64,000 bases of DNA from the IMG/VR virus record IMGVR_UViG_3300017963_000190, positions 1 to 64,000 of that record; one strand, written 5' to 3'. The translations under genes and the position numbers were made by a program. Numbering within the stretch: the stretch's first letter is position 1; the number at the start of each line of letters is the position of its first letter. Positions 1 to 64,000 of this stretch are shown here, piece after piece. The notes under the pieces are model-generated. The model was not told where the DNA came from, did not search any database, and worked only from the letters and a program-made list of their open reading frames with translations.

Positions 1-164
1 CTAGTGTAGAAGTGCTTGCACTCAACACAGACAAGTGGCAGCTCAATAACAGGTTTGTAGACTTTGACTACTTTTCCACACTTGGGGCAGGCGACCGGTA
101 CCAACTCTCTCTTCCCGAGATGAAGTTCGGCTGTGTGTCCGAGTGTTTTGATTCCGTATTTCAT
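1..164 (-). CDS. hypothetical Zn-finger protein (runs off window)
   Basis: ATG at 164 overlaps upstream TGA (ATGA); reads MKYGIKTL..CPKC..CVEC and stays open to the window edge. Confidence 0.65.
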   Translation of the reverse strand, partial: MKYGIKTLGHTAELHLGKRELVPVACPKCGKVVKVYKPVIELPLVCVECKHFYT

Positions 165-439
165 GTGTGTTCTCTTTCAAAAAAGCAATCGTGTCCAACA
201 AAACCATAGCTGTCTGGAATCTCTTCGCGCTCTCCTTGCGAGTAGGGCACATAATGCGCATGCAGAGCTCCAGTAGGATCCCTAAAAATCAAGAAGACGC
301 GTTTCTCATTGGAAGGGACGACTTCCAGATCAAGTTCGTGGTCCTTAACCAGAAGAAACTGCAGGCCACATGTTGGGCACTTCTCCATTTTATTGGAGAG
401 TGCATCCCAACTTTTCGCTATGCGTAGCAGCTCCCTCAT
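161..439 (-). CDS. hypothetical protein
   Basis: ORF coupled to both neighbours by 4-bp overlaps. Confidence 0.7.
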   Translation of the reverse strand: MRELLRIAKSWDALSNKMEKCPTCGLQFLLVKDHELDLEVVPSNEKRVFLIFRDPTGALHAHYVPYSQGEREEIPDSYGFVGHDCFFEREHT

Positions 440-1050
440 ACTTTCTTATCCAGAATCTTAAGCACTTCAGCAGCGGCCTCTCCATGGCTGGTTTCGTTTG
501 CCCATTTTGCTATCTGCCGGATCTTGATCCATTCTTGTACATGATCGGACAACACAGGCGCCACAGTCTCTGCCGCTTGAAGGAGCTCTTTTGCCGCGCC
601 CATAAGCTTGTCGGCAACCAATGAATTACGACGCACGGCTTCCCGTAGAGCCTGATCCTTGGTGACAAGTAGCGGCGTAAAGTGTCCTGTCCCATCGCAG
701 ACAGGATCGGCATCTGGGAACGACCACCCTTCGTAGTCTAGGCGACGTAGGGTGTTTGCATTGGTGGCTTTGTACGCCTTGTGCTTTTGTATCCACAGAT
801 CCATGACTTTGAGGTCGTTACGGAATAGCGCGTAGGCGCCTTCATTCTCTACACGTCTCTGCTCATCCTCACTCCAACGATTTTCGATGGGGCCTTTACT
901 GTGTTTTCGTTTTCTGTCGTCGTAACCACACAGCAGGCAGTAATGCCCATACCCATTGCTTCGGGTAACGGAGGAATGGAGAACTTCTTGGAGAGTTCCC
1001 CAGCTAAATTCCCTGCCGCAGTAGGGACACTTGAACTGGTGGTACTCCAT
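436..1050 (-). CDS. hypothetical protein, N-terminal Zn ribbon
   Basis: 204 aa; CPYC..CLLC. Confidence 0.75.
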   Translation of the reverse strand: MEYHQFKCPYCGREFSWGTLQEVLHSSVTRSNGYGHYCLLCGYDDRKRKHSKGPIENRWSEDEQRRVENEGAYALFRNDLKVMDLWIQKHKAYKATNANTLRRLDYEGWSFPDADPVCDGTGHFTPLLVTKDQALREAVRRNSLVADKLMGAAKELLQAAETVAPVLSDHVQEWIKIRQIAKWANETSHGEAAAEVLKILDKKV

Positions 1051-1052
1051 GC

Positions 1053-1586
1053 CTACTTCCCTTTCTCCTGCTCTAGCAGTTTGCGCACCTTATTGAGCTC
1101 ATCCTTGGTGTGCACGACACCCCCATCGTTGAGTTCCAGGTACCACTGAAGAACCTGCACTCTGGTGGCCAGCTTGTTGACGTGGAACTTGGTGGCAATG
1201 TGTATCAAGTTCCCCTTGTATTCTGAGCGTAGCTGGCCAAATGCAGGGATCTCATCGGTCAGAAACCTGGTGATGGCTTGCACCCGCTGCTTCCCATCGA
1301 CCAGCACCATTGGGCCGCGAAAGTCTCCCATCCATCCTGGGCAATTCCAGTGAAGAATATTGCCAGACTGTCCCGCGCGCAGGCAGAATTCCACGTAAGC
1401 GATCTGCTGCTTCTCTGTCCAAACATGCGCTCTCTGAAAGTCCGGATCCAGCTGCGCCTCGTGTTCGGTAATGTAACGGTCCAGGTGTTTCAGGAAATGC
1501 CCCCACGAAACATCAACCAGGTAACCGCTCCATGGCGTAAAAGACGGTATGTCAAAAAAGCTTTTATATTTCTTCTGGGAGGGCAT
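1053..1586 (-). CDS. DUF262 (GmrSD N-terminal/ParB-like) domain protein
   Basis: motifs PDFQRAHVW and VDGKQR typical of DUF262. Confidence 0.8.
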   Translation of the reverse strand: MPSQKKYKSFFDIPSFTPWSGYLVDVSWGHFLKHLDRYITEHEAQLDPDFQRAHVWTEKQQIAYVEFCLRAGQSGNILHWNCPGWMGDFRGPMVLVDGKQRVQAITRFLTDEIPAFGQLRSEYKGNLIHIATKFHVNKLATRVQVLQWYLELNDGGVVHTKDELNKVRKLLEQEKGK

Positions 1587-1935
1587 CTTTTTCCTCTAGG
1601 AGTTTCCCTTCTCCCTTTTGCTCGAAGACTAAAGCATGGCCCAGGACCTGCAGACGATAGCGCTTTGCTGGAACAGGGCTGCCACTTTCGTGAGCAACTT
1701 CTACTTCCTCTGCCTGCCCATCATGCAGCTCGGCTACACTGTCGACGATTTGACGAAGGTACTTGACCACGTAATAGTCCACACAGTACAGATCCGCCCA
1801 CAAACCAATGGCCTCGTTAAGCATCTTTTTTGTGGGCATCGTCTGGTAAAATTGAAAGGTGTACTTGCACGTTGGGTTATCCAGGCAAGTGACGACAACT
1901 CGCGGCTGCATCGAGCAGCGTACCCATTTAGGCAT
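1564..1935 (-). CDS. hypothetical protein
   Basis: start moved to ATG 1935 behind AGGAGG. Confidence 0.7.
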   Translation of the reverse strand: MPKWVRCSMQPRVVVTCLDNPTCKYTFQFYQTMPTKKMLNEAIGLWADLYCVDYYVVKYLRQIVDSVAELHDGQAEEVEVAHESGSPVPAKRYRLQVLGHALVFEQKGEGKLLEEKDALPEEI

Positions 1936-1981
1936 AGTACTCAACCTCCTGCGGGAATTATAACCAGGCTGCTTGACGACG

Positions 1982-2323
1982 TCAAGGTTTACCGCCACAA
2001 TCCCACGGGTGCATGCGGCGGAACGTTTCCCAGAAGAGAATACGGTACACGTCTCGGCCAAGGTCCGTGAAGCGCACACGCACCCACGAACGCTTCTCTA
2101 GCAAGCCGTGACGTAGAAGCACTTTTATAGTGTTCTTGCTTGGCTTCTCTTGGAAGTGATCGCCTTGGGGGTCAAACCACTGCCGAAGACTTTCTGGGAT
2201 CGTGCGGAAAGCGAGGCAATGCCCCATACCGCCGTACATGAAAATAGTGCGGCGCTGCCTGGCATTGAGCTGTCCGAGGATTTTGTAGGGTTCGAAGACG
2301 GAGTGGGTAATGTTGCTGGGCAT
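1982..2323 (-). CDS. hypothetical protein (possible winged helix)
   Basis: LLRHGLLE..VRFTDLG C-terminal pattern. Confidence 0.65.
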   Translation of the reverse strand: MPSNITHSVFEPYKILGQLNARQRRTIFMYGGMGHCLAFRTIPESLRQWFDPQGDHFQEKPSKNTIKVLLRHGLLEKRSWVRVRFTDLGRDVYRILFWETFRRMHPWDCGGKP

Positions 2324-2342
2324 GGGATGCCTTCGGGAGCAG

Positions 2343-2534
2343 TTATTCTTGAAGTAGCTCCCTCTTCAGACTTTTGTGGAACCTGATGCACACCTTACAG
2401 ACTTGTTCTTCTGATTGGCTATACCTAGGGTTGCATATATCATAGTACACCTTAGTTAACTGCACGGCCGAACGTAGAACATCAGCTTCAGTAAGCTCAC
2501 CTTTGCGTCGGCCAGAGCTCGGTTTGTTTTCCAT
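2343..2534 (-). CDS. hypothetical protein
   Basis: 63 aa ORF in operon. Confidence 0.6.
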   Translation of the reverse strand: MENKPSSGRRKGELTEADVLRSAVQLTKVYYDICNPRYSQSEEQVCKVCIRFHKSLKRELLQE

Positions 2535-3138
2535 CTGGTTTCCTTTCCTCCCTGATCTTTATTTCCCATCCCTCTCTTTTCGCGAGCCTGCGTCGAGCGT
2601 GGAAGTGCGCGTTCAGCCACGGGCTTTCGTCCACGAAGTCGCGTACCACAGGAGGTCTTTTTGGAGGAGGCGGTGTGGGTGGAATAATGAGGCGCGTTCT
2701 ACCAAGCCAACTCGTCCTGTTCGGCGTCAGCATGTACAGCGCATCAAAGGCCCCAACGAACTTCCGAGAGTAGAGGTACACGTCGATGGCCTTGGAAGCA
2801 AGCAAAATTTGCTGCTCCCCCTTCCCGATCTTCGTGAAGATGTCTGCCCGCTGTGCCTCCTTGGTGCGGCCATCCAAGATATCGATGTCGCTGGATCCGA
2901 GGTGCGTTCGTATCGCACGTAGGTATGAGAGCCGGTCGCTGACGCAAAGAACCTTGCGCCCTTGTTCGAGATCCCCCTTGATTAAGGAGGCAATAAAACG
3001 AGCGCGTTCATCGCAACCCACTACCTTCCTAAGCAGCTCATTCCAACGGTAGTGAGACGGCCAGCTTTGCGGTAGCTCTTGAAAAGTGCAGCCCGTGTTA
3101 ATGAACGTGACCTCTGGAGTAGTTTTACTTTCTGTCAT
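2497..3138 (-). CDS. SF2 helicase C-terminal-like domain protein (degenerate)
   Basis: ER..FIA..I, KVLCVSDR, LDGRTKEAQR, V.DFVD pattern; no Walker A/DEAD half. Confidence 0.6.
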   Translation of the reverse strand: MTESKTTPEVTFINTGCTFQELPQSWPSHYRWNELLRKVVGCDERARFIASLIKGDLEQGRKVLCVSDRLSYLRAIRTHLGSSDIDILDGRTKEAQRADIFTKIGKGEQQILLASKAIDVYLYSRKFVGAFDALYMLTPNRTSWLGRTRLIIPPTPPPPKRPPVVRDFVDESPWLNAHFHARRRLAKREGWEIKIREERKPDGKQTELWPTQR

Positions 3139-3334
3139 CGATCTCTATCTTCATGGGCTCCCAAATAGAGCCGGTACTGTCCCATGTAAAGGTGCGTCCA
3201 CAAAAACACTTATGGTAGCGTTTCACAGGAGGAAGCCCAGATCCGCATAAGCATTTCATCTGACCCGCCGCTATGATGGCGTTGGACATCATCATAGCAA
3301 ACTTGTAGACACTGTCTTCATCTTCGCGGGACAT
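3125..3334 (-). CDS. small Cys-rich hypothetical protein
   Basis: CLCGSG..CFCG. Confidence 0.6.
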   Translation of the reverse strand: MSREDEDSVYKFAMMMSNAIIAAGQMKCLCGSGLPPVKRYHKCFCGRTFTWDSTGSIWEPMKIEIDDRK

Positions 3335-3343
3335 GGACTCTTC

Positions 3344-4009
3344 CTATGGTGAGCTAGTGAGCCCAAGTCTACGTATACACACTCTACGGGCAGCGTTTAT
3401 TTCGTGCGTGTCTGTATCTGCGTCCAACGTAAAGTAAGACTTGTGCATGTCTCGTTTACATTCACCGGCTAACGTTGCGCGTTTTACTGAAGTGTTGGCA
3501 GCTTTGCTTTTATCGAGAATCATTCCAAACATGTAGTAGTAGGATTTTCTCGTCTCACGCGCATTTCCTGGACCGATGATGTAGCTAGCATGACAAGCCT
3601 CCAGGGCTAGCTTAACGCTGCAGCTGCGCGTTTTTGTTACAGCTAAAATTGATTTAACTGATGAAACGGTGGCGGTGGCCTTTATGAGGCAGTACGCAGC
3701 AGCACTTCGTGCACCTGCTGTACTAGATCGTGCTGTGGATACATCTTTTACCATAGACAACATGACGTTACATGATCCCAAAATCGAGGCGGTTTTGCGT
3801 GCCGCTTTCAATTTCTCTAGGTGCAGGCTCATACTATGGTACCACAACAAACTCTTACCTCTGAATGCTTCGCCGCTCTTTGGATGTGTAGCAGAACATC
3901 GCAGAACGTTGAGGGCTTTGTAGCAAGTTTTTGGGTACGTCGCTTCAGCAGTCGGGGCGGCGAAGCAAAGCGCAAGAAAGATTAGTACGGCGGTCAACGT
4001 GGTTTTCAT
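3344..4009 (-). CDS. putative secreted Cys-rich protein
   Basis: signal-peptide-like MKTTLTAVLIFLALCFAAPTAEA. Confidence 0.7.
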   Translation of the reverse strand: MKTTLTAVLIFLALCFAAPTAEATYPKTCYKALNVLRCSATHPKSGEAFRGKSLLWYHSMSLHLEKLKAARKTASILGSCNVMLSMVKDVSTARSSTAGARSAAAYCLIKATATVSSVKSILAVTKTRSCSVKLALEACHASYIIGPGNARETRKSYYYMFGMILDKSKAANTSVKRATLAGECKRDMHKSYFTLDADTDTHEINAARRVCIRRLGLTSSP

Positions 4010-4287
4010 TACGTTCCTCCTCCATCAGAAAGCAAGCCGCTTATCTGCAGCCGCTTCTCTAGCTTCTTTTGTTGCATCCCAGACTTTTCTTCAGCCAGGT
4101 AGCGATCGGCGAGGAGCTCGCAGATTTTTGTGGCATTCAATCCCATAGCCAGCGGTCCGAGGGTGTCGGCGATCACCTCTACTATTTTCGCGCACTCTGC
4201 TCGGCTCACGTTGCATTGAATACCATCCGCTGCTTCGGTGCGCAGGTAATCGTAGGCGTAGGTAAATGGGTATCTGCTGTCACTCAT
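4009..4287 (-). CDS. hypothetical protein
   Basis: AAGGAG RBS, follows promoter at 4310-4337. Confidence 0.75.
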   Translation of the reverse strand: MSDSRYPFTYAYDYLRTEAADGIQCNVSRAECAKIVEVIADTLGPLAMGLNATKICELLADRYLAEEKSGMQQKKLEKRLQISGLLSDGGGT

Positions 4288-4309
4288 ACTAATCGTTCTC
4301 CTTGCCTCA

Positions 4310-4337
4310 AGTATAAACGGCTAGCTTGCGATGTCAA
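4310..4337 (-). promoter_or_regulatory. sigma70-type promoter
   Basis: TTGACA-N16-TATACT. Confidence 0.75.
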
Positions 4338-4354
4338 GGTACACAGAATTTTCG

Positions 4355-4984
4355 TTATTCTACAGTAATGACCTGTGGTTCCGCTCCTCCGTGAGCGGGC
4401 TCCAAATTAAATACCTCATCGAAAGCATCTTGAGGTTCGTCAAAAATGCAGATCGTGTGGACAGGTACATTGAAGCCCTCGCCTACGTGCTCAGCATCTG
4501 CCCACACATAAGACCGCAGATGGCCACGAACGCGGTAATCATCTTTCGCCGCCTCCACGCACACCCGGAAATAATCGCGCAACAGGAACACGCGACCGTC
4601 TACTAAGGATTTAAAGGGATATCCTTTACGCAGAACTAGATCTCCGGTTGGCGGTCGACGGCGTATCAACGTCAACACCACCTTCGCACGCGCTCCTGAT
4701 GGATTCGGGCCTTTGTTCTTCTCCACCTCAAAGTGCGTGTAAAGTGGCTCTGATGTATTATTGTCGAGCAGCTTCAGCTCCGCGCGCTTTTCAGCTTCCG
4801 GTTGATACCAAGGCTGTTTTTGTTTTGGGAAATGCCTTTGCAGCAGATCAGTAATCATTTGCGCAGGCACCCGGACTGGCTCCCATCCACTAGAATAAAA
4901 ATCCTTGTACATGGCATTCCTACTCCAGGGCAATCCAGTGAGAGGGGTGCTGCGCAAGAGATCTCGCAGAAACATCGCCGGCAC
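4355..4984 (-). CDS. hypothetical protein (possibly the 3' part of a gene starting at 5176 with an in-frame TGA)
   Basis: 209 aa ORF; see finding. Confidence 0.65.
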   Translation of the reverse strand: MPAMFLRDLLRSTPLTGLPWSRNAMYKDFYSSGWEPVRVPAQMITDLLQRHFPKQKQPWYQPEAEKRAELKLLDNNTSEPLYTHFEVEKNKGPNPSGARAKVVLTLIRRRPPTGDLVLRKGYPFKSLVDGRVFLLRDYFRVCVEAAKDDYRVRGHLRSYVWADAEHVGEGFNVPVHTICIFDEPQDAFDEVFNLEPAHGGAEPQVITVE

Positions 4985-5162
4985 TTTGACCGTTCGATCC
5001 TCATGCAGGCTGCGTCGACTGTACTTCCTTTCACTGCGATCCGCGCTGGCAACGATTCACTGGCAACGCAGAAGAAGCTTGTCAAGATCGACAGTCTCCA
5101 AAGGACCGCCCTCCCGAAGCCTTCCTCGCCAAACGCACGTTCCTGCGTTGGTTACTATGTGG

Positions 5163-5534
5163 CTATTCTTGCTCATCGTCTTCTACCTCTTCTGGATTCT
5201 TCTGGTAGGCCAAAACAAAAGCTCTGCGCAGCGCAGCGTTCTCTTCTTTGATCGCGGCCACCTCGTCAACCTTTGGGTCCCCGCGGCCCAAAAACTTGCA
5301 TGTGAGGCAATCAGCTAGCCCCTCGCGGGCGAGAAGGAGCTGATCCTCTAAGGAGAGTTTTTGCTCGCTAAGCGCCTTCCATGCTTGTGTAGGAACAGGT
5401 GGCATTGGACAATCATGCAGGTTGATGCAGCTAACGACATCGTTCATTGGGACTTCCCAAGGACCTCCACATAGAGGGCACACATGCTTTTCTGTGATCT
5501 TTGCGATCACACCCATTCTCTTGTCAGTCATCAT
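5163..5534 (-). CDS. hypothetical Zn-finger protein
   Basis: CPLCG..C..C; coupled. Confidence 0.7.
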   Translation of the reverse strand: MMTDKRMGVIAKITEKHVCPLCGGPWEVPMNDVVSCINLHDCPMPPVPTQAWKALSEQKLSLEDQLLLAREGLADCLTCKFLGRGDPKVDEVAAIKEENAALRRAFVLAYQKNPEEVEDDEQE

Positions 5535-5718
5535 CCAGCTCGCTTTCTATTTTGTCCCATTTTTTAGTGCCCCGATTAGTTTTCCACTGCTCCAAGCCGT
5601 CGCTACCAGACATGACCCCAACAGCAGTAAAGGCAAGAATTATCCGGATGCGAAAATAGCCGACCACAATCACAACTATAGACAGAACGAAGTATAGAAG
5701 GAAAGTTCCAAAGCTCAT
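5524..5718 (-). CDS. small membrane protein
   Basis: hydrophobic N-terminus. Confidence 0.65.
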   Translation of the reverse strand: MSFGTFLLYFVLSIVVIVVGYFRIRIILAFTAVGVMSGSDGLEQWKTNRGTKKWDKIESELDDD

Positions 5719-5720
5719 AA

Positions 5721-5993
5721 CTACCCCCTAAAAGCCCACCAGGCAATTTGTCTAATGCGTGCGTACTGTGATTTCCACCGAGCTATTACATCAGGCCCAT
5801 CGCACGCTCCGCAGATCAATGCATTGAATGCGCCTGTGGTGTCGTCGCTGTTCATGTAGAGGAACCTCCAGCGGTCGCCTACTTGGAACTTGTGGCCGCA
5901 TAAGTAGCAGCGGAAGTTTTTGGGATCACCGCTCCACCGTCGTTTGAGGTCCTCTTCGGTAGCAATCCGTGGTTTACCATCTACGAAGGACAT
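5721..5993 (-). CDS. hypothetical Zn-finger protein
   Basis: start at MSFVDGK; CYLCG..CGAC. Confidence 0.7.
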   Translation of the reverse strand: MSFVDGKPRIATEEDLKRRWSGDPKNFRCYLCGHKFQVGDRWRFLYMNSDDTTGAFNALICGACDGPDVIARWKSQYARIRQIAWWAFRG

Positions 5994-6001
5994 ACGCTCT
6001 C

Positions 6002-6337
6002 TCACTCTTGCCCAAGGATGCGAGTCTTCACAGCCTTGAACGCTTCGCGGCAAATGTCTTTCCTCGTTCCTTCCGGCAACTGTTCCATCAACGCGTGCGC
6101 CCACGTGCTCCAGATTTGGAATTGCTGCTCTGGTGTGAGGTCCCCTCCGGTGAATCCATCGAGCGAGACAATAACAGTACTTAAACCACCAGGGCCACCT
6201 GGACGTCCTATGATGGATGCCACGACAATGCAATCGCATCCACCTACCCGACGTTCTGCGAGCTCTTCCTTGGTGATCCCATTTTCAGGAAGTTCCACCT
6301 GGTAGGCAATTTTATATCGGTGTTCTTCGTCTGGCAT
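6002..6337 (-). CDS. hypothetical protein
   Basis: TAATG coupling. Confidence 0.7.
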   Translation of the reverse strand: MPDEEHRYKIAYQVELPENGITKEELAERRVGGCDCIVVASIIGRPGGPGGLSTVIVSLDGFTGGDLTPEQQFQIWSTWAHALMEQLPEGTRKDICREAFKAVKTRILGQE

Positions 6338-6588
6338 TACATGTCGTCCTTTCTTGCGTAGGTTGCATTACCGTACCTACGCTCGTTCTCCTCTTCGATC
6401 TGCTCAACAGGCTTTCCATCCAAGACTTGTAGGAGATCGGACGCACAGCCATCGATAGCCCACTCCTCTTCAGCAGAGAAGTTGTCGGCTGCATCTGCGG
6501 ATTGGTTACGCCAGTATTCCACCAGCTGCCGCAGTTGAGATCGAAGCGCTTTCAAATCGCCTTCGTGGTCTGGTATTACCTTTGCCAT
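6337..6588 (-). CDS. hypothetical protein
   Basis: coupled ORF. Confidence 0.7.
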   Translation of the reverse strand: MAKVIPDHEGDLKALRSQLRQLVEYWRNQSADAADNFSAEEEWAIDGCASDLLQVLDGKPVEQIEEENERRYGNATYARKDDM

Positions 6589-6821
6589 GGGAGGGGAGCT
6601 CCTTCTAATTGCTCCTCGATAGCCATCTGCCTATGAGGAGCGGCTTCCTTGTTCATTGGTCGGCAGCCCTCGGGAAGCTTATCGACGTAGCGGATGCACA
6701 GAAAACCTGGTACCGCCTTATGCTCCCCCGCAATGAGCCACCTTCCTCGGGGCTTGTCAACCCGGAAGACCTCCGCCTGGAAATCAGGTTCTTCTTTGGG
6801 TCTCCAGATATACGCAGCCAT
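6576..6821 (-). CDS. hypothetical protein
   Basis: GGAGG RBS. Confidence 0.7.
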   Translation of the reverse strand: MAAYIWRPKEEPDFQAEVFRVDKPRGRWLIAGEHKAVPGFLCIRYVDKLPEGCRPMNKEAAPHRQMAIEEQLEGAPLPWQR

Positions 6822-6830
6822 TTATGCCTC

Positions 6831-7049
6831 CTAGCTGTTCATAAGGATGAACAGGATAAGTATGATGATGTTGACGCTCGACAGCGCAATGCTCACCCAG
6901 AAGATGTGCTTAGCGCGGTGCGCGAGCAGCAGTACCTCGTTCATACGCTGTGCTGTTGGACGCTCACACTCGTAGAATTCCCGTACGCCGTCACGTACTG
7001 CCAGGTGTTCCACATTTCCATAGTGATTGATTCGCTCCACGTATTTCAT
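6831..7049 (-). CDS. small membrane protein
   Basis: ATGA overlap; C-terminal TM helix. Confidence 0.65.
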   Translation of the reverse strand: MKYVERINHYGNVEHLAVRDGVREFYECERPTAQRMNEVLLLAHRAKHIFWVSIALSSVNIIILILFILMNS

Positions 7050-7537
7050 ACGCCACCTTTCTTGGGCCAACCTTCCACCGTCCACTTGAAGGTGGGTACC
7101 CAGTTTCCGAGCTCCTTGTCCTCAATATATTTCCGGCCGTCTAGGTACTGTTTCTCGAAACGCTTCTGCGCTATCTTTGGGTACGGTGTAAAGTCAACGG
7201 TGGCAAGCGGAGTTTCCACACCAGGCACGTGAACCTCCCACCACTTTTTGATGCGATCTGTACCGAAAGGAACTTGGACAAACGTCTCCCGATAGATGAG
7301 CAGGAGGTTTACCTCTTCTGTAGGAAGCTTCTTAATCGCCGCGTCCTTCAAAGGAGCCTTCTGTACGTGCCCCTCAATCTCGTACCCGTTCTGCATGAGG
7401 ATAGGGCTGAAGTAGATGCGCGCACCATTGTCCAGCTCCAAGCTCTGTACCGCGTACACCTGACGCTTCAGCTCATCTGTCACACGTTCTTGGTGAACAG
7501 CTACTATCCGTTTTCCTACGACGTCACGCGATCTCAT
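7046..7537 (-). CDS. hypothetical protein
   Basis: ATGA coupling. Confidence 0.7.
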   Translation of the reverse strand: MRSRDVVGKRIVAVHQERVTDELKRQVYAVQSLELDNGARIYFSPILMQNGYEIEGHVQKAPLKDAAIKKLPTEEVNLLLIYRETFVQVPFGTDRIKKWWEVHVPGVETPLATVDFTPYPKIAQKRFEKQYLDGRKYIEDKELGNWVPTFKWTVEGWPKKGGV

Positions 7538-7824
7538 TGCGTCTCCCCTACCTTTGGCATAGGCATGGCATCCAGCAATTCCTGATTTTCTGCTTCGAGC
7601 TCTTCTATACTTCGTTCTAGTGCACTAATGTGGTTCTGTAGTTCTTCTACCTCTGCATCGCGAGAGCTGTATCCCTCTTCCTTCCCTTCCTCAAAGGCCC
7701 GGTCCATGCATTGACTGCAGGGATCGACTGTGATCTCAACGCCCTCCACACTGGTCTGTGTGCACAAACCCTCTCCACACTCACACCAGATCTCGAATTT
7801 CACAGCGGCGTCTAATGTTGGCAT
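7534..7824 (-). CDS. hypothetical coiled-coil/Zn protein
   Basis: CECG..C..C plus coiled coil. Confidence 0.7.
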   Translation of the reverse strand: MPTLDAAVKFEIWCECGEGLCTQTSVEGVEITVDPCSQCMDRAFEEGKEEGYSSRDAEVEELQNHISALERSIEELEAENQELLDAMPMPKVGETQ

Positions 7825-8423
7825 TCCTTCGGCTCCAGGATTACCTGTGTTTTTACGGTCACCTTAGAAATCGGAATCCCCTCAACGTAGGTATGTGCGA
7901 GCGTAGACCCGCGCATTACCCGCATAGCTTCTTCTGACAGGCTCACATGTGAGACACGGTTCCTTTCTATGCGATCCTGCGACTCGTGTTTACGCGGGCA
8001 CCAAAACTTTCCCCAGTGCTTTGGATGCGGATAAAGCAGGGCGTGAACAAGATTGTCCTGGAGACAGTGCGCGCACAAATGATCGGTATCGATACGCGTA
8101 GCGGTATAGTGGGCGTCATGGCCAAATACGACCCTGCATTTGGGACACACCGCAATGGCCCCTCCCTTCGACATCTCGAAGGAATTTTCTATTAGCCACA
8201 CGTAATCCATTCTGTAGAAGTGTAGAGAATCCATGTAAGGCCCCTTACGACAATTGGGGCACTTTGCGTACAATGAGACGGCCTCTTCGGGGGCAATTCT
8301 CGGCAAGAACGACTTCACCTCCTTGTGCAAGCTAGGAGGAAGTTGATCATGCACGGCAGCCAGCATCTTGTACGTGTGCTGCTTGATGATCTGCGGCATC
8401 TCTATCTTCGCTGGTTTAGGCAT
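7812..8423 (-). CDS. hypothetical Zn-finger protein
   Basis: three CxxC motifs. Confidence 0.7.
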   Translation of the reverse strand: MPKPAKIEMPQIIKQHTYKMLAAVHDQLPPSLHKEVKSFLPRIAPEEAVSLYAKCPNCRKGPYMDSLHFYRMDYVWLIENSFEMSKGGAIAVCPKCRVVFGHDAHYTATRIDTDHLCAHCLQDNLVHALLYPHPKHWGKFWCPRKHESQDRIERNRVSHVSLSEEAMRVMRGSTLAHTYVEGIPISKVTVKTQVILEPKECQH

Positions 8424-9252
8424 CGTCCTTCTCCGTTGCGCGGTAGACGCCCTTTCGAACCAACTCCACCATGTCCTTTTGAACGCAGCGATACAAAAAA
8501 CTGGTAACCGCCGATCGTGACAGTTCAGGGAAACCAGCGTATTCCATACCCTTAGCCAAGCTCTGCCAAGAAAACGGTTTCCTAGCTAGCATGGTTTTTC
8601 CTCGCACGGACATCCAGGCGGTAGCTGCTTCCGTCCATTTACCGGTACGTGCCCATGCGTACCATCCCCTACGTACGCGGTGGAGCCTTCCTTGCTTCAT
8701 CTGCGCCCAAAGGAACTTGGACACTTGCTTGCGGTTCTTGATCTCGAAGTTGTCTTTGCCAGTCAGCAAAAGGAAGAGATCTTCCGATCGACGTCCGCTC
8801 CCGTAGGCTTCCTCTAAATACTGAAGTGCGCGTACCTGCCATTCAGATAGAGTATTGTCTAGGTAGGCAGCCTCTTCATCTGCACTCAGCTTGTCCTTTA
8901 CTTTCTTCTCCTTTTCAGGAGCTGGCGGAGCGGAAGCTTTCTCCAACAAAACATCGATCTCGTGGTCGTCTTGAACCATCAACGCTTCCATTGCATCGTT
9001 GTGCTTTTTCGCAAGTAGATCGGCAGACAATTCGCTTCCCAATGGCTTAATAGGAGGAGCCGTGTACGATTCCCGCAATGCCAGGAGCATGCGCAGCTCT
9101 GCCTGGCAGATATCGATTTGCCGCTCTTCTCGATGCAGCAGACTCTGCGCATCCTCGATCTGCTTCCGTATGCGCTTGGCTGTATCGGAGGACTCTTTCA
9201 ACCGTGCGAGCGTGGAGTTCACCAGCTCTTGTAGTAGGGCTCTCTGGGACAT
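8416..9252 (-). CDS. coiled-coil protein with two winged-helix-like repeats
   Basis: repeats RLHRVRRGWY and VELVRKGVY. Confidence 0.7.
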   Translation of the reverse strand: MSQRALLQELVNSTLARLKESSDTAKRIRKQIEDAQSLLHREERQIDICQAELRMLLALRESYTAPPIKPLGSELSADLLAKKHNDAMEALMVQDDHEIDVLLEKASAPPAPEKEKKVKDKLSADEEAAYLDNTLSEWQVRALQYLEEAYGSGRRSEDLFLLLTGKDNFEIKNRKQVSKFLWAQMKQGRLHRVRRGWYAWARTGKWTEAATAWMSVRGKTMLARKPFSWQSLAKGMEYAGFPELSRSAVTSFLYRCVQKDMVELVRKGVYRATEKDDA

Positions 9253-9785
9253 TATGTCTCCTTTTCTGTACGGAATTCTTTGAATGCTGTTCCAGCTTTG
9301 TCTGCGAACTCAAGGGCCTTTTGCCATATCGTGTAGCTATACTCTTTGAGTTTTTTGTTTTCGTGTCTGAGGCGACGGATCATTGCTGGGAAATCCCCAG
9401 GCGTAATTTGAGGGGTGCCAAGTGCCTCGGCGATTGCTAGCAGCACGTTGTGCTTCTGCACGTTCTGCTCTCGGAGGTAAGGAATCATGAGCGCGTGGTT
9501 AGAGGGGATGTCTTTTACTTGAGCCTCGATGACGTAGTTCCCATCAGTAGGTTTCGTGGTGAACACTTCATGTTCTCCAACGGCTGATTCTCGCAGCCAC
9601 ACAGACATAAGCATCTCCGCTGGACTGGGAGGATTTTCCAACTGCTCTGTAAGGTCCTCCACCTGCTTTTCAAGCCGCTCTATTGTCGCCTCGTGCTCCT
9701 GGACACTCTTGTACAAGACGTCTCTGTCGGCGATGAGCCGTTTTAGTTCCAACTCAATGTTGGTCCGCCCTTCGGAATTATTCAT
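9252..9785 (-). CDS. hypothetical coiled-coil protein
   Basis: coupled ORF. Confidence 0.7.
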   Translation of the reverse strand: MNNSEGRTNIELELKRLIADRDVLYKSVQEHEATIERLEKQVEDLTEQLENPPSPAEMLMSVWLRESAVGEHEVFTTKPTDGNYVIEAQVKDIPSNHALMIPYLREQNVQKHNVLLAIAEALGTPQITPGDFPAMIRRLRHENKKLKEYSYTIWQKALEFADKAGTAFKEFRTEKET

Positions 9786-10543
9786 TTGCGCCCCTCGTCG
9801 AGATGTCTACGATCAGTGTCCACCGAGCCCATGAAATAGCTGATCACAATGAACCACACCATAGCAAATATAGCGGTCCAGTGGTAGCCATCTTCTGGCT
9901 TAAACACGAACGGAATCCAGATACCTGGCAGAACTAGCAGCATCAGCACGGCACGAAGAATCCTGAACCTGCGTTGTAGTATACCCCGACGCTGCTTGCG
10001 TGACTCTATTTGAACCATGACTCCCAGCGATGTTTCCGGCTCTGTCTGTTCCTGCTCCACCAAACTCTCGGGTTTCTCCACCACGCGGAATTCTGATTCA
10101 TGTCTGTGCCACGTACGCTCTCGATCTGGTTTTTCGTCCACACTGCGCATAAGCACTAGATGGTCCCCAATGGCGGTAATCACGAAGCGTTCCCAATTAC
10201 CATCTTCGTAGTAGTCTTCGTGTTCAATAATAGTACCAACTGTGAGTCCGTGCTCATCAGCTGTCTGTCTTTGGGTTTTTATTGCCATGCTTTTGCTTTC
10301 CTTGTAACGTTGCGAGCAATCCATCTTGTGCCCACTACGTTGGCGGCACTCAGGGCATCTCGTGTGGCGTCCCTTCCAGTGATCTGGGAGCATATACTTT
10401 CTATAGTCCGGGCAGCCTTTAGTATTGCAGAAAAGACGCAGCTTGCTGTTTACCCACTGAGTAAACGGCTGCGCTTTGCAGTAGCGACATTTAACCGCAA
10501 ACGCATCCAAGTAGAGCTCTGGATCTTTCACACCACTAGACAC
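9782..10543 (-). CDS. Zn-finger membrane protein
   Basis: N-terminal CxxC motifs, two C-terminal TM helices. Confidence 0.65.
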   Translation of the reverse strand: MSSGVKDPELYLDAFAVKCRYCKAQPFTQWVNSKLRLFCNTKGCPDYRKYMLPDHWKGRHTRCPECRQRSGHKMDCSQRYKESKSMAIKTQRQTADEHGLTVGTIIEHEDYYEDGNWERFVITAIGDHLVLMRSVDEKPDRERTWHRHESEFRVVEKPESLVEQEQTEPETSLGVMVQIESRKQRRGILQRRFRILRAVLMLLVLPGIWIPFVFKPEDGYHWTAIFAMVWFIVISYFMGSVDTDRRHLDEGRK

Positions 10544-10726
10544 CTATTGCTCCTTCTTGATCCTCTTGTATGCTTTATAGCGAGCGTGGGTCATGTTCCC
10601 ACATTCCGGAAGCAGGTCCACCGACAGCTTCTTCAAGTAGCTTTTCATGGCAGGAGACCACCTACTGACCTCCGCTTCCATGCGCTCGATGCGGCGCCAG
10701 ATGTTACCGTTCTTTTGTTTGGGCAT
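10544..10726 (-). CDS. hypothetical protein
   Basis: 60 aa ORF. Confidence 0.6.
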   Translation of the reverse strand: MPKQKNGNIWRRIERMEAEVSRWSPAMKSYLKKLSVDLLPECGNMTHARYKAYKRIKKEQ

Positions 10727-11024
10727 CTTGTGCCTCTGAGAAAAAGCTGTGCAGCCCCGCTCGCTGCTTTTCTATCTCTTGGGCCTTAGCCACCGCTTCC
10801 GGAAAGAGCTCCCGATAATAATTGCGTTCCGTCTGCACCGCCAGAATATCATCGCCCGAGATGACTAGCTCATCTACGGCTAGATTCGCAGCCGCCACGG
10901 CATTGACTGCGACAAATCCCGCTTTGGGTCTAAGACTCAGTCTCTGGTGGTGCATCTCCAACGCAACCGCGGCGCCGTATGTCGCGATCCAAACAGCTTT
11001 TTCGTTTTCCGTTAGCTTCCGCAT
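10704..11024 (-). CDS. hypothetical protein
   Basis: GAGGA RBS. Confidence 0.7.
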   Translation of the reverse strand: MRKLTENEKAVWIATYGAAVALEMHHQRLSLRPKAGFVAVNAVAAANLAVDELVISGDDILAVQTERNYYRELFPEAVAKAQEIEKQRAGLHSFFSEAQDAQTKER

Positions 11025-11470
11025 TTCTTCCTCTTATCGTCCAGGGACTTGATCCCGATGATGGTCAGGGCCGCAATGCCTACCAGACCCTCCCGGTAAC
11101 CGCGGTTAAATTTGTAGACAAGGTCTGCCACGCGAATGCTGAGCTCTGTGTACCAATCAGGCTCATCCGCGCTCCACCTCTCTTTGTTGTCCTCGACGAT
11201 TTTGATATATGCTTTGACTACATCTCGCCAAATAGGCTCCAGCATCCTTTTTTGATTGACCAGCTGTTGTACAAGTTCGTGAGACTTCCGCGCCTTTCGT
11301 ACCGCATCGACACCCGTCTCAGCCTCCGTAAAAATGTACCAGGATTTATGTTGGCCACAGCTAGTGCAGACATGATCTGTCTCGCGCCTGCGGAACTGCT
11401 GCTCATCGATTTCCTCTGTAGAGATGCCCTCGTCAGGCTTTTTTGTCACATGTACGCGCCAGTATTTCAT
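11012..11470 (-). CDS. hypothetical protein
   Basis: 152 aa ORF. Confidence 0.7.
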   Translation of the reverse strand: MKYWRVHVTKKPDEGISTEEIDEQQFRRRETDHVCTSCGQHKSWYIFTEAETGVDAVRKARKSHELVQQLVNQKRMLEPIWRDVVKAYIKIVEDNKERWSADEPDWYTELSIRVADLVYKFNRGYREGLVGIAALTIIGIKSLDDKRKKCGS

Positions 11471-11483
11471 TTATCACACCCAA

Positions 11484-11642
11484 CTACTCCATCGGATTTT
11501 CGTCGTCATCGTCGTCCAGCACCCATTCCAAAGCTGCTTGTACACCCTGCTCGTAGGTCATGCCATGAAACTTTGAGCGGCCCTCGTCGGTGTAGGGGTA
11601 GGTTTTTTCGAGCTCTTCCTGAATCTCTTTTTGGGATTTCAT
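11484..11642 (-). CDS. small hypothetical protein (not in ORF track)
   Basis: 52 aa MKSQKEIQEE..GMTYEQGVQAALEWVL; AAGGAG RBS; fills gap. Confidence 0.75.
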   Translation of the reverse strand: MKSQKEIQEELEKTYPYTDEGRSKFHGMTYEQGVQAALEWVLDDDDDENPME

Positions 11643-11644
11643 GA

Positions 11645-11857
11645 CTACTCCTTCCCTTCACTTACGACTTCGTTGTCGCCATCGTTCCAGAAAAAGATGC
11701 TGGTTTCTTTATCCTCTCCATCCCACAATACCCACCACCAACGATCTTGCCCGCGCAACTCGCACCGGGTAATGGTGCCAATCTTCTTGGAGGAGGCTAG
11801 GGACCTCACGCGAAATCCCTTAAAATCGGTGGTGTCTGGATAGTCACGTAGTTTCAT
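11645..11857 (-). CDS. hypothetical protein (SH3-like barrel?)
   Basis: GFRVR..GTI..VLWDG pattern. Confidence 0.65.
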   Translation of the reverse strand: MKLRDYPDTTDFKGFRVRSLASSKKIGTITRCELRGQDRWWWVLWDGEDKETSIFFWNDGDNEVVSEGKE

Positions 11858-12231
11858 GCTTCCTCAATTTCCTCTTGCTGATCGAGCTCAATTTCTTTTT
11901 GCACGAATTTGGCAGCGGCGGCTAAAGCGGCAGCGTTCTCCGCAGTCATCTGCACCGCAAATTCACACACGTCGCAGATCAAGTAATAAACTTCTGGTGC
12001 CCATTCGTCAAGCTTGTTCAGCTGGCCGCCTTCGCAGTTTGGGCATTTTAGCCGCAGTGGCTTGCGCACGGTGTATCTGGCAAACCTTGGAAGACGGGCG
12101 CAAGAAGCGCACAGATGCCAGTCTCCTTTGGCGCCAATGGACCACACCGCATCGTTGAGGCACCCAAAATGCCCTGATGTTCCTGCCGCACGGTTGTTCA
12201 CCGGATCCCACTCACAACGTTCTCTAGGCAT
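11854..12231 (-). CDS. hypothetical Zn-finger protein
   Basis: start at MPRERC behind GAGGAGG; multiple CxxC. Confidence 0.7.
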   Translation of the reverse strand: MPRERCEWDPVNNRAAGTSGHFGCLNDAVWSIGAKGDWHLCASCARLPRFARYTVRKPLRLKCPNCEGGQLNKLDEWAPEVYYLICDVCEFAVQMTAENAAALAAAAKFVQKEIELDQQEEIEEA

Positions 12232-12598
12232 CTGTATCCTCCTCAAGCAACGCCTGCAGCATCTCACGCACGTGGGAGCGGAAACCATCCTCGTACGCGC
12301 TGAGCTGCTTTCGGATCTCCGTGCGCTTCCGTTTTGCCATGTGTAGCTCTTCCTCCAAACGGGGAATGTCGTTGTCCAGCTGCTCCAGCAGGGTGAACTT
12401 ATCGCGAACGATGTTGAGGGTTCTCAGTAGAAATGGAATCTTCTCTCCCAACTCTACGCGTAGCGTTGTGATCAACTCATCGAGCTCGGTTTGCAAACTC
12501 CGTAGCGACTCTGAAAGTGGTTCTGGCTCGTAATCCTTATTGCGCTCAAGAGTCACCATGGAATGCTTCGTTGGTGTACTATGCAAAGGTGTTCCCAT
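12224..12598 (-). CDS. coiled-coil hypothetical protein
   Basis: heptad-rich. Confidence 0.7.
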   Translation of the reverse strand: MGTPLHSTPTKHSMVTLERNKDYEPEPLSESLRSLQTELDELITTLRVELGEKIPFLLRTLNIVRDKFTLLEQLDNDIPRLEEELHMAKRKRTEIRKQLSAYEDGFRSHVREMLQALLEEDTDA

Positions 12599-12602
12599 TT
12601 CC

Positions 12603-13184
12603 TTACTCCCCGTTCGTATTCCCGTAGGCGTTGGCTATGTCCCGGTATCGTTTTTCTTCTGTGCGATCGTAAAGCTCGGTGGCGATCGTAACGATTTTTG
12701 GTTTGATCTCCTCCGCCTCTTTAGCAATAGGCCCAGAGAAATTGTCTTGCTCAGGGCCAGGACTAAGCAGCTTGAGCTGACCTTCTAGCTTCTCCATATT
12801 CTCGTGTAAATCTTCAACAGACATACTACGGACGAAAGTTATGGTAAGCCTAGCCGTCGCGCCTGCGTTAAAGATCCTCTCTAAGCCTGCTTTCTTGATT
12901 GCCAGAAGCACCTCAAGGTCAGCCACGGTCAACTCGGTGGCGTCTGTCGAGGAGGCTGCATCTACTCGACGCTTCACGCATTTGAGGCATAAATCGCGCA
13001 TCCAGGCGACGCCTCTTTCATCGTAGCATCTGTCTACACACAGCCAATTGGCTCCGGTCAACACAGCAGCATGCTTTTCCTGCACATTACTACTAGCAAG
13101 TGGATCTTGATGAAAGGCTTCTTCCGAATATAAAGTGTCGCCACAATCATCGCAGGTGAAACAGATCACTTTTTTCCTACTCAT
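12603..13184 (-). CDS. hypothetical Zn-finger protein
   Basis: CDDCG..DLCLKC. Confidence 0.7.
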   Translation of the reverse strand: MSRKKVICFTCDDCGDTLYSEEAFHQDPLASSNVQEKHAAVLTGANWLCVDRCYDERGVAWMRDLCLKCVKRRVDAASSTDATELTVADLEVLLAIKKAGLERIFNAGATARLTITFVRSMSVEDLHENMEKLEGQLKLLSPGPEQDNFSGPIAKEAEEIKPKIVTIATELYDRTEEKRYRDIANAYGNTNGE

Positions 13185-13197
13185 AGGTGTATTTCCC

Positions 13198-13866
13198 TTA
13201 CAGCATGTCGTCTTCGATGATCAACTGCGCCAGGTATTTTTCTTTTTCGCCAGTGCGCAGACCCAAAGCGCAAACGATTTTGTTGATGGAGTTTCTCAAA
13301 GCAATACGCTGACGCTCGGTAGAGGGATCGGAGGCGTCGTGACGCTCCAGCAGCAAACGCATTTGCGTCTTTCGATCCTCTAAGGCATACTCAAGCTCAT
13401 GGTTGCCCAGCAGCTTGGTGTCCAAGTCGGGCCATTCTCCAGAGTTCTCAACCTTCTGGAGCTCTTCCACCTCTCGTCCGTAATCCTCCAGCTCTTCCTC
13501 TAACTCCTCGATTTCACTGTCTCTTTGGATCAGCGCACGCAGTAGGGTTTTTATAATGCTGCCGCGGATTGGCACGTGCAGCTGACGTAGAATTCCCTCA
13601 GCTTCGCGTAGATCACGTTTCAACGAGCTCACGGTGTACGAACCCTCGATGATTTGCCATGGACTAGCGCCCTCTGGTATCTTGCCCGCCTTCACCGCAT
13701 CGTGCCTTTCCAAGGTGGTGTCTACCATGGCACAGTCATAGAGTTCGTAAGCCGCACTAACTTTTTCGATGGCAGTACCCAGTTCCTCGAAAGAACATTT
13801 GAGCAAACAGTCAACAGCTGAGGCCAGGCGCCCAGCACGTTGGAGTAATTCTTTGTCCGTTAGCAT
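13198..13866 (-). CDS. hypothetical protein
   Basis: 222 aa, GGAG RBS. Confidence 0.75.
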   Translation of the reverse strand: MLTDKELLQRAGRLASAVDCLLKCSFEELGTAIEKVSAAYELYDCAMVDTTLERHDAVKAGKIPEGASPWQIIEGSYTVSSLKRDLREAEGILRQLHVPIRGSIIKTLLRALIQRDSEIEELEEELEDYGREVEELQKVENSGEWPDLDTKLLGNHELEYALEDRKTQMRLLLERHDASDPSTERQRIALRNSINKIVCALGLRTGEKEKYLAQLIIEDDML

Positions 13867-13867
13867 T

Positions 13868-14170
13868 TTATTCTCCGTATCTATGGGCCCAGTATTTCCG
13901 GCAACCCAGCCGGCGTTTGTACATCATTTTCTCGTACCGGGCGATCTTAGGAATCGGACCGTCTATGGTAGCAAGTGCGGAGTAGATAAAAGCATTTCGA
14001 TCTTCTATGTGCTCTCGTAGCTTGACGCATTCTTCATTGGACATATCATCTGGCAAAATGGACCACAAGTAGGATATGGCTCTCCTGCAGGTTTCACACA
14101 CCTGCGCATCGTCAAACTCACCAGTGGCTTTTTCTTTTCGACAAGCTACGCACTTCATGGCAAACCTCAC
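13868..14170 (-). CDS. hypothetical Zn-finger protein
   Basis: CVAC..CETC; start uncertain. Confidence 0.65.
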   Translation of the reverse strand: MRFAMKCVACRKEKATGEFDDAQVCETCRRAISYLWSILPDDMSNEECVKLREHIEDRNAFIYSALATIDGPIPKIARYEKMMYKRRLGCRKYWAHRYGE

Positions 14171-14505
14171 ACCAGAATAGAGTCCACCAATCCCTTCATC
14201 TTGATGGTAGCGTCGTTTAAGCGCTTGAGCTGCTCTGGGGACAACTCCTTATCCTCAAACGGACCACCTACCAGCTGCTGCCACAGATACCAAACCAAAA
14301 TGGATTTTTCGATCTGGTCCGCTAGGTCGTTGTGCGTCCGGCAGATGCGTTTCAAATCCAAGGTACCTGCCCCTTCCTTCTCAGCTTGGACTAGCGCTTC
14401 GCGTAGGGCCTGCAGCCTGCGTAGGTCCCCAGTCAAGCGCGTTATGTGGCGAGAGGCCAACTTGTCCGGATCGACCAGGATATCGAAAATGTGTTTGTCG
14501 AGCAT
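14167..14505 (-). CDS. hypothetical protein
   Basis: 112 aa ORF. Confidence 0.65.
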   Translation of the reverse strand: MLDKHIFDILVDPDKLASRHITRLTGDLRRLQALREALVQAEKEGAGTLDLKRICRTHNDLADQIEKSILVWYLWQQLVGGPFEDKELSPEQLKRLNDATIKMKGLVDSILV

Positions 14506-14520
14506 CGTTCTTCTAAGCCC

Positions 14521-14682
14521 CTATTTCTTGCCACTCTGTACTAGATAATGCATCGCTACAGCGAAGAGCTCGGAGAGATTCACCATTTTTGTGGCGTTGT
14601 TATCCTCCAGGTAGCGCAGAACGTCTTTGTCATATTCAAACGTTTCGGCTGGATTCTTCATGGCTTTTTTGGCTTTCGGCAT
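14521..14682 (-). CDS. small hypothetical protein (not in ORF track)
   Basis: 53 aa MPKAKKAMKNP..; GGAGG RBS. Confidence 0.65.
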   Translation of the reverse strand: MPKAKKAMKNPAETFEYDKDVLRYLEDNNATKMVNLSELFAVAMHYLVQSGKK

Positions 14683-14684
14683 TT

Positions 14685-14837
14685 CTAAAGTCCTCCCATT
14701 TGATTATCGGGGTAGTAAGGTGACAGCGCATATACCGCACAAGAGGTAGCTATTCCTAACCATGCGCTCCCTGTGTAGATACCCACACCGACTCCCGACA
14801 TAACGACCGGGACCAGCATAATGATCGCATGTGCCAT
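14685..14837 (-). CDS. small membrane protein
   Basis: MAHAIIMLV..; GAGGAGG RBS. Confidence 0.65.
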   Translation of the reverse strand: MAHAIIMLVPVVMSGVGVGIYTGSAWLGIATSCAVYALSPYYPDNQMGGL

Positions 14838-14839
14838 TT

Positions 14840-15844
14840 TTAATCCTCCTCGTGCGCAGTCATATAAATGAATTGCTGCGATCTGCAGCAACCCTCACAG
14901 TAGCCCCACACAAAAGGTCCGTGGCGCTCTGAGCGGCTGTACTTAATGTTGGCGCACCCGATACACTGGTAAGTGTAGGTGAAATCTGGGTTTTGTGGCA
15001 AAGGCTTGTGATGGGTTTCCACAAGCTCCTCGTCGTCGCAGCGCTCGCAATGAAGCAGCGTACCACCAGGTTTCAGCTCCTTCGCCGTTATTTGAGCAGA
15101 TTTACACTTGGAACACTCAGCGAGGTACACAAGGTTATTGGCGGTGCTCTCTTTCTTTTCCACGGGTTTAGGAGGCATGATTCCCAGCTCGGGGTTGAGC
15201 TCCCGGAACTTGTCCAGCAGTTGCTGCAGGTGCAAAGCTTTTCCTTCCAAGGTCCTCACCGAAGCTTCCGCGTGCTCTGCCGCCAGCTTCTTCTGGTTGG
15301 CTATCTCTTTTTGCTTTTTGATTTCCCCTTTGATCCGCTGCGCTTCTCCCTTGTACTCCCAGTAGAGCTCGCGGTAAGACTTCTCATCATCCCCCACCGG
15401 TGCAAGTACAGCATCCTCGGTCAAGGTAACTGGTACTCGACCATCTTCATTGGGCTTCCCAACTTCCGCTTCCACATCAACGCTTGGCTGAAAAGAAGTC
15501 AACCCTGTAGGCGGAGGCTCCGAAGACACGGTTCCTGTTCCAACAGGAGATCGGTAGTCCTCTTCCCAGGGGTCCTCTACTTCTTCCTCATTGCACTCGC
15601 GAAGGACGTCCACAAACGTTCCCACCTCTTGCTGCAGCTTTTCCGATTTCTCGATGAGGAACTTAAGCTTATTATTGGTCTGCGCCAGCAGGGTCAGCTT
15701 CCGCGAGAGAACCTGGAGGATCATGCTCCCGAAATCACCAGGACGCTCTTGATTAAATTCCACGATACCAGCAATGTCCAAGCCGCAGGATTCGCAATAG
15801 GCCAGCACGTTCTCAGGGACGGGCGTTTTATTGGTTTGCTGCAT
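14840..15844 (-). CDS. coiled-coil/Zn-ribbon protein (GLDx paralogue family)
   Basis: N-terminal CGLDI helix, four C-terminal CxxC. Confidence 0.75.
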   Translation of the reverse strand: MQQTNKTPVPENVLAYCESCGLDIAGIVEFNQERPGDFGSMILQVLSRKLTLLAQTNNKLKFLIEKSEKLQQEVGTFVDVLRECNEEEVEDPWEEDYRSPVGTGTVSSEPPPTGLTSFQPSVDVEAEVGKPNEDGRVPVTLTEDAVLAPVGDDEKSYRELYWEYKGEAQRIKGEIKKQKEIANQKKLAAEHAEASVRTLEGKALHLQQLLDKFRELNPELGIMPPKPVEKKESTANNLVYLAECSKCKSAQITAKELKPGGTLLHCERCDDEELVETHHKPLPQNPDFTYTYQCIGCANIKYSRSERHGPFVWGYCEGCCRSQQFIYMTAHEED

Positions 15845-15858
15845 ACTGGATACACCTT

Positions 15859-16203
15859 TTAATTCGAAGGGGGATCAGGATCATCGCTACTACCTGCGTC
15901 GTACATGTAGCAGGCACGCATGATTGCTTCCGTTTCTCTCGCGTCACTAAGAAAAGCCCTACACTTTTCCAGCTTAGCGGAGGTTTCCTCTGTAGCTTCT
16001 TTCTCTAGTTGGGCTTGGAGAGCTCGCTCCTCGTCTTCCGATTTCTTGATGAGTTCTTGCAGGAAGCGTAGCCGTTTGCCTAGCTGCTCCCTTAGCATTA
16101 AGGTGGCAGCATCAGGGTCGTGTTCTAGCTTATGAAGGAACTCCTGTAGATCGAGGCCGCACGCCACCACCATTCCAACAAGCTCTTTTGCGAAGACATC
16201 CAT
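15859..16203 (-). CDS. hypothetical protein (GLDx paralogue family)
   Basis: CGLDL N-terminus. Confidence 0.75.
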   Translation of the reverse strand: MDVFAKELVGMVVACGLDLQEFLHKLEHDPDAATLMLREQLGKRLRFLQELIKKSEDEERALQAQLEKEATEETSAKLEKCRAFLSDARETEAIMRACYMYDAGSSDDPDPPSN

Positions 16204-16217
16204 TTAGAAAATCCTTT

Positions 16218-17483
16218 TCATTTAACGTGCACAATAATAGGCCCGTACACTACTAGATCCCCATTCTCTGCGCCGCCCTCACGCACTATGGATTCCGTAG
16301 CGCCAGCTAACAACTCAGTTTTGTTGTCCACGACTCGCATTCCCACCCATACTTCAGACGGAAGAGCGCCCGATCGGTAAGAGTGCACTTCCTTTTCAAG
16401 TGTATCGTGCGCTTTTACAGCCGCTTTTACCGCGGTGTTCAGACGCCACTCTAGAGGAGAGTTGGGATCTTTTGGCTCCCATTTGTGTAACACAGGTATC
16501 ATATCGCCGATGAGGTCTAATAGAGCTACTGACCGATCTTCCGTGGCCGACCGTTGTTCCTGTGCAATGCGTAGGCTCCGTTTAAGACACCTATTCTTTT
16601 CCTGAAGAGCACGTATCTCTGCTTTTTGCTTTACCAGTTTTTTGGCTGCAGACTCCTTGTCGCCAAAGACCAAGTCGCTGGATTGTAGATGGAGAATCTT
16701 ATCCTTCACGTTTTTAGGAAGACTTCGGAAGTATTGGGCGCGAGGATTAAACACGGCGGCTAGATCGTAAAGCAGCGCCTCAGCAGCATCTCTATGCTCT
16801 TCCTCTCTCCGGAGGTCTTCCTCTAGCTCTTCTACGCATTTGGCTTCTTGAGGAGATAATGCAGCACGTTCGGTTTCGACTTCATCAAGAGTCTCTGCGA
16901 TCCACCATAGCTCATACTCTAAGCGCCGCTCAGCTACACCTACTCGTACACCCATTTTTGTTATACAACGCCCCAGCTCTTTTACCGCCTCTTGTCTATC
17001 CTCGGGCAACCCTGGAATATTGGTTGTTAGCCAGCCAAGCGGACCGACCACGTTGTAGGGGTCCTCCCAATCGGCCTCCTCATCCCAATCTGGATTGCAT
17101 TTGGGGCAACAGATGCTAAATGTGAACTCGTGCTCTTCTCCCCCCGTGTCCCAAGAAAAGGTGTTTTCGGGTACCGTACCACATTCTTTGCAGGGCACAA
17201 AGCGGCACAAAGCGCAAAGAGCTCTATATTCTGCGTACTCGTTTTCGTAGGAAAGCGCATCTTTATCTAGCCCTTCTTGCCGCACCACCCCTATCTTGCG
17301 CAGGTGCTCTGCCAAAGTAGCCTGCTCCTTTTGAATGGATTCGGCCGCTTTAGACAACGAGCTAAGGTTATCCAGTAAGCGTTCGCTAAGCTCTTCCTGG
17401 CTTAAACCAGCTACGTCTTTCGTGAAGAAGGTTCGGAGCTGCACGTTGCGCAAACTACGAAGTCGGATATTACGGTCTCCCAT
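16218..17483 (-). CDS. coiled-coil/Zn-finger protein
   Basis: 421 aa. Confidence 0.75.
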   Translation of the reverse strand: MGDRNIRLRSLRNVQLRTFFTKDVAGLSQEELSERLLDNLSSLSKAAESIQKEQATLAEHLRKIGVVRQEGLDKDALSYENEYAEYRALCALCRFVPCKECGTVPENTFSWDTGGEEHEFTFSICCPKCNPDWDEEADWEDPYNVVGPLGWLTTNIPGLPEDRQEAVKELGRCITKMGVRVGVAERRLEYELWWIAETLDEVETERAALSPQEAKCVEELEEDLRREEEHRDAAEALLYDLAAVFNPRAQYFRSLPKNVKDKILHLQSSDLVFGDKESAAKKLVKQKAEIRALQEKNRCLKRSLRIAQEQRSATEDRSVALLDLIGDMIPVLHKWEPKDPNSPLEWRLNTAVKAAVKAHDTLEKEVHSYRSGALPSEVWVGMRVVDNKTELLAGATESIVREGGAENGDLVVYGPIIVHVK

Positions 17484-17496
17484 CTAAAAATCCTTT

Positions 17497-18228
17497 TCAT
17501 TTTGGCGCAAGAGAAAAACGAGACCCTTCCACAGGGAGATGGAGAGTACCCACACCTTCAAGGTTACAGCTCACACACGTAGCGTAGATACCCTTAGAGG
17601 TATTGTGCGAAGCAGCTACGGTAGAACCACACCCTACACAGCGGTAGACAAAGAGATGGTCCTTATCCACAGGGATAAAGGAATGGACACACGTGTTCTC
17701 ACATTGTCTACACTTCCACCCAGTCACCCGACCGATCAGACGTTCTCTATCCTCGGCATCCATAAGGATGTTGGACGTTACGCCACCACATTCCTCACAC
17801 ATGAGGACGTCCACTAGCCTAGGTGCCTCCTCTTCGTCATCGTCCTCTTCATCTTCACCATCTATTAGCCGCTCTCTATTCTCTAGCTCCCTCTCCTCCT
17901 CAGCATTGAGATCGATGCCCCACTCACATAAGAGTTGTTTGTCCCTACTGGTGATGTGGGTACGCTGGCACCCTTGATGACAGTCCTTGAGGATCTGTAA
18001 GAAGCAGTTGAGGTCCTCTCGGCTTTTATCCAGAGCTTTTTTCCTGTGCTCCAAATCCTCTTCTCGGTATTTGATACTCTCCATTTCTGAGGAAATCATT
18101 TTCAGAAGGTAGAGGAGTAGATACTCAGGAGCTCGGTAGGTGGACTCGGTGAAACTGCGAAGGTCTAGCCCCGAGGCTTTTACCGCGTCGAGTATTTCGT
18201 CTGATATTTTATCTGATGGTCGCGTCAT
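17497..18228 (-). CDS. Zn-ribbon protein (GLDx paralogue family)
   Basis: SGLDL N-terminus, four CxxC. Confidence 0.75.
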   Translation of the reverse strand: MTRPSDKISDEILDAVKASGLDLRSFTESTYRAPEYLLLYLLKMISSEMESIKYREEDLEHRKKALDKSREDLNCFLQILKDCHQGCQRTHITSRDKQLLCEWGIDLNAEEERELENRERLIDGEDEEDDDEEEAPRLVDVLMCEECGGVTSNILMDAEDRERLIGRVTGWKCRQCENTCVHSFIPVDKDHLFVYRCVGCGSTVAASHNTSKGIYATCVSCNLEGVGTLHLPVEGSRFSLAPK

Positions 18229-18231
18229 TAT

Positions 18232-18693
18232 TTACCGAGCCTCCTTTACCCTGGCTGGCTTCCAATTAAACCACAGGTCCGTGATGAGCTCAGGTTGCCG
18301 TACCCAATCGTCTAGTAGCTCTAAGGGGAACCTGAGGTGACCAAGCGTCCTGACGTAGGGTATCTGCCTGGCATTGACCTTCCGCCTGATGGTCTTCTCT
18401 GAGACCCCGAATTTCTCGGCTACCTGCCCGATGGTGACGTAGCGATAGCGGTACTTGGCTCTTGTTGGCATCCCTAGTAGATGGAGGACCTCGTTGAGAT
18501 GATCCGTTAGTCGGTCCCGTTGGGAGACCAGGTCATCTATTTGGTTCTCTAGCTTGTCCTCTTCTTCCTGTAATATGCGAGCGCATAATGCTAGACCTCT
18601 CGTGGACCTTTGCTGTAGCTGTTGCTGGAGGATGTTCGTCCTAATCCCCAGCTTGTCTAATACGTCCAAGGTCTCTTTTGAGAGAAGCATCAC
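18232..18693 (-). CDS. excisionase/MerR-type HTH DNA-binding protein
   Basis: TIGQVAEKFGVSEKTIRR..IPYVR..LRF. Confidence 0.8.
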   Translation of the reverse strand: MMLLSKETLDVLDKLGIRTNILQQQLQQRSTRGLALCARILQEEEDKLENQIDDLVSQRDRLTDHLNEVLHLLGMPTRAKYRYRYVTIGQVAEKFGVSEKTIRRKVNARQIPYVRTLGHLRFPLELLDDWVRQPELITDLWFNWKPARVKEAR

Positions 18694-18765
18694 TTGCCGA
18701 CTCCTTGCTGCGTCTCGAATAATTCTTTGGTCAGCCCATCGAGTAATTGGGTTTCATTGTGGCTA

Positions 18766-18794
18766 ATATTAAGCGGCCTGTATGACGATGTCAA
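18766..18794 (-). promoter_or_regulatory. sigma70-type promoter heading the 18.7-kb operon
   Basis: TTGACA-N17-TAATAT. Confidence 0.7.
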
Positions 18795-19243
18795 GCACAC
18801 ATAGAAAATACTTCCACGCCGCGCTGCTGAACGTCGCTTATTGGTCCCGTGAATTTCTGGAGTCTGTACTCCTGGTGATCTGCACCTGGGATAGTGCCTG
18901 GTTAATTGAATCGATGTAATGTCGCTGGAAGTATTTTACAAGATTAGGTGTGGATTCACTACAACTGATTTTTGCTTTCTTGGTGAGTGAAGTGGTGAAG
19001 GGATTACGTGTGATGTTGTCGTATATGGTGTGAGTCCCGCTGAAGTTGTGCCTCAGAAACCCGGTTCCGCTCTATACAAAATCGGCTTTTTGCGCAGGAA
19101 TGATGTGGGCTGCTGGAGCTCGAACCCTTACAGCACGTAGGTGAACGGTCCACACAAAGCTGGAGTCGGGATGATGGATGAGATTACTTGGTCCTGAGGT
19201 GCCTTGGGTTCCACCGAAGCTCTGTCATTATGCCCCAGAGCCT

Positions 19244-19350
19244 GGATCCCCTATGGATCCCCAAAATAGGCCCTTTTTGGCCATATATAGCCCTTTTACC
19301 CCCTATATAGGGGATCCATAGCGTGTTTGGGGCCTATTTGGGGATCAGAT
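19244..19350. repeat. nested inverted repeats / GGATCC cluster
   Basis: GATCCCCAAAATAGGCCC ... GGGCCTATTTGGGGATC; palindrome CCCCTATATAGGGG at 19300-19313. Confidence 0.75.
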
Positions 19351-19491
19351 CCCCTTTTATACCCCTAAAAAGGTCGGTGTTTAAGTGTGAAAATGGTGCT
19401 ACACTGTGCATATGGATCCCCAATGGAGTAGATCCGTGTACCGATACTGCACCGTTTGTGCGCAAGATTCATTCCATTCACTGGATCCCAT

Positions 19492-19571
19492 GTGACAGCA
19501 ATGTTACAGATGAGTGAATTGTGCGTAACATGGTTGTCACACTTGTAACCTAAGCGTCACACTCCTGTCAC
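19492..19571. repeat. helically phased GTNAC array
   Basis: GTNAC at 19492, 19503, 19525, 19536, 19545, 19556, 19567 and GTGAA at 19514. Confidence 0.6.
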
Positions 19572-20039
19572 ATTACACAACGAGTGAAGCACGACACAGG
19601 GAGTGAACCGTGTCAGTAACGTGTAGTGTACACTTACAGTGACCCCACACGCACACACGTATTACCTTGCAGGTCGCATGCCAACTAGGATCCCCTCGGA
19701 GGCTTCGTGTGCTGGCATGTGTGCGTGTCTATTCTTACACGCTTCACAGTTACCTCGGCTCCGGCCGGGCAGCTACGCCGGAGCCTGCGAGCTAGCAGCC
19801 ATGTGTCACGAACGGACACGGTGTGCGACAAGTAGATCTTGATATTCCTCATGCCCTCATGATACTGATGTGGAGTTACGTGTCAAATTCCGTGCACGTT
19901 CACATAAATTGCAATTAAATTCATTTCGGCTATTGACTCCGGAGCAATGATGGTAACGCGTGAGGGTTTAACCGTGTGCACGCAACGCGGAACGGATCCC
20001 CAATCATTAGGGATCCGTTCGCTGGGGATCGTGGCGGGA

Positions 20040-20339
20040 TTACTTGCGGATCAATTTGGGTGCTTGCACGTTGGTGAACCAACAATCGGGATCGTCGGGG
20101 TTGATCATGTGGCCGAAGTAACCATGGCCCCAGTAGGAATCATCCGCTTCCTGGGCCGTCATGAAAACGGTTTCGTCCGCGGCCTCGCACAGCGCGTCCA
20201 CACCCAGGCCACCGGCCTTCAAGAGCTCACGCACGCGACGCTTGTTGTGCGTGCGGCGTGCCTTGCGGCGCATGTAGCGCTGGTTGCCGTTGGTGTCGCT
20301 GTGACCGAGGCAGGGAGTCTTGCGGTACGAGCGGGCCAT
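20040..20339 (-). CDS. small basic protein
   Basis: start MARSYRKTP behind CCGGAGG. Confidence 0.8.
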   Translation of the reverse strand: MARSYRKTPCLGHSDTNGNQRYMRRKARRTHNKRRVRELLKAGGLGVDALCEAADETVFMTAQEADDSYWGHGYFGHMINPDDPDCWFTNVQAPKLIRK

Positions 20340-20560
20340 TTTATCCTCCGGGGGCGGGGTGGTTAGTATCTCCGCCCGTAGATATAAGGTAAGCATCATT
20401 GATACGTTGTCAATATGTGTGCACGAAAAAGAAAAAGAAATTAAATGCGCTTTGCCTATTGCCTTTTCGGGAAAGATGGTAACGCGTGAGGGTTTAACCC
20501 TGTGCACGTGCACGAAAAAGCCCCGAGCGTTTCCACCCGGGGCTTGCAGGAATCTCGGGG

Positions 20561-20845
20561 CTAGAAGGGGATGCCGTCCCACTTGTCCTTTTCGTACGCG
20601 TCTACGTGCGCGTCATACTCCGTGGTCTCGTAATAATACTTGGTGGCGACGTGAGCATCCTGTTCCAGCCACGCCTCTGAGAAGGCATCCACGGCGGCCT
20701 CGTAAGCCAGGGCATGCGGGCAGTCGAGGTCGTTATGGCGGAAGACGCTAGGGAACCACGCGTTATCTTCATAACACGTGCACGCGTTGTTAAGCGCGTC
20801 TAACTCAGCATCCAGCTTGGCGTTGGCGATTGCATAAGCCGTCAT
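20561..20845 (-). CDS. hypothetical protein
   Basis: CCGGAGGTAA RBS, own promoter and terminator. Confidence 0.8.
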   Translation of the reverse strand: MTAYAIANAKLDAELDALNNACTCYEDNAWFPSVFRHNDLDCPHALAYEAAVDAFSEAWLEQDAHVATKYYYETTEYDAHVDAYEKDKWDGIPF

Positions 20846-21022
20846 CTTGTTACCTCCGGTGGTTTGTGGTATCGTGGCCATGACTAGAACATAAGTCGCC
20901 TTGTTACGATGTCAAGCGCTTCGCAGAAACAAAGAAAAATAATTTTGTGGGTTGACCACAGCGATTTAATGGTAACGCGTGAGGGTTTAACCCTGCCCCT
21001 TAGGGGCGCTTGGCCCCCGGGC

Positions 21023-21217
21023 TTACTCGCCGATATCCAGCATGCCCATGATCATGGCTTGCTCGGCGCCGAGCACGTTGCTACCGCCGCACGAAGGGCA
21101 ATCGTACCCTTCCGCGTCGGGCTCCGTTCCATCGCGCGTGAACTCCGCGCAGTCGGGACAGAAGCCCACATAGTTATAGGTTGCTTCGCGATACTCGATT
21201 TCACTTACTTGCGTCAT
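21023..21217 (-). CDS. small Zn-ribbon protein
   Basis: GFCPDC..EPDAEGYDCPSCG. Confidence 0.8.
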   Translation of the reverse strand: MTQVSEIEYREATYNYVGFCPDCAEFTRDGTEPDAEGYDCPSCGGSNVLGAEQAMIMGMLDIGE

Positions 21218-21227
21218 GGCTTTCCTC

Positions 21228-21668
21228 CTAAAGGGCACCAAGGGTTGCCAGGGATACGTAGTTGCCTCCCTGGGCTGTGATGATATGGTCTAGCACGGGA
21301 ACCCCGAGGAGATCCCCGCATTGCTTCAGACGCGCAGTGAGCTCGATATCATCCCTGCTAGGGGCCGTGTCCCCACTGGGATGGTTGTGCGCGAGGATAA
21401 CGGCGGCGGCCCCAGCGATGACCGCCCCACGGAATACTTCGCGGGGATGTATCTCGACACTGCCCAGCGAGCCCATAGCCACCGTTTGAACGGCCAGGCA
21501 TTGGTGCTTGGTATTGAGATACATCACAACGAAAGTCTCTTGAGCCCGGCTGTGAAGGCCGTAGGCGTCAAGTATTTCGTTGGCGTGCTCTGCCGTACTG
21601 ATCTTGCGCTGGGCATCAATCCTGCGCCCAGTGTAGGTCACTTCCGCTTCTCTTAGAATCATGCCCAT
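21228..21668 (-). CDS. radC: RadC-like JAB domain protein
   Basis: E..V.YLNTK, HPREVF, AHNHPSGD..PS..D, VLDHII. Confidence 0.92.
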   Translation of the reverse strand: MGMILREAEVTYTGRRIDAQRKISTAEHANEILDAYGLHSRAQETFVVMYLNTKHQCLAVQTVAMGSLGSVEIHPREVFRGAVIAGAAAVILAHNHPSGDTAPSRDDIELTARLKQCGDLLGVPVLDHIITAQGGNYVSLATLGAL

Positions 21669-21847
21669 GGTCTTACCTCCGGTAGCATCTAAGATAAGCA
21701 CTATTGACAGCGTAACAAGGGCAAAAGAAAATAAAACTATTTACACTTTGGGGGTTGCGCAAAGTGAAAAGATGGTAACGCGTGAGGGTTTAACCCTGCC
21801 CAGCTACGGAAACGGCGGATCCCCGTTTGGAGATCCGCCTGATGGAT

Positions 21848-23227
21848 CTAGTCCATCAGCCAATCGGTGCCGGCCATCTCAGCCATGATCCCAAAGACGT
21901 CTTCCCACATGGTCTCCTCAGCCGACCGGTGGGAAAGGGATCCATCGCGCCCCTTGTCGTGGGCCAACTCGTGGATCATGGTCCCGAGCAACCGTTGCAG
22001 CTTGCCCGTCACCTGGCGATTGATCCGGATCTCTTTGCTCCCGTGAGAGTAGGTCCCGAGGGGGGCGTCGGGTGCCGTGAATCCGAAACACCGAATCCCA
22101 TCCAGGCGATCCCTATCGGCGACGTCGGCCAGATCCAGGAGATTGATCGCCTTGTTCCAGTTGACGCGTTCCTGGGGATCCAGGTCGGCGACGGCCACGT
22201 AGTCTCCGCTGGAATCGATCGCCTTGTTTAGGATCTCCTCGATCGTCCCGAATTTGTTGGCCAGGACCTTGCCCATGCCGTCGGGAACCACGATACCCTG
22301 CAGACCGTAGAAGGACACCTTGGTGGCTTCGTCTTCGTTGGCCACCGGCACAGCCTTGTCACCGTAGGTATCGGCGAAGGTTGCGGAGATCTGCTCACCC
22401 ACTTCCTTATTAGAGTAGCGGCAGCAACCGGCCAGACGCTTCACGTCGGGCATGTCGGATTCGAGCATACCCCAGACATTGGAGATCCAGTCTTCGTCTT
22501 CGTTGTGCGCGCAAAGGGACGTCCAGAGTTGGGCCGCGGCATAGCCGAGATCATAGTCGTCGACCATGCGGCGATCCCGATCCAGATCCAACCCACTGGC
22601 GAAATCGTAGCCCACCGCCAGCTCGGGTTTGGTGCAGACGTAGATCCCTTTGCAGTAGATGCGCCCCTTCATGTTCTGGCCAAACAGGATGGATCCCGAG
22701 TAGCCAACGCGCTGGATCTCGTGATCGGGGATCTCGATGCACCGCAGGAAACGATCCTTGTAGTCGTTCCACTGCCGTTTGGAGATCTTGATCCGCACAG
22801 TGAAATCGGACGTCGGGCGATCCCCGTAGTAATCCTGGCGACGCTTGCGCACCTTGACAGCCAGGACATCCACGCCAGCGTAATTCTTGGACGCTTCAAT
22901 GGCCGGTGTCCAGATCTCATCCCCATTCAGGAATTTGACTTCGATCCCCTGGCGCAGTAGGGCCAGCACACCCACCTTGAGACCATCGCCATGCTGGCCA
23001 CGCAAGGCGTCGTTGTCGCGCTTGGTTGACTTCCCGAGCAACCACACAGACGTGTCCAGGACACAGTCTCTGTTGGTCACTTCAAGCCATCCGTTGTCGT
23101 GGTTGTAATACGCGGGGTAGCCTTCGTCATGGCTATCCAGGGCATTTTGCATGACTTCCCGCAGTCCTTCCCATACGCTCCAATCGGGGGCGTATTCTGC
23201 GGTGATACTGAGCTCGAAACGTGCCAT
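21848..23227 (-). CDS. GHKL/HATPase-like ATPase with C-terminal HExxH metallopeptidase-like motif
   Basis: LREVMQNALD, GQHGDGLKVG; IHELAH; start moved to MARFEL because the ORF-track start runs through the promoter. Confidence 0.75.
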   Translation of the reverse strand: MARFELSITAEYAPDWSVWEGLREVMQNALDSHDEGYPAYYNHDNGWLEVTNRDCVLDTSVWLLGKSTKRDNDALRGQHGDGLKVGVLALLRQGIEVKFLNGDEIWTPAIEASKNYAGVDVLAVKVRKRRQDYYGDRPTSDFTVRIKISKRQWNDYKDRFLRCIEIPDHEIQRVGYSGSILFGQNMKGRIYCKGIYVCTKPELAVGYDFASGLDLDRDRRMVDDYDLGYAAAQLWTSLCAHNEDEDWISNVWGMLESDMPDVKRLAGCCRYSNKEVGEQISATFADTYGDKAVPVANEDEATKVSFYGLQGIVVPDGMGKVLANKFGTIEEILNKAIDSSGDYVAVADLDPQERVNWNKAINLLDLADVADRDRLDGIRCFGFTAPDAPLGTYSHGSKEIRINRQVTGKLQRLLGTMIHELAHDKGRDGSLSHRSAEETMWEDVFGIMAEMAGTDWLMD

Positions 23228-23451
23228 GTTTTGTCTCCGGTTTGTTGGTTCTCGGTCCGTGCAAATAAGATAAGCACTATTGACAGCGACACAAGGACCA
23301 CTTTGCATTTTCTCAATCTTTTTTCGGCACGGAGTTTGCAACGCGCGCACCTTATATACTGGCAGGGTTAAACCCTCACGCGTTACCATCATATTGACGA
23401 TGTCAAGTATTACAGGCAAGAAAAGCGATTTTTCTTTTTTCGCACAAAAGC

Positions 23452-23479
23452 TTGACTCTGAAACAAGGCTGCTTATATT
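23452..23479 (+). promoter_or_regulatory. plus-strand promoter of the inverted cassette
   Basis: TTGACT-N16-TATATT; RBS CCGGAGGTAA at 23511-23520. Confidence 0.75.
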
Positions 23480-23525
23480 CTATGTACGGCGCCGCAAGTT
23501 AGGGGCCGCACCGGAGGTAAAAGTG

Positions 23526-23561
23526 ATGCGAGATTGGATGTGGACCTGGCTAGGTCGGTAA
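23526..23561 (+). CDS. 11-aa Trp-rich mini-ORF MRDWMWTWLGR
   Basis: consensus phage promoter and RBS directly upstream. Confidence 0.5.
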   Translation: MRDWMWTWLGR

Positions 23562-23858
23562 ACTGGCTCACGGTGTTTACGCTAGGGCAGCGGCCACCGT
23601 GCTACTTAACCGGCAGCGTAGGGATCCAACGCGTAAAGGGATCCCGCGGTACCAGCGCTGAGACCGGCAACGTCAAAGCCCCCAACCTATTAACGCCAGG
23701 ACGCTAGCCACCTGGAGCATTCCGCTCCCGTTTCCCTTTAGGGGTGTAGGTTAAACCCTCACGCGTTACCACGAAAATTACGTTGTCAAGTATTACAGGC
23801 AAAAATAAAGGGCGCCCTTTCAGACGCCCTCAAATGCCCCGTGTTAGGAGCAAGGGTG

Positions 23859-24218
23859 CTAGGCACCCATGAGCCGTTCATAGTAAGCCTCGCGCTCCCA
23901 GGCCGCTTGCTCCCGCTCCTGGGCCACGATTTGATCGTGCAGCTTGGGGTCCTGGTTTTTCAGCGCGGACCAGTCGATACAGTGGACCTTGCCCGTGCCC
24001 TTGCAATGGGGACACGCGCGATCATAGCGACCGGCCATGTAGTCCTCCTGGAAATCGGGATCTTCCTGGGCCCACTCGCTAGCGGTCCAGGAGCCCATGT
24101 GCGCGGACGTGCGCCCGTCCCCTTCGCAGTCGTCACAGATGCGCCACTTACCAGGCAGCGTCACCTCGTAGCTGTCCCCGTCTTCGTCATAGACCGTGTA
24201 TTCGATATCCTTGGGCAT
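23859..24218 (-). CDS. DnaJ-type Zn-finger (CxxCxGxG) protein
   Basis: CDDCEGDG, CPHCKGTG. Confidence 0.75.
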   Translation of the reverse strand: MPKDIEYTVYDEDGDSYEVTLPGKWRICDDCEGDGRTSAHMGSWTASEWAQEDPDFQEDYMAGRYDRACPHCKGTGKVHCIDWSALKNQDPKLHDQIVAQEREQAAWEREAYYERLMGA

Positions 24219-24375
24219 GGTTTTTCTCCGGTGGTTGGGTTGTAGCCAGAATATAATCACTATTGACAGCGAAACAAGGGCAAAAGAAAAATAATTTTGT
24301 GGGTTGACTTCCGAGCTGGAATGGTAACGCGTGAGGGTTTAACCCTGGGAGAAGGCGGGCGCGTGCCCGCGTCTG

Positions 24376-24624
24376 CTATAGAACGCTCCACCTCCCTTTT
24401 TCGTAGAATTCGATCTCCGTGCACCCGAGCCCAGGCATCCCATAATCGTCCAAGGGCTCGAATTCCGTTTCGGGAGTGCAGACACCGGAGACGTAAACTG
24501 CGCCGTCGTCATCGCGCATACGGAAGCGCAGCGGGGCCGTGAGCCCTTCGCGCCAATTGCGGGATGCTACTCCCACACTATCCAGCGCACAGGCCATGTG
24601 CGCTTTGGTGATCTTCCAAGCCAT
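24376..24624 (-). CDS. hypothetical protein
   Basis: FRMRDDDG.VY..G..PLDDYG; GGAGGTAA RBS. Confidence 0.8.
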   Translation of the reverse strand: MAWKITKAHMACALDSVGVASRNWREGLTAPLRFRMRDDDGAVYVSGVCTPETEFEPLDDYGMPGLGCTEIEFYEKGRWSVL

Positions 24625-24636
24625 GGCATTACCTCC

Positions 24637-24921
24637 CTAGCAAAGGTCCTGGTTTAGTGCGATGCGCACGTCGCGCGCCACCTTCCGCTTCAAACGGGTA
24701 GCCGACAGGTTGTCTGCCACCCATCCCCACTCACGCACCGTATTCGCAGCCGCGTCCACCCACGCCTTGTGAGCAGGGATGCAACCGGTGGCAATGAAGA
24801 TCTCCGCCGCGGGTCGGCAGACAGCGCAAAGCTGCGCCCCTGACACGTTAAACCGCGTACGGGCGATCTCCGCCCACTGCCGCCACTCGGAACGTGCTTT
24901 GGTGATCTCGGTCGTGGTCAT
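24637..24921 (-). CDS. hypothetical protein
   Basis: CCGGAG RBS, structured leader. Confidence 0.75.
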   Translation of the reverse strand: MTTTEITKARSEWRQWAEIARTRFNVSGAQLCAVCRPAAEIFIATGCIPAHKAWVDAAANTVREWGWVADNLSATRLKRKVARDVRIALNQDLC

Positions 24922-25143
24922 GGTACTATCTCCGGTTTGATTTTGGGCGCACCTATCCCCCCAAAGGGGCTAAGGTGCGAGCCGGGAGTATTTCTCCCGC
25001 CGTAGGTAAAATATAAGTCGCCTTGTTACGAAGTCAATATAAAAAGAAAAATAATTTTGTGGGTTGCCTTTTCTCGAATCGTGGTAACGCGTGAGGGTTT
25101 AACCTATGCTCGTAGGGGATCCGAGTTGGATCCCATCTTTGGT

Positions 25144-25314
25144 TCACAGATAGAAGCGATACTCGATTGTGGGTTGGAACGATGCCCCTTTGTGGCGCAC
25201 CCTGCGTCCGTAGGAGCATTCCACTCGGCGGACTAGATCAGCGAGATCCGCATCACTGTAGAAAACCTCGCGCATCTTCCCTTGCACGAATACTCTGATC
25301 CTAATCTTGCACAT
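25144..25314 (-). CDS. small hypothetical protein (not in ORF track)
   Basis: 56 aa MCKIRIRV..; AGGAG RBS. Confidence 0.6.
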   Translation of the reverse strand: MCKIRIRVFVQGKMREVFYSDADLADLVRRVECSYGRRVRHKGASFQPTIEYRFYL

Positions 25315-25322
25315 TGGATCTC

Positions 25323-25562
25323 CTAACGGGGGTTGATCCCCATCCGATGGTTGAGATTATCCACGCGGGATTCGAGGATCCCCAGGAATACCTCTGCCGC
25401 TTCACTGTCCGCACGGTAGCCAGCTTGGCACAGCGCAGCAATGGCAGCGGATTCGTCAAGCACGGCCACGGAGTAACCGTACAACTCTTTGACTAGGGGA
25501 TCCGATACCACTGGCAAGGGCATCGTTTCCGCGAGTCGCTCTGCTTTGGGGTAGGTCGTCAT
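25323..25562 (-). CDS. hypothetical protein, probably leaderless
   Basis: ATG lies about 6 nt after the -10 box. Confidence 0.7.
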   Translation of the reverse strand: MTTYPKAERLAETMPLPVVSDPLVKELYGYSVAVLDESAAIAALCQAGYRADSEAAEVFLGILESRVDNLNHRMGINPR

Positions 25563-25709
25563 GCGTATAAGATAAGTCGCGTTGATACAATGTCAATAGA
25601 TGTAAGAAAAATAATTTTGTCTGTTGACTTTCCCGCAGCCGTTGCTACGCGTGAGGGTTTAACCGTACCTGGTAGGACGCACGCCCCCGGTTTCCCAGGG
25701 GCTACGCTG

Positions 25710-26366
25710 CTAAACAGCGCTGCGATTGATGTAATAGACGTCGTAACCGTAGTTGCGCCGTTCGTCCGCATCATTGCGCACGCCTTTACCCTGGCACCGG
25801 AAGCAAATCCCACCGGGGCCTGTGGGCTTCCCGTTCAACATGCCCGTAGTGAACGCACCCGAGCCCGCACAGCGGCGACAAGTGAAGGTCACGTTACGCG
25901 CGGCCCACACCCACTGCTTAGCCGTAGGCTCGGTCACGCCCTTGGTGCCCAGGAGATCGCGACAAGCGGCCTGGAACGCCTTTTTACTCGGCGCGTGGCT
26001 CCGGCCCTGCACTAGCGCGAACTCCCGCCGCAGGTCATCTGTGGACATCTCAGACAATTTTTTCTGCGGCTTCGCTTTGCGACGCGGGGCGGCCTCAGGC
26101 ATGGGCACGCGGTAGCCTTCGCGCTGCATATCACGCGCCGTTTCCCGCGCGTCCGCAAGCTCAGGCCCCAACTCGCGACGCTCGCGCGAGTAGACGTAAC
26201 CCTCGTGACACCCTTTCCAGTATTCAGCGTCCGCGGCAGCATCGCCCGAGGGCTTGCAATTCGCGTGATACTCGCGACCGTCGATCTTGACGACCTCGGG
26301 CGTACGCACGCCATGGTTAAAGGGCACCTTACATCCGTTGCAGTATCCTTCGCGATCGTTGGCCAT
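25710..26366 (-). CDS. Zn-finger protein (CxxCxGxG)
   Basis: CRRCAGSG..CFRCQGKG; start MANDRE. Confidence 0.8.
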   Translation of the reverse strand: MANDREGYCNGCKVPFNHGVRTPEVVKIDGREYHANCKPSGDAAADAEYWKGCHEGYVYSRERRELGPELADARETARDMQREGYRVPMPEAAPRRKAKPQKKLSEMSTDDLRREFALVQGRSHAPSKKAFQAACRDLLGTKGVTEPTAKQWVWAARNVTFTCRRCAGSGAFTTGMLNGKPTGPGGICFRCQGKGVRNDADERRNYGYDVYYINRSAV

Positions 26367-26551
26367 TTTCTTACCTCCGGTTGGTTGCCCGTAAAAGATA
26401 AGTCGCCTTGTTACGATGTCAAGCATTTTTCTTGCGGGCATCGCACGCGCGCCACCGCACAGCCCATGGTTAAACCTTCGCGCGTTACCACGAAAGCCCC
26501 CGCGTCAAGGGGATCCGTGGCGTTTTTCTGTTTTTATTTCGGATCCCCTTT

Positions 26552-26692
26552 TCAGATCCGAGACGCTGCAAAAATGGTTCCTCCCATGAAAGCCAGGAAA
26601 CGGATCCCATTTCCTGTGTGAGTCCACAAGTAGACCGCGCAGAATACCAGCGCAATCGCGAGCACAAGACGGACAACCCTATTGGTACGCAT
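26552..26692 (-). CDS. small membrane protein
   Basis: two TM segments. Confidence 0.6.
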   Translation of the reverse strand: MRTNRVVRLVLAIALVFCAVYLWTHTGNGIRFLAFMGGTIFAASRI

Positions 26693-26855
26693 GACGTTTG
26701 CCTCCGAGGATGCGCGCGGCCAAGTAGCCATTGAAAGCCACGAAGCCAACGACCCGATACCATGCCTGCACCGGATTGGAGATCCAGACGCAAAGCACAA
26801 CGACGATCAGAACGATCAGCCAAATGGCGATCAGCTTTTTGATCCACTCCCACAT
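26679..26855 (-). CDS. small membrane protein
   Basis: MWEWIKKLIAIW.. Confidence 0.65.
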   Translation of the reverse strand: MWEWIKKLIAIWLIVLIVVVLCVWISNPVQAWYRVVGFVAFNGYLAARILGGKRHAYQ

Positions 26856-26862
26856 GACGGAT

Positions 26863-27177
26863 CTACTCCCCAATGGATCCGCTAGCGGTGGCGAAGTCGG
26901 GCACCGTCGGATCCGCAAGGTCCACCGAATAGATCCCACCCATCAAATGGTGCGCGTAGGCTTTGGAGATCGGCCGGAGGATATCCTCTGCCTCCCAGCG
27001 TCCGATCTCTTCGTGATACCAGCGACCACTAGTGGAGCACAGCAGGGTGGACCCGTCACCCAAGGGGACGATAAAATCCACCGTGATCAACTCGCGGGGA
27101 TCCGTGGCGGACATGGGCGCTCCTGTCGGGATCAACTCAAGGGATCCGATGATTTCTTGCTCTGTCTGTAACATCAT
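26863..27177 (-). CDS. hypothetical protein
   Basis: GAGGTG RBS. Confidence 0.7.
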   Translation of the reverse strand: MMLQTEQEIIGSLELIPTGAPMSATDPRELITVDFIVPLGDGSTLLCSTSGRWYHEEIGRWEAEDILRPISKAYAHHLMGGIYSVDLADPTVPDFATASGSIGE

Positions 27178-27180
27178 AAC

Positions 27181-27405
27181 TCACCTCGCAATGATGGCAA
27201 CCACGCGATCCGTTCTGTAAACCGCGCGGTTCCGGTCGGATGTCCAGGAGCTTTTGCCGTAGGTGTTACCGTCCAACGTGACAGCGCTGGGCAACGTACT
27301 GTAAGCCTGGTAGCTATCACAGTACGTTTCGAGATACTTCGCGCTCCTGTCGGGGAATTCCCCGTGGCAGGTGACTGTAACCGCGTTGAGTGCCTGAGCT
27401 TTCAT
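27181..27405 (-). CDS. hypothetical protein
   Basis: start MKAQAL behind GGAGG. Confidence 0.75.
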   Translation of the reverse strand: MKAQALNAVTVTCHGEFPDRSAKYLETYCDSYQAYSTLPSAVTLDGNTYGKSSWTSDRNRAVYRTDRVVAIIAR

Positions 27406-27627
27406 AGTGTGCCTCCGATGCATAGAATATAAGTCGCTTTGATACGGAGTCAATAGGGCAGTGTCAATTTTTACGCGGAAGAAAAATCGAGAAAACACAT
27501 TCGGCGGGGTTGACTTCCGCGCAGGGATGGTAACGCGTGAGGGTTAAACCCTGTCTGAAAATAAAAAGCGGACCGGTGGTTACCTCCAAGGCCACCGGTC
27601 CGAGTTATGTTGCATTGCCCGCGGTAA

Positions 27628-27945
27628 TTATCGCATCACGAGGGCAACGCGGGGAGTAGCGCGCACCCGAGAAGCACGGGCAGCCTTGCGCGCGTTTATA
27701 CGCGCCAGATCGGCCACCGCCTGCGCTCTGTTGTGCGCGTCCGCCTGCCGTGTCCACTGGACCGCGCAAGCGTCGCGCGAAGCCTGCGGGGCGCTGGCGA
27801 ACTCTGGGGAGCACATGAGCTTAACCACGTCCTCAGCCTGCGCGGGAGTGACGGCGCTCATGAGCGCCACCGCGACTTTGCTGCTGAGAAGCATGCTGAT
27901 CAGGAATTGAACGGCTACGTCGTGGGTGGTCGGGTTGGTTGTCAT
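27628..27945 (-). CDS. hypothetical protein
   Basis: start MTTNPT behind CCGGAGG. Confidence 0.75.
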   Translation of the reverse strand: MTTNPTTHDVAVQFLISMLLSSKVAVALMSAVTPAQAEDVVKLMCSPEFASAPQASRDACAVQWTRQADAHNRAQAVADLARINARKAARASRVRATPRVALVMR

Positions 27946-28175
27946 GGCTTTTCCTCCGGTTAGTAGCGGGGTGGTTTGTCTCCCGCTGTGAAACAAATAT
28001 AAGTCGCCCTGTTACGAAGTCAATATTTTCTCGCAAAATAATTTATTTTTCTTTTTCGCGCTTGCGGGGTTGACTTTCGCGCGGGAATGGTAACGCGTGA
28101 CGGTTTAACCCAGGGGACAAAAGGGCAAATGGGGGCACCGCGTAGGCGCTCCCATTTGCGTTGTGCTGGCCGTTT

Positions 28176-28466
28176 TTAGAACGCGTCCGGTTCATACCAC
28201 CGGCTGGCATCCTCGCGACACATGAGGCTATAGGTATTCCAGCGGTGCAGACGGGGCTTGCCCGAGCAGATCCGCACGTTGGACATGTCCGAGCGCCGCC
28301 GTGCGTTGGCCGCTACGGTCTCCGCTTCCCGGTGATCGTCGCAGGGAAGGATCACCCGGTTGTCTTTGCCTTCCGACTGGCCCCACCCCGACAGGAAGGT
28401 ATCAGTGGCGGTCACGTAGAATTTGGCCTTGGGGATCTCGCGCTGGCTTTCGATCATGGTTGACAT
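28176..28466 (-). CDS. hypothetical protein
   Basis: YVTATDTFLSGWG motif. Confidence 0.8.
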   Translation of the reverse strand: MSTMIESQREIPKAKFYVTATDTFLSGWGQSEGKDNRVILPCDDHREAETVAANARRRSDMSNVRICSGKPRLHRWNTYSLMCREDASRWYEPDAF

Positions 28467-28751
28467 TGGCTTTTCCTCCGGTTGCTGGTTTCTGTCCGCT
28501 GCTAGATAAAACATAAGTCGCCTTGTTACGAAGTCAATAGAACAGTGTCGATTTTTACGAACAAAAATAAATCACTTTTCTTGCGCAAAGGGGTTGACCG
28601 CGGCGAAAAGATGGTAACGCGTGAGGGTTAAACCCTAGGGGCGAGGAGAGGAGATCCCCCCGCGGATCCTAATCCTGTTAACTGGGGATCCGAAAGGGGA
28701 TCAAGAGGGGATCTGGCTAGGGATCTGCTTTTGTATAGAGACCTTTTCCTC

Positions 28752-29318
28752 CTATTCCTGGGCTTCTGTGGATCCGATAATCATGGGATCCGTTGGATCG
28801 GGTGCGCCCAGCTCGATTACCTCGAAACCAACGTGATCCTTAAAGGCTTCGTGGCGCGCGTGGTAGCGATCCACGGATTCGCGGGAGCATTCACACTTGC
28901 GCCGGGATCCCAAGCGGCCACAAGGGCAGCTGGGGGCGCCTGCGATAAGATAAAAGTCTGTGTGATCTTCCTTGTCCCCTGCCCGCAGGATCCGCTTGTT
29001 CACGAAACCGTGGCCCACCATTTCGAGCAAGGGCCGTCTGAACTCCGGCATATCGTCAAGGTACAACGTGCCCCCGTTGGCCAGGTGGACTTCGCCGGGG
29101 TATTTCTTGCTCCCCAGCATGCCCGGATTGCTCACGGTATGGTGAGGGGCGCGCAGTGGTCCACCCCTTAGCATGGCCAGCATACGGCCAAAGCGGAGCT
29201 TACCACAGCCCACAGGGCCAACTAGCAGGATAGGCTTGCCTGCGGCCATGGCATTAAGCGCGGCCGTGAGAACGCGCACAGAGACCTTGAGACCGTTGAT
29301 TGTGGTAGTAGGGGCCAT
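28752..29318 (-). CDS. Mg-chelatase-related (ComM/YifB-like) AAA+ ATPase fragment
   Basis: GPVGCGK, PLRAPHHT, PGEVHLANGGTLYLDD.PEF, CPCG. Confidence 0.85.
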   Translation of the reverse strand: MAPTTTINGLKVSVRVLTAALNAMAAGKPILLVGPVGCGKLRFGRMLAMLRGGPLRAPHHTVSNPGMLGSKKYPGEVHLANGGTLYLDDMPEFRRPLLEMVGHGFVNKRILRAGDKEDHTDFYLIAGAPSCPCGRLGSRRKCECSRESVDRYHARHEAFKDHVGFEVIELGAPDPTDPMIIGSTEAQE

Positions 29319-29653
29319 TGCTTTACCTCCGGGTTAGTGCGGGGTGGTTAGCTTCGCTGGGTTTCTCCCGCCGCAAACAAAACATAAGCACTATTGACAG
29401 CGAAACAAGGCGAAAAAGAAAAATAATTAAATGCGCTTTAGGGGTTGACCGCGGCGAAAAGATGGTAACGCGTGAGGGTTTAACCCTTGACGTCCCGCGG
29501 GGCGAGGGGGCGCGGCCGGATCCCCTGGGCCTAATCCTGGTAATCGGGTAGGGTTAACGGATCCCCTTTGGTGTTAGTCCTAGTATCTCATTTTGTATAG
29601 AGGGTGGATCCCCAATGGGGATCCAGGCAGGTTTTGTATAGAGGCCCTTTGGC

Positions 29654-29821
29654 CTATCGGGCAGCTGAGGGCATGATCACCAGGTCGTCGGGCAGGTGAT
29701 CCCCGTAGGGATCCATGAGACGGAGCGCTTGTTTCACCGCCTGGCGCTGTCGCTGCTTGAAACGTCGCCGGGCCTTACCCTTCCCGTTGCCATTGTACTC
29801 TTTTCGATTCGTGCGGGCCAT
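29654..29821 (-). CDS. small basic protein (not in ORF track)
   Basis: 55 aa MARTNRKEY..; CCGGAGGTAAG RBS; resembles 20040-20339. Confidence 0.7.
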   Translation of the reverse strand: MARTNRKEYNGNGKGKARRRFKQRQRQAVKQALRLMDPYGDHLPDDLVIMPSAAR

Positions 29822-29847
29822 TTTCTTACCTCCGGTTGGTTGTTTGG

Positions 29848-30033
29848 TTATTTACGGAGCCCTTCTAGCCATTCCCGATCCAGCTCGTCACGGGCCACGG
29901 CCATTTCCAGGAAATCCCGGAAAGCGTCCGGCGCACCTTGGTTGTCGATGTATTCCAGGGCCAGCGCTAGCGCATCCTCACAGGATAACCCATGGTATTC
30001 TGTGTATTGATCCATGATCATTTCGGCGCTCAT
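29848..30033 (-). CDS. hypothetical protein
   Basis: AAGGAG RBS. Confidence 0.7.
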   Translation of the reverse strand: MSAEMIMDQYTEYHGLSCEDALALALEYIDNQGAPDAFRDFLEMAVARDELDREWLEGLRK

Positions 30034-30038
30034 AGCCT

Positions 30039-30299
30039 TTACTCCTTATCCACCGTTAGTGCCAGCGCCACTTCGCGGCCGTAGCCGGTGAGCCGCATCT
30101 TGATCGGGCCAAAGCTGCCCTCTTTGCGGTGGGCCAGGCCGTTGTTCACCAGGAAATCCGCCTGGTACTCTGCCAGCTCGTGGTGCGAGTAGAAAAACGC
30201 GGGCTTGCACGCGCGCTCATACTCGCCCATTTCCCGCAGGACCTTTGCCGCCGCGGTATTGCAGATCTCGTTGGCCAGTTTCGTTGCTGCCTTGCTCAT
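30039..30299 (-). CDS. hypothetical protein (possible winged helix)
   Basis: LVNNGL..LTGYG. Confidence 0.75.
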   Translation of the reverse strand: MSKAATKLANEICNTAAAKVLREMGEYERACKPAFFYSHHELAEYQADFLVNNGLAHRKEGSFGPIKMRLTGYGREVALALTVDKE

Positions 30300-30360
30300 T
30301 TGCTTTGCCTCCGGTTGAACGTACCAAGAATATAATCACCCTTGATACGTTGTCAATGGG

Positions 30361-30735
30361 CTAGTAGGGCGTATTCTCGAAAACCTCGGGGCCGCCGTCC
30401 GAATCCAAGCTGATGGCCCCTGGAGCCACCGCCCGCGCCAGGGCGAGAATGGAGACCACGACGGCATCGTAGGGGCGATAGGCTGTCTTGCAGAACGAGA
30501 ATCCCGACCCCTCACGTTCCAGGCAGAACGTCTCGTAATCGTCATCCTCTGCCCCGTTGAGCCAGATCTTGTCTTTGGATACCTCCGGCTTGGATCCACT
30601 ATTGGCCAAGCCATCGGCCAGCTTGATCCTGTCATTCCCGGCGGCCTCGATGACATACTTGGCGCCGTCCATGATGCGCGTCCACTGCTTTTCGGTGAAA
30701 GGCTTGCTCTGTTCCCAGTAATGTGTGTAACCCAT
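30361..30735 (-). CDS. conserved phage protein (MGYTHYW family)
   Basis: MGYTHYW..FCKT..PYD..SDG. Confidence 0.8.
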   Translation of the reverse strand: MGYTHYWEQSKPFTEKQWTRIMDGAKYVIEAAGNDRIKLADGLANSGSKPEVSKDKIWLNGAEDDDYETFCLEREGSGFSFCKTAYRPYDAVVVSILALARAVAPGAISLDSDGGPEVFENTPY

Positions 30736-30900
30736 TTGCTTGTCTCCGGTTGGTTAGGGTTTCTTGCTTCGTGTGTAAAAGATAAGTCGCTTTGTTACGA
30801 TGTCAATATAGACAAGCGCAAAAAGAAAAACAAATAAAACGCACGCAGGAGGTTGACCGAGCTCGAAAGATGGTAACGCGTGAGGGTTAAACCTAGGTAG

Positions 30901-30996
30901 GAAAGTGAGCAGCCGAGCAAGCGACCTTCCCGGTATGCCCTAGGCTGTGCACCGCTAAGGGCTGCGTGGGGTCGGCGGATTGCTCGGTCTACTCTA
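30901..30996 (-). ncRNA. putative rod-like small RNA
   Basis: own promoter at 31003-31030, no ORF or RBS, terminal stem GAGTAGACCGAGCAA / TTGCTCGGCTGCTC. Confidence 0.55.
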
Positions 30997-31033
30997 ACCG
31001 TTATGATAAGCGGTTATTATACGTTGTCAAGTT

Positions 31034-31453
31034 TTACAGATACCCCAGGGCACGCCCCCACCGCTTCACACCGTGGTGCTCCGCCTTGGGAATGCAGTCG
31101 GCGATAGCTTCGGCGATGGCCATACCGCGATCCTGGGCGACCTTGACGCGCTCGTTATCGTACCCGTCGCTTTCCGCGTCCAAGTAGAACGTGGCGCTAA
31201 AGGGCATACACTGATGTTCACCCCGAGGGGAACACAGGAAAGCAGCCAGACGCCACGCGTAATAGATGAGCCCTTGACGGTTGCGCTTGTCCTTGGCCAC
31301 CTTGTAGGGCTGCTTAGGGCTGGACGCGCGCAGACGGCCCTTGTTCTTCCCACGGGATACCAAAGCCCCCTGGGCAATGAAGAAATCCTCGGCGCTCAGC
31401 TTGGCCCTGAGGGCTTCCACGTTGACCATTGGCATTTGACTGGTGAAATACAT
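31034..31453 (-). CDS. hypothetical protein
   Basis: CCGGAGGTAG RBS. Confidence 0.8.
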   Translation of the reverse strand: MYFTSQMPMVNVEALRAKLSAEDFFIAQGALVSRGKNKGRLRASSPKQPYKVAKDKRNRQGLIYYAWRLAAFLCSPRGEHQCMPFSATFYLDAESDGYDNERVKVAQDRGMAIAEAIADCIPKAEHHGVKRWGRALGYL

Positions 31454-31633
31454 CTGGCTACCTCCGGTTTAGCGGGGTTGGTTTAGTTTCTCCCGCTGTG
31501 AAAACAAATATAAGCACGCTTGATACGGTGTCAATATGGACAAGCGAAAAAGAAAAAAGAAATAAAGCGCACGATGCCCCTTGCCAAATTCGTTTTCGTG
31601 GTAACGCGTGAAGGTTAAACCCTACCCGCAGAC

Positions 31634-31706
31634 AAAAACGGACCGGCTAGCGTAACTGCCACGGGGCAAGGAATAGGACCCCGCTTGAAACCGCTAGCCG
31701 GTCCGT
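31634..31706 (-). terminator. intrinsic terminator with large structured loop
   Basis: 15-bp stem ACGGACCGGCTAGCG plus U-tract. Confidence 0.65.
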
Positions 31707-31715
31707 GCGCGCTTT

Positions 31716-31979
31716 TTAGAGCGCCTTGGCTGTGGCGCTTTCCAGCTCCACCAAGTCTGCCATGACGGCTTCCGAGTCGCCCCCGAAACCGGAGATGGTA
31801 ACCCAGCCACCCTTGCCCCGGAGCACCCAGCACCCGTTACGGGTTACCTCGGGCGTGCCCCCGTGGTATCTGTCATTGGGCCGCAAGAGGGCGTCGATCA
31901 GCTCCCGCTTGGCCTGGACCTTCACGGCCGTGTCCGAGATAACGGTGAATTTGACTTCGTTGGTTGTCGTGGTGGCCAT
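31716..31979 (-). CDS. hypothetical protein
   Basis: CCGGAGGTAAG RBS. Confidence 0.8.
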   Translation of the reverse strand: MATTTTNEVKFTVISDTAVKVQAKRELIDALLRPNDRYHGGTPEVTRNGCWVLRGKGGWVTISGFGGDSEAVMADLVELESATAKAL

Positions 31980-32165
31980 TGTCTTACCTCCGGCGGGGCT
32001 GGTTGGTTTATTTTCTCCCGCGTTAGATACAAGATAAACACTATTGACAACGTAACAAGGGGCAAAAGGAAGAAAATCGAAAATAGTTTTTACGAAAAAG
32101 TGACCTGTAAGACTTGACGCGATGGATTTAATGGTAACGCGTGAGGGTTTAACCCTTTATGGGGT

Positions 32166-32285
32166 GGGCTCGCGGGGTGCGCGGATCCCCTTCTACGGTG
32201 TTAGTCCTGTAAGAGCGTGGATTAGGGATCCGTTGGGGTGGATCTAGTAACGGATCCCCATTTTGTATAGAGCCGGGGTGGCCCT
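32166..32285. repeat. ~120-bp GGATCC-rich intergenic element, copy 1
   Basis: ends near-identical to 35005-35123. Confidence 0.8.
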
Positions 32286-32296
32286 AGTAGAGCGGA

Positions 32297-32944
32297 TTAA
32301 AGCTCCGACAAGGGGGGATCTTCGTCGGGGTTGTCCTTTTCCCACTGCTCGCGCGCCATTTGGGATCTATGTTGCGCCATGACGTGGTGCTCCCCCTTGG
32401 AGATCAGATAGCGACGCAGCCGTTCTGTCCTGCAATCCAAGCAATCGCAGTCAATCTCTTCCCATAAGCTGAATTCCTCACTGTAGCGATCCAGCTCCCC
32501 TTGTTCCAGCGTTAGGGAGTTGAGGGGGATTGAGGTATCAGCGTAATAGGCTGAGAAAAACAGGTATTGCTTCGTGACACACAGCCGGGGCATTTCGGTC
32601 CTGATGTTTTCGTCGCCAGTGCATGCTTCGGTGATGGCATTGTACAGTTTGGGATCCTCATCTTGATCTACAACGAAGGTCTCGTGCTCCAAGAGGGCAT
32701 CCATTAGACGCTCCGGGATACTACCGGCCATTGGGTGAAACCACATGGCCTCTGTGTCGACCAATTCGATCAGCTGGATCCCCGGCGCCGCTTCCTGGGC
32801 GCGCTCGAAAGCTCCCAGGGCTTCCTGCAATCGGTTGGCGATGATGGGATCCCAGCGGATCACACAGGCTAGGGGATCTGCAGCGTCGCCTTGACCCAGC
32901 TCGTTAGCGTAGATCACCAGGTACTTGTTCATAGTGGCGGTCAT
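32297..32944 (-). CDS. hypothetical protein (paralogue of 46723-47199)
   Basis: NKYLV.YA.ELG..PLACV..MP.L..T..SAYY. Confidence 0.8.
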   Translation of the reverse strand: MTATMNKYLVIYANELGQGDAADPLACVIRWDPIIANRLQEALGAFERAQEAAPGIQLIELVDTEAMWFHPMAGSIPERLMDALLEHETFVVDQDEDPKLYNAITEACTGDENIRTEMPRLCVTKQYLFFSAYYADTSIPLNSLTLEQGELDRYSEEFSLWEEIDCDCLDCRTERLRRYLISKGEHHVMAQHRSQMAREQWEKDNPDEDPPLSEL

Positions 32945-32954
32945 GGTTGATCTC

Positions 32955-33473
32955 CTAGGCGGCTTTGGCCGGTTTCCATTTCTTGGGGATGCGCCCCTCG
33001 AAAATCATTTTGTCCTGGGGCTTCGTGGTGAGCTTATCCCAGAGCTTGCGGTTTTCGGTAGTGTCCCCAGGGGTCTCGTAGGCTTCAACGGCGCCGTCGC
33101 GGATCACATAGGCATATGCAATATCCGCATTGATCCAGGGGTGGATACAGAATCCCAGAAAATCGTTGCCGTTGGTATCGAAGATCTGCTTAATGTAGGT
33201 GCTCTTGGGCATGCTTGGATTGTTCTCTTCGTAGGCCCGCTCTTTTTCCGCGTAGGCCAGGCGATCCTCTGCAGCTCTTTGCACCAGGAACACTAGCAGC
33301 TGGGCGGCGTAATGACCGATGTCAAAATAGCCGCGGCGCTCCCGATACAGCTTGGAGAACTCGGCGATCAGTGGCACCATTTCCTCAGGGTAGCCGTCGC
33401 TGTGGATGTACAGATACACAGGGGTATCCAAGGACATGGTCTCTTCAATGATGATGTTGGCTCGCGTACCCAT
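32955..33473 (-). CDS. conserved phage protein (HxDGYP family)
   Basis: MGTRANI..YIHSDGYP. Confidence 0.8.
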   Translation of the reverse strand: MGTRANIIIEETMSLDTPVYLYIHSDGYPEEMVPLIAEFSKLYRERRGYFDIGHYAAQLLVFLVQRAAEDRLAYAEKERAYEENNPSMPKSTYIKQIFDTNGNDFLGFCIHPWINADIAYAYVIRDGAVEAYETPGDTTENRKLWDKLTTKPQDKMIFEGRIPKKWKPAKAA

Positions 33474-33571
33474 GGCTTCTACCTCCGGTTGCTTGCGGGG
33501 TGGTTTGTGTCCCGCGTTAGATACAAGATAAGTCGCTTTGATACGCTGTCAAGTTTGACGCGCAACAAAAA

Positions 33572-34309
33572 TCATTTTTCTCGGTTACTGTAGCAACGCG
33601 GGCAGTGCCAGCCTTCCTTGTGAGGGGTAAAGGTATGGTTGTCTCCTGTGGTCCCGCAGGTATCGCACGTAAGCGTTGCCAGCTCCCGCCACTCGTGATA
33701 GCATATCTCGCATGCTACGGTGACTGTGCCGTACTCTCGGGGCCTATCAGACAGCATACAGTCATGTTCTGCGCCGCACTTGGGGCAGTTGACTTGTGGG
33801 TCCTTGGTAAGCTCCGCCGCTTCCATGATATGGGTAAGGAGTCGGGAGTTAATTGGACCGGCTACCATACGCTTACCTGATTTGTGGGTGGCGGTGTAGG
33901 CTATGCGCCCCAAGAGTAAAGTGTGGGAGACTTCTACTGCGTAGCTCTCCATGGATATCACAGCGCCACCGGCTTTAATGCGCACTTGGCTTTGCGCGAG
34001 GATATGCTTGCCCTCGGGGGTGTTGGGATCAATTTCCACGGGGCCGTCAAGGTCCGTAACGGATTTAACGATGGGTTTTACCCCTGGCACGTTTTCATCT
34101 AGGGAGTAGAGATCAATCCACGTCGCCCAATTGTCGGTAAACACCAAACGTTCTAGGGAATGGTGCTCGTGTAGTGAGCTGTGCAGAAAAGAGATCCGCT
34201 CTAGCAGCTCGTGTGCATACTTCGGCACCATATGAACTAGCACCGCTGGTCCGTATTGCAGCCCGTAATAGTCACCAGGCAGTAGTAGGATCGTGGTGGG
34301 GTCAGGCAT
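33572..34309 (-). CDS. hypothetical protein with C-terminal Zn module
   Basis: N-terminus similar to 34302-34817, C-terminus similar to 37899-38504. Confidence 0.8.
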   Translation of the reverse strand: MPDPTTILLLPGDYYGLQYGPAVLVHMVPKYAHELLERISFLHSSLHEHHSLERLVFTDNWATWIDLYSLDENVPGVKPIVKSVTDLDGPVEIDPNTPEGKHILAQSQVRIKAGGAVISMESYAVEVSHTLLLGRIAYTATHKSGKRMVAGPINSRLLTHIMEAAELTKDPQVNCPKCGAEHDCMLSDRPREYGTVTVACEICYHEWRELATLTCDTCGTTGDNHTFTPHKEGWHCPRCYSNREK

Positions 34310-34817
34310 CGCTCTTATCTCCGGTAGCAGTGGCTTGCTCTAGCAGCCACGCGGGCCGTAGGGCTTCGGTCTCCAGGTGCCTATCGCCCAAGTTTGCGCT
34401 GTAATACACGTAACCAGGGGAAATAGGGCTAGCGTAGACCTTCGCGCGGTTACCGTCTGCTTTTAACGCAGCTCCCCCGTGGTCTGTGCGCTCCCGGCTT
34501 TGCTTGATGACGTGTTCGCCTGCGGTAGTGGTGGGGTCTACGCGTACACAGTAGTCGCGGTCGCCCTCTGGGTCCATGTCCACAACCCCCGGGATGTTAT
34601 AGTCCAGGGAGTTAAGGTCAACCCATACCCCTTGATTCTCGTAGTAGGCCATACTCGATAGACCATTGTCCTCTAAACTGCGGAAGATATCCACGCGGTT
34701 TAGCAGCTGCTTTGCATACTCCGAGTCAAATTCGAGGAGCAATGCAGGGGACTCGTTGCCAGTGTTGGGAGTAACGCTCGCATGCACTAGCAGATAGGTG
34801 GTTTTCTTGCGTGGCAT
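34302..34817 (-). CDS. hypothetical protein
   Basis: paralogue of neighbour (W.DL.SLD.N.PGV). Confidence 0.8.
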   Translation of the reverse strand: MPRKKTTYLLVHASVTPNTGNESPALLLEFDSEYAKQLLNRVDIFRSLEDNGLSSMAYYENQGVWVDLNSLDYNIPGVVDMDPEGDRDYCVRVDPTTTAGEHVIKQSRERTDHGGAALKADGNRAKVYASPISPGYVYYSANLGDRHLETEALRPAWLLEQATATGDKSDA

Positions 34818-35004
34818 TCTTACCTCCGGTTGCGGCGATTAGTTTCTCCCGCCGTGCAAATAGTTTAAGCACTATTGACAGCGAGTCAAGGCGGCTTAGC
34901 AAGAAAATCGAAAAAGAATCGAAAGAAAATACGTAAAAATAGACGCCAGGGGTTGACGGGGACGAAAAGATGGTAACACGTGGGGTTAAACCCTTCAGGA
35001 CCAG

Positions 35005-35123
35005 GGGCTCGCGGGGTGCGCGGATCCCCTTCCACGGTGTTAGTCCTGTAAACGGATCTAGTGGCGGGCTAGGGGATCCATTTTAGCTCGGATCCCCATT
35101 TTGTATAGAGCCGGGGTGGCCCT
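35005..35123. repeat. ~120-bp GGATCC-rich intergenic element, copy 2
   Basis: see 32166-32285. Confidence 0.8.
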
Positions 35124-35129
35124 TGGGGA

Positions 35130-35531
35130 TCAATAGCTAGTGCCGTAAGCAGCGAAATCCTCACAGTCCAGCTTTTCGCCACGTAGGATCTGCTCTAGCA
35201 CCTCGATTATGCGTTTCTCGTCATCACTGTAGCCCGCAATACCCTGGCTAAGCTTAGCCATGATCTTGTAGTACCGCAGATTGTTGACCAGCGTGGCCAT
35301 GATATCGTCCGAGCACGCTTTCATCAGCTCGTTGGTACGCTCGAAGTGCTCCAGCTCGTTCTGCAAGGGCCGTAGGCGTTCTACCACGTCACTTACGCCC
35401 GCGTGATAGCCCTTATCGAGGTAGCGACTGTGCTTTTCGGTGCTAGGGAACAAGGAACGGCCTCGCTTGTAGCAGCCCCTAACCACGTCCCGGAGTTGCT
35501 CAGTCAATGATTTCTCGTTGTCGGTTGTCAT
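35130..35531 (-). CDS. hypothetical protein (tandem paralogue)
   Basis: EHFERT..ACSDDI.ATLVNNL shared with next gene. Confidence 0.8.
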   Translation of the reverse strand: MTTDNEKSLTEQLRDVVRGCYKRGRSLFPSTEKHSRYLDKGYHAGVSDVVERLRPLQNELEHFERTNELMKACSDDIMATLVNNLRYYKIMAKLSQGIAGYSDDEKRIIEVLEQILRGEKLDCEDFAAYGTSY

Positions 35532-35541
35532 GATGGATCTC

Positions 35542-35928
35542 CTAAAGCCTAAACTCGTATTTCTCGCCCTTCAAACAATCCTCAAGGGCTTTGATAGCAC
35601 AGTCGGTGCCGTAGGTGGGCTCACCTTCACAGCTGAGGACCGAGCGAGTGTTGCGGTACACCTTCAGATTGTTGACCAGGGTGGCCACGATATCATCCGA
35701 GCAGGCCGCTAGCACGTTGTCTGTGCGCTCGAAATGCTCCACGTCTTGACGTAGGGGCAGGAGCTTATCCGCCACGTGACGCACGCCGCACATAAAGCCC
35801 AGCTTGTACTCCCGGCTAGCGGTTTCCAGGCCGCCGCCGTTGAAGGTGCGGGCGAGTTGGTTAGCGTACTGAATAACGCCTAGGAGACGAGCGGACAGGG
35901 AATCGGGTTTGCGTTGTGTGTTGGCCAT
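35542..35928 (-). CDS. hypothetical protein (tandem paralogue)
   Basis: same motif as 35130-35531. Confidence 0.8.
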   Translation of the reverse strand: MANTQRKPDSLSARLLGVIQYANQLARTFNGGGLETASREYKLGFMCGVRHVADKLLPLRQDVEHFERTDNVLAACSDDIVATLVNNLKVYRNTRSVLSCEGEPTYGTDCAIKALEDCLKGEKYEFRL

Positions 35929-35944
35929 TGATCTTTCCTCCGGT

Positions 35945-36175
35945 TTAGGCGAGCACTGCCATAGCAGCGTTTACACCGTCCACATAGGGATCACTATCCA
36001 CGTCAATTCCGGCGCAGGCGTGAGCCAGGATCATGGACACAACGGCTTCCACGCCTTCGTTGTGTCGCGAGATATCGAGCACCTTGGGCAGCTTCACAGA
36101 TCCAGCCCCGGTGTCCGTGTCGGCTTCCACGATGATATCGCCGAAGGGCGTGGAAATTATCATTGTCTTTTGCAT
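35945..36175 (-). CDS. hypothetical protein
   Basis: ILAHACAGIDV motif; consensus RBS. Confidence 0.8.
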   Translation of the reverse strand: MQKTMIISTPFGDIIVEADTDTGAGSVKLPKVLDISRHNEGVEAVVSMILAHACAGIDVDSDPYVDGVNAAMAVLA

Positions 36176-36268
36176 GGCTTGTTACCTCCGGTTGCGGCGG
36201 GGTGGTTTATCTCGCTTTCGCGGCCCGCTGTGCAACAAACATAAGTCGCTTTGATACGGTGTCAAGTC

Positions 36269-36865
36269 TTACGCGCAAGAAAAAGCGAAATGGGTTTGGG
36301 GATCCGAAAGCTCCGCCTCTTCCATGGCTTCCTTGACTACCTCTGGATCTACTTCGCCGTAGAATCCCCAGCAGGAGTCAACGATCTCGCCGTCGCGTTC
36401 GATCTGGTAGCCGTAGACGTTCCCTTGCAGGTAATCGTCCAGGAGCTTGACGGTGGATCTCATGATCTCTTCTAGGAAGCGCCTACGCTTGGCGCTGATT
36501 TTTTCCCACTGATAGATTTGACGCGCTTCCCTACAGGTAATGAAGATCCACCCGATCTGGCCGCTATCCCAAGGGCAACCGAAACCCGTGGTATTAACGG
36601 ACAAGCCGGAGTGATCTATCATGTAGATCGGCAACCGGACCACGGGGTGGGATTTACAGTAATCCTCGAAGTCATGGGGAGTAGCGAAGTCGTTGCAATT
36701 TCCGAAGTCATAGCCACGATGCCACATAACCACGCGCACGTCGTGATCCCATTCCTGGATCGGGTTTTCCGCATAGCCTGGATCGTCCAGCATGAATTTG
36801 ATTGTGGCTCCACAGTGAGTGAAGGGCTTGAAGGGATTCGCTAAGATTGCTTCCATCGTATTCAT
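36269..36865 (-). CDS. conserved phage protein
   Basis: LPIYMIDHSG..WDSGQIG..DSCWGFYG. Confidence 0.85.
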   Translation of the reverse strand: MNTMEAILANPFKPFTHCGATIKFMLDDPGYAENPIQEWDHDVRVVMWHRGYDFGNCNDFATPHDFEDYCKSHPVVRLPIYMIDHSGLSVNTTGFGCPWDSGQIGWIFITCREARQIYQWEKISAKRRRFLEEIMRSTVKLLDDYLQGNVYGYQIERDGEIVDSCWGFYGEVDPEVVKEAMEEAELSDPQTHFAFSCA

Positions 36866-36881
36866 GATTGTTACCTCCGGC

Positions 36882-37088
36882 TTAGTCTTCGTTGCGGCTG
36901 TTCATAGCGCCCAGAATAGCGCCCATGACGCCTTCGGGATCCTCGGCCCATTCCTGGGAATCCCAGTAGGCCACCTCGCCCACAATTGGATCCACAATGC
37001 GCACGTAAGCACACGGTTCTGGATACGACGGGCACCGCAGTTCTGCACCCGTTTCGAGGGGGATCTTGGTTTCGTTGCTACTTGGCAT
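36882..37088 (-). CDS. hypothetical protein
   Basis: EVAYWDSQEWAEDP; consensus RBS. Confidence 0.8.
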   Translation of the reverse strand: MPSSNETKIPLETGAELRCPSYPEPCAYVRIVDPIVGEVAYWDSQEWAEDPEGVMGAILGAMNSRNED

Positions 37089-37271
37089 GGCTCTTACCTC
37101 CGGTTAGCGGGGGTTGGTTTCTCCCGCCGTGCAACTAACATAAGCACTATTGACAGCGTAACAAGGGGCGCAACGAAAATAAATAAAAATAGTTTAGGGG
37201 TTGACGGCCCGCGGATCGTGGTAACGCGTGACGGTTTAACCGTGGCCGGAGCGGGGCCGTAGCCCCAGGGC

Positions 37272-37574
37272 TTACCAGTCGAACACGGGGAGCTGCACAG
37301 CCTGGGGCACCGTTGCGTCAAAACGGACAAACGAGCACCCTTCGTCGAAGGCTAGACCGATGATCTCACAAAATGAATCGCTGAACCCAGCGCTGCGCAG
37401 ATCTGCTAAGCGCTCAGCAATGCTCTGCCCCGGGCAGTTGATCTGTACCAGCCACCCCGCGCGTTCGATAGGATAGACCAGCACCCACCCTTTCAACTCC
37501 TGCATTAACTGTTGATCTTCCCGGGTGTGGTGCGATGGGGACACTCGCATAGTGGTTTCTATTCGTGGGAACAT
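37272..37574 (-). CDS. hypothetical protein
   Basis: paralogue of the C-terminus of 37899-38504. Confidence 0.75.
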   Translation of the reverse strand: MFPRIETTMRVSPSHHTREDQQLMQELKGWVLVYPIERAGWLVQINCPGQSIAERLADLRSAGFSDSFCEIIGLAFDEGCSFVRFDATVPQAVQLPVFDW

Positions 37575-37587
37575 AGATCACCTCCGA

Positions 37588-37809
37588 CTAGGGCTTGAAA
37601 GCTGTGTCGTTGGCTTCTAGCCACTTCAGGAATTCCGGTGGATACTCCAGGCCACCCGAGCCTATCTCAGCGTCCCGCACCGCCGCCTGGATACGCCCCA
37701 AGTATTTGAAGGGCAAGCGGTAAGTGTAGTAATTGGAAGGCGCTTTGGAGCGCTTGAGTTTCCACACGCCGGTCTGGGGCGTGAAGTACAGGTGCTCGTT
37801 TTTAGACAT
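37588..37809 (-). CDS. hypothetical protein
   Basis: start MSKNEH behind consensus RBS. Confidence 0.75.
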   Translation of the reverse strand: MSKNEHLYFTPQTGVWKLKRSKAPSNYYTYRLPFKYLGRIQAAVRDAEIGSGGLEYPPEFLKWLEANDTAFKP

Positions 37810-37898
37810 TGGCTTTACCTCCGGTTGGCGTTGGTTTTCTTGCGCCGTTAGATACAAGGTAATCATCCTTGTTACGGTGTCAATAGGCAGATTGACTT

Positions 37899-38504
37899 TT
37901 ACCAGTTATACGTGGGGAATCCGTCAAGCACGGTGGCGTCGCAGTCGAAACGAACGTGCGTACACTGGTTTTTGTGCGCCGCTTCCAGGATGTTGCGAAA
38001 GGCTTTGCTGAAACCGTAGTGTTTAAGGGTCTCCAGGTATTCGTCCAAACCCACCTGGGGCACGTAGACAATGTGCCCCTCACCCAGAAACGTTGCCACG
38101 TCCGGGTTATCGTCCATCAGCTCGTTGTCCAGCTCGCTATGGTGGGCGGTGGAAATGGTGAGTACCCGGGTAATGCAGTCCTGGATCGTGGACCCTTCGG
38201 GCTTGTAGGGCTTGTTACGCTTGGAGTAGCAGCATTCACCGTACCATTGGCCATCGTGGGGAGTAGCGGAGTGAGTAGGCGCCGGCTTACCACAACGGCA
38301 ACAGGTGATCTCCAAGGGCTCTTTCCACTCGTGATGGCAGATCTCACAATCTAGCACGATGTAATCCTTGCCCACAAAACCATCCCACAGGATACACTCG
38401 TATTCCACCCCGCACTTGGGGCAGTTGGCTTGGGGATCCATCATTTCCAGCTCGTCTTCGATCTCCTGGATTACTTCCTGCGTGGTCTTTTGATCGGTCG
38501 TCAT
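37899..38504 (-). CDS. Zn-module fusion protein
   Basis: start MTTDQK; LTISTAH..VRFDCDA. Confidence 0.8.
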   Translation of the reverse strand: MTTDQKTTQEVIQEIEDELEMMDPQANCPKCGVEYECILWDGFVGKDYIVLDCEICHHEWKEPLEITCCRCGKPAPTHSATPHDGQWYGECCYSKRNKPYKPEGSTIQDCITRVLTISTAHHSELDNELMDDNPDVATFLGEGHIVYVPQVGLDEYLETLKHYGFSKAFRNILEAAHKNQCTHVRFDCDATVLDGFPTYNW

Positions 38505-38675
38505 TGGCTTTACCTCCGGTTGGCGTTGGTTTCTTCCGCCGTGCAAATAAGATAAGTCGCTTTGATACGGTGTCAAGTCTTACGCGCAGAAAATAAAAAC
38601 AAATAAAAGCACGGTGGCCCCTTGACCGAGCTCGGATCGTGGTAACGCGTGAGGGTTTAACCCATGGTGCGGAAG

Positions 38676-38730
38676 AAAAAGCCCCCGGTGACCTTTGCAG
38701 CGGGTAACCACTCCCGCTAGTCACCGGGGG
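38676..38730 (-). terminator. intrinsic terminator with branched loop
   Basis: 11-bp stem CCCCCGGTGAC plus U-tract. Confidence 0.65.
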
Positions 38731-38745
38731 ACCGGAGATTACTTG

Positions 38746-39015
38746 TTAACCGTCGTCGCTAACGCGACAGAGTATCAGCTCGTCTAGCCTACCCTCGGCT
38801 TCCATCGCATCCATAAGCGCCCAGGGTACTTGTTTGTAGTGACCGCAAGGGCCGCGTTTAGGCGTGAGCCATACGATACCGTGCCAAAGGTGCGGCCGAG
38901 CACAGCAGCCGTTGTAACCGTACTTGCCCATGGGCTGCAAGTCTTCGCGCATATCCGCGATCGGTAGGAAGTGGATACACGTTGGGCAGTGCTTGTCAAT
39001 CTTGACGCTAGGCAT
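38746..39015 (-). CDS. Cys-rich hypothetical protein
   Basis: CPTCIHF..GCC..C. Confidence 0.7.
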   Translation of the reverse strand: MPSVKIDKHCPTCIHFLPIADMREDLQPMGKYGYNGCCARPHLWHGIVWLTPKRGPCGHYKQVPWALMDAMEAEGRLDELILCRVSDDG

Positions 39016-39739
39016 CGCAGCCATCCTCCCGCACCATTGCGTCAACCTTGCGTTTCTGCGGACCGTGAGCCGGGAAAGCGATGATCACGTTGCGCTTGCC
39101 CCGAGCACAAGCCTTGCACTGCTCACAGGTGAGGCCGCGCGTTACCGCGGGGCAGACGATAACCTTGCGGCCCGCGGGGGTTGTGGTGGCTTTGGTGACG
39201 TCCGAGGGCACAATGGCGACCACTGGCCCGATATCCAGCTCCGCGAGTTGATCGGCGTGGTGGAGATTGTCACCCGACAAATTCACAGTGAATCCGTTGG
39301 TGTTCATAGCGGCGATCACTTCCGCGTTATGTTTGGCCACAGTAGGCGTCACTCCCGCCGTGGGCAGCGGGGAGTAATGCGTGTAGGTGAACCCACCCCT
39401 GTTAGCCCCGCCGTCCCTATTGGCTTCCACGAGCCCCATGCAGCGGGTTTTATTAAGGCGATTCTTGAACCCGGGGAGATCCCCGGACTCGTTGTGTCGC
39501 CAGATCTTCGTGTTCTCAGGCAAAGCCTTAACGTTGGCCAGGAAGTCACCCCAGGGGGTACCGATGTCCCCTCTGTCCAGCTTGTTCCACGTCCAGGACA
39601 TATGGCCGTAGGCTGAATAGCAGCCGTCCCTAAGGGGACAGGAAGGGGGACAGGTGCCCCGGTGAGACATACTCACGGGGATCGGGCCGGTTTTCTTGTT
39701 ACCGCTTTTTGGGGTGACTGTGTAATGCGGCGTTAGCAT
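39008..39739 (-). CDS. conserved phage protein (possible metal/Fe-S enzyme)
   Basis: SGNKKTGPIPVS, TCPPSC..CY, WRHNESGDL, CPA..TCEQCKAC..FPAHG. Confidence 0.8.
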   Translation of the reverse strand: MLTPHYTVTPKSGNKKTGPIPVSMSHRGTCPPSCPLRDGCYSAYGHMSWTWNKLDRGDIGTPWGDFLANVKALPENTKIWRHNESGDLPGFKNRLNKTRCMGLVEANRDGGANRGGFTYTHYSPLPTAGVTPTVAKHNAEVIAAMNTNGFTVNLSGDNLHHADQLAELDIGPVVAIVPSDVTKATTTPAGRKVIVCPAVTRGLTCEQCKACARGKRNVIIAFPAHGPQKRKVDAMVREDGCDA

Positions 39740-40019
39740 GGCTTTACCTCCGGTTGGCGGGGGGTTGGTTAGTTTTTCTCCCGCCGTGTGAAAAAGATAA
39801 GCACGCTTGACAGCGACACAAGGCCAATTGAGCAAAAAAGTGAAAATAGTTTTTCGGCGCCTATCATTTTCGATTTATTTTCGCTTTGTGGGTTGACCGC
39901 GGCGAAAAGATGGTAACGCGTGAGGGTTAAACCCTACCCCGCGAGGGGCGCTCAGGGCTCCCGAGGGGTCACCCTGAGCGTTAGTCCTCTAATATTCTAT
40001 ATTAGAGTGCGCCGCAGTG

Positions 40020-40274
40020 CTATTTGGTAGGCTTATCTGATTTTGTATAGAGGTCCTTTGGGGTTTGATGTAGGGCCGCTTGTCCAGTATCGCGCAGCGT
40101 TTCAGCAGCCATAAGCACCTGTTCATAGATTGCTAGCGCGTCCGAGGTTTCCGCGTACTTAAACCCCTTTATTACGTCAATTGCATGGATCAGCTGGGCT
40201 CGCCAGTCTTCAATGGCTTCCTGCATAGCCTTGTAGCCGGCTTCCCAGTTGGGGTTATCGTGCTCGGTTGCCAT
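40020..40274 (-). CDS. hypothetical protein
   Basis: AAGGAG RBS. Confidence 0.7.
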   Translation of the reverse strand: MATEHDNPNWEAGYKAMQEAIEDWRAQLIHAIDVIKGFKYAETSDALAIYEQVLMAAETLRDTGQAALHQTPKDLYTKSDKPTK

Positions 40275-40286
40275 CGTGGTCACTCC

Positions 40287-41177
40287 TTAGGCTGCTAACT
40301 CAGTTGCCAGCTCCGCTTCTGTTGTGGCTACCTCCCGCAGGTCCCGCACCCCGAAAAATTCCTTGGCCTTTTTGCGCACGGTAGCGTCTACGTATTGGAC
40401 CGCTTGTCGACTGCAGCCGGTGAGATCTGCTACCTCTTGAAGGGTGAGGGGATCATCGGAAAGTACCCGTAGGTCTAACACGATCCGTTGCTTTGGGGAA
40501 AGGGTCTGGGCGAACTCGTTGAACATCTGGCGCAGCTCTGATTTCCATTCCACGCGGCGGTAGACTTGCTCAGGGGTGGGGATGTTGCCTTGTAGAGTAT
40601 CGCCAAAGGTGACTCTATGCTCTCGCCTGGAGTAGGATGCGGTAGATACCTCATTTTTACCGCGCAATCGAACAAGCATAGCCTTGACGGTGGGGATGTC
40701 TACGTCAAGCGCTTTGGCTAAGCGCTCCGGGGTTGCTTCGATACCCTGGGCTTCTAGGGCAGCTTGCGTCTTAGACAGACCCCACAGACATTTACGCTGG
40801 CCTCCCGTGGTACCCGTGCGCACAATAAACAGGTTATCTCGAAAGGCTTCGAGCACGCGAGCCCTAACCCACTGCATAGCGTATGTGGTAAACCGCGTGC
40901 CCTTGTCTGTGTCGAATCTGTCGATGGATTCCATGAGGCCCACGTTGCCCGCTTGGATCAGGTCTAGCAGGGTTTCCTTGCAGCCGTTGCTATACCGCTT
41001 GGCTACCTTCACGACCAGGCGTAGGTTGTGCTCCGCGAGCCGTTGCCTAGCGCGTTGGTTGCCGTCGGTGGCCCGCTCTAGCAGCGCCCTTTCATCCTCG
41101 GCGGATAGCAAGGGGAATTTGCCCGCGGCTTGCATGTAAAAATTGAGAGTATCGAGATCGGTTGAAGTATTGGCCAT
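40287..41177 (-). CDS. RNA polymerase sigma factor, sigma-70 family (RpoH/sigma32-like)
   Basis: PLLSAEDE, HNLRLVVKVA, DLIQAGNVGL, RFTTYA.QW, RpoH-box-like IVRTGTTGGQRK, TLQEVA region 4. Confidence 0.92.
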   Translation of the reverse strand: MANTSTDLDTLNFYMQAAGKFPLLSAEDERALLERATDGNQRARQRLAEHNLRLVVKVAKRYSNGCKETLLDLIQAGNVGLMESIDRFDTDKGTRFTTYAMQWVRARVLEAFRDNLFIVRTGTTGGQRKCLWGLSKTQAALEAQGIEATPERLAKALDVDIPTVKAMLVRLRGKNEVSTASYSRREHRVTFGDTLQGNIPTPEQVYRRVEWKSELRQMFNEFAQTLSPKQRIVLDLRVLSDDPLTLQEVADLTGCSRQAVQYVDATVRKKAKEFFGVRDLREVATTEAELATELAA

Positions 41178-41565
41178 TTTTACCTCCGGTTGTTAGCGCG
41201 CTTTTCTTGCCCGCTCGATATAGGTTAATCACGCCTTGCTACGGAGTCAATAGAAAAAACACAACCGAGTGTCGATTTTTTCGCAGGCGGGCGCCGGACG
41301 GCAGGGTTAAACCGTCACGCGTTACCATTCCCCTTTACGTTGTCAAGGTAGCAAAGCGAAAAAATCGGATTATACTGGGGTCGGAAGGTTTCACGGGCTG
41401 GAAAAACGATCGGTCTAGTAGGAGATCTGCGCGCGGCGGGGGCCGCCCGCCACTTTTGCTCTAAGAACGTCTGGAAGGGGAGCTGCTGTAAGGGTTTTGA
41501 GCTCAGGCCAGATTTTGTATAGAGAGGGGATTGCGTATTTTGTATAGAGGGGAGGGGCTGAAATT

Positions 41566-42063
41566 CTAGCGTCTTCTCAGCTTTTCCGCTATGCGCGTAG
41601 CCCAGCAGCTATCGAAAGCCTGACACGACGTCCTATGGCCACAGGATCGGGATAGGTTATTAAGCTCGGACCAGGTTTCTTTGCAGCTGCGCAGACAATC
41701 CTCGTGGCTCTTGATCCAGCGCTCGTTTACGTACGATTGGTAGCCAAGGGGGCCGCAGCTTTTGGTCATCTTGCAGGTGTTCTCACACTTCGCAGCCACG
41801 ATGCCCTTTGAAGAGCTCGTCTTAGATGCGCTGCCACAGCTAGTCGCCTTCCATACCACAAATACTAGTGCAATAACCAACACGATTCCCACCACGCCGC
41901 CAATAGTCATCCACATATCGTCGGGCTCCTCTTGTTCAGTAGAGGCTGAAGGGTCGTCGAATGGGAAAACGTGGCAACGGGGGCAGTAAAGTTTGTTGTG
42001 TTCAGGGATGAATTCTACATCACTGTTACAGTGCGGGCATCTTAGTGGCTGCTTGTCTGTCAT
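41566..42063 (-). CDS. membrane protein with Zn ribbon and Cys-rich C-terminal domain
   Basis: CPHC..CPRC, one TM, eight or more C-terminal Cys. Confidence 0.75.
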   Translation of the reverse strand: MTDKQPLRCPHCNSDVEFIPEHNKLYCPRCHVFPFDDPSASTEQEEPDDMWMTIGGVVGIVLVIALVFVVWKATSCGSASKTSSSKGIVAAKCENTCKMTKSCGPLGYQSYVNERWIKSHEDCLRSCKETWSELNNLSRSCGHRTSCQAFDSCWATRIAEKLRRR

Positions 42064-42129
42064 TTTGCGTAAACCTCCAAATAAATAGCACCCAGATTAT
42101 AAACGGCTGTGCTTCGGTGTCAAGCTCGG

Positions 42130-42206
42130 AGAAATAAAAATGGCCCCTAGGCGGGGGATGTGCCTAGGGGCCCCACATGGGTGGAAGCACAAGTGCCTCC
42201 ATTGTC
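42130..42206 (-). ncRNA. putative ~75-nt transcript (sRNA or leaderless 14-aa ORF)
   Basis: promoter at 42213-42242, two hairpins, U-tract. Confidence 0.4.
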
Positions 42207-42252
42207 ATTCAGAGTATAACCAGGAGCTCTGGTCCTTGTCAAGTTGGTAGGG

Positions 42253-42440
42253 AAAATAAAATGAGCCCCCAAGCGGCCAAACTTGAGGGCTCCCGGAGGT
42301 AAGAACGATACTCGAAGTGGGCACTCGAAGGCTAGGTGCGGGGCAAGTGGAGAATCGGGCTCCCTTGCGCGCTACCCAAGGAGGCCTCCCGTTATGCGTA
42401 ACCTTGGGGCCTGAGTCGCTGGCTTCTTTCTCGTTCAGCC
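42253..42440 (-). ncRNA. putative structured sRNA with anti-RBS segment UUCUUACCUCCGG
   Basis: promoter at 42447-42474, three hairpins, terminator GAGCCCTCAAG/CTTGGGGGCTC plus U-tract; no credible ORF. Confidence 0.6.
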
Positions 42441-42479
42441 AAGTAGAGTATAACCAGCAAAGCTCCGTTGTCAAGTCAC

Positions 42480-42728
42480 CTAGACGTTTTCGTAGGTGCA
42501 GAGAAACTTACCGATGCTTACCGTGAAGATCTTCCCCACCTCGTCTGGGTTGGCCTCGTCTTCCACGACTTCGCAGCGCACCGGGATAGGTCTGGGCCGC
42601 GCGATCACACGCACCAGCTGTCCAGTTTTACACTCTCGGTAGACCTTCCCTACCTCGACGCGGTTTAGGATCTCCCTAGCTTCTTCAACGTCGATGGCTT
42701 TCGGGATACGTTTGGGTGCGAGTGGCAT
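42480..42728 (-). CDS. hypothetical protein
   Basis: AAGGAG RBS. Confidence 0.7.
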   Translation of the reverse strand: MPLAPKRIPKAIDVEEAREILNRVEVGKVYRECKTGQLVRVIARPRPIPVRCEVVEDEANPDEVGKIFTVSIGKFLCTYENV

Positions 42729-42731
42729 TAG

Positions 42732-43367
42732 TTACTCCTTTTTGTTCTTGGACGGAAAAGGTGAAAGGTGCGTAGCAGCGTATTTTACGCCTTCCTCTAT
42801 TTTCTCTTGGAACGTAGGCGTTCCCTTCTTGTCTTGCGTTGCTGGAGGTTCGTTCTTTTCGATCTTGGCGATCAACTGCTCGCTGACGTGCAGGGACTTG
42901 AGGACAGCGCGCAGGTTATCGAGAGCTTGCTTGGCCTCGTGCATCTCTGTGATTTTTACGCTGGCCTCCTCCAACTCCTCGGTCAGGTCCGTTTCTTGCT
43001 GAAGCGCTATGGAAAGCTCCATCTCTGCAGAGTTACGGCGTTCATTCTCCAGGCGCAGCGCCTGCCGCAGCTTGTAGGTTTCCCTTTGCGCTTCGTCGCG
43101 CGCCTCTTCCATAGCCCTCGCTCGTAGCTCGTGGCGCTGCATCTCCTTGAGAAGGGTATTGACCTCTTGCTCAAGTTGGGTGACCTTGTTTGTGGGCGCG
43201 TAGTGCTTGTAGGCTTCGTCGAAGCATCTACTTGCAGCGTCGAAGAGGGCAGACCTCTCCATGGAATACTGCCCTTTAATGTTAACGCGGTCGTACAGCT
43301 TGCGCTTCAGGAGGTCTAGGAACAGCTTTTTCAGCTCGGCCTGCTGGTTGCCTTTGGTATCGGACAT
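42732..43367 (-). CDS. coiled-coil protein
   Basis: 211 aa, promoter upstream. Confidence 0.75.
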   Translation of the reverse strand: MSDTKGNQQAELKKLFLDLLKRKLYDRVNIKGQYSMERSALFDAASRCFDEAYKHYAPTNKVTQLEQEVNTLLKEMQRHELRARAMEEARDEAQRETYKLRQALRLENERRNSAEMELSIALQQETDLTEELEEASVKITEMHEAKQALDNLRAVLKSLHVSEQLIAKIEKNEPPATQDKKGTPTFQEKIEEGVKYAATHLSPFPSKNKKE

Positions 43368-43436
43368 GATATACTGTCTCCGTAGTGATCAGAGGCAGTA
43401 TAATCGGTGGGATTTACGCTGTCAAGGTTGCCGTGA

Positions 43437-43604
43437 TCAATCGTCTCGGATAACGCGTCCTCGGCAGGCTTTACGGGAGCGCTCTTTGCGCTGGTCAGTG
43501 TGCCTGCCAGCTCCCGAGCGGAGCCGGGCAGCCGTGGCGTAGGGATTACGGGGCTTCACTTCACCCTTTTCAATCACGAAGCTATTCTTTTTGCGCTTGC
43601 TCAT
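43437..43604 (-). CDS. small basic protein (not in ORF track)
   Basis: 55 aa MSKRKK..PRNPYA..AGRH; ATGA overlap. Confidence 0.7.
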   Translation of the reverse strand: MSKRKKNSFVIEKGEVKPRNPYATAARLRSGAGRHTDQRKERSRKACRGRVIRDD

Positions 43605-43795
43605 GGGTTTTGTCTCCGGTTTTTGTTGGCTGGGTTGTCCTTTGTAGTTGGGTGTTCGTTTTTACGCTCCAACTCGGTGCACACTTTACATTCATGCTCC
43701 CAGTAACCGTTGAAGTCCAGCTTACCCCAACCGTGGGTGAAGCCCTCGTGCACACCCCACGAGGTTTTACAGTCTGGGTTGCCGCAGGGCTTCAT
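43601..43795 (-). CDS. small Cys-rich protein
   Basis: CGNPDC..CKVC. Confidence 0.7.
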   Translation of the reverse strand: MKPCGNPDCKTSWGVHEGFTHGWGKLDFNGYWEHECKVCTELERKNEHPTTKDNPANKNRRQNP

Positions 43796-44130
43796 TCGTC
43801 ACCGTCCCCGAGATCCAGATCCTTCGCGCTCCACATTGCGCTCAAGGTCTCCTGGTCAATCTCCCGTACTAGTTTGGACGACAACCAGAAGTGCTCCCTT
43901 TCCTTGAAAGTAGGGTTTTCGCTCCACACCACGCACACCTTTACCATAGGGTGGCCATAATCCGGTCCACCGTCGCCTACATCGTAGAGCTCCTTAGGGT
44001 TTTCTGCATCCATTACACAGCGATCGATCACTACCCCTGAGACATCCCGGCCGCCGATAAATACCATGTCTCCGGCTTTGAAAGGCTGCCCTTTTTCTTT
44101 ATCTATCTTTGGTTTCTTCGCTTTAGCCAT
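43792..44130 (-). CDS. hypothetical protein
   Basis: coupled ORF. Confidence 0.7.
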   Translation of the reverse strand: MAKAKKPKIDKEKGQPFKAGDMVFIGGRDVSGVVIDRCVMDAENPKELYDVGDGGPDYGHPMVKVCVVWSENPTFKEREHFWLSSKLVREIDQETLSAMWSAKDLDLGDGDE

Positions 44131-44134
44131 GGCG

Positions 44135-44560
44135 TTACCCCCAAGTAATGTGCTCGCCCTTCTCCTGGGCGTAGGTAATCAGCTCCCGAAAGGCCGTCAG
44201 TTGCCGCAGGAGTCGCGCATCAGAGCGTCCGCAGTCAATCACCCGGCCGTTCTGGTACGCGTCCAGAACGTAAGGAGCGCGGGCTGACAGCTGGTTTATG
44301 AATCGCATCAGCTTTTGCTGGATACGTGGGTACTCTGTGATCTTGATCATGCCGCCGTGGTCGAATTCGATGTCCAGCATTTCCAGCAGCGCCCGCGCGT
44401 TGACGTTGGCTAGGTTCACCGAAGGGGTGAGGCACACGTCGTTCATGCCGTCGCAGTAATGCGAGACACCTTCACCCTCGGTGCGGTACCGGCACGGCGT
44501 GCAGAACTCGCAGGGGCGCTTCTCTACGATGAAATTGGCGACGTCAAACGTGATAGACAT
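44135..44560 (-). CDS. hypothetical protein
   Basis: AACGGAGGTAAA RBS. Confidence 0.8.
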   Translation of the reverse strand: MSITFDVANFIVEKRPCEFCTPCRYRTEGEGVSHYCDGMNDVCLTPSVNLANVNARALLEMLDIEFDHGGMIKITEYPRIQQKLMRFINQLSARAPYVLDAYQNGRVIDCGRSDARLLRQLTAFRELITYAQEKGEHITWG

Positions 44561-44609
44561 TGGCTTTACCTCCGTTGTTGGTGACAGTGTAACCAGGAAG
44601 CAGAGCGTG

Positions 44610-45059
44610 TCAAGTTTTACGTCGTACTTTTGCGGTTGCTACTCGAAGAGTGCTGCCGCGTTGCTCTTTTCTGCAGGGGCACCGCTCACTTTGTAGGATC
44701 CGCTCCAGCTTTCCCTGCATCGTCCAGTTGCTGAGCCATGACCTGAGGATTCCTAGGGAAACCTTCTTGTCCTGTTCTTGCACTTTAGGCAAAATCTCTG
44801 CAGCTCTAGCGCCTGGATTTTCAGCGATGAACTGCAGAGCCTTGTTCTTGGTGCGGTTTGAGTAACGTCTCCTCTTCTTTTTCTTCGCCTTTTCGTTCTC
44901 TGGAGAGCTGCTTTGCTTAGGTACAGGCAATCGCGCCTTTCTGCTCTTCTCTCCCTTCAGCATGTCGACATCTCTTCTGAGGGATGTCAGGATTTTTGTG
45001 AGGCGCTTGATCTCGCTCTCTAGGATCTGTACTCCAGGACTGGGGTGATGGGTTGACAT
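44610..45059 (-). CDS. basic protein, possible winged HTH
   Basis: ALQFIAENPG.RAAEI. Confidence 0.7.
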   Translation of the reverse strand: MSTHHPSPGVQILESEIKRLTKILTSLRRDVDMLKGEKSRKARLPVPKQSSSPENEKAKKKKRRRYSNRTKNKALQFIAENPGARAAEILPKVQEQDKKVSLGILRSWLSNWTMQGKLERILQSERCPCRKEQRGSTLRVATAKVRRKT

Positions 45060-45075
45060 GTTTGCTTCCTTTTTA

Positions 45076-45312
45076 CTACGCCTTTTCTGGTAGTCTATCT
45101 TCGTTGTCCTCGATGAATTCGCGGATCGTGTCCGCCATTGCCAGGAGCTTGCGCCACTGGCTCTTGTAGAGCGTTACGGGGTAGCGTTGGATTCCGTAGA
45201 CGGACACGCCGCCCTTGGCGCTTACTCGCAGGGTGGTACCTTGCTTCTGAAACTCTGCTAGCAGGGCTCGGGTTGCTTCCAATTCTCTTCGCAGTTGATC
45301 TTCGTTGGCCAT
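45076..45312 (-). CDS. conserved hypothetical protein
   Basis: VSAKGGVSVYG..RYPVTLY..QW. Confidence 0.8.
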   Translation of the reverse strand: MANEDQLRRELEATRALLAEFQKQGTTLRVSAKGGVSVYGIQRYPVTLYKSQWRKLLAMADTIREFIEDNEDRLPEKA

Positions 45313-45446
45313 GGTGTACCTCCGTTCTTGTTACGTGCACAGCGTAATCAGAGGTATTGACTGCGTCAAGTTTATCGCTTATTAAAATGGGGCGCAGCCG
45401 CTTATCTCTCGTAGGGACACGTGGTCTTTGGCAGCTGCGCCCCCGG

Positions 45447-45842
45447 CTAATTCGATTCGTCCAATGAAATCCCCAACGCGTGGGCTGCTGATTCCGCGTC
45501 GCATACTACGGACGATTGCATAATACCCCATTCTTTGACTTTTGGTAGCCACTCGACGACTTGCGCGTCTGTGAGCCCCACTGTTTCACCCATGCCATCG
45601 TTGGCCGCGATGAACATATTGCCGAAGATAGGCTGCGAGTAGCCGTAGTCTGTCGTTACCTGTCGGTTAGGCTCGCATGCGTAGAAGCCCTCGTCGTTGG
45701 CCCACAGGTCCACGCCGGGTACAAGGTGCAGGCAGGTAATAAGCCCTCCAACGATCTCTTGCATGGCGTCGAGGGTGTTTTCCATTTCTTCAACGCAAGG
45801 CGGCTCACCCATGCGCAGGGTGATAATCTTGATCTTAGCCAT
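45447..45842 (-). CDS. DUF3846-like protein
   Basis: LDAMQEIVGGLI..NDEG..PNR..I.G. Confidence 0.75.
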   Translation of the reverse strand: MAKIKIITLRMGEPPCVEEMENTLDAMQEIVGGLITCLHLVPGVDLWANDEGFYACEPNRQVTTDYGYSQPIFGNMFIAANDGMGETVGLTDAQVVEWLPKVKEWGIMQSSVVCDAESAAHALGISLDESN

Positions 45843-46041
45843 CGGCTTCCTCTTCAACAGAGTTAAGGAACGCTACAGCTTCCACCAATCCCATCCCGGT
45901 AGTTCTTCTGATGTACAGAATCACCGCAGGTTTGTTGCGCGTCGACAGCTGCCGCAGCAAAGGAAGCTCCAGGTCCATGCCGTCGTTGTAGGCCATTTCC
46001 AGAAAACTTCCGACGATGGTTTTCTTCTCGTAATCGCTCAT
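45835..46041 (-). CDS. small protein with ribosomal bL12-CTD-like motif
   Basis: NKPAVILYIRRTTGMGLVEA. Confidence 0.6.
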   Translation of the reverse strand: MSDYEKKTIVGSFLEMAYNDGMDLELPLLRQLSTRNKPAVILYIRRTTGMGLVEAVAFLNSVEEEADG

Positions 46042-46156
46042 GGTAGCTAAACCATCCTTGAAATAGGAAGGAGCAGCCCAGTCACTGGTTTGGATACTGG
46101 GTTTTCTCGGTGAGATAACCGGGCTGCTCCTTCGATAGGAATTAACTAGCGGTTTG

Positions 46157-46414
46157 TCACTTCGCTCGTGGGTAGACCACGTAGCCCATACCAAGAGTTT
46201 CCCACTGGCAGGGTACCTTGGTACAGCCCAGAGCGTCCTGCACGTCGTCGACGGACACAGCCGGGCCTTCCCAGAACCATCGACCCTTATAGTGCATCAA
46301 TTCTCCAGCACAGGAATCCTGCATATCGCGGACGAACCGCTGGTGGTCTGGGTGCGTGTAGTCTTCTGGGCGTACACCACGAGCTTCGTCATCATCAAAA
46401 GCGTTGTCCGTCAT
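46157..46414 (-). CDS. hypothetical protein
   Basis: HYKGRWFWEGPAV..GMGYVVYP. Confidence 0.8.
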   Translation of the reverse strand: MTDNAFDDDEARGVRPEDYTHPDHQRFVRDMQDSCAGELMHYKGRWFWEGPAVSVDDVQDALGCTKVPCQWETLGMGYVVYPRAK

Positions 46415-46440
46415 CTTGTTACCTCCATTTAGCCGAGAGC

Positions 46441-46662
46441 TTATTGGAGCTCGATCGTCCCATTCGCGATCATCGTGGCCGTCTCCACCATTTGAGCGAA
46501 CACCCTGGCCAGCTCTGGTGTCATATCCGCAGTGGCCGAAGCATTTACGTAGCGCTTTCCCATTGATGCTTTGTGTACTGTAACCCGGATATTCGAGTTA
46601 AGGTTTTCCAGGGACAAGACTGCTACCTCGTCGATGAGATTTGATTTCTTGATCGTAAACAT
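46441..46662 (-). CDS. hypothetical protein
   Basis: consensus RBS and promoter. Confidence 0.75.
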   Translation of the reverse strand: MFTIKKSNLIDEVAVLSLENLNSNIRVTVHKASMGKRYVNASATADMTPELARVFAQMVETATMIANGTIELQ

Positions 46663-46722
46663 GGCTCTTACCTCCGTTCGTTGATGGTATCAGTATAAGC
46701 GGCATTGTTACGCTGTCAAGTC

Positions 46723-47199
46723 TTACACGCGTTCCAGGAGCGCCTCGATTTCCCGCTGGTTGATGGGGATAGAGTTGAGCAAGCAAAAGGTGTTTTCGTA
46801 ATAGGCAGACCAGAATGCACCGTGCCGGGTAATGGTGAGCTTGGGCATGTCAACCTTCACGCTGTGTTCCATCGCTTCCAAGAGGCTCTTGTGCAGCTCT
46901 GGCTGCTCTTCCATATTCACCAGGGCAGACTCCTCTTCCATCCATTCGGTGAGGAATTCACCATTGCCATCTACGTTGGTTGGATCGATCCACACTGCAT
47001 TGCTGTCGGTGAACTCGATCGCCTCTACAGAGCGATCGTAACCAACAGCCGTGTGGAATACGAGGAGCTTATCCAGCAACCGGTTCACTAACTGACCGGT
47101 GCATGGTAGCACGCATGCGAGCGGCACGTTTGGGCTTTCTTCGTCAAAGCCTGAGCCTAGCTCCATCGCGTACAACACCAAATATTTATTGTGGGTCAT
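46723..47199 (-). CDS. hypothetical protein (paralogue of 32297-32944)
   Basis: shared motifs. Confidence 0.8.
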   Translation of the reverse strand: MTHNKYLVLYAMELGSGFDEESPNVPLACVLPCTGQLVNRLLDKLLVFHTAVGYDRSVEAIEFTDSNAVWIDPTNVDGNGEFLTEWMEEESALVNMEEQPELHKSLLEAMEHSVKVDMPKLTITRHGAFWSAYYENTFCLLNSIPINQREIEALLERV

Positions 47200-47319
47200 T
47201 ACGTTACCTCCATGTACATGCCCAGTTTAATCAGCTATGCTACGTAGTCAAGTTGGATGGAAATAAAAATGGGGCCACGCAGCAGAACGTGACCCCCAGG
47301 AGGAAAGCGATGCCAGTAA

Positions 47320-47727
47320 CTACTCAGCGTCGCGCGGATAGTCTTGTGGGTTGAGGCCGATGCCTTTGATGGACTGGAGCAGCAGATCGTAGTTGTGCTC
47401 GATGCGGCTCCCGAAGCGCCGGACGAACGATCCCAACGGCTCCATGTGCGTCTCTGCCTCGCTCATAACGGCGGCGACATAGACGGTGGCAGTGCATGAT
47501 GGCATCATATACATGCCGCCATCGTTTTTGCAGCAGTCGATTTCGCATTGGTCTACCCCAGAACCGAATTTGTAGTGCACCGCCTCGTTGTCCACCACCA
47601 GAATACCGTCGGGGCCTTCCAAGATGGCCCAGCTGGCGTCGGTTCCATAGGCGGTGAGGTTGCGATCATCGCAGTTGTCTTCGATGAACTTGGCCACGTT
47701 GTAGACTTTGACCTGTTTCATTGGCAT
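47320..47727 (-). CDS. hypothetical protein
   Basis: start MPMKQ behind AACGGAGGTAA. Confidence 0.75.
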   Translation of the reverse strand: MPMKQVKVYNVAKFIEDNCDDRNLTAYGTDASWAILEGPDGILVVDNEAVHYKFGSGVDQCEIDCCKNDGGMYMMPSCTATVYVAAVMSEAETHMEPLGSFVRRFGSRIEHNYDLLLQSIKGIGLNPQDYPRDAE

Positions 47728-47796
47728 TTTTGTTACCTCCGTTCGTTGTTGCACCTAGTATAATCGGCTTTGTTGCACTGTCAAGCCTTTACTAGG

Positions 47797-48408
47797 CTAG
47801 TAGTACCGGCATACCGGGCGCTTCCATACGCATCCAGCAACGGTATCTCGGAAGAGCTTTTTTAGGTTGGCCTTGACGAACCCCTCCTTGAGGGAATACT
47901 TGTTTCCATCGTAATCCTCTGCGAGGTAATAAAATTGGCCATTAGTGTCCTGCATCTGCTTGAGAACGCGGAGGTTTATACAACCGTTCACGTCAAATAC
48001 AGCTAGATCGCCTGGCCACAGCATGAAGAGAGAAGGCAGCGGCCCCGCATCCTGGCATGCCTTGCCGAAATCCTCCGAGAAGTAATCCTGGAGATTATCC
48101 TGAATGCACTTTTTGAGCTGGGCCTCCGATTCTCTGTAAACAGGCTGCAGCTTCGGGTGCTCAAAGCACACGACCGCCCTTTCACAGTCGTTTTCGTACC
48201 AGAGACGGCCACTGTAATGCTGCCCAATGTACTGAGCTTGCAACGAAAGATTCTGCTCCGCCCACTTGTAGGTTACCGCGAGACCTCCATCGCCGTCCTC
48301 GGTATCGTACTGGACCACCCCCGGGAAAATATGGACCGCGTAGTCGGCCCTTCCCCATGGGGTTTGTGTTCCTTTCTTAGGCTCGAAGCTTTTCACCTTC
48401 ACGTTCAT
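47797..48408 (-). CDS. conserved MGE protein (TPWG..WYExDC motif)
   Basis: motifs; consensus RBS. Confidence 0.8.
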   Translation of the reverse strand: MNVKVKSFEPKKGTQTPWGRADYAVHIFPGVVQYDTEDGDGGLAVTYKWAEQNLSLQAQYIGQHYSGRLWYENDCERAVVCFEHPKLQPVYRESEAQLKKCIQDNLQDYFSEDFGKACQDAGPLPSLFMLWPGDLAVFDVNGCINLRVLKQMQDTNGQFYYLAEDYDGNKYSLKEGFVKANLKKLFRDTVAGCVWKRPVCRYY

Positions 48409-48461
48409 GGCTGTTACCTCCGTTCGTTTTTGTTCTTACATTATCAGTATAAGCAGCTTTG

Positions 48462-48668
48462 TTACGCTGTCAAGCCAAGCTCCTCAGGAGTCTTAGTTGG
48501 TTTTCTGCCGCTCCAGTGCGTTGTCTCTGTCCCACATTTTTTGTGCCGTTGCTGGACCCACTGCCTTTTCTCCTCGCAGTAGTAAGCCTCCCAGCACTGG
48601 CGCCGGGGTACCCAGCGCCTGCACTCAGGGCACCAGAAGTGATCGTCGTAGCCAACGTATGGTTCCAT
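48462..48668 (-). CDS. small Cys-rich protein
   Basis: GGAGG RBS. Confidence 0.65.
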   Translation of the reverse strand: MEPYVGYDDHFWCPECRRWVPRRQCWEAYYCEEKRQWVQQRHKKCGTETTHWSGRKPTKTPEELGLTA

Positions 48669-48669
48669 G

Positions 48670-49020
48670 CTAGCATCCTCCTGCGCACGTGCACACACGG
48701 CAGCCGTTTTCGTCGTAGCTCTCAGGCATGTGGACACTGACGCCCAGTTTCTTTTTCAGCAGTGCCAGAAGCGCGGCACCGTCGGCTTCATTGACGTGCA
48801 TCTTTTCCATGATGTATCCAATATCGACAGTTTGGTACGCACGAACGGCCATCACGGTGCCTCCGCTTCCGCCGTTGCGCATCCACGCGATCATGCTGCC
48901 GAAGTCGCAGTCGTCCTCAAAGCTCACCTTGTCAGAAAGGATGCAGCCGTACCGCGTCCCATTACCGGGCTCCCAGATGACAAAGCGCGTAGACTCTCCT
49001 TCAATAAATCGTGTAGGCAT
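48670..49020 (-). CDS. hypothetical protein
   Basis: EPGNGTRY motif. Confidence 0.75.
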   Translation of the reverse strand: MPTRFIEGESTRFVIWEPGNGTRYGCILSDKVSFEDDCDFGSMIAWMRNGGSGGTVMAVRAYQTVDIGYIMEKMHVNEADGAALLALLKKKLGVSVHMPESYDENGCRVCTCAGGC

Positions 49021-49032
49021 CCTCTTACCTCC

Positions 49033-49665
49033 TTAGAACTGGCCGCTGTCTTTCATGGCCTGGTCAAGCTGCTCTACGAGCTGGATAACTTGCTGCTCCA
49101 GTCGCAGCCATGGGGCAATCGTGCGCGTCTTGAACCGCTTGGGGCGATCGTAATAATCAGAAGAGGACCCCACGTAACCGCCGTCTAGTTTTTCAGCTGC
49201 AGCATGCACCCGCAACGACAACTGGCGCCGTTTAACTGCCAGCTCCCCACGTCCCATCATTGGGATATCCTTAACATGGGGAGCCTCTGGCTTTACATCG
49301 TCCCACACGAGCCGCGCTTGGACGATCTTACATTCGGTACCCGTGAATACGTAGCGCCACCGCTCCCCTTCCTCCCCAGCCATCTCGATGAAGGAGCCCG
49401 CTTCCACGAAAGGCCCTAGGGCCTTAAAAAAAGCGTCGTCATCTACAGATGCTTTTTCGCCAGCGAAACCGATGTCCTCGATGTTCCCCTCGGCGTCGGT
49501 GGAGTACACCTCCCATCCCATCTCGAACAAGATGTCATCGAAAGACGCGCGTTTGCTGGGGTTGCCTGTCTGCCACTCCATGTTGATGAGGGCCTGGCGC
49601 GCGGGCTCGATCTTCTCGGCTCTCATGAAAAAGCTAGTCGCGATGCAGTTGATTCCGTATCCCAT
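49033..49665 (-). CDS. hypothetical protein
   Basis: LGPFV..GSFIEM.GEEGERWR. Confidence 0.8.
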   Translation of the reverse strand: MGYGINCIATSFFMRAEKIEPARQALINMEWQTGNPSKRASFDDILFEMGWEVYSTDAEGNIEDIGFAGEKASVDDDAFFKALGPFVEAGSFIEMAGEEGERWRYVFTGTECKIVQARLVWDDVKPEAPHVKDIPMMGRGELAVKRRQLSLRVHAAAEKLDGGYVGSSSDYYDRPKRFKTRTIAPWLRLEQQVIQLVEQLDQAMKDSGQF

Positions 49666-49934
49666 GGCTTACCTCCGTTTGTTTCATCCGGCCACAGGAT
49701 AATCAGACGGGCAGCGTGCGTCAAGTTTGACAGGTGCCTCAGAGAAAATAAGACAAAATGCATTTTCGGGGTTGCGCTAGCCAGAATAATGGTAACGCGT
49801 GAGGGTTTAACCCTTTATGGGGAGGGTGTGGGGTGCCCTCGGCGAGGACGATTAAGATAATAAGTTTCTAAGAGCGACGATTTGTTGGCGCGTAGAGTTT
49901 GACAGGGAGCCAGGCGGGTTTTGTATAGAGGGGG

Positions 49935-50609
49935 TTAGTCCTTTTTTACGGAGCTCTCCAGGAGGTCAGCCAGCTTTTCCGCGGTCTCTAGCTTCATTGC
50001 GAGCTGGGTATGCCAGGCGTAGCAGTATTCGGCGTCACCAAGGAAAGCATCCAGCCGGTTTTTTACATTTTTCAGCCGACGCATCCGCTCCATTGCTTCT
50101 TGTTCATCTTTTTCCGCGTCTTGCTTCAGCTTGCGCACACGCGCAAGCGCATCCTTGCGCCGAAGGTACCCTGGTCCATCGGGATCTTGGAGGAGTTTGA
50201 CATGTTGTTGCAGTGCTGCAACTATGCCGTTGTCCGCATCGGATGTGGACAGTTGCGCCAGGGTTGTCTTCGGTGCTTGGTCGTGATAGACAGATATGCC
50301 GTGTGGTCGGTACGCGTCCAATATTTGATCGATGAGGCTTAGGGTCTCGTTGCGCAGAGGTATCACAACTTGCCGCTCCCGATTACTATGCATGTGGTTG
50401 TAGCTTCCTCCGGATGCGCGTACGCTAGGGCCAAAGCGCCGCGTGAAGCTACGTTCCATCTCAAAAACCAATACCACTGTTGTGGGGGTATCCACGCGCC
50501 GCACCACTGGGATCTGGCATCCACAATACGTGGAGCTATGGCTACTATAATCCAGCCTGTAATAGGGCGGGATCTTTGGGAGCATATACTTCGGCGCGAC
50601 CTTAGTCAT
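49935..50609 (-). CDS. hypothetical protein
   Basis: 224 aa, AGGAG RBS. Confidence 0.75.
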   Translation of the reverse strand: MTKVAPKYMLPKIPPYYRLDYSSHSSTYCGCQIPVVRRVDTPTTVVLVFEMERSFTRRFGPSVRASGGSYNHMHSNRERQVVIPLRNETLSLIDQILDAYRPHGISVYHDQAPKTTLAQLSTSDADNGIVAALQQHVKLLQDPDGPGYLRRKDALARVRKLKQDAEKDEQEAMERMRRLKNVKNRLDAFLGDAEYCYAWHTQLAMKLETAEKLADLLESSVKKD

Positions 50610-50618
50610 GGAATTCTC

Positions 50619-50837
50619 CTAGTTCTCCTTTTGGGGGATCCACTCTGTTTTACCTAGGTGTCGTACCCACGCTTGCTTGACCACATCGTTGACCGTCAGC
50701 ACAGCCATCGTGTACGTGCGCTCCCGTGCTTTAAGCTCTGTCTTCACTTCATCGAGGTTGCGCAGCTCTAAGAGTTTCGGTGGAAGAATATCCGTTTCCA
50801 GATCTCGAAAGTGAAGTTGCATTGTAGGGGGAAGCAT
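50619..50837 (-). CDS. hypothetical protein
   Basis: start MLPPT behind ACGGAGG. Confidence 0.7.
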   Translation of the reverse strand: MLPPTMQLHFRDLETDILPPKLLELRNLDEVKTELKARERTYTMAVLTVNDVVKQAWVRHLGKTEWIPQKEN

Positions 50838-50883
50838 GTTGTAATCCTCCGTGATTAGTGCTGGCACAGTATAAGCAGATATG

Positions 50884-51150
50884 CTACCGCGTCAAGTTCA
50901 GCTTCCCGGTTACCAGCAGCTCCTTGTCAGGTTTATGTAACCGCTTGATGCGGTACTCCAGCTTGCAAGCAGCACTGCGCGTAGGCTGCTTCATAAACCA
51001 GGCCAGCGAAACAGGACGCCTCCCCCTGGTATACTTGGCTCCCTTGTCGCTGGAGTTGTGCTCGTCTAGGCGTCTAGGTAGGTCGATGGTAACTCCGCAG
51101 TACAGAGAGTCGTCTGCGCAGCGTAGGAGGTACACGTACCACGGTTTCAT
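50884..51150 (-). CDS. GIY-YIG nuclease (UPF0213/YhbQ-like)
   Basis: WYVYLLRC.D.SLY.G.T.D..RRL.EHN..GAKYT..E..IK. Confidence 0.9.
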   Translation of the reverse strand: MKPWYVYLLRCADDSLYCGVTIDLPRRLDEHNSSDKGAKYTRGRRPVSLAWFMKQPTRSAACKLEYRIKRLHKPDKELLVTGKLNLTR

Positions 51151-51857
51151 GCAGCAGCTCGAAGCGATGCTCTTTCATAGCCGTGTCGGAGGCGTCGGTA
51201 GTGTGGGCCTAGGAACTCGATCTTTCCTCCGCAGCGCGCATGCATTTTTACGAGGAACTTGTAGAAGCGTCGGTCATACCCTGCTGGTGTGTACGGTAAC
51301 GACTGGCAGATAAATACCTGATCGTAGACACGAGCCAAATCATCCTGCTTAAGGCTGGACCATTGGCCCACCCACCGCATGGAGATCTCTTTGTGTTCTT
51401 CAGCAAAGCTACACCAACAGCCGCAGTGAAGGAAATGCCAAGGGTTTACTTTCCCATCGATCAGTTTGGGCTCGAACGGAGAGTCAAGCCAGTGGGCTTC
51501 GCGGTCCTCGTGCGCATCGATATTCAACACGTGGCAGTTTCTTGAAAGCACCGGCCAGATGTCTGCGTGGCACTCTGCTACAGATACGGGAGCTCCTTTT
51601 TTGATTTGGAGCTCCCGTAAGAAATCCACAGGGCTAGACGTTGACCCCTGTAGGTATTCTCCTGCATCCAATTGGTGTAGCATTCTTGATGGAGCTGTAA
51701 CCCTGCTAATTAGGGGTCGAGGGTGGTCTCTGAAGAGATTTCCTCCATCGCAGTACACGTCCAACCAGGAGCACGGGACGCAAGATCCAGCTATGTCTCC
51801 TGCGCCATCGAAGAAAAAGTCCCAGTCGATGCTAAGAACGTTGGCGTTATTCTTCAT
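51147..51857 (-). CDS. putative metal-dependent hydrolase (arginase/UPF0489-like)
   Basis: LSIDWDFF, ECH, NIDAHED. Confidence 0.6.
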   Translation of the reverse strand: MKNNANVLSIDWDFFFDGAGDIAGSCVPCSWLDVYCDGGNLFRDHPRPLISRVTAPSRMLHQLDAGEYLQGSTSSPVDFLRELQIKKGAPVSVAECHADIWPVLSRNCHVLNIDAHEDREAHWLDSPFEPKLIDGKVNPWHFLHCGCWCSFAEEHKEISMRWVGQWSSLKQDDLARVYDQVFICQSLPYTPAGYDRRFYKFLVKMHARCGGKIEFLGPHYRRLRHGYERASLRAAA

Positions 51858-52090
51858 CAGTCTTCTGTGGATTCCAGCTTCTTGTGCCCGGCGCGCATGA
51901 CAGCTCGCAGGTGCGCTGCTACCCCCCGACAGACCCGAGCGTATTCTTCCTCATCGGACCGCGCGGCTTCCTCCGCTTCACCGAGCTCTTGCTTTTCCCA
52001 CTGCGCCAGCAGTTGCATCATCTCCAGATAGCCAGCTTTCCAGTTGGTTGCGGTGGTCAGGATCTTTCTGGTGTGTGGCGGGGTAGGCAT
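51857..52090 (-). CDS. hypothetical protein
   Basis: TGATG coupling. Confidence 0.65.
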   Translation of the reverse strand: MPTPPHTRKILTTATNWKAGYLEMMQLLAQWEKQELGEAEEAARSDEEEYARVCRGVAAHLRAVMRAGHKKLESTED

Positions 52091-52094
52091 CGTT

Positions 52095-52388
52095 TTAGTT
52101 TACCGTGGTGTGCTCTTCGTTGTAGATCTGGTCCCAGAATTTCTGCTCTTTCTCTCGTGCCTCGTCCCAGTTATTGACCGCCTGCTGGACCGTGGTGGCG
52201 GAATCCCCGTAGATGTCACAGCAGGTGCACCCAACGCGGAACCGCTTGCCATCGACGTGGCGGTCAACCACCACATCGGTCTTGTCGCCGCAGTCGGAGC
52301 AAGGGAATGTCCCGATCTTGAAACGCCGCGTCAGCTTTGGGTCTGCCTTCCATTCTTGCACGTAGTCATCTGTTGTGTCGTTGTACAT
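52095..52388 (-). CDS. Lar-like (restriction alleviation) Zn-ribbon protein
   Basis: PCSDCG..V.CTCC..AVNNW. Confidence 0.6.
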   Translation of the reverse strand: MYNDTTDDYVQEWKADPKLTRRFKIGTFPCSDCGDKTDVVVDRHVDGKRFRVGCTCCDIYGDSATTVQQAVNNWDEAREKEQKFWDQIYNEEHTTVN

Positions 52389-52442
52389 TGCCGAAAACCT
52401 CCGTTTGTTGATGGCTAGAGTATAATCAGCGATGTTACATTG

Positions 52443-52793
52443 TCAAGGTGGAAGGATTAAATCCACAATGGCGCCCACGTTAACCGTATCGTCCTTGCGG
52501 ATACGGAAGCAGTGCGTACTTCCTATATCTGGATCGGCGAACTTCACCGTGAAGTTTCGCGGTTTGTCTGATCTCCAGCTCACGATCGTAGGGCCACACC
52601 GCAGCTCGAATACATCCCAAGCCTTTGAGCCGCGTCTCTCAAAGCCCTGCTGGATAAAAATGGAGCTGTCCGACACACCTTTGCTATGCAGCAGCTTTTT
52701 AATGCCATCAACAACCGATTGCAGATCAATGACTGGGTTGTAGACCACCGCCTTAACCAATCTAGGTGGCTTTTTGCGAGCGGCTTTTACCAT
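52443..52793 (-). CDS. hypothetical protein
   Basis: 116 aa. Confidence 0.65.
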   Translation of the reverse strand: MVKAARKKPPRLVKAVVYNPVIDLQSVVDGIKKLLHSKGVSDSSIFIQQGFERRGSKAWDVFELRCGPTIVSWRSDKPRNFTVKFADPDIGSTHCFRIRKDDTVNVGAIVDLILPP

Positions 52794-53008
52794 TGATCTG
52801 GATCCTCATCTGGCGAGAGCTCCGGTTGATTGTCTTGCTTGCGTCCGACGCTGCTGAAGTCTTTTGCGGTGCCCTCGTACCCACAGCCGCGGCAGCTCAT
52901 CGGCAACTTTTCTACGTTCTTACCCTTAGCGTTCAGAAACGCATTCGGGTCTACGTTGAACATTCGACCGTTGCATTGTGGGCAGGAATAGTTTTTCAGG
53001 CTCAACAT
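52787..53008 (-). CDS. small Zn-ribbon protein
   Basis: CPQC..CRGC. Confidence 0.7.
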   Translation of the reverse strand: MLSLKNYSCPQCNGRMFNVDPNAFLNAKGKNVEKLPMSCRGCGYEGTAKDFSSVGRKQDNQPELSPDEDPDQW

Positions 53009-53009
53009 C

Positions 53010-53447
53010 TCAGCCTCCTAGCTCTTGTGGGGAACCAATGTCCGCATTCGCGCCTGCCGCAACGAGATTCCTGTGCATGATTTGGAGCTGCGCGTTCGAC
53101 AGGTGTATCATAGATGAGATCTCGGCGATGGAATCCACCACCCGTATCGGTGCTGAGTCCACCAGTAGCTTGGCTTCCTTTAAACCAAGCCCTGTTGCTT
53201 CCCGCATCACCTTGATCACCTGGATCTTTTTGTCACCAACGCGACGCAGAAGGATCTCCAGTTTCATCTCTGCGAGACGAGCACGTTGTGTAATCGGGGC
53301 AGTTGCCGCCTCCACCACCATCTTTGCGATCCCATCTACAGCACTCTGCCCGCTGTCCTGCTGGATATGGTGCATGACTAGCATGACTTCGGGCATGGTC
53401 ATGGCTTGTAGATCTCTGGCCAACCGCCGTGCTCTAGCTCTGTTCAT
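53010..53447 (-). CDS. ribosomal protein bL12 (L7/L12) C-terminal domain protein
   Basis: GDKKIQVIKVMREATGLGLKEAKLLVDSAP..L..AGA. Confidence 0.85.
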   Translation of the reverse strand: MNRARARRLARDLQAMTMPEVMLVMHHIQQDSGQSAVDGIAKMVVEAATAPITQRARLAEMKLEILLRRVGDKKIQVIKVMREATGLGLKEAKLLVDSAPIRVVDSIAEISSMIHLSNAQLQIMHRNLVAAGANADIGSPQELGG

Positions 53448-53731
53448 TGTCTGTGTCCTTTCTTTTGTTGATCTGCCGCGGCCTGCATCTCAGCCAAGGT
53501 GCTGAATACCTCTGCAAACTCCTCAGGAGCATCAGGTGACATAATGTGCACCTTGTCTATTTCATCTCGATAGGCGACCGTGCGCACCACTGTAGGTGTT
53601 TTCGACGGCGGTATTTGGTGCATGGCATACAGCGCATCACGGAACTCTATGAATGGATGGTCGATGGCTAGCTGAAGCTGCCCAAGCTTACCGCCTTTTC
53701 CGATATCGCCACGGCACAGTATGTAGTACAT
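53444..53731 (-). CDS. hypothetical protein
   Basis: TAATG coupling. Confidence 0.65.
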   Translation of the reverse strand: MYYILCRGDIGKGGKLGQLQLAIDHPFIEFRDALYAMHQIPPSKTPTVVRTVAYRDEIDKVHIMSPDAPEEFAEVFSTLAEMQAAADQQKKGHRQ

Positions 53732-54129
53732 TATCGTTGGAGCTCCAAAACTTCTGCGTTGTCCATTGCCTTCTCGATGTGATCCCACAGGTCGGGAGAC
53801 TCAGACAGCCATCCTACCAAGTGGTCAAGGTGCCTGCGGGGCCACCCGTACTTGGTGTACGCTACGATGGAGTAGGAGAAGCTCCTAAGCAGGAACTCCT
53901 GCACATGCTCTGGAAGCTCTTCCCACTTTTCTGTTTCCTTGAGCATCTGTTGTTGCATGCCCACTCGTGTACATAGTACAACATCCCCAGCAAGAATTCG
54001 CCGCATACGTCGTTGTTGTAGCCAAGGCTGAATCCATCGGTTGACGTGCCCAAGCGTGCGCCCGATGACCACGTAGGCTAAGCCAACCGCGAGGATGATT
54101 AGGACGTAAAAGAAAATGGAGTTGTTCAT
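53731..54129 (-). CDS. membrane-anchored hypothetical protein
   Basis: N-terminal TM. Confidence 0.75.
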   Translation of the reverse strand: MNNSIFFYVLIILAVGLAYVVIGRTLGHVNRWIQPWLQQRRMRRILAGDVVLCTRVGMQQQMLKETEKWEELPEHVQEFLLRSFSYSIVAYTKYGWPRRHLDHLVGWLSESPDLWDHIEKAMDNAEVLELQR

Positions 54130-54202
54130 GTCGTCTCCTCGCGCTCAATCCTTCTGGGTTTAGCATAAGCTGGCTTGATGTCACCGTCAAGTTCGCTGGC
54201 AA

Positions 54203-54760
54203 CTAGTTTGCGTCCGAGGGGTCTGGTTTGGGAAGGGTTGAAGAGAGACCAAGCCCGCTGTTGAGCAGCGTGGCGAAATCCAATGGGTTGCCTAATAGCT
54301 CACCGTCTAGCATATCCTTGAGCGGCATTTTAGTCGGCCCCTTCGCCATAACTTCCAGCAAGGAGCCAAGTGGAATGCGTAGGGGTTTCGTGTCCGAGGC
54401 GATCCGTCCACGAAGGTTTTCGTAGATCAGAACTCGCGCCAGCAGTGCAGGCTCTTCGCCTTCCATTGAGTGAGTTATCAAGGTCAAGACGTATGCGTTA
54501 GTAGCGCTGAGCAGCTCACAAAACGCTTCCGCTTCGTCTTGGTCAAGTGGGAACATGCACACCACGGCATCCTGATCACGGACGAGCGCCATGTGCCCTG
54601 GCTGTTCCGAGTCTACTACCTGGAGACGTTCTGGTGCGAAGGACGCCACCTCGGCGATGCTTAGCTTTGAGGGTGGGAATATCACGGTAATGGCGGGGTA
54701 TTCCACGCCACCGAAGGCGTGAACGTTGAGTTGTAGGCTCGCGTCTGTTGGTATTTCCAT
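54203..54760 (-). CDS. hypothetical protein
   Basis: own promoter, ACGGAG RBS. Confidence 0.75.
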   Translation of the reverse strand: MEIPTDASLQLNVHAFGGVEYPAITVIFPPSKLSIAEVASFAPERLQVVDSEQPGHMALVRDQDAVVCMFPLDQDEAEAFCELLSATNAYVLTLITHSMEGEEPALLARVLIYENLRGRIASDTKPLRIPLGSLLEVMAKGPTKMPLKDMLDGELLGNPLDFATLLNSGLGLSSTLPKPDPSDAN

Positions 54761-54820
54761 GTGGGCGCTCCGTTTCTGTAGTTTGCTTACGTTAATAGTG
54801 TAATCAGCGCCCTATCTGTG

Positions 54821-55138
54821 TCAAGCCTGCCCTCTTTCTACTCTGTAGAGCTCGCTGCGGAGCAGGAATACGTCACGTAGCATGTCGAACCGTTCTTTGT
54901 AGGGGATCATTCGGAGAAAAGCCAGGAGCTCTTTTTTGTAGGGCAGTACGATTCCGAAGGTCATGAACTCCCGGCCATCTTCTGTTTCAATCACAGGAAC
55001 CACTTGCCCCATCTGACCGACGTGGGCAAACTTTGTGATGTGCCCAACCGAGATCGGTTGATCCTCATTGGACACAATCATCACCTTTCCTTTTAGTAGG
55101 TCTGTACAGTATGTGTGGATTTCGTCTACCGGGATCAT
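54821..55138 (-). CDS. hypothetical protein
   Basis: GGAGG RBS. Confidence 0.75.
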   Translation of the reverse strand: MIPVDEIHTYCTDLLKGKVMIVSNEDQPISVGHITKFAHVGQMGQVVPVIETEDGREFMTFGIVLPYKKELLAFLRMIPYKERFDMLRDVFLLRSELYRVERGQA

Positions 55139-55196
55139 GGTTCCCCTCCCCGCCTGAGATGGAGCAGTGGGGGATTTACCTCACTGCTCCTGTTTT

Positions 55197-56054
55197 TCAG
55201 TCGATGAGCAGGAAAGGGCTATCGCCGTTCTCCGTGGCAGTCAGGTAACTCGGCAACTCCTCCCCTTCCTCATCAGCGGCATCCTCCAGCAGGATACCAG
55301 CTCCCCGTTCCTCTGCATGCGCTTCCATCAACCGACGCTGCAGCAGCTCATTGTCAACGTCGTCCAGCTGCGAGCCGGGCTCCATCAGTGCGAAGCGCGC
55401 GAAGTCGATGCTGGAGGTGTTCATACGGTCCTGTACCTGCTTGAGGTCCTCTCCGTGCTTCTCCAGGCTTTTACGTACGTCGATAGCCTGAGCCTTGGCA
55501 TTTGCCACCGCGCGCTGCAGGAAGTCTGCCGCGTCTTCTGGCAACACCATATCGTAACCTCTGAGTCTGGTCACGACGCTGCGGATGCTTTTGTAGTCAG
55601 CGTTTTTGACTGCCACTTTCAGCTCGTCCACCAAGCCGCGCAGATCCACCAGCATATCCTGTAGCACTTCCTCGTTTTCACCTTCCACCTTCCAGCGCGC
55701 CACGCGAAAACGAATTACAGAGTGCTGGGCTTCCTGGTTGAACTTGTCAATTTTTACGGTCCATTTGCGCACCGCTTTATCGATCTCCCTGCGCGAGTCG
55801 CGGGTGCAGAAAATACCCAGATCCCCAGGGACACCCAGATTAGCGATGGCTCGTTTGATACGGTTGCGCAGCGCTTGAGCTTTGTTGTACTCGGCTCGGT
55901 TCTGGATCACCCGGTCTGTGGTCCAGGTGGCCTCCTCCCGCTCGTCTTCTGTGACGACGTCTTCATCCGACCGCCTGTAGGTAAGCCCGCCGTGCACGCT
56001 GCAGCGCACGTTCAGCAGGTAGCATGGTTTCATTTTCTTATAGGTGGTTGGCAT
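55197..56054 (-). CDS. helical hypothetical protein next to AAA ATPase
   Basis: 285 aa, AACGGAGGTAA RBS. Confidence 0.8.
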   Translation of the reverse strand: MPTTYKKMKPCYLLNVRCSVHGGLTYRRSDEDVVTEDEREEATWTTDRVIQNRAEYNKAQALRNRIKRAIANLGVPGDLGIFCTRDSRREIDKAVRKWTVKIDKFNQEAQHSVIRFRVARWKVEGENEEVLQDMLVDLRGLVDELKVAVKNADYKSIRSVVTRLRGYDMVLPEDAADFLQRAVANAKAQAIDVRKSLEKHGEDLKQVQDRMNTSSIDFARFALMEPGSQLDDVDNELLQRRLMEAHAEERGAGILLEDAADEEGEELPSYLTATENGDSPFLLID

Positions 56055-56154
56055 TGGTTACCTCCGTTCACTGTGGTCTGTTTTGCCTGTGTCCTGTACA
56101 GAGTATAAACAGCGGGAGCGTCCGTGTAAAGTTTGACGCTCCCGCTATGGTGAT

Positions 56155-57810
56155 TTAGTTGGCGTCGGTGGGAACGAAGACTTGGCGGTAGTCGTCCACA
56201 TCGATGTTGGAGGCTTCTGGATCGTTGGGATCGTTGGCTTTGCGCTGCTTAGCACCCCACTGGCGCACACGTTCCAGGGTGCCGTCTCCCTGCCAACCTT
56301 CGAGGACTGGACGGATCAGCTTGGAAGCATTGACGACGTCTTCCTCGGTCAAGGCCCGGTCTTCGTAGTTGGCAAGCATGAGAGCATCCGTCACAGCCTG
56401 CTCAACCTCAGCTGGGGTGTATCCAGCAAGCTGTTTGGCGACCTGTCCAAAGTCCAGCTCCAGCTCAGAGACGAGCTTGTCTGCGGCTACTGAGCGCCAC
56501 TTTTTGGAGATGACACTAAGAACCTTCACTCGATCCGCGGTGTTAGGTACATCGATCCAGAATTTGGTGTCGAAGCGGCCGGCGCGGAAGAACTCCGCGG
56601 GTACCTTCAACGGATCATTGGCGGTACCGATGATGTAGATGGGTTTGTCAACTTCTGCCAACCAAGTCAGAAAATCATTACCAACGCGCGCCGTCGTGCC
56701 GCCGTCCGTCTCCGATGCACCCCCGCCGAATCCCTGCAGGCCCTTCTCGATCTCATCGATCCACAGGATGCAGGGAGCCAGCGCTTCCACCACCTGGCGG
56801 GCCTGGCGCCAGTTACTCTCAGATTGCCCCTGGAATTTTCCAAAGAGCGCGCCAATGTTCAGCCGGATGACCGGCAGCTTCCAGGCAATGCCTACGCATT
56901 TTGCGGTGAGGCTCTTGCCCACGCCAGGAGGTCCGGCGAAAAGGGCGCCACGTGGGCGTGGGGTCTTCGTTTCGCGCTGTGAGAGCACGAAAGAGGAGTG
57001 GGCGATGATCAGGTAGTCCTTGAGCAGGTCAAGGCCACCGATGTCATCCATACCCGAAAGCAGGGGCTCAATCCATTCTAGCGCTTCGCTCTTGAGGAGT
57101 GCGCGCTTTGACTTCAAGAGCACCTCAGGCTCCACCGTGCCTACCTCAGCCAGCGAAACAGCTAGGGCCTGCTGCGCCTGCTGGTCTTCCAGACCAACCA
57201 ACGCGTCCAGCACCTGGTCCATTTTACCCTCTGCCTCGATTGCCTTTTGGATACGGTCACCCGCTTCGCCAGGAATAGATTCCACCATACCGGTGACAGT
57301 GCGCCGCAGCTCCTCTCGGTTTGGCAATGCCAGCTCCACCTCAATGAATTCCTGTGGCGCCGCTTCTTTGTCCACCACCACTACCTGCACCCAGTCCTGT
57401 GGCTTAGATGAGCGTGCCTGCTTGGCCAGGTCTTTGAGCAGCCGGGCAGCCTGGAGTCGGTTGGGAGAGTTTTCAGCGATGTGGCCGGAGAGATCTTCCA
57501 TGATGACCATGATCGGCCCACCGCGTTTGAAGTCGATCAGGTACTCAAGGATGCCGTCGGCCTGCTGGTCCAGTGGACCGAAGGCTGGGTTTTTGCACAG
57601 CGTGGCCAGGTCCGTACGCGGCTTCGTGTCTTTACCAACCTCCAGGAGGCCAGTGGACGACTTCCAAATAAACACACTCCGGAACTTCAGTGCGGCTGCC
57701 GCTCCAATGAGGTGCCCCTCAGCTCGCTTTTCTTCGTTGGTGCGCGCCCAGATAAGGCCGGAGCGGGCGCGGATGAGCATCTGAACTGTGTTGGAGAATT
57801 TCTTACACAT
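56155..57810 (-). CDS. AAA+ ATPase (Ycf46/SpoVK-like)
   Basis: GPPGVGKS, WIDEIEKG, TANDP..PAEFFRAGRFD. Confidence 0.9.
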   Translation of the reverse strand: MCKKFSNTVQMLIRARSGLIWARTNEEKRAEGHLIGAAAALKFRSVFIWKSSTGLLEVGKDTKPRTDLATLCKNPAFGPLDQQADGILEYLIDFKRGGPIMVIMEDLSGHIAENSPNRLQAARLLKDLAKQARSSKPQDWVQVVVVDKEAAPQEFIEVELALPNREELRRTVTGMVESIPGEAGDRIQKAIEAEGKMDQVLDALVGLEDQQAQQALAVSLAEVGTVEPEVLLKSKRALLKSEALEWIEPLLSGMDDIGGLDLLKDYLIIAHSSFVLSQRETKTPRPRGALFAGPPGVGKSLTAKCVGIAWKLPVIRLNIGALFGKFQGQSESNWRQARQVVEALAPCILWIDEIEKGLQGFGGGASETDGGTTARVGNDFLTWLAEVDKPIYIIGTANDPLKVPAEFFRAGRFDTKFWIDVPNTADRVKVLSVISKKWRSVAADKLVSELELDFGQVAKQLAGYTPAEVEQAVTDALMLANYEDRALTEEDVVNASKLIRPVLEGWQGDGTLERVRQWGAKQRKANDPNDPEASNIDVDDYRQVFVPTDAN

Positions 57811-57887
57811 CGTCGTTACCTCCGTTGGCGTTAACTTCTAGGCAAACTATAATCGGAGGTATTGACCGCGTCAAGTTTGACGTCGTA

Positions 57888-58190
57888 TTATTTTTGATGC
57901 ATCGCGTTGTGCATGTGCACGAAGTTAGTGCCCTGCATTTGGGCCTGCTGCACTGCGCGCCGAAAAGCAGGGTGGTTACGTTCCTGTAGAGCTGCCATCA
58001 CGCAGACATCCTTCATCCCATTGGGAAGGGCAGCGCCCACCAGGCGTACTGCGCCATTGGGCATTTTTACGACGCGGGCTGTGCCTTGGGCTAAAGCTTC
58101 CTCGATTTTGGCGAGCGCTTTGCGCCTAGCAGCTTCCTCGCACCGACGTTGCGCTGCTTGCATTTCTTGTAGTCTTCTGTCACACGGCAT
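57888..58190 (-). CDS. hypothetical protein
   Basis: AAGGAGGT RBS. Confidence 0.75.
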   Translation of the reverse strand: MPCDRRLQEMQAAQRRCEEAARRKALAKIEEALAQGTARVVKMPNGAVRLVGAALPNGMKDVCVMAALQERNHPAFRRAVQQAQMQGTNFVHMHNAMHQK

Positions 58191-58371
58191 GTCGTACCTC
58201 CTTCATCACGCAAAGGATAATCTGGTAGCCATGTGGTGTCAAGCCTGTGTGCGGACGTACTAGGGGTATTAGGGGGTAGGGTTACACCCTTTAAGGTAAT
58301 AGATTTACAAAGAGGGCGGGGATGGCCAGCAGGAAAGCCAACCGACTGGAAATGGATTTTGTGTAGAGAGG

Positions 58372-58713
58372 CTACATGCCTCCCATACCCTTGTGCCCCA
58401 CGATGGTGTTGGCCTGATCCAGCAGTTCTGTTGCTTGCTCTTTGATCTCTTCCGCAAACTTCGGCGCATTGGTCACCAGCGTCTGCAAAATAGATACTGC
58501 CTTGGTGGCCATTTGCGGGTTCTCGGCCAGAAGAGCTTGGTGTGCCTGAGTGAGCGTCTTGTCGATGATCTTTACCGCTTCTGTCATGCTACGCCGTAGC
58601 TTGTCAGAGTCAGTTTCATACGCTTGTAAAAACTGCTGCAGCTGCGCAGTCTTGGTTTGCTTCCGGTACAGGACTCCACCAACACGAATGGCGTCTGCAG
58701 GTTTGTCTGCCAT
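58372..58713 (-). CDS. hypothetical protein
   Basis: 113 aa helical. Confidence 0.7.
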   Translation of the reverse strand: MADKPADAIRVGGVLYRKQTKTAQLQQFLQAYETDSDKLRRSMTEAVKIIDKTLTQAHQALLAENPQMATKAVSILQTLVTNAPKFAEEIKEQATELLDQANTIVGHKGMGGM

Positions 58714-58819
58714 GGCTAAATCCTTCCTGATAGTCGTCTGGATTATCCGACGAACGGTTCACGTTGTTTTGGGATGATCAGTATATAGTAATCAGGAAGT
58801 GAAGAGACGCAGGAATGAA

Positions 58820-59218
58820 TCAGGCAGCTTTTTCTTCGGCACGCAGCTCCTTACGCACGCGAGCATGGATTTCTTTTGCAGATTTCTTACCCAGCTCATG
58901 CAGGGATATCAGCGATACCGCCCACAAGATGAAGCGCGTATGCGGAATCATCATGCGCTTCGCGGCGGCTTGGGTGAGCTCCAGATCTTGCGGGTACATG
59001 GTGATGGTGACCATCTTGCGGTCCCGCTCGTCCGGCTCGAACCATTCCGGAAGAAGTTTGAGGGACTTTCCGGAGTTGAAAATACCATTGGCTGCCTCTG
59101 TTGCGCAGGAGGCTATGAACTGGGCCCGTGACATCTGGGTGCGGTTGCAGGCTGCAGTGATGATCTCTCTCATCTGTCTGGGAACACGGATTGACAGTGT
59201 GGTTACGCTATCGGACAT
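58820..59218 (-). CDS. tandem ribbon-helix-helix DNA-binding protein
   Basis: LSIRVP..I..AC..MSRAQFI and a second repeat VTITM..RFI. Confidence 0.65.
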   Translation of the reverse strand: MSDSVTTLSIRVPRQMREIITAACNRTQMSRAQFIASCATEAANGIFNSGKSLKLLPEWFEPDERDRKMVTITMYPQDLELTQAAAKRMMIPHTRFILWAVSLISLHELGKKSAKEIHARVRKELRAEEKAA

Positions 59219-59291
59219 GCTTTCTCTCCTAATCAGTACTAGGACTAGCATAATCATTGGACATTACAGCGTCAAGTTATTTTATTGGATT

Positions 59292-59537
59292 TCAAGGTTC
59301 GGAGAGGAGACGGTCGTCGGATTTGATGCGAACAGTGGCGACATCGCCTGTAGTATTGGTGAGATAGACCTCAGTCTCTCCCCACCAGTAGCGGCAGTCT
59401 TCGAGCTCCGAGTCGATCCTGCCGCAGGCTCTCCGCACCACGTTCAGGTCGGCTTGGTTGCCTCGCGTGATGAAGTGCGCCGGGCGAAAGGTTTTCTTGT
59501 TGACGATCTCGATACGGCGATTAGGGACGGGGCGCAC
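59292..59537 (-). CDS. hypothetical protein
   Basis: fills gap; weak start. Confidence 0.5.
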   Translation of the reverse strand: MRPVPNRRIEIVNKKTFRPAHFITRGNQADLNVVRRACGRIDSELEDCRYWWGETEVYLTNTTGDVATVRIKSDDRLLSEP

Positions 59538-59566
59538 AGTAACTGCTGCCCCGTCCCTGGTGTCTG

Positions 59567-60616
59567 CTACTCGTCGTCGAACAGACTCGCCATCGCCGAA
59601 GGGACCGCGGCGTCAACCTCCTGCTCATCGTCTGGGTCCTCATCCATGACGTCGTCATCGTCCACCATTTGCTCCTCAGGCGCTTCCGTTTCCACCGCCT
59701 GTGTCTCCACAGGCTCCTCGGTTTCCTCAACCCCAGAAGTTTCCTGCACCTCCTCAGCGTCATCTGCGGGGCGCCGCAGTTTCAGCTGCTCAGCGCATGC
59801 AGTCAGGAGCGCATCGCGGTCGGATTCCCCTGTCGCATAGCTCAGCGCCAGCATGACCAGCTCCCGAGCAGTGTACACATCGACGGTGTCCTCTTCCACC
59901 TCCTTGGTGGATAGTGCTGCCACTACCTTGCGCAGCTCCTTCTTGCCAGGGCGCACTGCTGTTCCAGTGATACCTGATGCCGCCTTGGTAGTCTTGGACT
60001 TCTTGCCGCCGGCAGCCTCGATGACACGCTGGACAGCTCGGGGCTGCGCAGCCTCTTTCTTCTTGCGGGCGATCATCAGCGCCGCACTAATAGTGATTTT
60101 GTTACCGTCGACTGCCTGGAGGACTGCCTTCGCGGCACCCGCCAGAGTAATCATTTGGTCTACCCAACCGGGACTGCGGTGGAAGCACTCACCGATTTCT
60201 TTGGAGTCCAGCCCACGTTGCTGATACCGCTGCACCAGGCCGATCTTCTCTGCATAGGTGAGGTCATCCTTGTCCAAGAAGGACTTGGTCATCATGTCCT
60301 CGGCCTGTTCCTCGTTCACATGGAACACGCGCAAAGGAATGGAGATCTTCGCGTTCGGGTCCTTCTCGAAAACCTTGCGCAGGGCTCGGATCCGGCGCTC
60401 ACCGTCGATCAGGATGAAGGGCTGCTCTTTGTTCGCACGGTCCGGCCGCACCCACAGCGCATCGTACAGGCCGTTCTCGGCAATGTCCTCGGCGAGCTCT
60501 GCGATGCGTCGGAACCGCTTGCGTGCGTTGAATCCTTTGCGCACCTGGACCAGTCCGGGGTGATCGATTGAGTAACCGCGGCTGCGATGCACGCCTTCAG
60601 GTAGTTTCTGTCCCAT
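59567..60616 (-). CDS. ParB/Srx N-terminal domain DNA-binding protein with acidic tail
   Basis: FNAR..ELAEDIAENG..LIDGERRIRA; HTH KEIGECFHRS..WV. Confidence 0.85.
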   Translation of the reverse strand: MGQKLPEGVHRSRGYSIDHPGLVQVRKGFNARKRFRRIAELAEDIAENGLYDALWVRPDRANKEQPFILIDGERRIRALRKVFEKDPNAKISIPLRVFHVNEEQAEDMMTKSFLDKDDLTYAEKIGLVQRYQQRGLDSKEIGECFHRSPGWVDQMITLAGAAKAVLQAVDGNKITISAALMIARKKKEAAQPRAVQRVIEAAGGKKSKTTKAASGITGTAVRPGKKELRKVVAALSTKEVEEDTVDVYTARELVMLALSYATGESDRDALLTACAEQLKLRRPADDAEEVQETSGVEETEEPVETQAVETEAPEEQMVDDDDVMDEDPDDEQEVDAAVPSAMASLFDDE

Positions 60617-60718
60617 AAGTAATCCTCCGTTCGTAATTGGGTCGCTGTGCGACCGTTTTTGTTTTCACGTTTTGAGCTTAACCAGCTCGGTTGCGCGTGT
60701 AAAGGTAGCCGGTCAAAT

Positions 60719-60964
60719 TTATTTTGCCGGCAGCTCCAGACGCCCCTCGGCGAAAGCGATGGCGGTTTCGAGCATCAGGATCAACTCCTTGGTCTTCTCA
60801 ACCGTCATGGTTCCAGTGCCTGACACGTTGACGCCATTGAACGCGCGCCTTCCCGGCCGTTCAGGGACTCTTTGTACGGCTACCTGAATCTCCACGTTGC
60901 CTGTGTTATCGGTGGCCAGCGTTACTAGCTCATCGTTGAATGTGTTGGTTCTGATTTCTGCCAT
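60719..60964 (-). CDS. hypothetical protein
   Basis: AGGAGGT RBS, promoter. Confidence 0.75.
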   Translation of the reverse strand: MAEIRTNTFNDELVTLATDNTGNVEIQVAVQRVPERPGRRAFNGVNVSGTGTMTVEKTKELILMLETAIAFAEGRLELPAK

Positions 60965-61031
60965 AACACACCTCCTGTGTGTTTAGTATAAGCCGCTCTG
61001 ATACGCTGTCAATATTGAAAGGCAAATTTTT

Positions 61032-61238
61032 TTACATCCCGAAGAATGTGCTGAGGTGGTCATCCATGCGTCGCCTGAGCTCAGCCTCCATCGTTGGGAT
61101 CGTCTCTGGTGAGAATGAAACGACACCAGTCTGAGACAGATCCTGCATCGTTCTGATCGTGTCCACGAGCTCCGCATCAGTCATCGTTTTGAAGTAGCCC
61201 CGTACTGTCGTTGCATATTTAATTTGATCGTGATTCAT
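61032..61238 (-). CDS. hypothetical protein
   Basis: ACGGAG RBS. Confidence 0.7.
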   Translation of the reverse strand: MNHDQIKYATTVRGYFKTMTDAELVDTIRTMQDLSQTGVVSFSPETIPTMEAELRRRMDDHLSTFFGM

Positions 61239-61264
61239 CGTAATTTCTCCGTTGTCAGTTAAAA

Positions 61265-61390
61265 TGGGAGCGCCGGGAGTCGAACCCAGATCAGAAGAGC
61301 TTGATGAACGGAGGTAAATCGATAACCAAGCCGCGAAGCTCCACGTGTCGGTCGAGGAGTGGTGCTTTTCCGATAGACCACCTCGCTCCT
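61265..61390 (-). ncRNA. tRNA-like RNA (126 nt) with anti-RBS loop
   Basis: acceptor AGGAGCG/CGCTCCC-A, T-arm CTGGG-TTCGACT-CCCGG, D-like arm, own promoter at 61397-61425; no canonical anticodon loop. Confidence 0.7.
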
Positions 61391-61421
61391 GGGCAAAGGA
61401 TAAGCAGATGATACTACAGCG

Positions 61422-61883
61422 TCAAGCTCCGACAGCTGCTTTCTTTTTCCTAGGAGCCTTTTTGGTTTTCTTTGGGGCCGCTTTCTTCTTGGGAGCCTTG
61501 GCAGTTTTACTAGATGCTTTCTTCTTGGGAGCCTTACTAGACTTAGCAGACTTAGCAGACTTTGCAGTTCTCTTCACCGTCCTCTTGGGTTTCGCGAAGG
61601 CGAGCTCCCACGGAGCTCGCGTGGGGAAGGCGTTGTAGATATACTTGGCGGTCTCCTCGTCGATCTGCTTGGTGAGCACGTGGCCACCAGGGCACGAGGC
61701 TACAAGGAAGTACATGGAGGTATTATGTCGCCGTCGCAGCCAAAAAACAGAGTGCATTCCTGCATCTGCTGCTAGGTCCATCCACTTCTTGTTGTCCGCT
61801 CCTACCCAAGGCTTTCCGTCAAGGGGGATGTGCACCTTGCTGGTGGGAACCTCTACATCCGGATTGGATTTTTTTGATGGCAC
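61422..61883 (-). CDS. protein with histone H1-like K/A-rich tail
   Basis: repeated APKKKA/SAK C-terminus. Confidence 0.75.
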   Translation of the reverse strand: MPSKKSNPDVEVPTSKVHIPLDGKPWVGADNKKWMDLAADAGMHSVFWLRRRHNTSMYFLVASCPGGHVLTKQIDEETAKYIYNAFPTRAPWELAFAKPKRTVKRTAKSAKSAKSSKAPKKKASSKTAKAPKKKAAPKKTKKAPRKKKAAVGA

Positions 61884-61963
61884 TGTAATAACTCCTACGA
61901 TAGTAGTAAGGGAACGTCAGCTTTGACAAGCAGGTAAGCGAGCTCGGGAGGAGGCATTGTGGC

Positions 61964-62416
61964 TTATCGAGGTACGCCGAGCCGCTGCGCGTTCTTGTAC
62001 CACTCGGTGAAGGGCTTCCACTCACCTCCGTTGGGCCCACTCAGACGAAATCCCTTGACGAGCACATTAATGTACCTGCCTTCGTCTTTCGCTTTGAGTA
62101 CCATACCATCCAGCTTGGCGTTGTAGTGCGCTCGTAGGCGATCCTCAATCGCCAGGATGGTAGCCAGCCGGGGGTTTTGTAGGACGAAAGTACTGAGATA
62201 CGAATGCGTACGCTTGTTTTCCAGTCCAGTGACCTCGCTTTTGCAGTCTTCGCTAAGACCCTCGGTGAGGAGCTTTTTCACACGGGCTGTTATTCGAGCG
62301 GTAATGCTCTCCCAGTTGAAGTCACCGCGTTTGTATTTTGCGTCTTTTGCCACCGCTAGCTTCTTGGGATGTGGCCTTACCGTGAAATCGATCACGACGA
62401 ACGTTGGTTGTGGCAT
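61964..62416 (-). CDS. hypothetical protein
   Basis: GGAGG RBS. Confidence 0.75.
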   Translation of the reverse strand: MPQPTFVVIDFTVRPHPKKLAVAKDAKYKRGDFNWESITARITARVKKLLTEGLSEDCKSEVTGLENKRTHSYLSTFVLQNPRLATILAIEDRLRAHYNAKLDGMVLKAKDEGRYINVLVKGFRLSGPNGGEWKPFTEWYKNAQRLGVPR

Positions 62417-62472
62417 CTTGGCCTCCGATTGCTGGTTCTGTGTACCTGTATTTTACAATACACGCTCACGAA

Positions 62473-62778
62473 TCAGTCGGTAAGGCCAATCTCTCGCATC
62501 ATCTCTTCTCGCCACGTGCTTCTGTCCTCACCTTTCTTCGCGGCTTTTTTCTTTGCCGTACCTTTTTTCTTGCTCTTGGTGGCGGCATGCCTCCCCCACA
62601 AAAGTTCCCCTCGCTGTTTTGCTTGCGTGTACACCCGGCAAGCTTCTGCCACCGAGATGCGATCTGCTGATCCATTCGTTTTGACGAGGTAATATTCGTC
62701 CTGCGCTTTTGTGGTAGATAGTGTTAGGCCACGCCCAGCCTTTGCCAATGGAGTAAATCCTTCTGATCTCTTACCCAT
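62473..62778 (-). CDS. basic hypothetical protein
   Basis: start MGKRSE, coupled. Confidence 0.7.
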   Translation of the reverse strand: MGKRSEGFTPLAKAGRGLTLSTTKAQDEYYLVKTNGSADRISVAEACRVYTQAKQRGELLWGRHAATKSKKKGTAKKKAAKKGEDRSTWREEMMREIGLTD

Positions 62779-63034
62779 CTTTTTTATCCCCGTTCTTGTC
62801 AATCCCGTCGCTTCGTTTGAACCTGGCCATAAGGGCTTCCCTGTTCTTCCGCAGGTGGCTCCCCTCTTCACGCCAGCGCAAATCCACTTCGTGTTTCTTG
62901 TAAGGCTGCCAGGTATAAAGAGGGCATCCAGTTACTTGGCAGTCAATTCTGCCATCCACCATGTCTCCGCAGCAAATGAAGCACATGGCGCGCATGGCCT
63001 CTTTGCGTCCAGGTTTGTTTGTCTTGGTGCTCAA
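62771..63034 (-). CDS. small Cys-rich protein
   Basis: AMRAMCFICCG..DC...CPLY. Confidence 0.75.
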   Translation of the reverse strand: MSTKTNKPGRKEAMRAMCFICCGDMVDGRIDCQVTGCPLYTWQPYKKHEVDLRWREEGSHLRKNREALMARFKRSDGIDKNGDKKDG

Positions 63035-63279
63035 TGCCCAAGTCCTCCGTTCACTTCCTGTGCACGTCTGCGGCCATTGCGGTCACAGAAGACGCGGATC
63101 TCCGCAACGAAGTCTTCCTCTGAAACGTCTTCGTGCAGCTCTAGTGCGATGACCTGCACGCGTGTTTCTTTTTTACCGTTGCGCTTTTTGATCACGCGTG
63201 AGCCGTGGTGCTCCAGGTTGTAGAAGCTGCCTGGCTCCAGTTGGTTTCCGTTAATAATTTCCATCCCTTTAAAAAGCAT
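63031..63279 (-). CDS. hypothetical protein
   Basis: AAGGAG RBS. Confidence 0.7.
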   Translation of the reverse strand: MLFKGMEIINGNQLEPGSFYNLEHHGSRVIKKRNGKKETRVQVIALELHEDVSEEDFVAEIRVFCDRNGRRRAQEVNGGLGH

Positions 63280-63287
63280 AGCTCTCC

Positions 63288-64000
63288 TTACGATACAGCA
63301 AGATGTGTTTTAGGTGTGATGATGAAGGGCGCAGCCTCGAACTCCCCTGGAGCCATCACTGCCAGCTGGGCGTTGACACGCTCTCTCAGCGTTGCCGCGG
63401 TCTGCGCCAGCCAGCGGACATCTTTCTGCTCGTAACGGTCGTGGGGGTAAAGTAGCTTGGCCAGCGCGGACGTGGTCTTCTCGATAGCAACCACATCCCG
63501 TCGGGTGGCCGCTGCAGGCATCTGCAGATCATTTATGAGATGTCGCCGGCTCCGGCCGCGTAGCTTCCCCAGCACCTGGCCAAGGTAGTCCACGATCAAC
63601 CCGTAACCGGAGCTAAGAGACCGTGGAGTGATCTTGGGGATCTCCCACCCAGGCAGGTAAGCGTGGATCCTGTCGAGAAGTGCGGTGTCCTGCACAACAG
63701 TTGGGAGCTCCTCGAAAAGATGTTTGTAGCGTGAAGCCGGGGAGCTCCCTTCGACTTCCAGGTTACCTGTCATGACCAGCGAGGCATCTGAGGAGTAGGT
63801 CTTTCCTCCGCGAGCAAATTGCCCACTCTCCAGGTAGTCCTTCAGCATGGAGATTGTCGTCACGCTATCGAATTGTGTATCCGCAATCTCATCAAGCACC
63901 ACTACCTTGAAGCTTCCGACAATGCCCAGCTCGCCGCTGGACACGTTGGCGAAAAGGGATGCGGCGGACACGTTGGCACCAGACGCAGTATAGACGCTAG
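63288..64000 (-). CDS. brxL: BrxL-like ATPase (BREX Lon-related), 5'-truncated by window, lacking the C-terminal Lon domain
   Basis: A.LF.N..G.VG..VVLDEIA, LKDYLESG.FARG, DTALLDRIHAYLPGWEIPK, YG.IVDY. Confidence 0.85.
   Translation of the reverse strand, partial: SVYTASGANVSAASLFANVSSGELGIVGSFKVVVLDEIADTQFDSVTTISMLKDYLESGQFARGGKTYSSDASLVMTGNLEVEGSSPASRYKHLFEELPTVVQDTALLDRIHAYLPGWEIPKITPRSLSSGYGLIVDYLGQVLGKLRGRSRRHLINDLQMPAAATRRDVVAIEKTTSALAKLLYPHDRYEQKDVRWLAQTAATLRERVNAQLAVMAPGEFEAAPFIITPKTHLAVS

What the first reader, a model, noticed from the sequence alone, without database searches (positions are those of the whole stretch)
19244..33000. Strong local GATC/GGATCC enrichment, even within coding sequence
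Seen, by eye count: about 30 GATC in 21845-22946 and about 20 in 26511-27210, against about 8 in the first 1.1 kb of the window and about 4 per kb expected at random. Further clusters lie at 19244-19490, 28650-28990 and 32180-32920. Phages usually avoid palindromic restriction sites (established), so enrichment implies selection. Inference: Dam-type methylation or phosphorothioate targets, binding sites for a host or phage protein on the first-injected DNA, or decoy sites.
Basis: partly seen in the sequence, partly recalled or inferred. Interest (0 to 1): 0.6.

Follow-up and report, generated by a model that had tools for sequence, protein, structure and literature searches.

The report
Selected GGATCC/GATC arrays in phage early genes
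In an uncultured 260-kb marine phage, a few early genes and spacers hold almost as many GATC sites (mostly GGATCC-type) as their protein sequences allow; the pattern is also present in distant relatives, so it is a selected DNA signal whose reader is unknown.

Summary

Coding GATC in 19-37.5 kb is 147, against 97.8 under synonymous-codon shuffles (z 7.9). The rest of the 260-kb genome sits at expectation.

The selected word is RGATCY, mostly GGATCC, not bare GATC. RGATCY scores z 11.4 and YGATCR z 0.9. Of 38 intergenic GATC sites, 33 are RGATCY.

The signal is specific to certain genes. A 459-aa GHKL-like ATPase gene uses 27 of its 35 codon-pair positions that can encode GATC, against 26% genome-wide. 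Its orthologues in five related metagenomic phages (41-60% identity) are equally saturated. Homologues at 25-36% identity in unrelated phages are not.

The phage encodes a Dam-family (D12) methyltransferase of unknown specificity. It has no SeqA, MutH, DpnII, BamHI or BglII homologue.

Best reading: a DNA signal acting on its own gene, read by a two-fold symmetric protein, probably linked to methylation, that controls selected early genes. The mechanism is inferred, not shown.

The parts
19244..19490 (.). Noncoding cluster of 8 GATC (5 GGATCC) inside a 1.35-kb gene-free stretch (18691-20039). It contains dyads such as GGGGATC-A-GATCCCC.
   Evidence: 11 of the 14 GATC in this intergenic stretch are RGATCY
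19994..20106 (.). Six GATC starting just after the conserved intergenic element here called D1 (copy at 19952-19973). They include the pair GGATCCC...GGGATCC and run into the 3' end of gene 20040-20339(-).
   Evidence: 3 of 3 usable codon-pair positions carry GATC
21814..21842 (.). Hairpin-forming dyad GGCGGATC...GATCCGCC between D1 (21774-21795) and the stop codon of the GHKL-like gene. The GATC tract therefore extends past the coding sequence.
   Evidence: equivalent GATC-bearing hairpins in relatives
21848..23227 (-). 459-aa GHKL-like ATPase gene with an HExxH motif near the C-terminus (PHROG 6077). It has 29 GATC (21/kb), and 27 of 35 usable codon-pair positions carry GATC.
23622..23645 (.). 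Intergenic pair of GGATCC sites 17 bp apart.
25116..25134 (.). Hairpin GGGATCC-GAGTT-GGATCCC, 12 nt after the D1 copy at 25083-25104.
26511..27210 (-). Cluster of 20 GATC: an intergenic pair (26511, 26541) plus three small minus-strand genes (26552-26692, 26679-26855, 26863-27177). The last gene uses 7 of 10 usable positions.
28176..28466 (-). 96-aa gene; 5 of 5 usable positions carry GATC.
28653..28990 (.). Intergenic array of 6 sites at 11-22-bp spacing (5 are RGATCY), running into the 3' part of the 188-aa YifB/Mg-chelatase-like AAA gene (28752-29318, minus strand; 8 GATC).
29519..29710 (.). Intergenic array after D1 at 29464 (4 RGATCY, including GGATCCCC-AAT-GGGGATCC) and the start of gene 29654-29821(-).
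32184..32944 (-). Intergenic array of 4 RGATCY sites after D1 at 32133, then the 215-aa gene 32297-32944 with 12 GATC (11 of 16 usable positions).
35023..35094 (.). Intergenic array homologous to the one at 32184, with 4 GATC (3 GGATCC).
36269..36865 (-). 198-aa gene (PHROG 6186) with 13 GATC (12 of 17 usable positions).
21774..21795 (+). One of about 23 copies of the D1 element (GGTAACGCGTGAGGGTTTAACC, preceded by TTGAC). This copy faces the 3' end of the GHKL-like gene. It is context for the arrays, not part of the GATC motif.

Best explanation
SHOWN. The region is the early-gene cassette array of a complete, uncultured 260-kb marine or sediment phage. Within it, the palindrome RGATCY (chiefly GGATCC, often GGATCCCC) is kept at very high density in a subset of genes and in a subset of intergenic spacers. 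In those genes, 70-100% of codon pairs that could spell GATC do so. Codon choice depends on context: GAT is used before C and ATC after G. The same gene is saturated in relatives whose synonymous sites are long randomised. The flanks are symmetric and show no strand bias.

INFERRED. The arrays are a DNA-level signal acting on its own gene, read by a two-fold symmetric sequence-specific protein. High site density, rather than any single site, is what is selected. The most economical candidate is the adenine-methylation route: the phage's own Dam-family methyltransferase marks the sites. The methylation state (full on injected DNA, half or absent after replication) or a protein that reads it would then block or permit transcription through these gene bodies. 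This would time or shut off selected early genes, including the phage sigma-factor gene in some relatives. A methylation-independent phage repressor or coating protein that recognises GGATCC is the close alternative within the same reading.
For: Selection:
- Coding GATC is 147 against 97.8 (synonymous shuffle, z 7.9) and against 74.9 (genome codon usage, z 10.3). This holds only in 19-37.5 kb; other genome blocks have z of about 1, apart from z 3.2 for 37.5-66 kb under the genome-codon model only.
- GATC is the top 4-mer under shuffles (z 12), and its synonymous competitors GATG, GATA, GACC and CATC are depleted.
- The GHKL-like gene uses 27 of 35 usable positions against a genome background of 26%.
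- Its orthologues in five relatives use 69-89%. The excess is about 2x over shuffles in four of them (P<0.001) and smaller in L012 (22 vs 17.5, P 0.025).
- Homologues at 25-36% identity in other phages are not enriched.

Six-bp symmetric motif:
- RGATCY 85 against 37 expected (z 11.4); one matching flank 75 against 48 (z 5.6); YGATCR 21 against 18 (z 0.9).
- 33 of 38 intergenic GATC are RGATCY, while ten standard spacers have none.
- GGATCT and AGATCC are equal on the sense strand, 17 and 21.

Regional, not intrinsic to the repeat: homologous intergenic elements inside the domain carry GGATCC, and copies at 39.9 and 49.8 kb carry none.

Candidate writer: a 287-aa D12-class methyltransferase with DPPY (G000 82644-83507). 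Its K-x-x-GGK and G-x-L-x-R positions can be aligned to E. coli Dam (weak).

Precedent: GATC clusters inside E. coli coding sequences have been proposed to block transcription according to methylation state (PMC493266).
Against: - No methylation data exist for this DNA. Only assembled contigs are held.
- The methyltransferase scores far below the Dam equivalog cut-off (60 against 114.9 bits), so GATC specificity is unproven.
- Classical Dam, SeqA and MutH read the 4-bp core regardless of flanks, but here YGATCR is not enriched.
- Site spacing has no helical periodicity (P 0.26).
- The phage has no SeqA, MutH, DpnII, BamHI or BglII homologue.
- The host is unknown; the only hint is ribonucleotide reductase at 39% identity to an uncultured gammaproteobacterium.
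- Which genes are saturated differs between relatives, except the GHKL-like gene. No single regulatory logic is yet evident.
Confidence: 0.45

Rival explanations
1. RNA-level function. GGAUCC-type words are self-complementary, so many copies in a transcript give hairpins, terminator stems or RNA-RNA pairing (sense mRNA, or transcripts from the D1 element running antisense). These would control the stability or translation of selected early mRNAs.
For: Intergenic sites mostly come in pairs that can form hairpins, e.g. 25116-25134, 29606-29624, 19340-19354 and 21814-21842. The terminator-like hairpins of saturated genes in relatives also carry GATC in both arms. Seven clusters begin right after a promoter-like D1 element that faces into the gene.
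Against: There is no conserved RNA fold in the intergenic elements (-7.7 kcal/mol, covariation term unfavourable). There is no wobble-type strand bias: GGAUCU and AGAUCC are about equal on the sense strand. Saturating nearly every usable codon pair over 1.1 kb is not what a defined RNA structure requires. The gene-free stretch at 19.2-19.5 kb has no evident transcript. No antisense reading frame is conserved.
Confidence: 0.12
2. Anti-defence sink or decoy. Dense sites titrate or mislead a host GATC/RGATCY-specific enzyme (restriction endonuclease, Dam, SeqA or another defence sensor) early in infection.
For: The arrays lie in the early, host-takeover type region with sigma-70-type promoters (35 sites against 11.1 expected). 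High copy number of sites is the selected property.
Against: A sink needs no particular gene, yet the same gene is saturated in all six phages while neighbours such as 34302-34817 (0 of 8 usable positions) and 21228-21668 (2 of 9) are untouched. About 190 sites are few beside a host chromosome. Sites for a cutting enzyme would be lethal unless they are modified.
Confidence: 0.08
3. No function. The pattern would be a by-product of amino-acid content, codon bias, horizontal origin from a GATC-rich donor, or a repair or mutation bias.
For: The domain is compositionally distinct (56-57% G+C against about 52%). Some sites come from Leu-Ile runs in small membrane proteins. B3 mycobacteriophages show genome-wide GATC excess, also unexplained (PMC4841201; Pipefish 12/kb, 58% of usable positions).
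Against: The excess survives shuffles that keep each gene's own amino acids and codons. It is maintained in orthologues at 41-60% protein identity and absent from their neighbours. A genome-wide repair bias cannot be gene-specific. Noncoding sites are almost all RGATCY.
Confidence: 0.07
4. Origin of replication or packaging signal. The GATC clusters would mark an oriC-like or P1 pac-like site embedded in genes.
For: oriC and P1 pac are the classic dense GATC clusters, and P1 pac lies inside a gene (textbook knowledge). The 1.35-kb gene-free stretch at 18.7-20.0 kb, with its dyads, could be an origin.
Against: There are about ten separate clusters over 18 kb, not one site. TGATCA-type words are not enriched (6 against 9.3). 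There is no GC-skew turning point here; skew follows gene orientation, with its minimum at 175 kb. The saturated genes are not terminase or replication genes.
Confidence: 0.06

Closest known systems
GATC clusters inside coding sequences of E. coli (the 'GATC regulated network' of Henaut 1996 and Riva 2004; PMC493266)
   Same: Dense GATC within gene bodies beyond codon expectation, conserved in a relative, and proposed to act on transcription through Dam methylation state or a reader such as SeqA.
   Different: Here the setting is a phage early region. The density is far higher (up to 28/kb, with 70-100% of usable positions used). The motif has an RGATCY footprint, and intergenic arrays accompany the genes. 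No Dam dependence is shown in either case.
GATC/GGATCC over-representation in subcluster B3 mycobacteriophages (PMC4841201)
   Same: A phage with roughly 4-fold excess of both GATC and GGATCC, noted as contrary to palindrome avoidance and left unexplained. In Pipefish, 58% of usable codon pairs carry GATC.
   Different: In B3 phages the excess is genome-wide and has no RGATCY bias (RGATCY 135, YGATCR 211 in Pipefish). Here it is confined to 18 kb and to particular genes, and the flanks matter.
oriC / SeqA sequestration sites and the P1 pac site (Dam-regulated GATC clusters)
   Same: Clusters of closely spaced GATC whose methylation state is read by a protein. P1 pac lies within a coding sequence (textbook knowledge).
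   Different: Those are single short sites (about 160-250 bp) with phased 4-bp cores or TGATCA hexamers. Here there are many clusters, one of them 1.1 kb long, with no phasing, no TGATCA excess and no SeqA gene.
Operator or heptad arrays bound cooperatively by small dimeric repressors (e.g. MetJ metboxes, omega repressor heptads)
   Same: Short palindromic or oriented words, repeated at close spacing in either orientation, and read by a symmetric protein (recalled knowledge: a lead, not a test).
   Different: Those arrays sit at promoters and are contiguous. Here the sites fill gene bodies and the spacers near terminators, and no binding protein is identified.

Membership tests
Dam/SeqA-type GATC cluster (oriC-like) | Recognition of the 4-bp GATC core irrespective of flanking bases | tested here: not met
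   Enrichment depends on the flanks: RGATCY z 11.4, one matching flank z 5.6, YGATCR z 0.9. CGATCG is 3 against 14.6 expected.
Dam/SeqA-type GATC cluster (oriC-like) | Sites phased on one face of the helix | tested here: not met
   No significant periodicity between 8 and 16 bp against a jitter null (maximum over periods P 0.26).
Dam/SeqA-type GATC cluster (oriC-like) | A GATC adenine methyltransferase acts on the DNA | tested here: inconclusive
   A D12-class methyltransferase is present (PF02086 50 bits), but TIGR00571 scores 60 against a 114.9 cut-off. Its specificity is unknown and no modification data exist.
Dam/SeqA-type GATC cluster (oriC-like) | A SeqA or MutH reader is present | tested here: not met
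   No SeqA in the phage. The weak MutH hit is a generic PD-(D/E)XK nuclease. Host proteins cannot be tested.
GATC clusters in coding sequences (E. coli network type) | GATC density within a coding sequence above what codon and amino-acid usage give | tested here: met
GATC clusters in coding sequences (E. coli network type) | The cluster is conserved in the orthologous gene of relatives | tested here: met
   Six of six orthologues carry 13-23 GATC/kb and use 69-89% of usable positions.
GATC clusters in coding sequences (E. coli network type) | Expression depends on Dam methylation | not testable with these tools
   No cultured phage or host, and no RNA runs hold the sequence.
P1 pac-type packaging site | Short site with TGATCA/G hexamers flanking a cleavage point within a terminase gene | tested here: not met
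   TGATCA is 6 against 9.3 expected. The clusters lie in non-terminase genes and span up to 1.1 kb.
B3-mycobacteriophage-type GATC/GGATCC excess | A genome-wide excess | tested here: not met
   Only 19-37.5 kb deviates. The rest of the genome is at 5-6/kb with z of about 1.
Repeat family, tRNA genes or known RNA as the source of the motif | GATC embedded in copies of a longer repeated unit or a structured RNA gene | tested here: not met
   No tRNA and no Rfam family. Coding sites are not repeats. Homologous intergenic elements outside the domain lack GATC. There is no conserved fold.
Restriction-site avoidance | Under-representation of the palindrome | tested here: not met
   The opposite holds. 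GGATCC is about 1.6-1.8x over the single-base expectation (about 69 for the whole genome, my own arithmetic base counts) even outside the domain, and about 9x within it.

The most novel reading that the evidence does not exclude
A gene-body epigenetic timer. A clade of large marine phages packs RGATCY sites into the bodies and terminators of chosen early genes (always the GHKL-like ATPase gene, and in some members the phage's own sigma-factor gene). The change from fully methylated injected DNA to hemi- or unmethylated replicated DNA, read by a symmetric binding protein, would then switch those genes off in step with replication. This would be gene-specific, density-coded regulation written at synonymous sites.
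Probability: 0.2. Interest if true: 0.8.

Novelty: new variant of a known kind. Interest (0 to 1): 0.62.

Why it matters
Short palindromes are normally avoided by phages. Here one is driven close to the maximum the protein sequence allows, in particular genes, and held there across deep divergence. That is direct evidence of a second code at synonymous sites in a phage. It gives a concrete, testable case (recode the gene, test the methyltransferase) for the long-standing and unproven idea that GATC clusters inside genes regulate them. It may also help explain the unexplained GATC/GGATCC excess of B3 mycobacteriophages. Synonymous recoding of such genes, and annotation that ignores DNA-level signals, could disturb a functional signal.

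Tried and rejected
- tRNA array or known RNA as the source: none found.
- Near-identical phages or element copies: none by megablast, protein patterns or the D1 pattern in viral contigs.
- Host-derived gene fragment. The 188-aa Mg-chelatase-like gene looked like a captured piece, but it has no close bacterial relative and is a conserved gene of this phage clade.
- Antisense overlapping gene as the cause of synonymous constraint: the codon-complementary frame has 0-7 stops at non-conserved places.
- Position-specific conservation beyond density. With 70-89% saturation, shared sites are no more than expected in most pairs. Density, not individual sites, is what can be shown.
- Helical phasing of sites: not significant.
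- Origin of replication from GC skew: no turning point here.
- MutH-like nuclease: the weak hit is a Cas4-like PD-(D/E)XK protein.
- Conserved RNA structure in the intergenic arrays: none.
- Host identification: only 30-39% identity of ribonucleotide reductase to uncultured Gammaproteobacteria and Woeseiaceae bins, too weak to use.
- Read-level evidence: only assembled contigs of two metagenomes hold the sequence and no RNA run does.
- Phosphorothioation genes were not searched.


Full report
**1. The observation**

- 30 GATC in 21845-22946
- 20 in 26511-27210
- 8 in 19244-19490
- 13 in 28650-28990
- 16 in 32180-32920
- 8 in the first 1.1 kb

The window is bases 1-64000 of a 260,067-bp viral contig. 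That contig averages 5.5 GATC/kb. Against this rate the five clusters have Poisson tails from 3.6e-12 to 8.9e-5. Forty-nine of the window's 59 GGATCC copies lie between 19.2 and 37.0 kb. The stretch is identical in three assemblies from two studies. One of those assemblies is 260,075 bp long and starts elsewhere in the sequence. The genome is therefore complete and assembles as a circle, so no physical ends are known.

**2. The setting**

Bases 19.9-66 kb are an array of small minus-strand genes. Each has a sigma-70-type promoter (TTGACA, 16 nt, TATNTT) and a GGAGG ribosome-binding site. The promoter scan finds 35 sites in 19-38.5 kb against 11.1 +/- 3.7 in shuffles.

Between genes sits a second conserved element, here called D1. 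Its core is GGTAACGCGTGAGGGTTTAACC, preceded by TTGAC. About 23 copies occur, all between 19.9 and 49.8 kb and nearly all on the strand opposite the genes.

There are no tRNA genes, no Rfam families and no close cultured relative. The phage carries its own sigma-70-family factor at 40287-41177. The runs that hold the sequence are sediment and seawater metagenomes, kept only as contigs.

**3. The enrichment is more than codon usage**

I shuffled synonymous codons within each of 343 open reading frames of the genome.

| Genome block | Observed coding GATC | Expected, synonymous shuffle | Expected, genome codon usage on the same proteins |
|---|---|---|---|
| 19-37.5 kb | 147 | 97.8 (z 7.9) | 74.9 (z 10.3) |
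| every other block | at expectation | z 0.9-1.8 | z -0.1 to 1.8, except z 3.2 for 37.5-66 kb |

The excess is concentrated in a few genes:
- 21848-23227: 29 GATC against 15.4 +/- 2.6 expected, reached in 0 of 2000 shuffles
- 32297-32944: 12 against 7.1
- 36269-36865: 13 against 7.8
- 26863-27177
- 28176-28466

A simpler measure makes the point. GATC can only be encoded at X-Ile (when X has a codon ending in G) or at Asp followed by Leu, Pro, His, Gln or Arg. Genome-wide, 26% of such positions carry GATC. In the domain the figure is 53%. In the genes above it is 69-100%. Some neighbouring genes are untouched, for example 34302-34817 (0 of 8) and 21228-21668 (2 of 9).

**4. The selected word is RGATCY**

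- Compared with the rest of the genome, the most enriched words are GATCC, GGATCC, GGATCCC and GATCCCC. GGATCCC occurs 45 times against 4.3 expected. Both orientations are equally common.
- I pooled the saturated genes and the orthologues and compared them with synonymous shuffles. RGATCY is 85 against 37 (z 11.4). Sites with one matching flank are 75 against 48 (z 5.6). YGATCR is 21 against 18 (z 0.9).
- Between genes, 33 of 38 GATC are RGATCY. They come in tight groups of 2-6 sites. Ten ordinary spacers have no GATC at all.
- GGATCT and AGATCC are equally frequent on the sense strand. This fits a symmetric duplex-DNA target.

**5. Relatives**

The 459-aa product of 21848-23227 is a GHKL-like ATPase with an HExxH motif (PHROG 6077). 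It has metagenomic homologues at 41-60% identity.

Five loci were fetched: L007, L010, L011, L012 and L013. At least four share gene order (a Mg-chelatase-like AAA gene, RadC, a sigma factor) and carry D1-like elements. L012 has no D1.

Findings in these relatives:
- The orthologue carries 13-23 GATC/kb in all five. The excess over synonymous shuffles is about two-fold in four of them (P<0.001) and smaller in L012 (22 against 17.5, P 0.025). They use 69-89% of usable positions.
- GATC is by far the most enriched 4-mer in the pooled orthologues (z 12). Its synonymous competitors GATG, GATA, GACC and CATC are the depleted ones.
- RGATCY makes up 35-48% of GATC in the relatives, against 25% expected.
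- In L007 and L010 the sigma-factor gene is also saturated (15 of 20 and 17 of 25), while its neighbours are at background. In the present phage the sigma gene is not saturated (5 of 11).
- Homologues at 25-36% identity in unrelated phages (QdP_Psa3, phiXF1, Vibrio phage 1.121.O, and loci L017 and L018) show no enrichment.

The trait therefore belongs to this phage clade, not to the protein family. It has been maintained by selection through divergence that randomises neutral synonymous sites. Because saturation is so high, I can show selection on density but not on individual sites.

**6. Regional, not intrinsic to a repeat**

Six intergenic elements of about 130 nt share their ends (D1 at one side, TTTTGTATAGAG at the other). 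The four copies inside the domain are studded with GGATCC. The two copies at 39.9 and 49.8 kb have no GATC at all. The elements have no conserved RNA fold. In saturated genes, here and in relatives, the GATC tract runs past the stop codon into the terminator-like hairpin and up to the facing D1 element.

**7. Candidate writers and readers**

- The genome encodes a 287-aa D12-class adenine methyltransferase with the DPPY motif, at G000 82644-83507. It scores PF02086 50 bits, and TIGR00571 60 bits against a cut-off of 114.9.
- Its alignment to E. coli Dam is weak. It does place a Lys in K-x-x-GGK and an Arg in G-x-L-x-R opposite residues that, from my recollection of the Dam structures, contact the GATC guanines. 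I treat this only as compatible with GATC specificity.
- A second, degenerate D12-like protein (DPPY replaced by DVPT) lies at G000 189366-190409, next to a RecA-like gene.
- No SeqA, DpnII, BamHI or BglII family member was found. For the last two, the control genomes did not respond either, so those negatives are weak. The weak MutH hit is a generic PD-(D/E)XK nuclease.

**8. Mechanism**

What is shown is a selected, symmetric, 6-bp DNA word kept at near-maximal density in chosen early transcription units and spacers.

What I infer, with confidence about 0.45, is a DNA signal acting on its own gene, read by a two-fold symmetric protein. Density is what matters, which points to cooperative coating or a bulk change of the duplex rather than a single operator. 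The methylation route uses a component the phage demonstrably has. It also matches the old proposal for GATC clusters in E. coli genes (PMC493266).

Against a textbook Dam/SeqA system stand the flank dependence and the lack of helical phasing. A methylation-independent GGATCC-binding phage protein therefore remains a close alternative within the same reading.

Rival explanations are less likely, for the reasons given under each: an RNA-level role for self-complementary GGAUCC, a decoy for a host enzyme, an origin or packaging site, and a neutral by-product.

**9. Comparison with what is known**

- The nearest published phage case is subcluster B3 mycobacteriophages. Their GATC and GGATCC are about four-fold over-represented genome-wide and unexplained (PMC4841201). 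I checked Pipefish: 12 GATC/kb throughout, 58% of usable positions filled, and no RGATCY bias. The present case is local, gene-specific and flank-dependent.
- It also differs from oriC, SeqA sites and P1 pac in number, length, phasing and flanks.

I rate it a new variant of a known kind.

**10. Limits**

- There is no cultured phage or host, no modification data and no transcript data.
- Gene models outside the ENA calls are my own ORF picks.
- The relatives are contig fragments, so I could not test whether saturation and the methyltransferase occur together.

Noticed in passing
window 19952-49812 (about 23 copies, e.g. 21774-21795, 29464-29485; reversed copies at 23366-23387, 23749-23770, 26468-26489, 41305-41326): Conserved intergenic element D1: TTGAC, about 15 nt, then TGGTAACGCGTGA(G/A)GG and a 9-nt palindrome. 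It lies almost always on the strand opposite the genes, back-to-back with each gene's sigma-70-type promoter. It is conserved in relatives, where the palindrome's third and seventh bases change together (GGTTAAACC, GGCTTAGCC, GGTACTACC). It could be a promoter for the phage sigma factor giving antisense RNA, a hairpin promoter, or a cassette-recombination site.
   Followed up: partly
window 28729-28740, 29591-29602, 32261-32272, 35099-35110, 40041-40052, 49919-49930 and others; L012 7038-7075: The motif TTTTGTATAGAG (CTCTATACAAAA on the gene strand) occurs 12 times on one strand between 28.7 and 66 kb, just after stop codons. It is also conserved in the most distant relative, L012, which lacks D1. 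Its function is unknown: possibly a promoter for a later transcription class or a processing site.
   Followed up: partly
window 18691-20039: A 1.35-kb gene-free stretch at the boundary between a 50-51% G+C block (1-19 kb) and the 56-57% G+C early array. It is rich in dyads (CCCCTATATAGGGG, GGGGATC-A-GATCCCC) and sits next to an HTH_17 DNA-binding protein gene (18232-18693). It may be a control region or an origin. GC skew gives no support for an origin.
   Followed up: partly
window 40287-41177 (-): The phage encodes a full sigma-70-family factor (regions 1.2, 2, 3 and 4). Its orthologues in relatives L007 and L010 are GATC-saturated, but this copy is not.
   Followed up: partly
G000 189366-190409 (+), outside the window (L002:1177-2220): A 347-aa protein with a weak D12 methyltransferase match (motif I only). 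The catalytic DPPY is replaced by DVPT. It lies next to a RecA-like gene. It may be an inactive methyltransferase paralogue that could act as a site reader.
   Followed up: partly
window 28752-29318 (-): A 188-aa protein matching only the central AAA part of YifB/ComM Mg-chelatase-like ATPases. It looks like a fragment but is a conserved gene of about 190-200 aa in four relatives.
   Followed up: yes
window 19000-37500: Other palindromes deviate in the same domain. By a Markov estimate, GTAC has observed/expected 0.54 and CATG 1.53. GGATCC is also about 1.6-1.8x over the single-base expectation in the rest of the genome.
   Followed up: no
window 35277-35399 and 35665-35787: A 123-nt direct repeat at 72% identity links the adjacent genes 35130-35531 and 35542-35928, indicating a tandem gene duplication.
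   Followed up: no
whole contig (G000) and L008: IMG/VR lists the record as linear and about 74% complete. An independent assembly of 260,075 bp carries the same sequence with a different start point, so the genome is most likely complete and circularly permuted or terminally redundant.
   Followed up: partly

What the first reader, a model, noticed from the sequence alone, without database searches (positions are those of the whole stretch)
19933..49812. Gene-cassette array delimited by 23 copies of a conserved element, TTGAC-N16-TAACGCGTGAGGGTTWAACC
Seen: the near-invariant 23-bp sequence occurs only between genes, 22 times in 19.95-41.3 kb and once at 49.8 kb. It contains two palindromes, ACGCGT and GGTT-W-AACC. 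A TTGAC/TTGCC/TTGCG hexamer sits 15 nt (once 16) before TAACGC in every copy checked, while the intervening bases vary. Typical minus-strand unit: gene(s), terminator, element, A/T tract, sigma70 promoter, CCGGAGGTAA RBS, next gene(s). The cargo is heterogeneous, includes paralogues and RNA-only units, and one unit is a mirror image. Inference, three options: (a) recombination/joining sites of a phage-specific cassette system for swapping host-takeover genes, integron-like in logic but not in sequence; (b) an operator fused to a divergent antisense promoter, possibly read by the phage sigma, that shuts off all early units together; (c) RNAP/protein loading sites used during DNA entry. I know of no described element with this sequence.
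Basis: partly seen in the sequence, partly recalled or inferred. Interest (0 to 1): 0.92.

Follow-up and report, generated by a model that had tools for sequence, protein, structure and literature searches.

The report
Backward-facing promoter boxes between phage cassettes
An uncultured 260-kb phage separates about two dozen small early gene units with one near-identical sequence that is built like a bacterial promoter but points backwards into the preceding unit, and related phages show whole units gained, moved and flipped exactly at it.

Summary
There are 23 copies (22 within 3 mismatches, one degenerate at 34953-34993), none expected by chance, and all lie between genes. The window is the first 64 kb of a 260-kb viral contig, and the motif was found nowhere else on that contig.

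The element is larger than described: an A/T tract, then TTGAC, then exactly 16 nt, then ATGGTAACGCGTGAGGGTTWAACCCT. Six related uncultured phages carry the same design: 95 copies, spacing of 16 in all but one, 83% pointing against the genes.

The A/T tract and TTGAC keep a fixed distance to the box. Their distance to the neighbouring sigma70-type early promoter varies. So the element has the anatomy of a promoter of its own, whose -10/start block does not fit sigma70.

The phage encodes an RpoH-like sigma inside the array. A gene-direction copy precedes the sigma operon in four genomes. Relatives with a different sigma lack the box.

Best reading (inferred, no transcript data): a phage-sigma promoter that fires convergently into early units. 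It also serves as the crossover point for cassette exchange; two box-to-box rearrangements are resolved. No recombinase was found.

The closest known kind is the T4-type PeSL. I rate this a new variant of that kind.

The parts
19933..19973 (+). Box copy 1 (TTGAC-N16-TAACGCGTGAGGGTTTAACC), pointing against gene 20040-20339
20459..20499 (+). Box copy 2 (TTGCC variant of the -35-like pentamer)
20952..20992 (+). Box copy 3
21755..21795 (+). Box copy 4 (TTGCG), after the 459-aa ATPase-like gene
23366..23406 (-). Box copy 5, in gene direction, about 70 nt upstream of the early promoter of gene 21848-23227. The same orientation is found at the orthologous place in L033, L034, L037 and L039.
23386..23748 (+). 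Unit X, the 'mirror' cassette. It has a + strand promoter TTGACT-16-TATATT (23452-23479), a conserved noncoding core (23543-23737) and a + strand terminator.
23749..23789 (-). Box copy 6, reversed. It points into the 3' end of the inverted unit X. Its A/T tract is the T-run of the terminator of gene 23859.
24304..24344 (+). Box copy 7
25064..25104 (+). Box copy 8 (TTGCC)
25624..25664 (+). Box copy 9 (TTGCTACGCG variant, 2 mismatches)
26468..26508 (-). Box copy 10, in gene direction and degenerate (ACGCGCGAAGG), upstream of gene 25710-26366. Orthologous degenerate gene-direction copies exist in L013 and L034.
27510..27550 (+). Box copy 11
28070..28110 (+). Box copy 12
28594..28634 (+). Box copy 13. 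L034 has one extra box-to-box cassette at this junction.
29445..29485 (+). Box copy 14. Its spacer is identical to those of copies 13 and 21.
30853..30893 (+). Box copy 15
31581..31621 (+). Box copy 16 (GAAGG, the variant that is standard in most relatives)
32114..32154 (+). Box copy 17
34953..34993 (+). Box copy 18, degenerate (TAACACGTG-GGGTTAAACC, one base shorter)
37201..37241 (+). Box copy 19
38622..38662 (+). Box copy 20
39893..39933 (+). Box copy 21
40287..41177 (-). Phage sigma factor gene (296 aa), RpoH-like, candidate reader of the box
41305..41346 (-). Box copy 22, in gene direction (17-nt spacing), upstream of the sigma70-type promoter of the sigma gene. Orthologous gene-direction copies precede the sigma operon in L015, L033 and L040.
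49772..49812 (+). Box copy 23, an outlier in the region of TATACT-type promoters
20888..20915 (-). Example of the gene-direction early promoter that accompanies each box (TTGACA-16-TATGTT). About 20 such promoters lie between 19.8 and 38.6 kb.

Best explanation
Each copy is a complete bacterial-type promoter about 75 bp long. It has a UP-like A/T tract, a -35-like TTGAC, a spacer of fixed length and free sequence, and an invariant block that would span the extended -10 (TGG), the -10 (TAACGC), the discriminator and the start site (about -15 to +2). A short palindrome, GGTTWAACC, follows at about +1 to +10.

In 19 of 23 copies this promoter points against the genes, into the 3' end of the preceding early unit. 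The early units themselves start from ordinary sigma70-type promoters (TTGACA-16-TATNTT).

The block does not fit sigma70, and the phage makes an RpoH-like sigma from inside the array. So the most likely mechanism is as follows. Host RNA polymerase first transcribes the units and the sigma gene. The phage sigma then redirects core polymerase to the boxes. Convergent and antisense transcription damps all early units together. The few gene-direction copies keep the sigma operon and two other genes running.

Separately, the box is the longest identical repeat at every unit boundary. It is therefore the point where units are excised, inserted, lost or flipped by recombination, as proposed for PeSLs of T4-type phages.

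Shown: the anatomy, its conservation, the orientation bias, the box-bounded rearrangements, and co-occurrence with the sigma type.
Inferred: that the box is transcribed from, which sigma reads it, and the shut-off effect.
For: Promoter anatomy in the window.
- An A/T tract (-52 to -30) and TTGAC sit at a fixed distance from the box in all copies. This includes the four copies that have no divergent early promoter next to them.
- The distance to the early promoter varies from about 40 to 85 bp.

Conservation in relatives.
- 95 copies were found in 7 genomes. The TTG pentamer lies exactly 16 nt before TAACGC in all but one, with variable spacers.
- The part conserved across the family is TGGTAACGCGTGAAGG(T/C)T, which is about -15 to +2 if TAACGC is the -10.
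- Downstream of that, the sequence varies by lineage: GGTTWAACC, GGCTWAGCC or GGCT-NNN-CC.

Not a sigma70 promoter.
- The consensus scan finds the gene-direction early promoters (26 against 6.4 expected) but never the box.

The sigma.
- Its best NCBIfam match is proteobacterial RpoH (E = 1e-46, below the cut-off). It carries an RpoH-box-like QRKCLWGLSK.
- From my own knowledge, sigma32 promoters combine CTTGAA with a short spacer.
- Orthologous sigmas (39-41% identity) are encoded in the box-bearing relatives L021, L033, L039 and L040.
- Relatives L035 and L120 have an unrelated sigma and no box, and they show a different odd promoter motif.

Orientation.
- 79 copies point against the genes and 16 with them.
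- The gene-direction copies sit at orthologous places: before the sigma operon (4 genomes), before the 459-aa gene (5 genomes) and before the 218-aa gene (3 genomes).

Recombination joint.
- Homology between unit X in the window and in L034 starts and stops at the two flanking boxes. The unit sits elsewhere and is inverted. This is the result expected if a one-box circle integrated into the gene-direction box ahead of gene 21848.
- L034 has one extra box-to-box cassette at the 28.6-kb junction.
- Unit order is scrambled in L033, L039 and L040.
Against: - There are no transcript data, so no start site is known.
- TAACGC is not the sigma32 -10 (CCCCATNT). The link between this sigma and the box rests on co-occurrence in one clade, which shared ancestry alone could produce.
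- The box, tested as exact TGGTAACGCGTGAG, TGGTAACGCGTGAAGG and TTGAC-N16-TAACGCGTG, is absent from the other 196 kb of the contig. If the sigma also drives middle or late genes, it must use other or much weaker sites there.
- In the clade with the other sigma, the odd promoter-like motif faces with the genes, not against them. The antisense logic is therefore not general in this group.
- The palindrome GGYTWARCC shows a compensated change in L040 and survives alone in L038. That hints at a separate binding site or hairpin, which this model explains only loosely (a 5' stem or an operator).
Confidence: 0.5

Rival explanations
1. The element is the same backward-facing promoter, but the host holoenzyme reads it from the start of infection, helped by the UP tract, the -35 and the TG motif. 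Polymerase sitting at the box or firing from it collides with read-through from the unit upstream. The box then acts as an insulator or terminator between units whose hairpins mostly lack T-runs.
For: The hairpins at unit ends are mostly not canonical terminators. The box has a good -35, a UP-like tract and TGn. Distant relatives (L120, L035) drive their units, the sigma gene included, from similarly odd TGGTAGTTG / CGTGACCC promoters, which suggests that some host enzyme may accept such sites.
Against: TAACGC lacks the T at -7 that sigma70 needs, and the spacer is 15 bp counted from a hexamer. Invariance of CGCGTGAAGG is not needed for sigma70. Constant convergent firing would cut early expression from the start. 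This model gives no meaning to the gene-direction copies ahead of the sigma operon.
Confidence: 0.15
2. The box is the site of a dedicated site-specific recombinase, with the palindrome GGTTWAACC as the crossover core. The array would then be a true cassette system.
For: Rearrangements end at the boxes. The palindrome has a free central W and shows a compensated arm change in L040 (GGCTWAGCC in 7 of 7 copies). It also survives in L038, which lacks the rest of the box.
Against: None of the 45 window proteins of 140 aa or more matched an integrase, resolvase or transposase family. The arms are only 4-5 bp long. L039 has largely lost the palindrome but keeps the rest of the box. This model does not explain the fixed TTGAC and A/T tract. 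About 26 bp of identity is enough for phage homologous recombination, as argued for PeSLs (PMC4122927).
Confidence: 0.12
3. The box is only a protein-binding site, an operator or roadblock for a phage DNA-binding protein such as the HTH protein at 18232-18690, with no promoter activity.
For: It contains two short palindromes. It is near-invariant over 26 bp. One protein of the window matches HTH_17 and an excisionase/regulator PHROG.
Against: ACGCGT is replaced by ACGGGT in most L034 copies, so that palindrome is dispensable. The distance to the early promoter it would regulate is not fixed. The bipartite layout with a spacer of free sequence and an A/T tract is the signature of a promoter, not of an operator.
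Confidence: 0.1
4. The functional strand is the gene strand. Either GGTTWAACCCTCACGCGTTACCA is a promoter for a phage-specific (T7/N4-type) polymerase placed ahead of each sigma70 promoter, or it is an RNA 3' element or processing site.
For: On this reading, 83% of copies point with the genes. The length of 23 bp is typical of single-subunit polymerase promoters. The window variant matches the T3 promoter at 10 of 13 positions from -17 to -5 (T3 sequence recalled from memory, so this is only a lead).
Against: The resemblance fades in the relatives (GGTTTAACCTTCAC, GGCTTAGCCTTTAC). There is no A/T-rich melting region before the would-be start. No RNA polymerase family matched among the window proteins. 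GTCAA and the A/T tract at fixed distance downstream would have no role. The conserved reversed copies ahead of the sigma operon would then fire away from it.
Confidence: 0.08

Closest known systems
PeSLs (promoter-early stem-loops) of T4-type phages (Arbiol et al. 2010, PMC2839356; Comeau et al. 2014, PMC4122927)
   Same: Small, mostly unknown early genes are each flanked by a conserved composite of stem-loop, A/T-rich stretch, sigma70-like promoter and Shine-Dalgarno sequence. These composites concentrate in variable regions. Indels, replacements and displacements between relatives sit at the repeats. Mini-circle excision and integration by recombination between repeats is the proposed mechanism. 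The flipped unit X here is the expected footprint of that process.
   Different: PeSLs have no second, invariant, backward-facing promoter-like box. Here the most conserved part is that box, not the gene-direction promoter. The phages are not shown to be T4-like. The box co-occurs with an RpoH-like phage sigma.
Back-to-back early/late promoter switches (phi29 A2c/A3; lambda PR/PRM); from my own knowledge
   Same: Divergent promoters share an upstream region. One is read by the unmodified host enzyme and the other needs a phage factor. The pair sets the timing.
   Different: Those are single loci controlled by DNA-binding regulators. Here the module is repeated 23 times, and the second promoter mostly reads antisense into another unit.
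Phage sigma cascades (SPO1 gp28 and gp33/34); SPO1 host-takeover module; from my own knowledge, context in PMC13401047
   Same: Many short early operons with strong host-type promoters. A phage sigma made early redirects host core polymerase.
   Different: SPO1 middle promoters drive middle genes. No array of antisense promoters in the early module is described there.
Integron attC / gene cassette arrays
   Same: A tandem array of small heterogeneous units is separated by a repeated site. Units are gained, lost and reordered.
   Different: No integrase was found in the window. Every unit has its own promoter. There is no attC-type imperfect inverted repeat. The repeat looks like a promoter.
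Sigma32 (RpoH) promoters, CTTGAA-N13-15-CCCCATNT; from my own knowledge
   Same: A (C)TTGA -35 element with a shorter spacer than sigma70 promoters. The phage sigma is most similar to RpoH.
   Different: The -10 region is TGGTAACGC instead of CCCCATNT.

Membership tests
PeSL-type regulatory cassette (T4-type phages) | Composite of stem-loop, A/T-rich stretch, sigma70-like promoter and SD immediately upstream of small ORFs | tested here: met
   a hairpin after each stop codon, then an A/T tract, TTGACA-16-TATNTT, CCGGAGGTAA and ATG
PeSL-type regulatory cassette (T4-type phages) | Repeats sit at indels, replacements and displacements between related genomes | tested here: met
   unit X was moved and flipped with its ends at the boxes; L034 has a one-cassette indel; unit order is scrambled in L033, L039 and L040
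PeSL-type regulatory cassette (T4-type phages) | Mini-circles formed by recombination between tandem repeats | not testable with these tools
   This needs PCR or long reads on phage DNA. Only the footprint is available.
PeSL-type regulatory cassette (T4-type phages) | Host genome is a T4-type myovirus | tested here: inconclusive
   No DNA match to any phage record. The two proteins searched found only remote relatives, under 31% identity. Structural genes lie outside the window.
Integron | Tyrosine recombinase (IntI) next to the array | tested here: not met
   no integrase or recombinase family among the 45 window proteins of 140 aa or more. The rest of the contig was not seen.
Integron | attC sites: imperfect inverted repeats of 57-141 bp; mostly promoterless cassettes | tested here: not met
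   the repeat is a bipartite promoter-like sequence with a 9-11-bp palindrome, and each unit has its own promoter
Sigma-70-family promoter (any sigma) | -35-like element at fixed distance from a conserved -10 region, spacer of free sequence, optional UP tract | tested here: met
   TTGAC lies 16 nt from TAACGC in 94 of 95 copies, the spacer varies, and an A/T tract lies 14-31 nt upstream of TTGAC
Sigma-70-family promoter (any sigma) | Transcription start 6-8 nt after the -10 | not testable with these tools
   No transcript data for this uncultured phage
Housekeeping sigma70 promoter | -10 hexamer close to TATAAT with A at position 2 and T at position 6; 16-18-bp spacer | tested here: not met
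   the scan never calls the box. TAACGC has C at position 6, and the spacer is 15 bp.
Single-subunit (T7/T3-type) polymerase promoter | Cognate polymerase gene in the genome; A/T-rich -4 to -1; start within the conserved 23-mer | tested here: inconclusive
   no RNA polymerase family in the window. The region before the would-be start is GCGT. 196 kb of the contig were not seen.

The most novel reading that the evidence does not exclude
A phage-encoded RpoH-like sigma factor has a regulon that is essentially an array of backward-facing promoters, one at the end of each early unit. A single protein would then silence the whole host-takeover programme by convergent transcription while feeding its own operon. 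The same 26-bp promoter core would double as the joint at which cassettes are exchanged between phages. That would be a regulatory element and a mobility element in one.
Probability: 0.3. Interest if true: 0.85.

Novelty: new variant of a known kind. Interest (0 to 1): 0.68.

Why it matters
How large phages switch off their early programme is known for only a few model phages. An array-wide antisense switch run by one phage sigma would be a new and simple solution. It can be tested with one purified protein and short DNA templates.

The same repeat also gives a concrete sequence-level handle on how blocks of unknown host-takeover genes are shuffled among uncultured jumbo phages. This extends the PeSL idea beyond T4-type phages. 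The box can serve as a search key to collect such cassettes from metagenomes.

Tried and rejected
- Near-identity DNA search of 19-42 kb against phage records: no match.
- tRNA scan and Rfam searches of the window: nothing.
- The sigma homologue found in IMG/VR (L005) is an unrelated high-GC contig with no array.
- Single-match contigs from the metagenome and IMG/VR pattern scans lack TTGAC and TGGT, or were left unexamined. I treated them all as chance matches.
- Exact scans for the core (three patterns) found no copy in the other 196 kb of the contig and no further IMG/VR relatives.
- Unit X is not unusually structured as RNA (z = +1.3).
- Sigma54, sigma28, ECF and SigB consensus sequences were compared by eye and rejected.
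- A coding role for the ATG inside the box was rejected: the ATG is not conserved in other copies or in relatives.
- Flank-by-flank BLAST of L034 boxes against window boxes was only partly informative, because the promoter side is itself a repeat family.
- The T3-promoter resemblance was rejected as a likely coincidence.
- I did not walk the rest of the contig, because there were too few look-ups to reach the late genes.

Full report
**1. What is there**

TAACGCGTGAGGGTTWAACC with up to 3 mismatches occurs 22 times in the window. One hundred dinucleotide-preserving shuffles gave no match. A 23rd, degenerate copy lies at 34971-34992.

The window is bases 1-64000 of a 260,067-bp viral contig, IMGVR_UViG_3300017963_000190. 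Four exact pattern scans found the motif nowhere else on that contig.

I built a gene map from codon usage and ribosome-binding sites. It puts every gene between 17 and 52 kb on the minus strand, and all 23 copies fall in intergenic gaps. The array region is richer in G+C (56-57%) than its flanks.

**2. Anatomy**

Read in gene direction, a typical boundary runs as follows:
- stop codon
- G+C-rich hairpin
- GGTTWAACCCTCACGCGTTACCAT
- 11-12 variable bases
- GTCAA
- an A/T tract
- a variable stretch
- TTGACA-16-TATNTT
- leader, CCGGAGGTAA, ATG

The gene-direction promoters are plain sigma70-type: 26 consensus matches against 6.4 expected. Only about a third of the hairpins have a T-run, and terminator-like sites are not enriched.

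Read on the other strand, the element has every feature of a bacterial promoter. It has an A-rich tract with good information content at -52 to -30 (counted from the T of TAACGC). TTGAC follows at -21 to -17, then a spacer of free sequence, then the invariant ATGGTAACGCGTGAGGGTTWAACCCT.

The A/T tract and TTGAC keep their distance to the box in every copy. That includes the four copies with no divergent early promoter beside them. The early promoter itself lies anywhere from about 40 to more than 85 bp away. So the tract and the pentamer belong to the box, not to the early promoter.

**3. Relatives**

A pattern scan of metagenome contigs found a second phage, in metagenome Ga0255046. It has 14 copies and the same unit anatomy, and its proteins are 40-65% identical to those of the window.

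The 459-aa marker protein (21848-23227) has about 80 homologues. Contigs around seven of them were fetched.

L033, L034, L037, L039 and L040 carry the box. Together with the window and Ga0255046, that makes 95 copies in 7 genomes. The TTG pentamer lies exactly 16 nt before TAACGC in all but one.

The part conserved across all of them is TGGTAACGCGTGAAGG(T/C)T. If TAACGC is the -10, this is the stretch from the extended -10 through the discriminator to the start site. Those are the positions where RNA polymerase holoenzymes make sequence-specific contacts (established knowledge).

Three lineage-specific variations are informative:
- L034 has ACGGGT instead of ACGCGT in most copies, so that palindrome is dispensable.
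- L040 has GGCTWAGCC in 7 of 7 copies, a compensated change in the second palindrome.
- L039 keeps at most the GGC/GCC stem.

L038 is a more distant relative. It has only the palindrome TAGGTTAAACCTA, 40-80 nt away from GTCAA plus an A/T tract.

**4. Orientation**

Across the seven genomes, 79 copies point against the genes and 16 point with them. The gene-direction copies are not random. They recur at orthologous places:
- Before the sigma operon: window 41305, L015, L033 and L040.
- Before the 459-aa gene: window 23366, L033, L034, L037 and L039.
- Before the 218-aa gene, as a degenerate GCGCG-type copy: window 26468, L013 and L034.

**5. Which polymerase**

The box is not a sigma70 promoter. 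The -10 is TAACGC, the spacer is 15 bp counted from a hexamer, and the scan never calls it.

The array encodes a sigma-70-family protein with regions 1.2, 2, 3 and 4. Its best family match is proteobacterial RpoH, below the curated cut-off. It contains an RpoH-box-like QRKCLWGLSK.

Orthologues at 39-41% identity are encoded in L021, L033, L039 and L040.

Relatives L035 and L120 form a second clade. Their sigma is unrelated to that of the window but conserved between the two at 40% identity. They have no box. Their units start instead from a different, equally invariant odd motif that faces with the genes: AAAATAATTCTGACA-N14-TGGTAGTTGC in L120 and TTCTGCG-N13-CGTGACCCTAC in L035.

So each clade pairs one sigma type with one non-canonical promoter-like motif. 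This is the main argument that the box is the cognate promoter of the RpoH-like sigma. The argument is confounded by shared ancestry, and it is an inference.

**6. Cassette exchange**

L034 is largely colinear with the window. It differs by unit-scale gains and losses and by one displaced unit. L033, L039 and L040 are scrambled.

Two events are resolved to the base.

*Unit X (window 23386-23748).* This is the mirror-image unit. It occurs in L034 at another place and in the standard orientation.
- The alignment is homologous from one flanking box to the other. It is about 95% identical over a 195-nt noncoding core. Homology stops just outside both boxes.
- The neighbouring unit of gene 23859 is homologous up to its terminator. 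After that, L034 has a standard box and the window has the reversed one.
- This is the outcome expected if a circle carrying one box plus X recombined into the gene-direction box that precedes the 459-aa gene. That explains why the unit is flipped and why both of its boxes are reversed.

*The 28.6-kb junction.* L034 has exactly one extra box-to-box period.

Several window copies also share identical spacers, which points to recent duplication or gene conversion.

No integrase, resolvase or transposase family matched among the 45 window proteins of 140 aa or more. Only an HTH_17/excisionase-like regulator turned up.

Some content differences also lie inside units, so the boxes are not the only breakpoints. 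One caveat applies to the short Ga0255046 contigs: a repeat like this can mislead assemblers.

**7. Comparison with known systems**

The unit design and its evolutionary behaviour match the PeSLs of T4-type phages: stem-loop, A/T stretch, sigma70-like promoter and SD, sitting at indels, with mini-circles proposed (PMC4122927; PMC2839356).

What is not described for PeSLs is a second, better conserved promoter-like box facing the other way, tied to a phage sigma.

Integron membership fails on the integrase, on attC structure and on promoterless cassettes.

The reverse complement of the window box resembles the T3 promoter at 10 of 13 positions (recalled from memory). The resemblance fades in the relatives, and nothing else supports a single-subunit polymerase.

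**8. Verdict**

The best-supported mechanism has two parts. The first is a backward-facing promoter, probably read by the phage sigma, that damps early units by convergent transcription. The second is its use as the crossover point for cassette exchange.

The promoter anatomy, the conservation, the orientation bias and the box-bounded rearrangements are shown. Transcription from the box, the identity of the sigma and the silencing effect are inferred.

Nothing in this work required a step to be referred.

Noticed in passing
window 23543-23737 (+), within unit X 23386-23748: A conserved noncoding core of about 195 nt has its own sigma70-type promoter (23452-23479) and a + strand terminator. It is about 95% identical to L034 (about 6190-6380), although neighbouring proteins are only 57-90% identical. 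There is no Rfam match, and the fold energy is not unusual (z = +1.3). It is probably a new phage small RNA.
   Followed up: partly
window 28729, 29591, 29632, 32261, 35099, 40041, 41513, 41538, 49919, 58357 (all -) and 19070 (+): CTCTATACAAAA occurs 11 times against 0.19 expected, mostly in gene direction and several within a few bases of a stop codon. It also occurs in Ga0255046, L035 and L038 and, as GCTATATACAAA, in L120. It is therefore conserved more widely than the box. Its function is unknown.
   Followed up: partly
window 19244-38439, plus 50634: GGGGATCC occurs 28 times against about 2 expected. All but one copy lie in the array region. Many of the unit-end hairpins are built from inverted copies of it.
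   Followed up: no
window 18691-20039: This 1.35-kb stretch has no gene, only a cluster of GGGGATCC repeats (19.2-19.7 kb). A similar GGGGATCC-rich noncoding stretch ends relative L016. It lies between the array and the HTH gene and could be an origin of replication or a protein-binding platform.
   Followed up: no
window 19859-38576 versus 42094-61929 (-): There are two classes of sigma70-like promoters. TTGACA-16-TATNTT, often with conserved spacers, goes with the boxes. TTGACA-16/17-TATACT is found in the box-free region from 42 to 62 kb.
   Followed up: partly
L035 and L120 (distant relatives): This clade has a different phage sigma (244-271 aa, weak ECF-like matches) and no box. Its units start from near-invariant gene-direction modules, AAAATAATTCTGACA-N14-TGGTAGTTGC or TTCTGCG-N13-CGTGACCCTAC. 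It may be a second sigma-promoter pair.
   Followed up: partly
L015 821-970: In the Ga0255046 relative, one unit carries tRNA-Asn and tRNA-His instead of a protein gene. The window itself has no tRNA.
   Followed up: yes
window, proteins of 140 aa or more (only RadC, DUF7227, sigma, AAA and ParB_N were assigned to genes): Pfam matches among the cargo and flanking proteins include BrxL-like ATPase, Mg-chelatase-like ATPase, RadC/JAB (21228-21668), a ribosomal L7/L12 C-terminal domain, GmrSD_N/ParB-like, DUF7227 (39008-39739), DUF5983 and DUF7007. Six paralogous pairs exist among the window proteins.
   Followed up: partly

What the first reader, a model, noticed from the sequence alone, without database searches (positions are those of the whole stretch)
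23366..23802. Mirror-image cassette: the only plus-strand unit, with an 11-aa Trp-rich peptide and ~190 nt of non-coding sequence
Seen: two inverted copies of the element (23366, 23749), each followed by the same 19-mer TGTCAAGTATTACAGGCAA (23401, 23784). They bracket a T-tract, the promoter TTGACT-N16-TATATT, the RBS CCGGAGGTAA and ATG-RDWMWTWLGR-stop, then ORF-less sequence containing a GGATCC hairpin. The whole unit architecture is preserved in reverse. Inference: units move or invert as modules. The cargo may be a micropeptide, a Trp-sensing leader or an ncRNA.
Basis: partly seen in the sequence, partly recalled or inferred. Interest (0 to 1): 0.7.

Follow-up and report, generated by a model that had tools for sequence, protein, structure and literature searches.

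The report
Reverse-facing promoter cassette in jumbo phage
This 437-bp stretch of an uncultured jumbo phage is one backward-facing copy of the promoter cassette found in front of most of its early genes; related phages fill the same slot with different small genes, and here it holds only an 11-codon frame, so it shows how these phages shuffle genes, not a new kind of element.

Summary
The window is the first 64 kb of a 260-kb metagenomic jumbo-phage contig. Between 19.9 and 49.8 kb, 22 copies of the 22-mer GGTTAAACCCTCACGCGTTACC ("R") head a repeated cassette: R, 14 nt, a GTCAAS box, a T-tract, a sigma70-like promoter, a leader hairpin and the RBS CCGGAGGTAA. The unit at 23366-23802 is the only complete cassette on the plus strand.

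It is not an invertible switch. Its two R copies are direct repeats, no recombinase gene was found, and assembled contigs show one orientation. In all nine related phages, the R upstream of the same gene (21848-23227, minus strand) also points away from that gene, preceded by an invariant sigma54-like GGCAC-N6-TGC motif. Behind this mirror R the relatives carry nothing, or ORFs of 20, 56, 70, 76 or 87 aa, or whole operons, usually closed by a second mirror R. One such cargo gene sits in the normal orientation in this phage.

The unit is therefore a swappable cassette in a conserved divergent slot, comparable to the PeSL cassettes of T4-type phages. Its cargo has no homologue, no Rfam match and no unusual fold. 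A 57-codon out-of-frame ORF shows weak coding signal. The Trp-sensing-leader idea is not supported. Whether the cargo is a micropeptide, a small RNA or a gene remnant remains open.

The parts
23270..23295 (-). Class II family promoter (CTTGTGTCGCTGTCAATAGTGCTTAT) of the neighbouring minus-strand gene B (21848-23227). It is divergent from the mirror unit.
   Evidence: gene B = phrog_6077
23325..23340 (+). Sigma54-type -24/-12-like motif CGGCAC-GGAGT-TTGCA, pointing toward the mirror unit. GGCAC-N6-TGC-N-ACG is invariant at the orthologous place in nine phages.
   Evidence: function not tested
23366..23387 (+). R 22-mer, proximal mirror copy (head of the plus-strand cassette)
23401..23419 (+). 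GTCAAG box in its 19-mer form (TGTCAAGTATTACAGGCAA). GTCAAG starts 14 nt after R, as in 79 of 81 family members.
23420..23451 (+). A/T-tract between box and promoter. The distance from R end to the -35 element is 64 nt, in helical phase with the other units.
23452..23479 (+). Class I family promoter TTGACT-N16-TATATT, the only one of the family on the + strand in the first 65 kb
23488..23507 (+). Leader hairpin (GGCGCC...GGGGCC), placed like the leader hairpins of other units
23511..23520 (+). Canonical RBS CCGGAGGTAA
23526..23561 (+). 11-codon ORF M-RDWMWTWLGR-stop (12 codons from the GTG at 23523). It is the only canonical-RBS ORF under 55 codons.
   Evidence: codon score -0.14
23534..23707 (+). 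57-codon open frame, -1 relative to the ATG, with no usable start. It has a weak coding signal and its stop lies 6 nt before the terminator-like hairpin. Possible remnant of a frameshifted small gene.
   Evidence: no homologue
23621..23645 (.). GGGATCC...GGATCCC hairpin. GGATCC hairpins are common in the 3' regions of units in this array.
23714..23738 (+). Weak terminator-like hairpin GGAGC-ATTCC-GCTCC followed by CGTTTCCCTT
23749..23802 (+). Distal mirror R (23749-23770), spacer ACGAAAATTACGT and the 19-mer box. No promoter follows. It matches the mirror R-box that abuts a convergent terminator in relatives L030, L035 and L037, so it is the probable resident copy.
23808..23831 (-). Intrinsic terminator of the convergent minus-strand gene A (23859-24218), directly abutting the distal box

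Best explanation
The feature is one complete copy, in reverse orientation, of a repeated regulatory cassette. This uncultured jumbo phage places that cassette in front of most genes of its early, ORFan-rich region.

Shown:
- The cassette order is R 22-mer, a 14-nt spacer, a GTCAAS box, A/T-tracts, a sigma70-like promoter, a leader hairpin and a strong RBS.
- R and the promoter are helically phased.
- The first 9 nt of R form a small palindrome that changes by compensatory substitutions between phages.
- The unit lies in a conserved 'mirror slot' upstream of gene B. In all nine related phages an R-box at that junction points away from gene B, behind an invariant sigma54-like motif. The cargo behind it differs from phage to phage.

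Inferred:
- The resident element is the distal R-box (23749-23802), which abuts the terminator of the convergent gene.
- The 383 bp from 23366 to 23748 entered by homologous recombination between R-box elements. A circular cassette integrating at the resident R would leave exactly the observed direct R-box duplication. Its orientation would follow that of the resident R.
- This matches the mechanism proposed for PeSL cassettes of T4-type phages.
- The unit is expected to be transcribed rightward early in infection from its own sigma70-like promoter, and possibly from the sigma54-like site. The product would be an RNA of about 250 nt whose 11-codon ORF is translated.
- The cargo is specific to this lineage. 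It is most probably an ORFan stub, a small gene that lost its frame, and not a conserved RNA or a sensor.
- R-box most likely binds a phage-specific protein that acts on the adjacent promoter.
For: - Array and cassette anatomy.
- Constant 14-nt R-to-box spacing in 79 of 81 elements from nine phages, with compensatory changes in the palindrome (T3/A7 to C3/G7; T4/A6 to A4/T6).
- R-to-(-35) distances cluster at 33, 44, 55, 65 and 75 nt; 41 of 44 fall at 3-6 modulo 10. This unit's distance is 64.
- Mirror R upstream of gene B in 9 of 9 phages, with GGCAC-N6-TGC invariant.
- Variable cargo in the slot: 20 aa (L036), 56 aa (L031), 70 aa (L035), 76 aa (L026), 87+25 aa (L037), empty (L038), or absent (L030, L033). 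A second same-orientation R follows in L031, L035, L036 and L037.
- The distal R-box, ACGAA...GTCAAGT...GGCAAAGAAAA plus a convergent terminator, is shared with L030, L035 and L037.
- Shuffled order and flipped orientation of homologous units between phages.
- No recombinase gene found. One orientation and no 383-bp deletion form in contigs.
- Cargo is unique in the genome and has no homologue, family, Rfam hit or fold signal.
- Weak coding signal in the 57-codon frame, which ends at the hairpin.
- PeSL precedent: PMC2839356 and PMC4122927.
Against: - No transcript data exist; no RNA run was listed. Promoter activity, the 3' end and translation are therefore all inferred.
- The relatives are distant (54-60% identity in gene B), so the insertion history is reconstructed, not observed.
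- The two 19-mer boxes are identical while the 13-nt spacers between R and box differ. One simple crossover does not explain this without gene conversion or coincidence.
- All regulatory parts of the unit are intact, and two relatives keep a conserved 20-25 aa ORF in this slot. The 11-aa ORF or the RNA could therefore be functional.
- The biochemical role of R-box is unknown.
- Assembled contigs drop rare variants, so low-frequency rearrangement is not excluded.
Confidence: 0.68

Rival explanations
1. The cargo is functional as it stands. The cassette would express an 11-aa Trp-rich micropeptide, a small RNA of about 250 nt, or both, early in infection. The RNA might, for example, read into the 3' end of the convergent gene A as an antisense transcript.
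For: - The promoter, its phasing, the leader hairpin and the RBS are all canonical and undecayed.
- Relatives L036 and L037 share a conserved Arg-rich 20-25 aa ORF with a canonical RBS in the same slot.
- A relative carries two tRNA genes as the cargo of an R unit.
- ORF-less promoter-terminator units exist at 42130-42445 on the minus strand.
- The plus-strand terminator is weak, so read-through into gene A is plausible.
Against: - The peptide and the RNA have no homologue anywhere that was searched.
- Fold energy is no better than shuffled sequence, z = +0.88 and -0.15.
- No Rfam match.
- The mini-ORF frame has a negative codon score.
Confidence: 0.25
2. The segment is an invertible, phase-variable element or an integron-like gene cassette, moved by a site-specific recombinase acting on R.
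For: - R is a 22-bp invariant, oriented sequence that bounds every unit.
- Cassette sizes of 0.4-1.5 kb resemble integron arrays, and GTTAAAC within R fits the GTTRRRY core.
Against: - The flanking copies are direct repeats, which would give excision, not inversion.
- No tyrosine or serine recombinase gene was found in the 260 kb.
- Conservation lies downstream of the putative core and not in an attC-like imperfect palindrome.
- Each unit has its own promoter.
- The orientation is fixed in 9 of 9 relatives and in the contigs.
Confidence: 0.04
3. The 11-codon Trp-rich ORF is a tryptophan-sensing attenuation leader.
For: Three Trp codons in 11 codons, and hairpins downstream.
Against: - No plus-strand gene lies downstream to be regulated.
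- There is no terminator/antiterminator pair with a U-tract.
- The Trp codons are not adjacent.
- The ORF is not conserved in any relative.
- Other units have the same leader and RBS in front of ordinary genes.
Confidence: 0.02
4. R-box is itself a promoter for a phage-directed RNA polymerase holoenzyme. The -35-like part would be CGCGTT within R and the -10-like part GTCAAS 16-17 nt downstream. The mirror unit would then be a tandem-promoter unit, and the distal R-box would be an antisense promoter aimed at gene A.
For: - The 14-nt spacing is rigid.
- The phage encodes two sigma70-family proteins and no RNA polymerase of its own was found.
- R varies in a genome-specific way.
- GTCAAA-like -10 elements are used by ECF sigma factors (from my own knowledge).
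Against: - Helical phasing with the downstream promoter fits an upstream factor site better than an independent promoter.
- R-box occurs only within the early array, not in front of other gene classes.
- The window's sigma protein has regions 1.2-4 and is not ECF-like.
- Orphan R-boxes point into terminators.
Confidence: 0.15

Closest known systems
PeSL (promoter-early stem-loop) mobile regulatory cassettes of T4-type phages (Arbiol et al. 2010, PMC2839356; Comeau et al. 2014, PMC4122927)
   Same: - A repeated intergenic composite: a terminator stem-loop, an AT-rich stretch, a strong sigma70-like promoter and a Shine-Dalgarno sequence.
- Concentrated in an ORFan-rich plastic region.
- Gene gain, loss and replacement between related phages are bounded by the cassettes.
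- A cassette flanked by two direct copies is what integration of a mini-circle would leave.
   Different: - These cassettes also carry an invariant 22-bp R element and a GTCAAS box at a fixed 14-nt distance, helically phased with the promoter. PeSLs have nothing like this.
- The phage is an uncultured jumbo phage, with no close cultured relative found by the gene B or AAA ATPase protein searches.
- One junction holds a conserved reverse-facing slot.
- Mini-circles were not tested here.
Integron gene-cassette arrays (attC sites plus the IntI integrase)
   Same: An array of short units, mostly in one orientation and each bounded by a conserved oriented repeat, with an occasional reversed unit. 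GTTAAAC in R fits the GTTRRRY core.
   Different: No integrase was found. There is no attC-type imperfect palindrome. Every unit has its own promoter and RBS. The conservation extends into the start of the next unit.
Sigma54 (-24/-12) promoters, including those reported in Pseudomonas phage YuA (cited in PMC10914365)
   Same: The motif at 23325-23340 and its orthologues match TGGCAC-N5-TTGCW. The GG and GC doublets are invariant at the correct spacing in nine phages.
   Different: No enhancer-binding protein was found; the AAA+ protein at 28752-29318 is ComM/ChlI-like and has no GAFTGA loop. Activity is untested. In six of the nine phages the motif also reads as a small inverted repeat, GCAC...GTGC.
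Leader-peptide attenuators (trpL type)
   Same: A short ORF rich in one amino acid, behind a strong RBS and followed by hairpins.
   Different: There is no downstream regulated gene, no alternative-hairpin terminator, no adjacent regulatory codons and no conservation.

Membership tests
PeSL-like mobile regulatory cassette | Repeated intergenic motif with a sigma70-like -35/-10 promoter and an AT-rich upstream stretch | tested here: met
   29 family promoters in the first 65 kb, each preceded by T/A-tracts. This unit has TTGACT-N16-TATATT.
PeSL-like mobile regulatory cassette | Associated stem-loop acting as a terminator or attenuator between units | tested here: inconclusive
   GC-rich hairpins precede most R copies, with or without a T-run. 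This unit has only a weak 5-bp hairpin at 23714-23728. Termination was not assayed.
PeSL-like mobile regulatory cassette | Concentrated in a plastic, ORFan-rich region, immediately upstream of ORFans | tested here: met
   R copies occur only between 19.9 and 49.8 kb of the 260 kb. Of the ten proteins scanned across the window, most had no Pfam or PHROG function.
PeSL-like mobile regulatory cassette | Insertions, deletions, replacements and rearrangements between related phages are bounded by the cassettes | tested here: met
   R-bounded units are in a different order in the relatives. The mirror slot holds different cargo in each phage. A homologue of the L037 slot gene sits at 20043-20339 in the normal orientation.
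PeSL-like mobile regulatory cassette | Excised cassette mini-circles | not testable with these tools
   Only assembled contigs were available, and they show no 383-bp skip.
PeSL-like mobile regulatory cassette | Host genome is a T4-type myovirus | not tested
   No near match in 50,697 phage records. T4 core genes were not examined.
Invertible DNA switch | Segment flanked by inverted repeats, with an invertase gene | tested here: not met
   The flanking R+box copies are direct. PF00589 and PF00239 are absent.
Invertible DNA switch | Both orientations present in a population or among relatives | tested here: not met
   One orientation in contigs of two runs, which may be one data set. The orientation is the same in 9 of 9 relatives.
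Integron cassette | IntI-type tyrosine recombinase and attC imperfect palindromes (R''-L''...L'-R') | tested here: not met
   No Phage_integrase-family hit. The sequence upstream of R is not conserved or paired with R.
Trp-type attenuation leader | Leader ORF with regulatory codons, an alternative terminator/antiterminator pair and a regulated downstream gene | tested here: not met
   No plus-strand gene downstream, only a weak hairpin, and no conservation.
Known structured RNA family (Rfam) | Covariance-model match | tested here: not met
   No hit at gathering score in the window. Only chance-level hits with E > 5 in 23300-23900. Fold z-scores are +0.88 and -0.15.
Sigma54-dependent promoter (23325-23340) | GG and GC doublets at the -24/-12 spacing within TGGCAC-N5-TTGCW | tested here: met
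   CGGCAC-GGAGT-TTGCA here. GGCAC-N6-TGC-N-ACG is invariant in nine phages.
Sigma54-dependent promoter (23325-23340) | Enhancer-binding AAA+ activator with a GAFTGA loop, and RpoN dependence | tested here: inconclusive
   The phage AAA+ protein is ComM/ChlI-like. The host is unknown and activity cannot be tested here.

The most novel reading that the evidence does not exclude
R-box cassettes would form a dedicated gene-capture and expression system of an uncultured jumbo-phage clade. In this reading, a phage-specific protein recognises the co-evolving 9-bp palindrome plus the constant half of R, and both controls the helically phased promoter and promotes exchange of cassettes between R sites. 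The orientation of R would then dictate the orientation of the captured unit. The conserved mirror slot upstream of gene B would be a sigma54-gated expression site for micropeptide or small-RNA cargo, including this 11-aa Trp-rich ORF.
Probability: 0.1. Interest if true: 0.8.

Novelty: new variant of a known kind. Interest (0 to 1): 0.45.

Why it matters
The mirror unit itself is probably a lineage-specific stub. Its value is what it exposes.

- A clade of uncultured jumbo phages, seen in at least nine metagenomic lineages, organises its early ORFan region with a composite cassette stricter than the PeSLs of T4-type phages. The cassette has an invariant 22-mer, a 14-nt spacing, helical phasing with the promoter and genome-specific compensatory changes.
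- These features predict an unidentified DNA-binding regulator.
- The mirror slot is a natural experiment. It shows that cassette orientation follows the orientation of the resident repeat, and that the same junction is repeatedly reused for different cargo.
- This gives a concrete, testable model of how large phages acquire and express new small genes. It also supplies well-defined strong promoter and RBS parts.
- A conserved sigma54-like motif in a phage early region would also be unusual if it proves active.

Tried and rejected
- Near and distant DNA searches of 50,697 phage records with the array, the unit and R-box gave no match or only chance matches.
- R pattern scans of viral contigs gave no hit.
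- Searches for relatives of gene B and gene A in viral contigs found none for gene B and one unrelated-architecture locus for gene A, L009.
- The homologue search for gene A returned only the query itself.
- The 57-codon frame has no homologue and no Pfam or PHROG family.
- The cargo compared with the phage's own genome and with about 100 kb of relatives gave only chance hits.
- Slot proteins of the relatives compared with this cargo showed no similarity.
- Rfam at gathering and at permissive thresholds gave nothing.
- ARAGORN found no tRNA in the window.
- No RNA sequencing run was listed.
- Contig lay-down showed only repeat-induced joints from other units. It showed no inversion and no 383-bp deletion, and the two runs may be one data set.
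- A T7-like promoter was considered, because R resembles the T3 promoter core TTAACCCTCAC (recalled from memory). No single-subunit or multisubunit RNA polymerase gene was found, though the PF00940 control search did not ring.
- The phage AAA+ protein was considered as a sigma54 activator. It is ComM/ChlI-like and lacks GAFTGA.
- Simple tandem duplication was rejected. The repeat covers only R+spacer+box, and the 13-nt spacers differ.
- ORF length of the 57-codon frame is not significant (P = 0.5-0.7). Only its codon score is mildly unusual (P = 0.02-0.04).

Full report
**Context.** The window is the first 64 kb of a 260,067-bp virus contig from a sediment metagenome, estimated at 74% complete. 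Nearly all long ORFs are on the minus strand. The genome has 37 tRNA genes at 208-258 kb and two sigma70-family genes, one at 40287-41177. No phage RNA polymerase gene was found. No near relative exists among 50,697 deposited phage genomes.

**The observation.**
- The 22-mer GGTTAAACCCTCACGCGTTACC (R) occurs 22 times with up to 3 mismatches, against 0 expected. All copies lie between 19.9 and 49.8 kb. Eighteen are on the minus strand and four on the plus strand, at 23366, 23749, 26468 and 41305.
- The 19-mer has two exact copies, at 23401 and 23784.
- The promoter TTGACT-N16-TATATT (23452-23479), the RBS CCGGAGGTAA (23511-23520), the 11-codon ORF (23526-23561), the GGATCC hairpin (23621-23645) and a weak terminator-like hairpin (23714-23728) are all there.

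**What the repeated unit is.** Aligning all copies gives a cassette read in the direction of the genes: the hairpin of the upstream gene, YAG, R, a 14-nt spacer, a GTCAAS box, A/T-tracts, a promoter, a leader hairpin, CCGGAGGTAA and ATG.
- The promoter comes in two forms. Class I is TTGACAnCGTAACAAGGCGACTTATNTT. In class II the 17-mer TTGACAGCGTAACAAGG is present as its reverse complement.
- There are 29 such promoters in the first 65 kb, and only the one at 23452 is on the plus strand.
- Of 33 canonical RBS-start pairs, this is the only one on the plus strand. It is also the only one followed by fewer than 55 codons.

The finding is therefore the single complete cassette in reverse.

**Relatives.** A metagenome scan with the R pattern and a protein search with the neighbouring gene B (21848-23227; phrog_6077, GHKL-ATPase-like) recovered at least nine related phage lineages with 54-60% identity in gene B. 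They are L026 with L014-L023, L030, L031/L032, L033/L034, L035, L036, L037 and L038, plus one contig without DNA.
- All carry R-family elements with a constant half, TTCACGCGTTACC, and a 14-nt spacer to GTCAAG in 79 of 81 cases.
- The first 9 nt form a palindrome that is uniform within a genome and differs between genomes by compensatory changes: GGTTAAACC, GGTTTAACC, GGTATTACC, GGCTAAGCC. Position pair 3/7 is T-A in 62 copies and C-G in 13. Pair 4/6 is T-A in 55 and A-T in 17.
- The distance from R to the -35 hexamer is quantised at about 33, 44, 55, 65 and 75 nt. In 41 of 44 cases it falls at 3-6 modulo 10, and this unit's distance is 64.
- A stem of 4 bp with a 1-nt loop cannot fold. The symmetry and the phasing therefore point to a protein bound at R-box on a fixed face of the helix relative to RNA polymerase. 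This is an inference; the protein is unknown.
- R-box is absent from deposited phage genomes.

**The mirror slot.** In every relative, the region upstream of gene B has the same order: the gene B promoter, a T-tract, an invariant GGCAC-N6-TGC-N-ACG block, a GC-rich stretch, then an R-box pointing away from gene B.
- The GC-rich stretch is a covarying hairpin in several relatives and is shortened here.
- The invariant block matches the sigma54 -24/-12 consensus, TGGCAC-N5-TTGCW, and points the same way as the mirror R. In this window it is CGGCAC-GGAGT-TTGCA at 23325-23340.
- Genome-wide, the motif count here is what chance gives. The evidence for it is its invariance at the orthologous place in nine diverged phages.
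- The phage AAA+ protein with a faint Sigma54_activat hit is ComM/ChlI-like and lacks GAFTGA. The sigma54 reading therefore remains a lead. Sigma54-like promoters have been reported in phage YuA (PMC10914365).

**What sits behind the mirror R.**
- L030: nothing. The R-box abuts the terminator of the convergent gene.
- L033: nothing. A short stretch leads to a normal-orientation R.
- L038: empty. Two mirror R copies lie 75 nt apart.
- L036: a cassette with a 20-aa ORF (MSKNDTNRKLAVRRAMRLIRR), then a terminator and a second mirror R.
- L037: an 87-aa gene plus a homologous 25-aa ORF, the same terminator and a second mirror R, then a convergent gene.
- L031: a 56-aa ORF and a second mirror R.
- L035 and L026: ORFs of 70 and 76 aa, followed by longer reverse blocks.

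The L037 87-aa gene is homologous to the gene at 20043-20339 here, which is in the normal orientation. R-bounded units are also in different orders in the two best-sampled phages. The distal R-box here (23749-23802: ACGAAAATTACGT, then TGTCAAGTATTACAGGCAA, then AAATAAAGGG and the terminator) resembles the R-box that abuts a convergent terminator in L030, L035 and L037. That makes it the probable resident copy, with 23366-23748 the probable insertion.

**Mechanism.** The pattern is a cassette flanked by direct copies of the repeat, oriented as the resident repeat is, at a junction reused for unrelated cargo.
- This is what integration of a circular cassette by homologous recombination between repeats would leave.
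- It is the model proposed, and partly demonstrated, for PeSL cassettes of T4-type phages (PMC2839356; PMC4122927).
- A site-specific switch is unlikely. The flanks are direct repeats, no tyrosine or serine recombinase gene was found, the orientation is fixed in all relatives, and contigs from the two DNA runs that hold the sequence show one form with no 383-bp deletion. Those two runs may be one data set, and contigs hide rare variants.

**The cargo.** The 222 bp after the RBS are unique in the genome.
- They have no match in phage records, in about 100 kb of relatives, or in the protein collection.
- They match no Pfam, PHROG or Rfam family.
- They fold no better than shuffled sequence.
- The 11-codon frame has a negative codon score.
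- A 57-codon frame (23534-23707), shifted -1 from the ATG and lacking a usable start, scores 0.14. That is above the 99th percentile of off-frame windows. Against dinucleotide shuffles its codon score gives P = 0.02-0.04, while its length alone is unremarkable.
- The stop of that frame lies 6 nt before the terminator-like hairpin, which is the usual stop-to-hairpin arrangement in the other units.
- My reading is that a small ORFan that lost its frame is somewhat more likely than a functional 11-aa peptide or small RNA. The second is not excluded: the regulatory parts are intact, and L036 and L037 keep a conserved micro-ORF in this slot.
- The Trp-leader idea fails for lack of a regulated gene, a proper attenuator and any conservation.
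- No RNA data could be found.

**Verdict.** The cargo ideas are unproven or unsupported. The feature is a new variant of a known kind, a PeSL-like regulatory cassette with an added R-box, and it sits in a conserved divergent slot.

Noticed in passing
window 19070-66093 (e.g. 28729, 29591, 29632, 32261, 35099, 40041, 41513, 41538, 49919): A second motif, CTCTATACAAAA, has 13 copies (up to 1 mismatch), 12 of them on the minus strand. Most sampled copies lie shortly after stop codons. The motif is also present in relatives L015, L020 and L023. Its function is unknown.
   Followed up: partly
window 42064-42480, minus strand: Three tandem sigma70-like promoters. The first two are followed by ORF-less stretches of about 190 and 80 nt that end in strong intrinsic terminators. 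These are candidate small-RNA genes.
   Followed up: no
all R units in the window and in loci L026-L038: The distance from R to the -35 hexamer is quantised at about 33, 44, 55, 65 and 75 nt (41 of 44 at 3-6 modulo 10). The R-to-box spacer is 14 nt in 79 of 81 elements.
   Followed up: yes
first 9 nt of R, in the window and in relatives: The palindrome GGYWnWRCC is uniform within each genome and differs between genomes by compensatory changes: GGTTAAACC, GGTATTACC, GGCTAAGCC. This suggests co-evolution with a binding protein, concerted evolution, or both.
   Followed up: yes
window 23325-23340 (+); L026 470, L030 9910, L031 7888, L033 8001, L035 2386, L036 2282, L037 5791, L038 418: A sigma54-type -24/-12-like motif is invariant upstream of the mirror R in nine phages. 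A second copy precedes a noncoding region of about 700 nt in a relative (L016 453 / L026 3538).
   Followed up: partly
L036 about 1990-2055 and L037 about 5200-5280 (minus strand of the loci): A conserved Arg-rich micro-ORF with a canonical RBS and a shared terminator lies in the mirror slot: MSKNDTNRKLAVRRAMRLIRR (20 aa) and MSDTQKQHIRMFQRIAARLIRSRRR (25 aa).
   Followed up: no
L015 821-970: In a relative, an R cassette promoter drives tRNA-Asn and tRNA-His ahead of a protein gene. This phage keeps its 37 tRNA genes at 208-258 kb instead.
   Followed up: partly
window 20386-64778 (promoter list): The 17-mer TTGACAGCGTAACAAGG upstream of the -10 element CTTAT occurs in either orientation. This gives two promoter classes: 22 class I and 7 class II.
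   Followed up: no
whole genome; densest at 20-40 kb: GGATCC is 2.4-fold over expectation (162 against 69), and 43 of the copies lie in 20-40 kb, many in 3' hairpins. GAGCTC is 3.7-fold over expectation (252 against 69).
   Followed up: no
window 26468-26489 (+) and 41305-41326 (+): Two further R copies point against the array, upstream of gene 25710-26441 and of the sigma-factor gene. The first is conserved, as a degenerate copy, in relatives L014 and L035. Neither has a complete promoter behind it.
   Followed up: partly
window about 1-20000 versus 20000-32000: G+C content rises from about 0.50-0.52 to about 0.56-0.58 where the R array begins.
   Followed up: no
L009 5507-5598, 7416-7496, 9941-10002: An unrelated phage contig that encodes a 45%-identical homologue of gene A has its own repeated 21-mer (GACCTACCGTCCGTCGGTCCG) about 13 nt upstream of a conserved TTGACA promoter block. 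This is an analogous but non-homologous arrangement of an upstream element plus a promoter.
   Followed up: no
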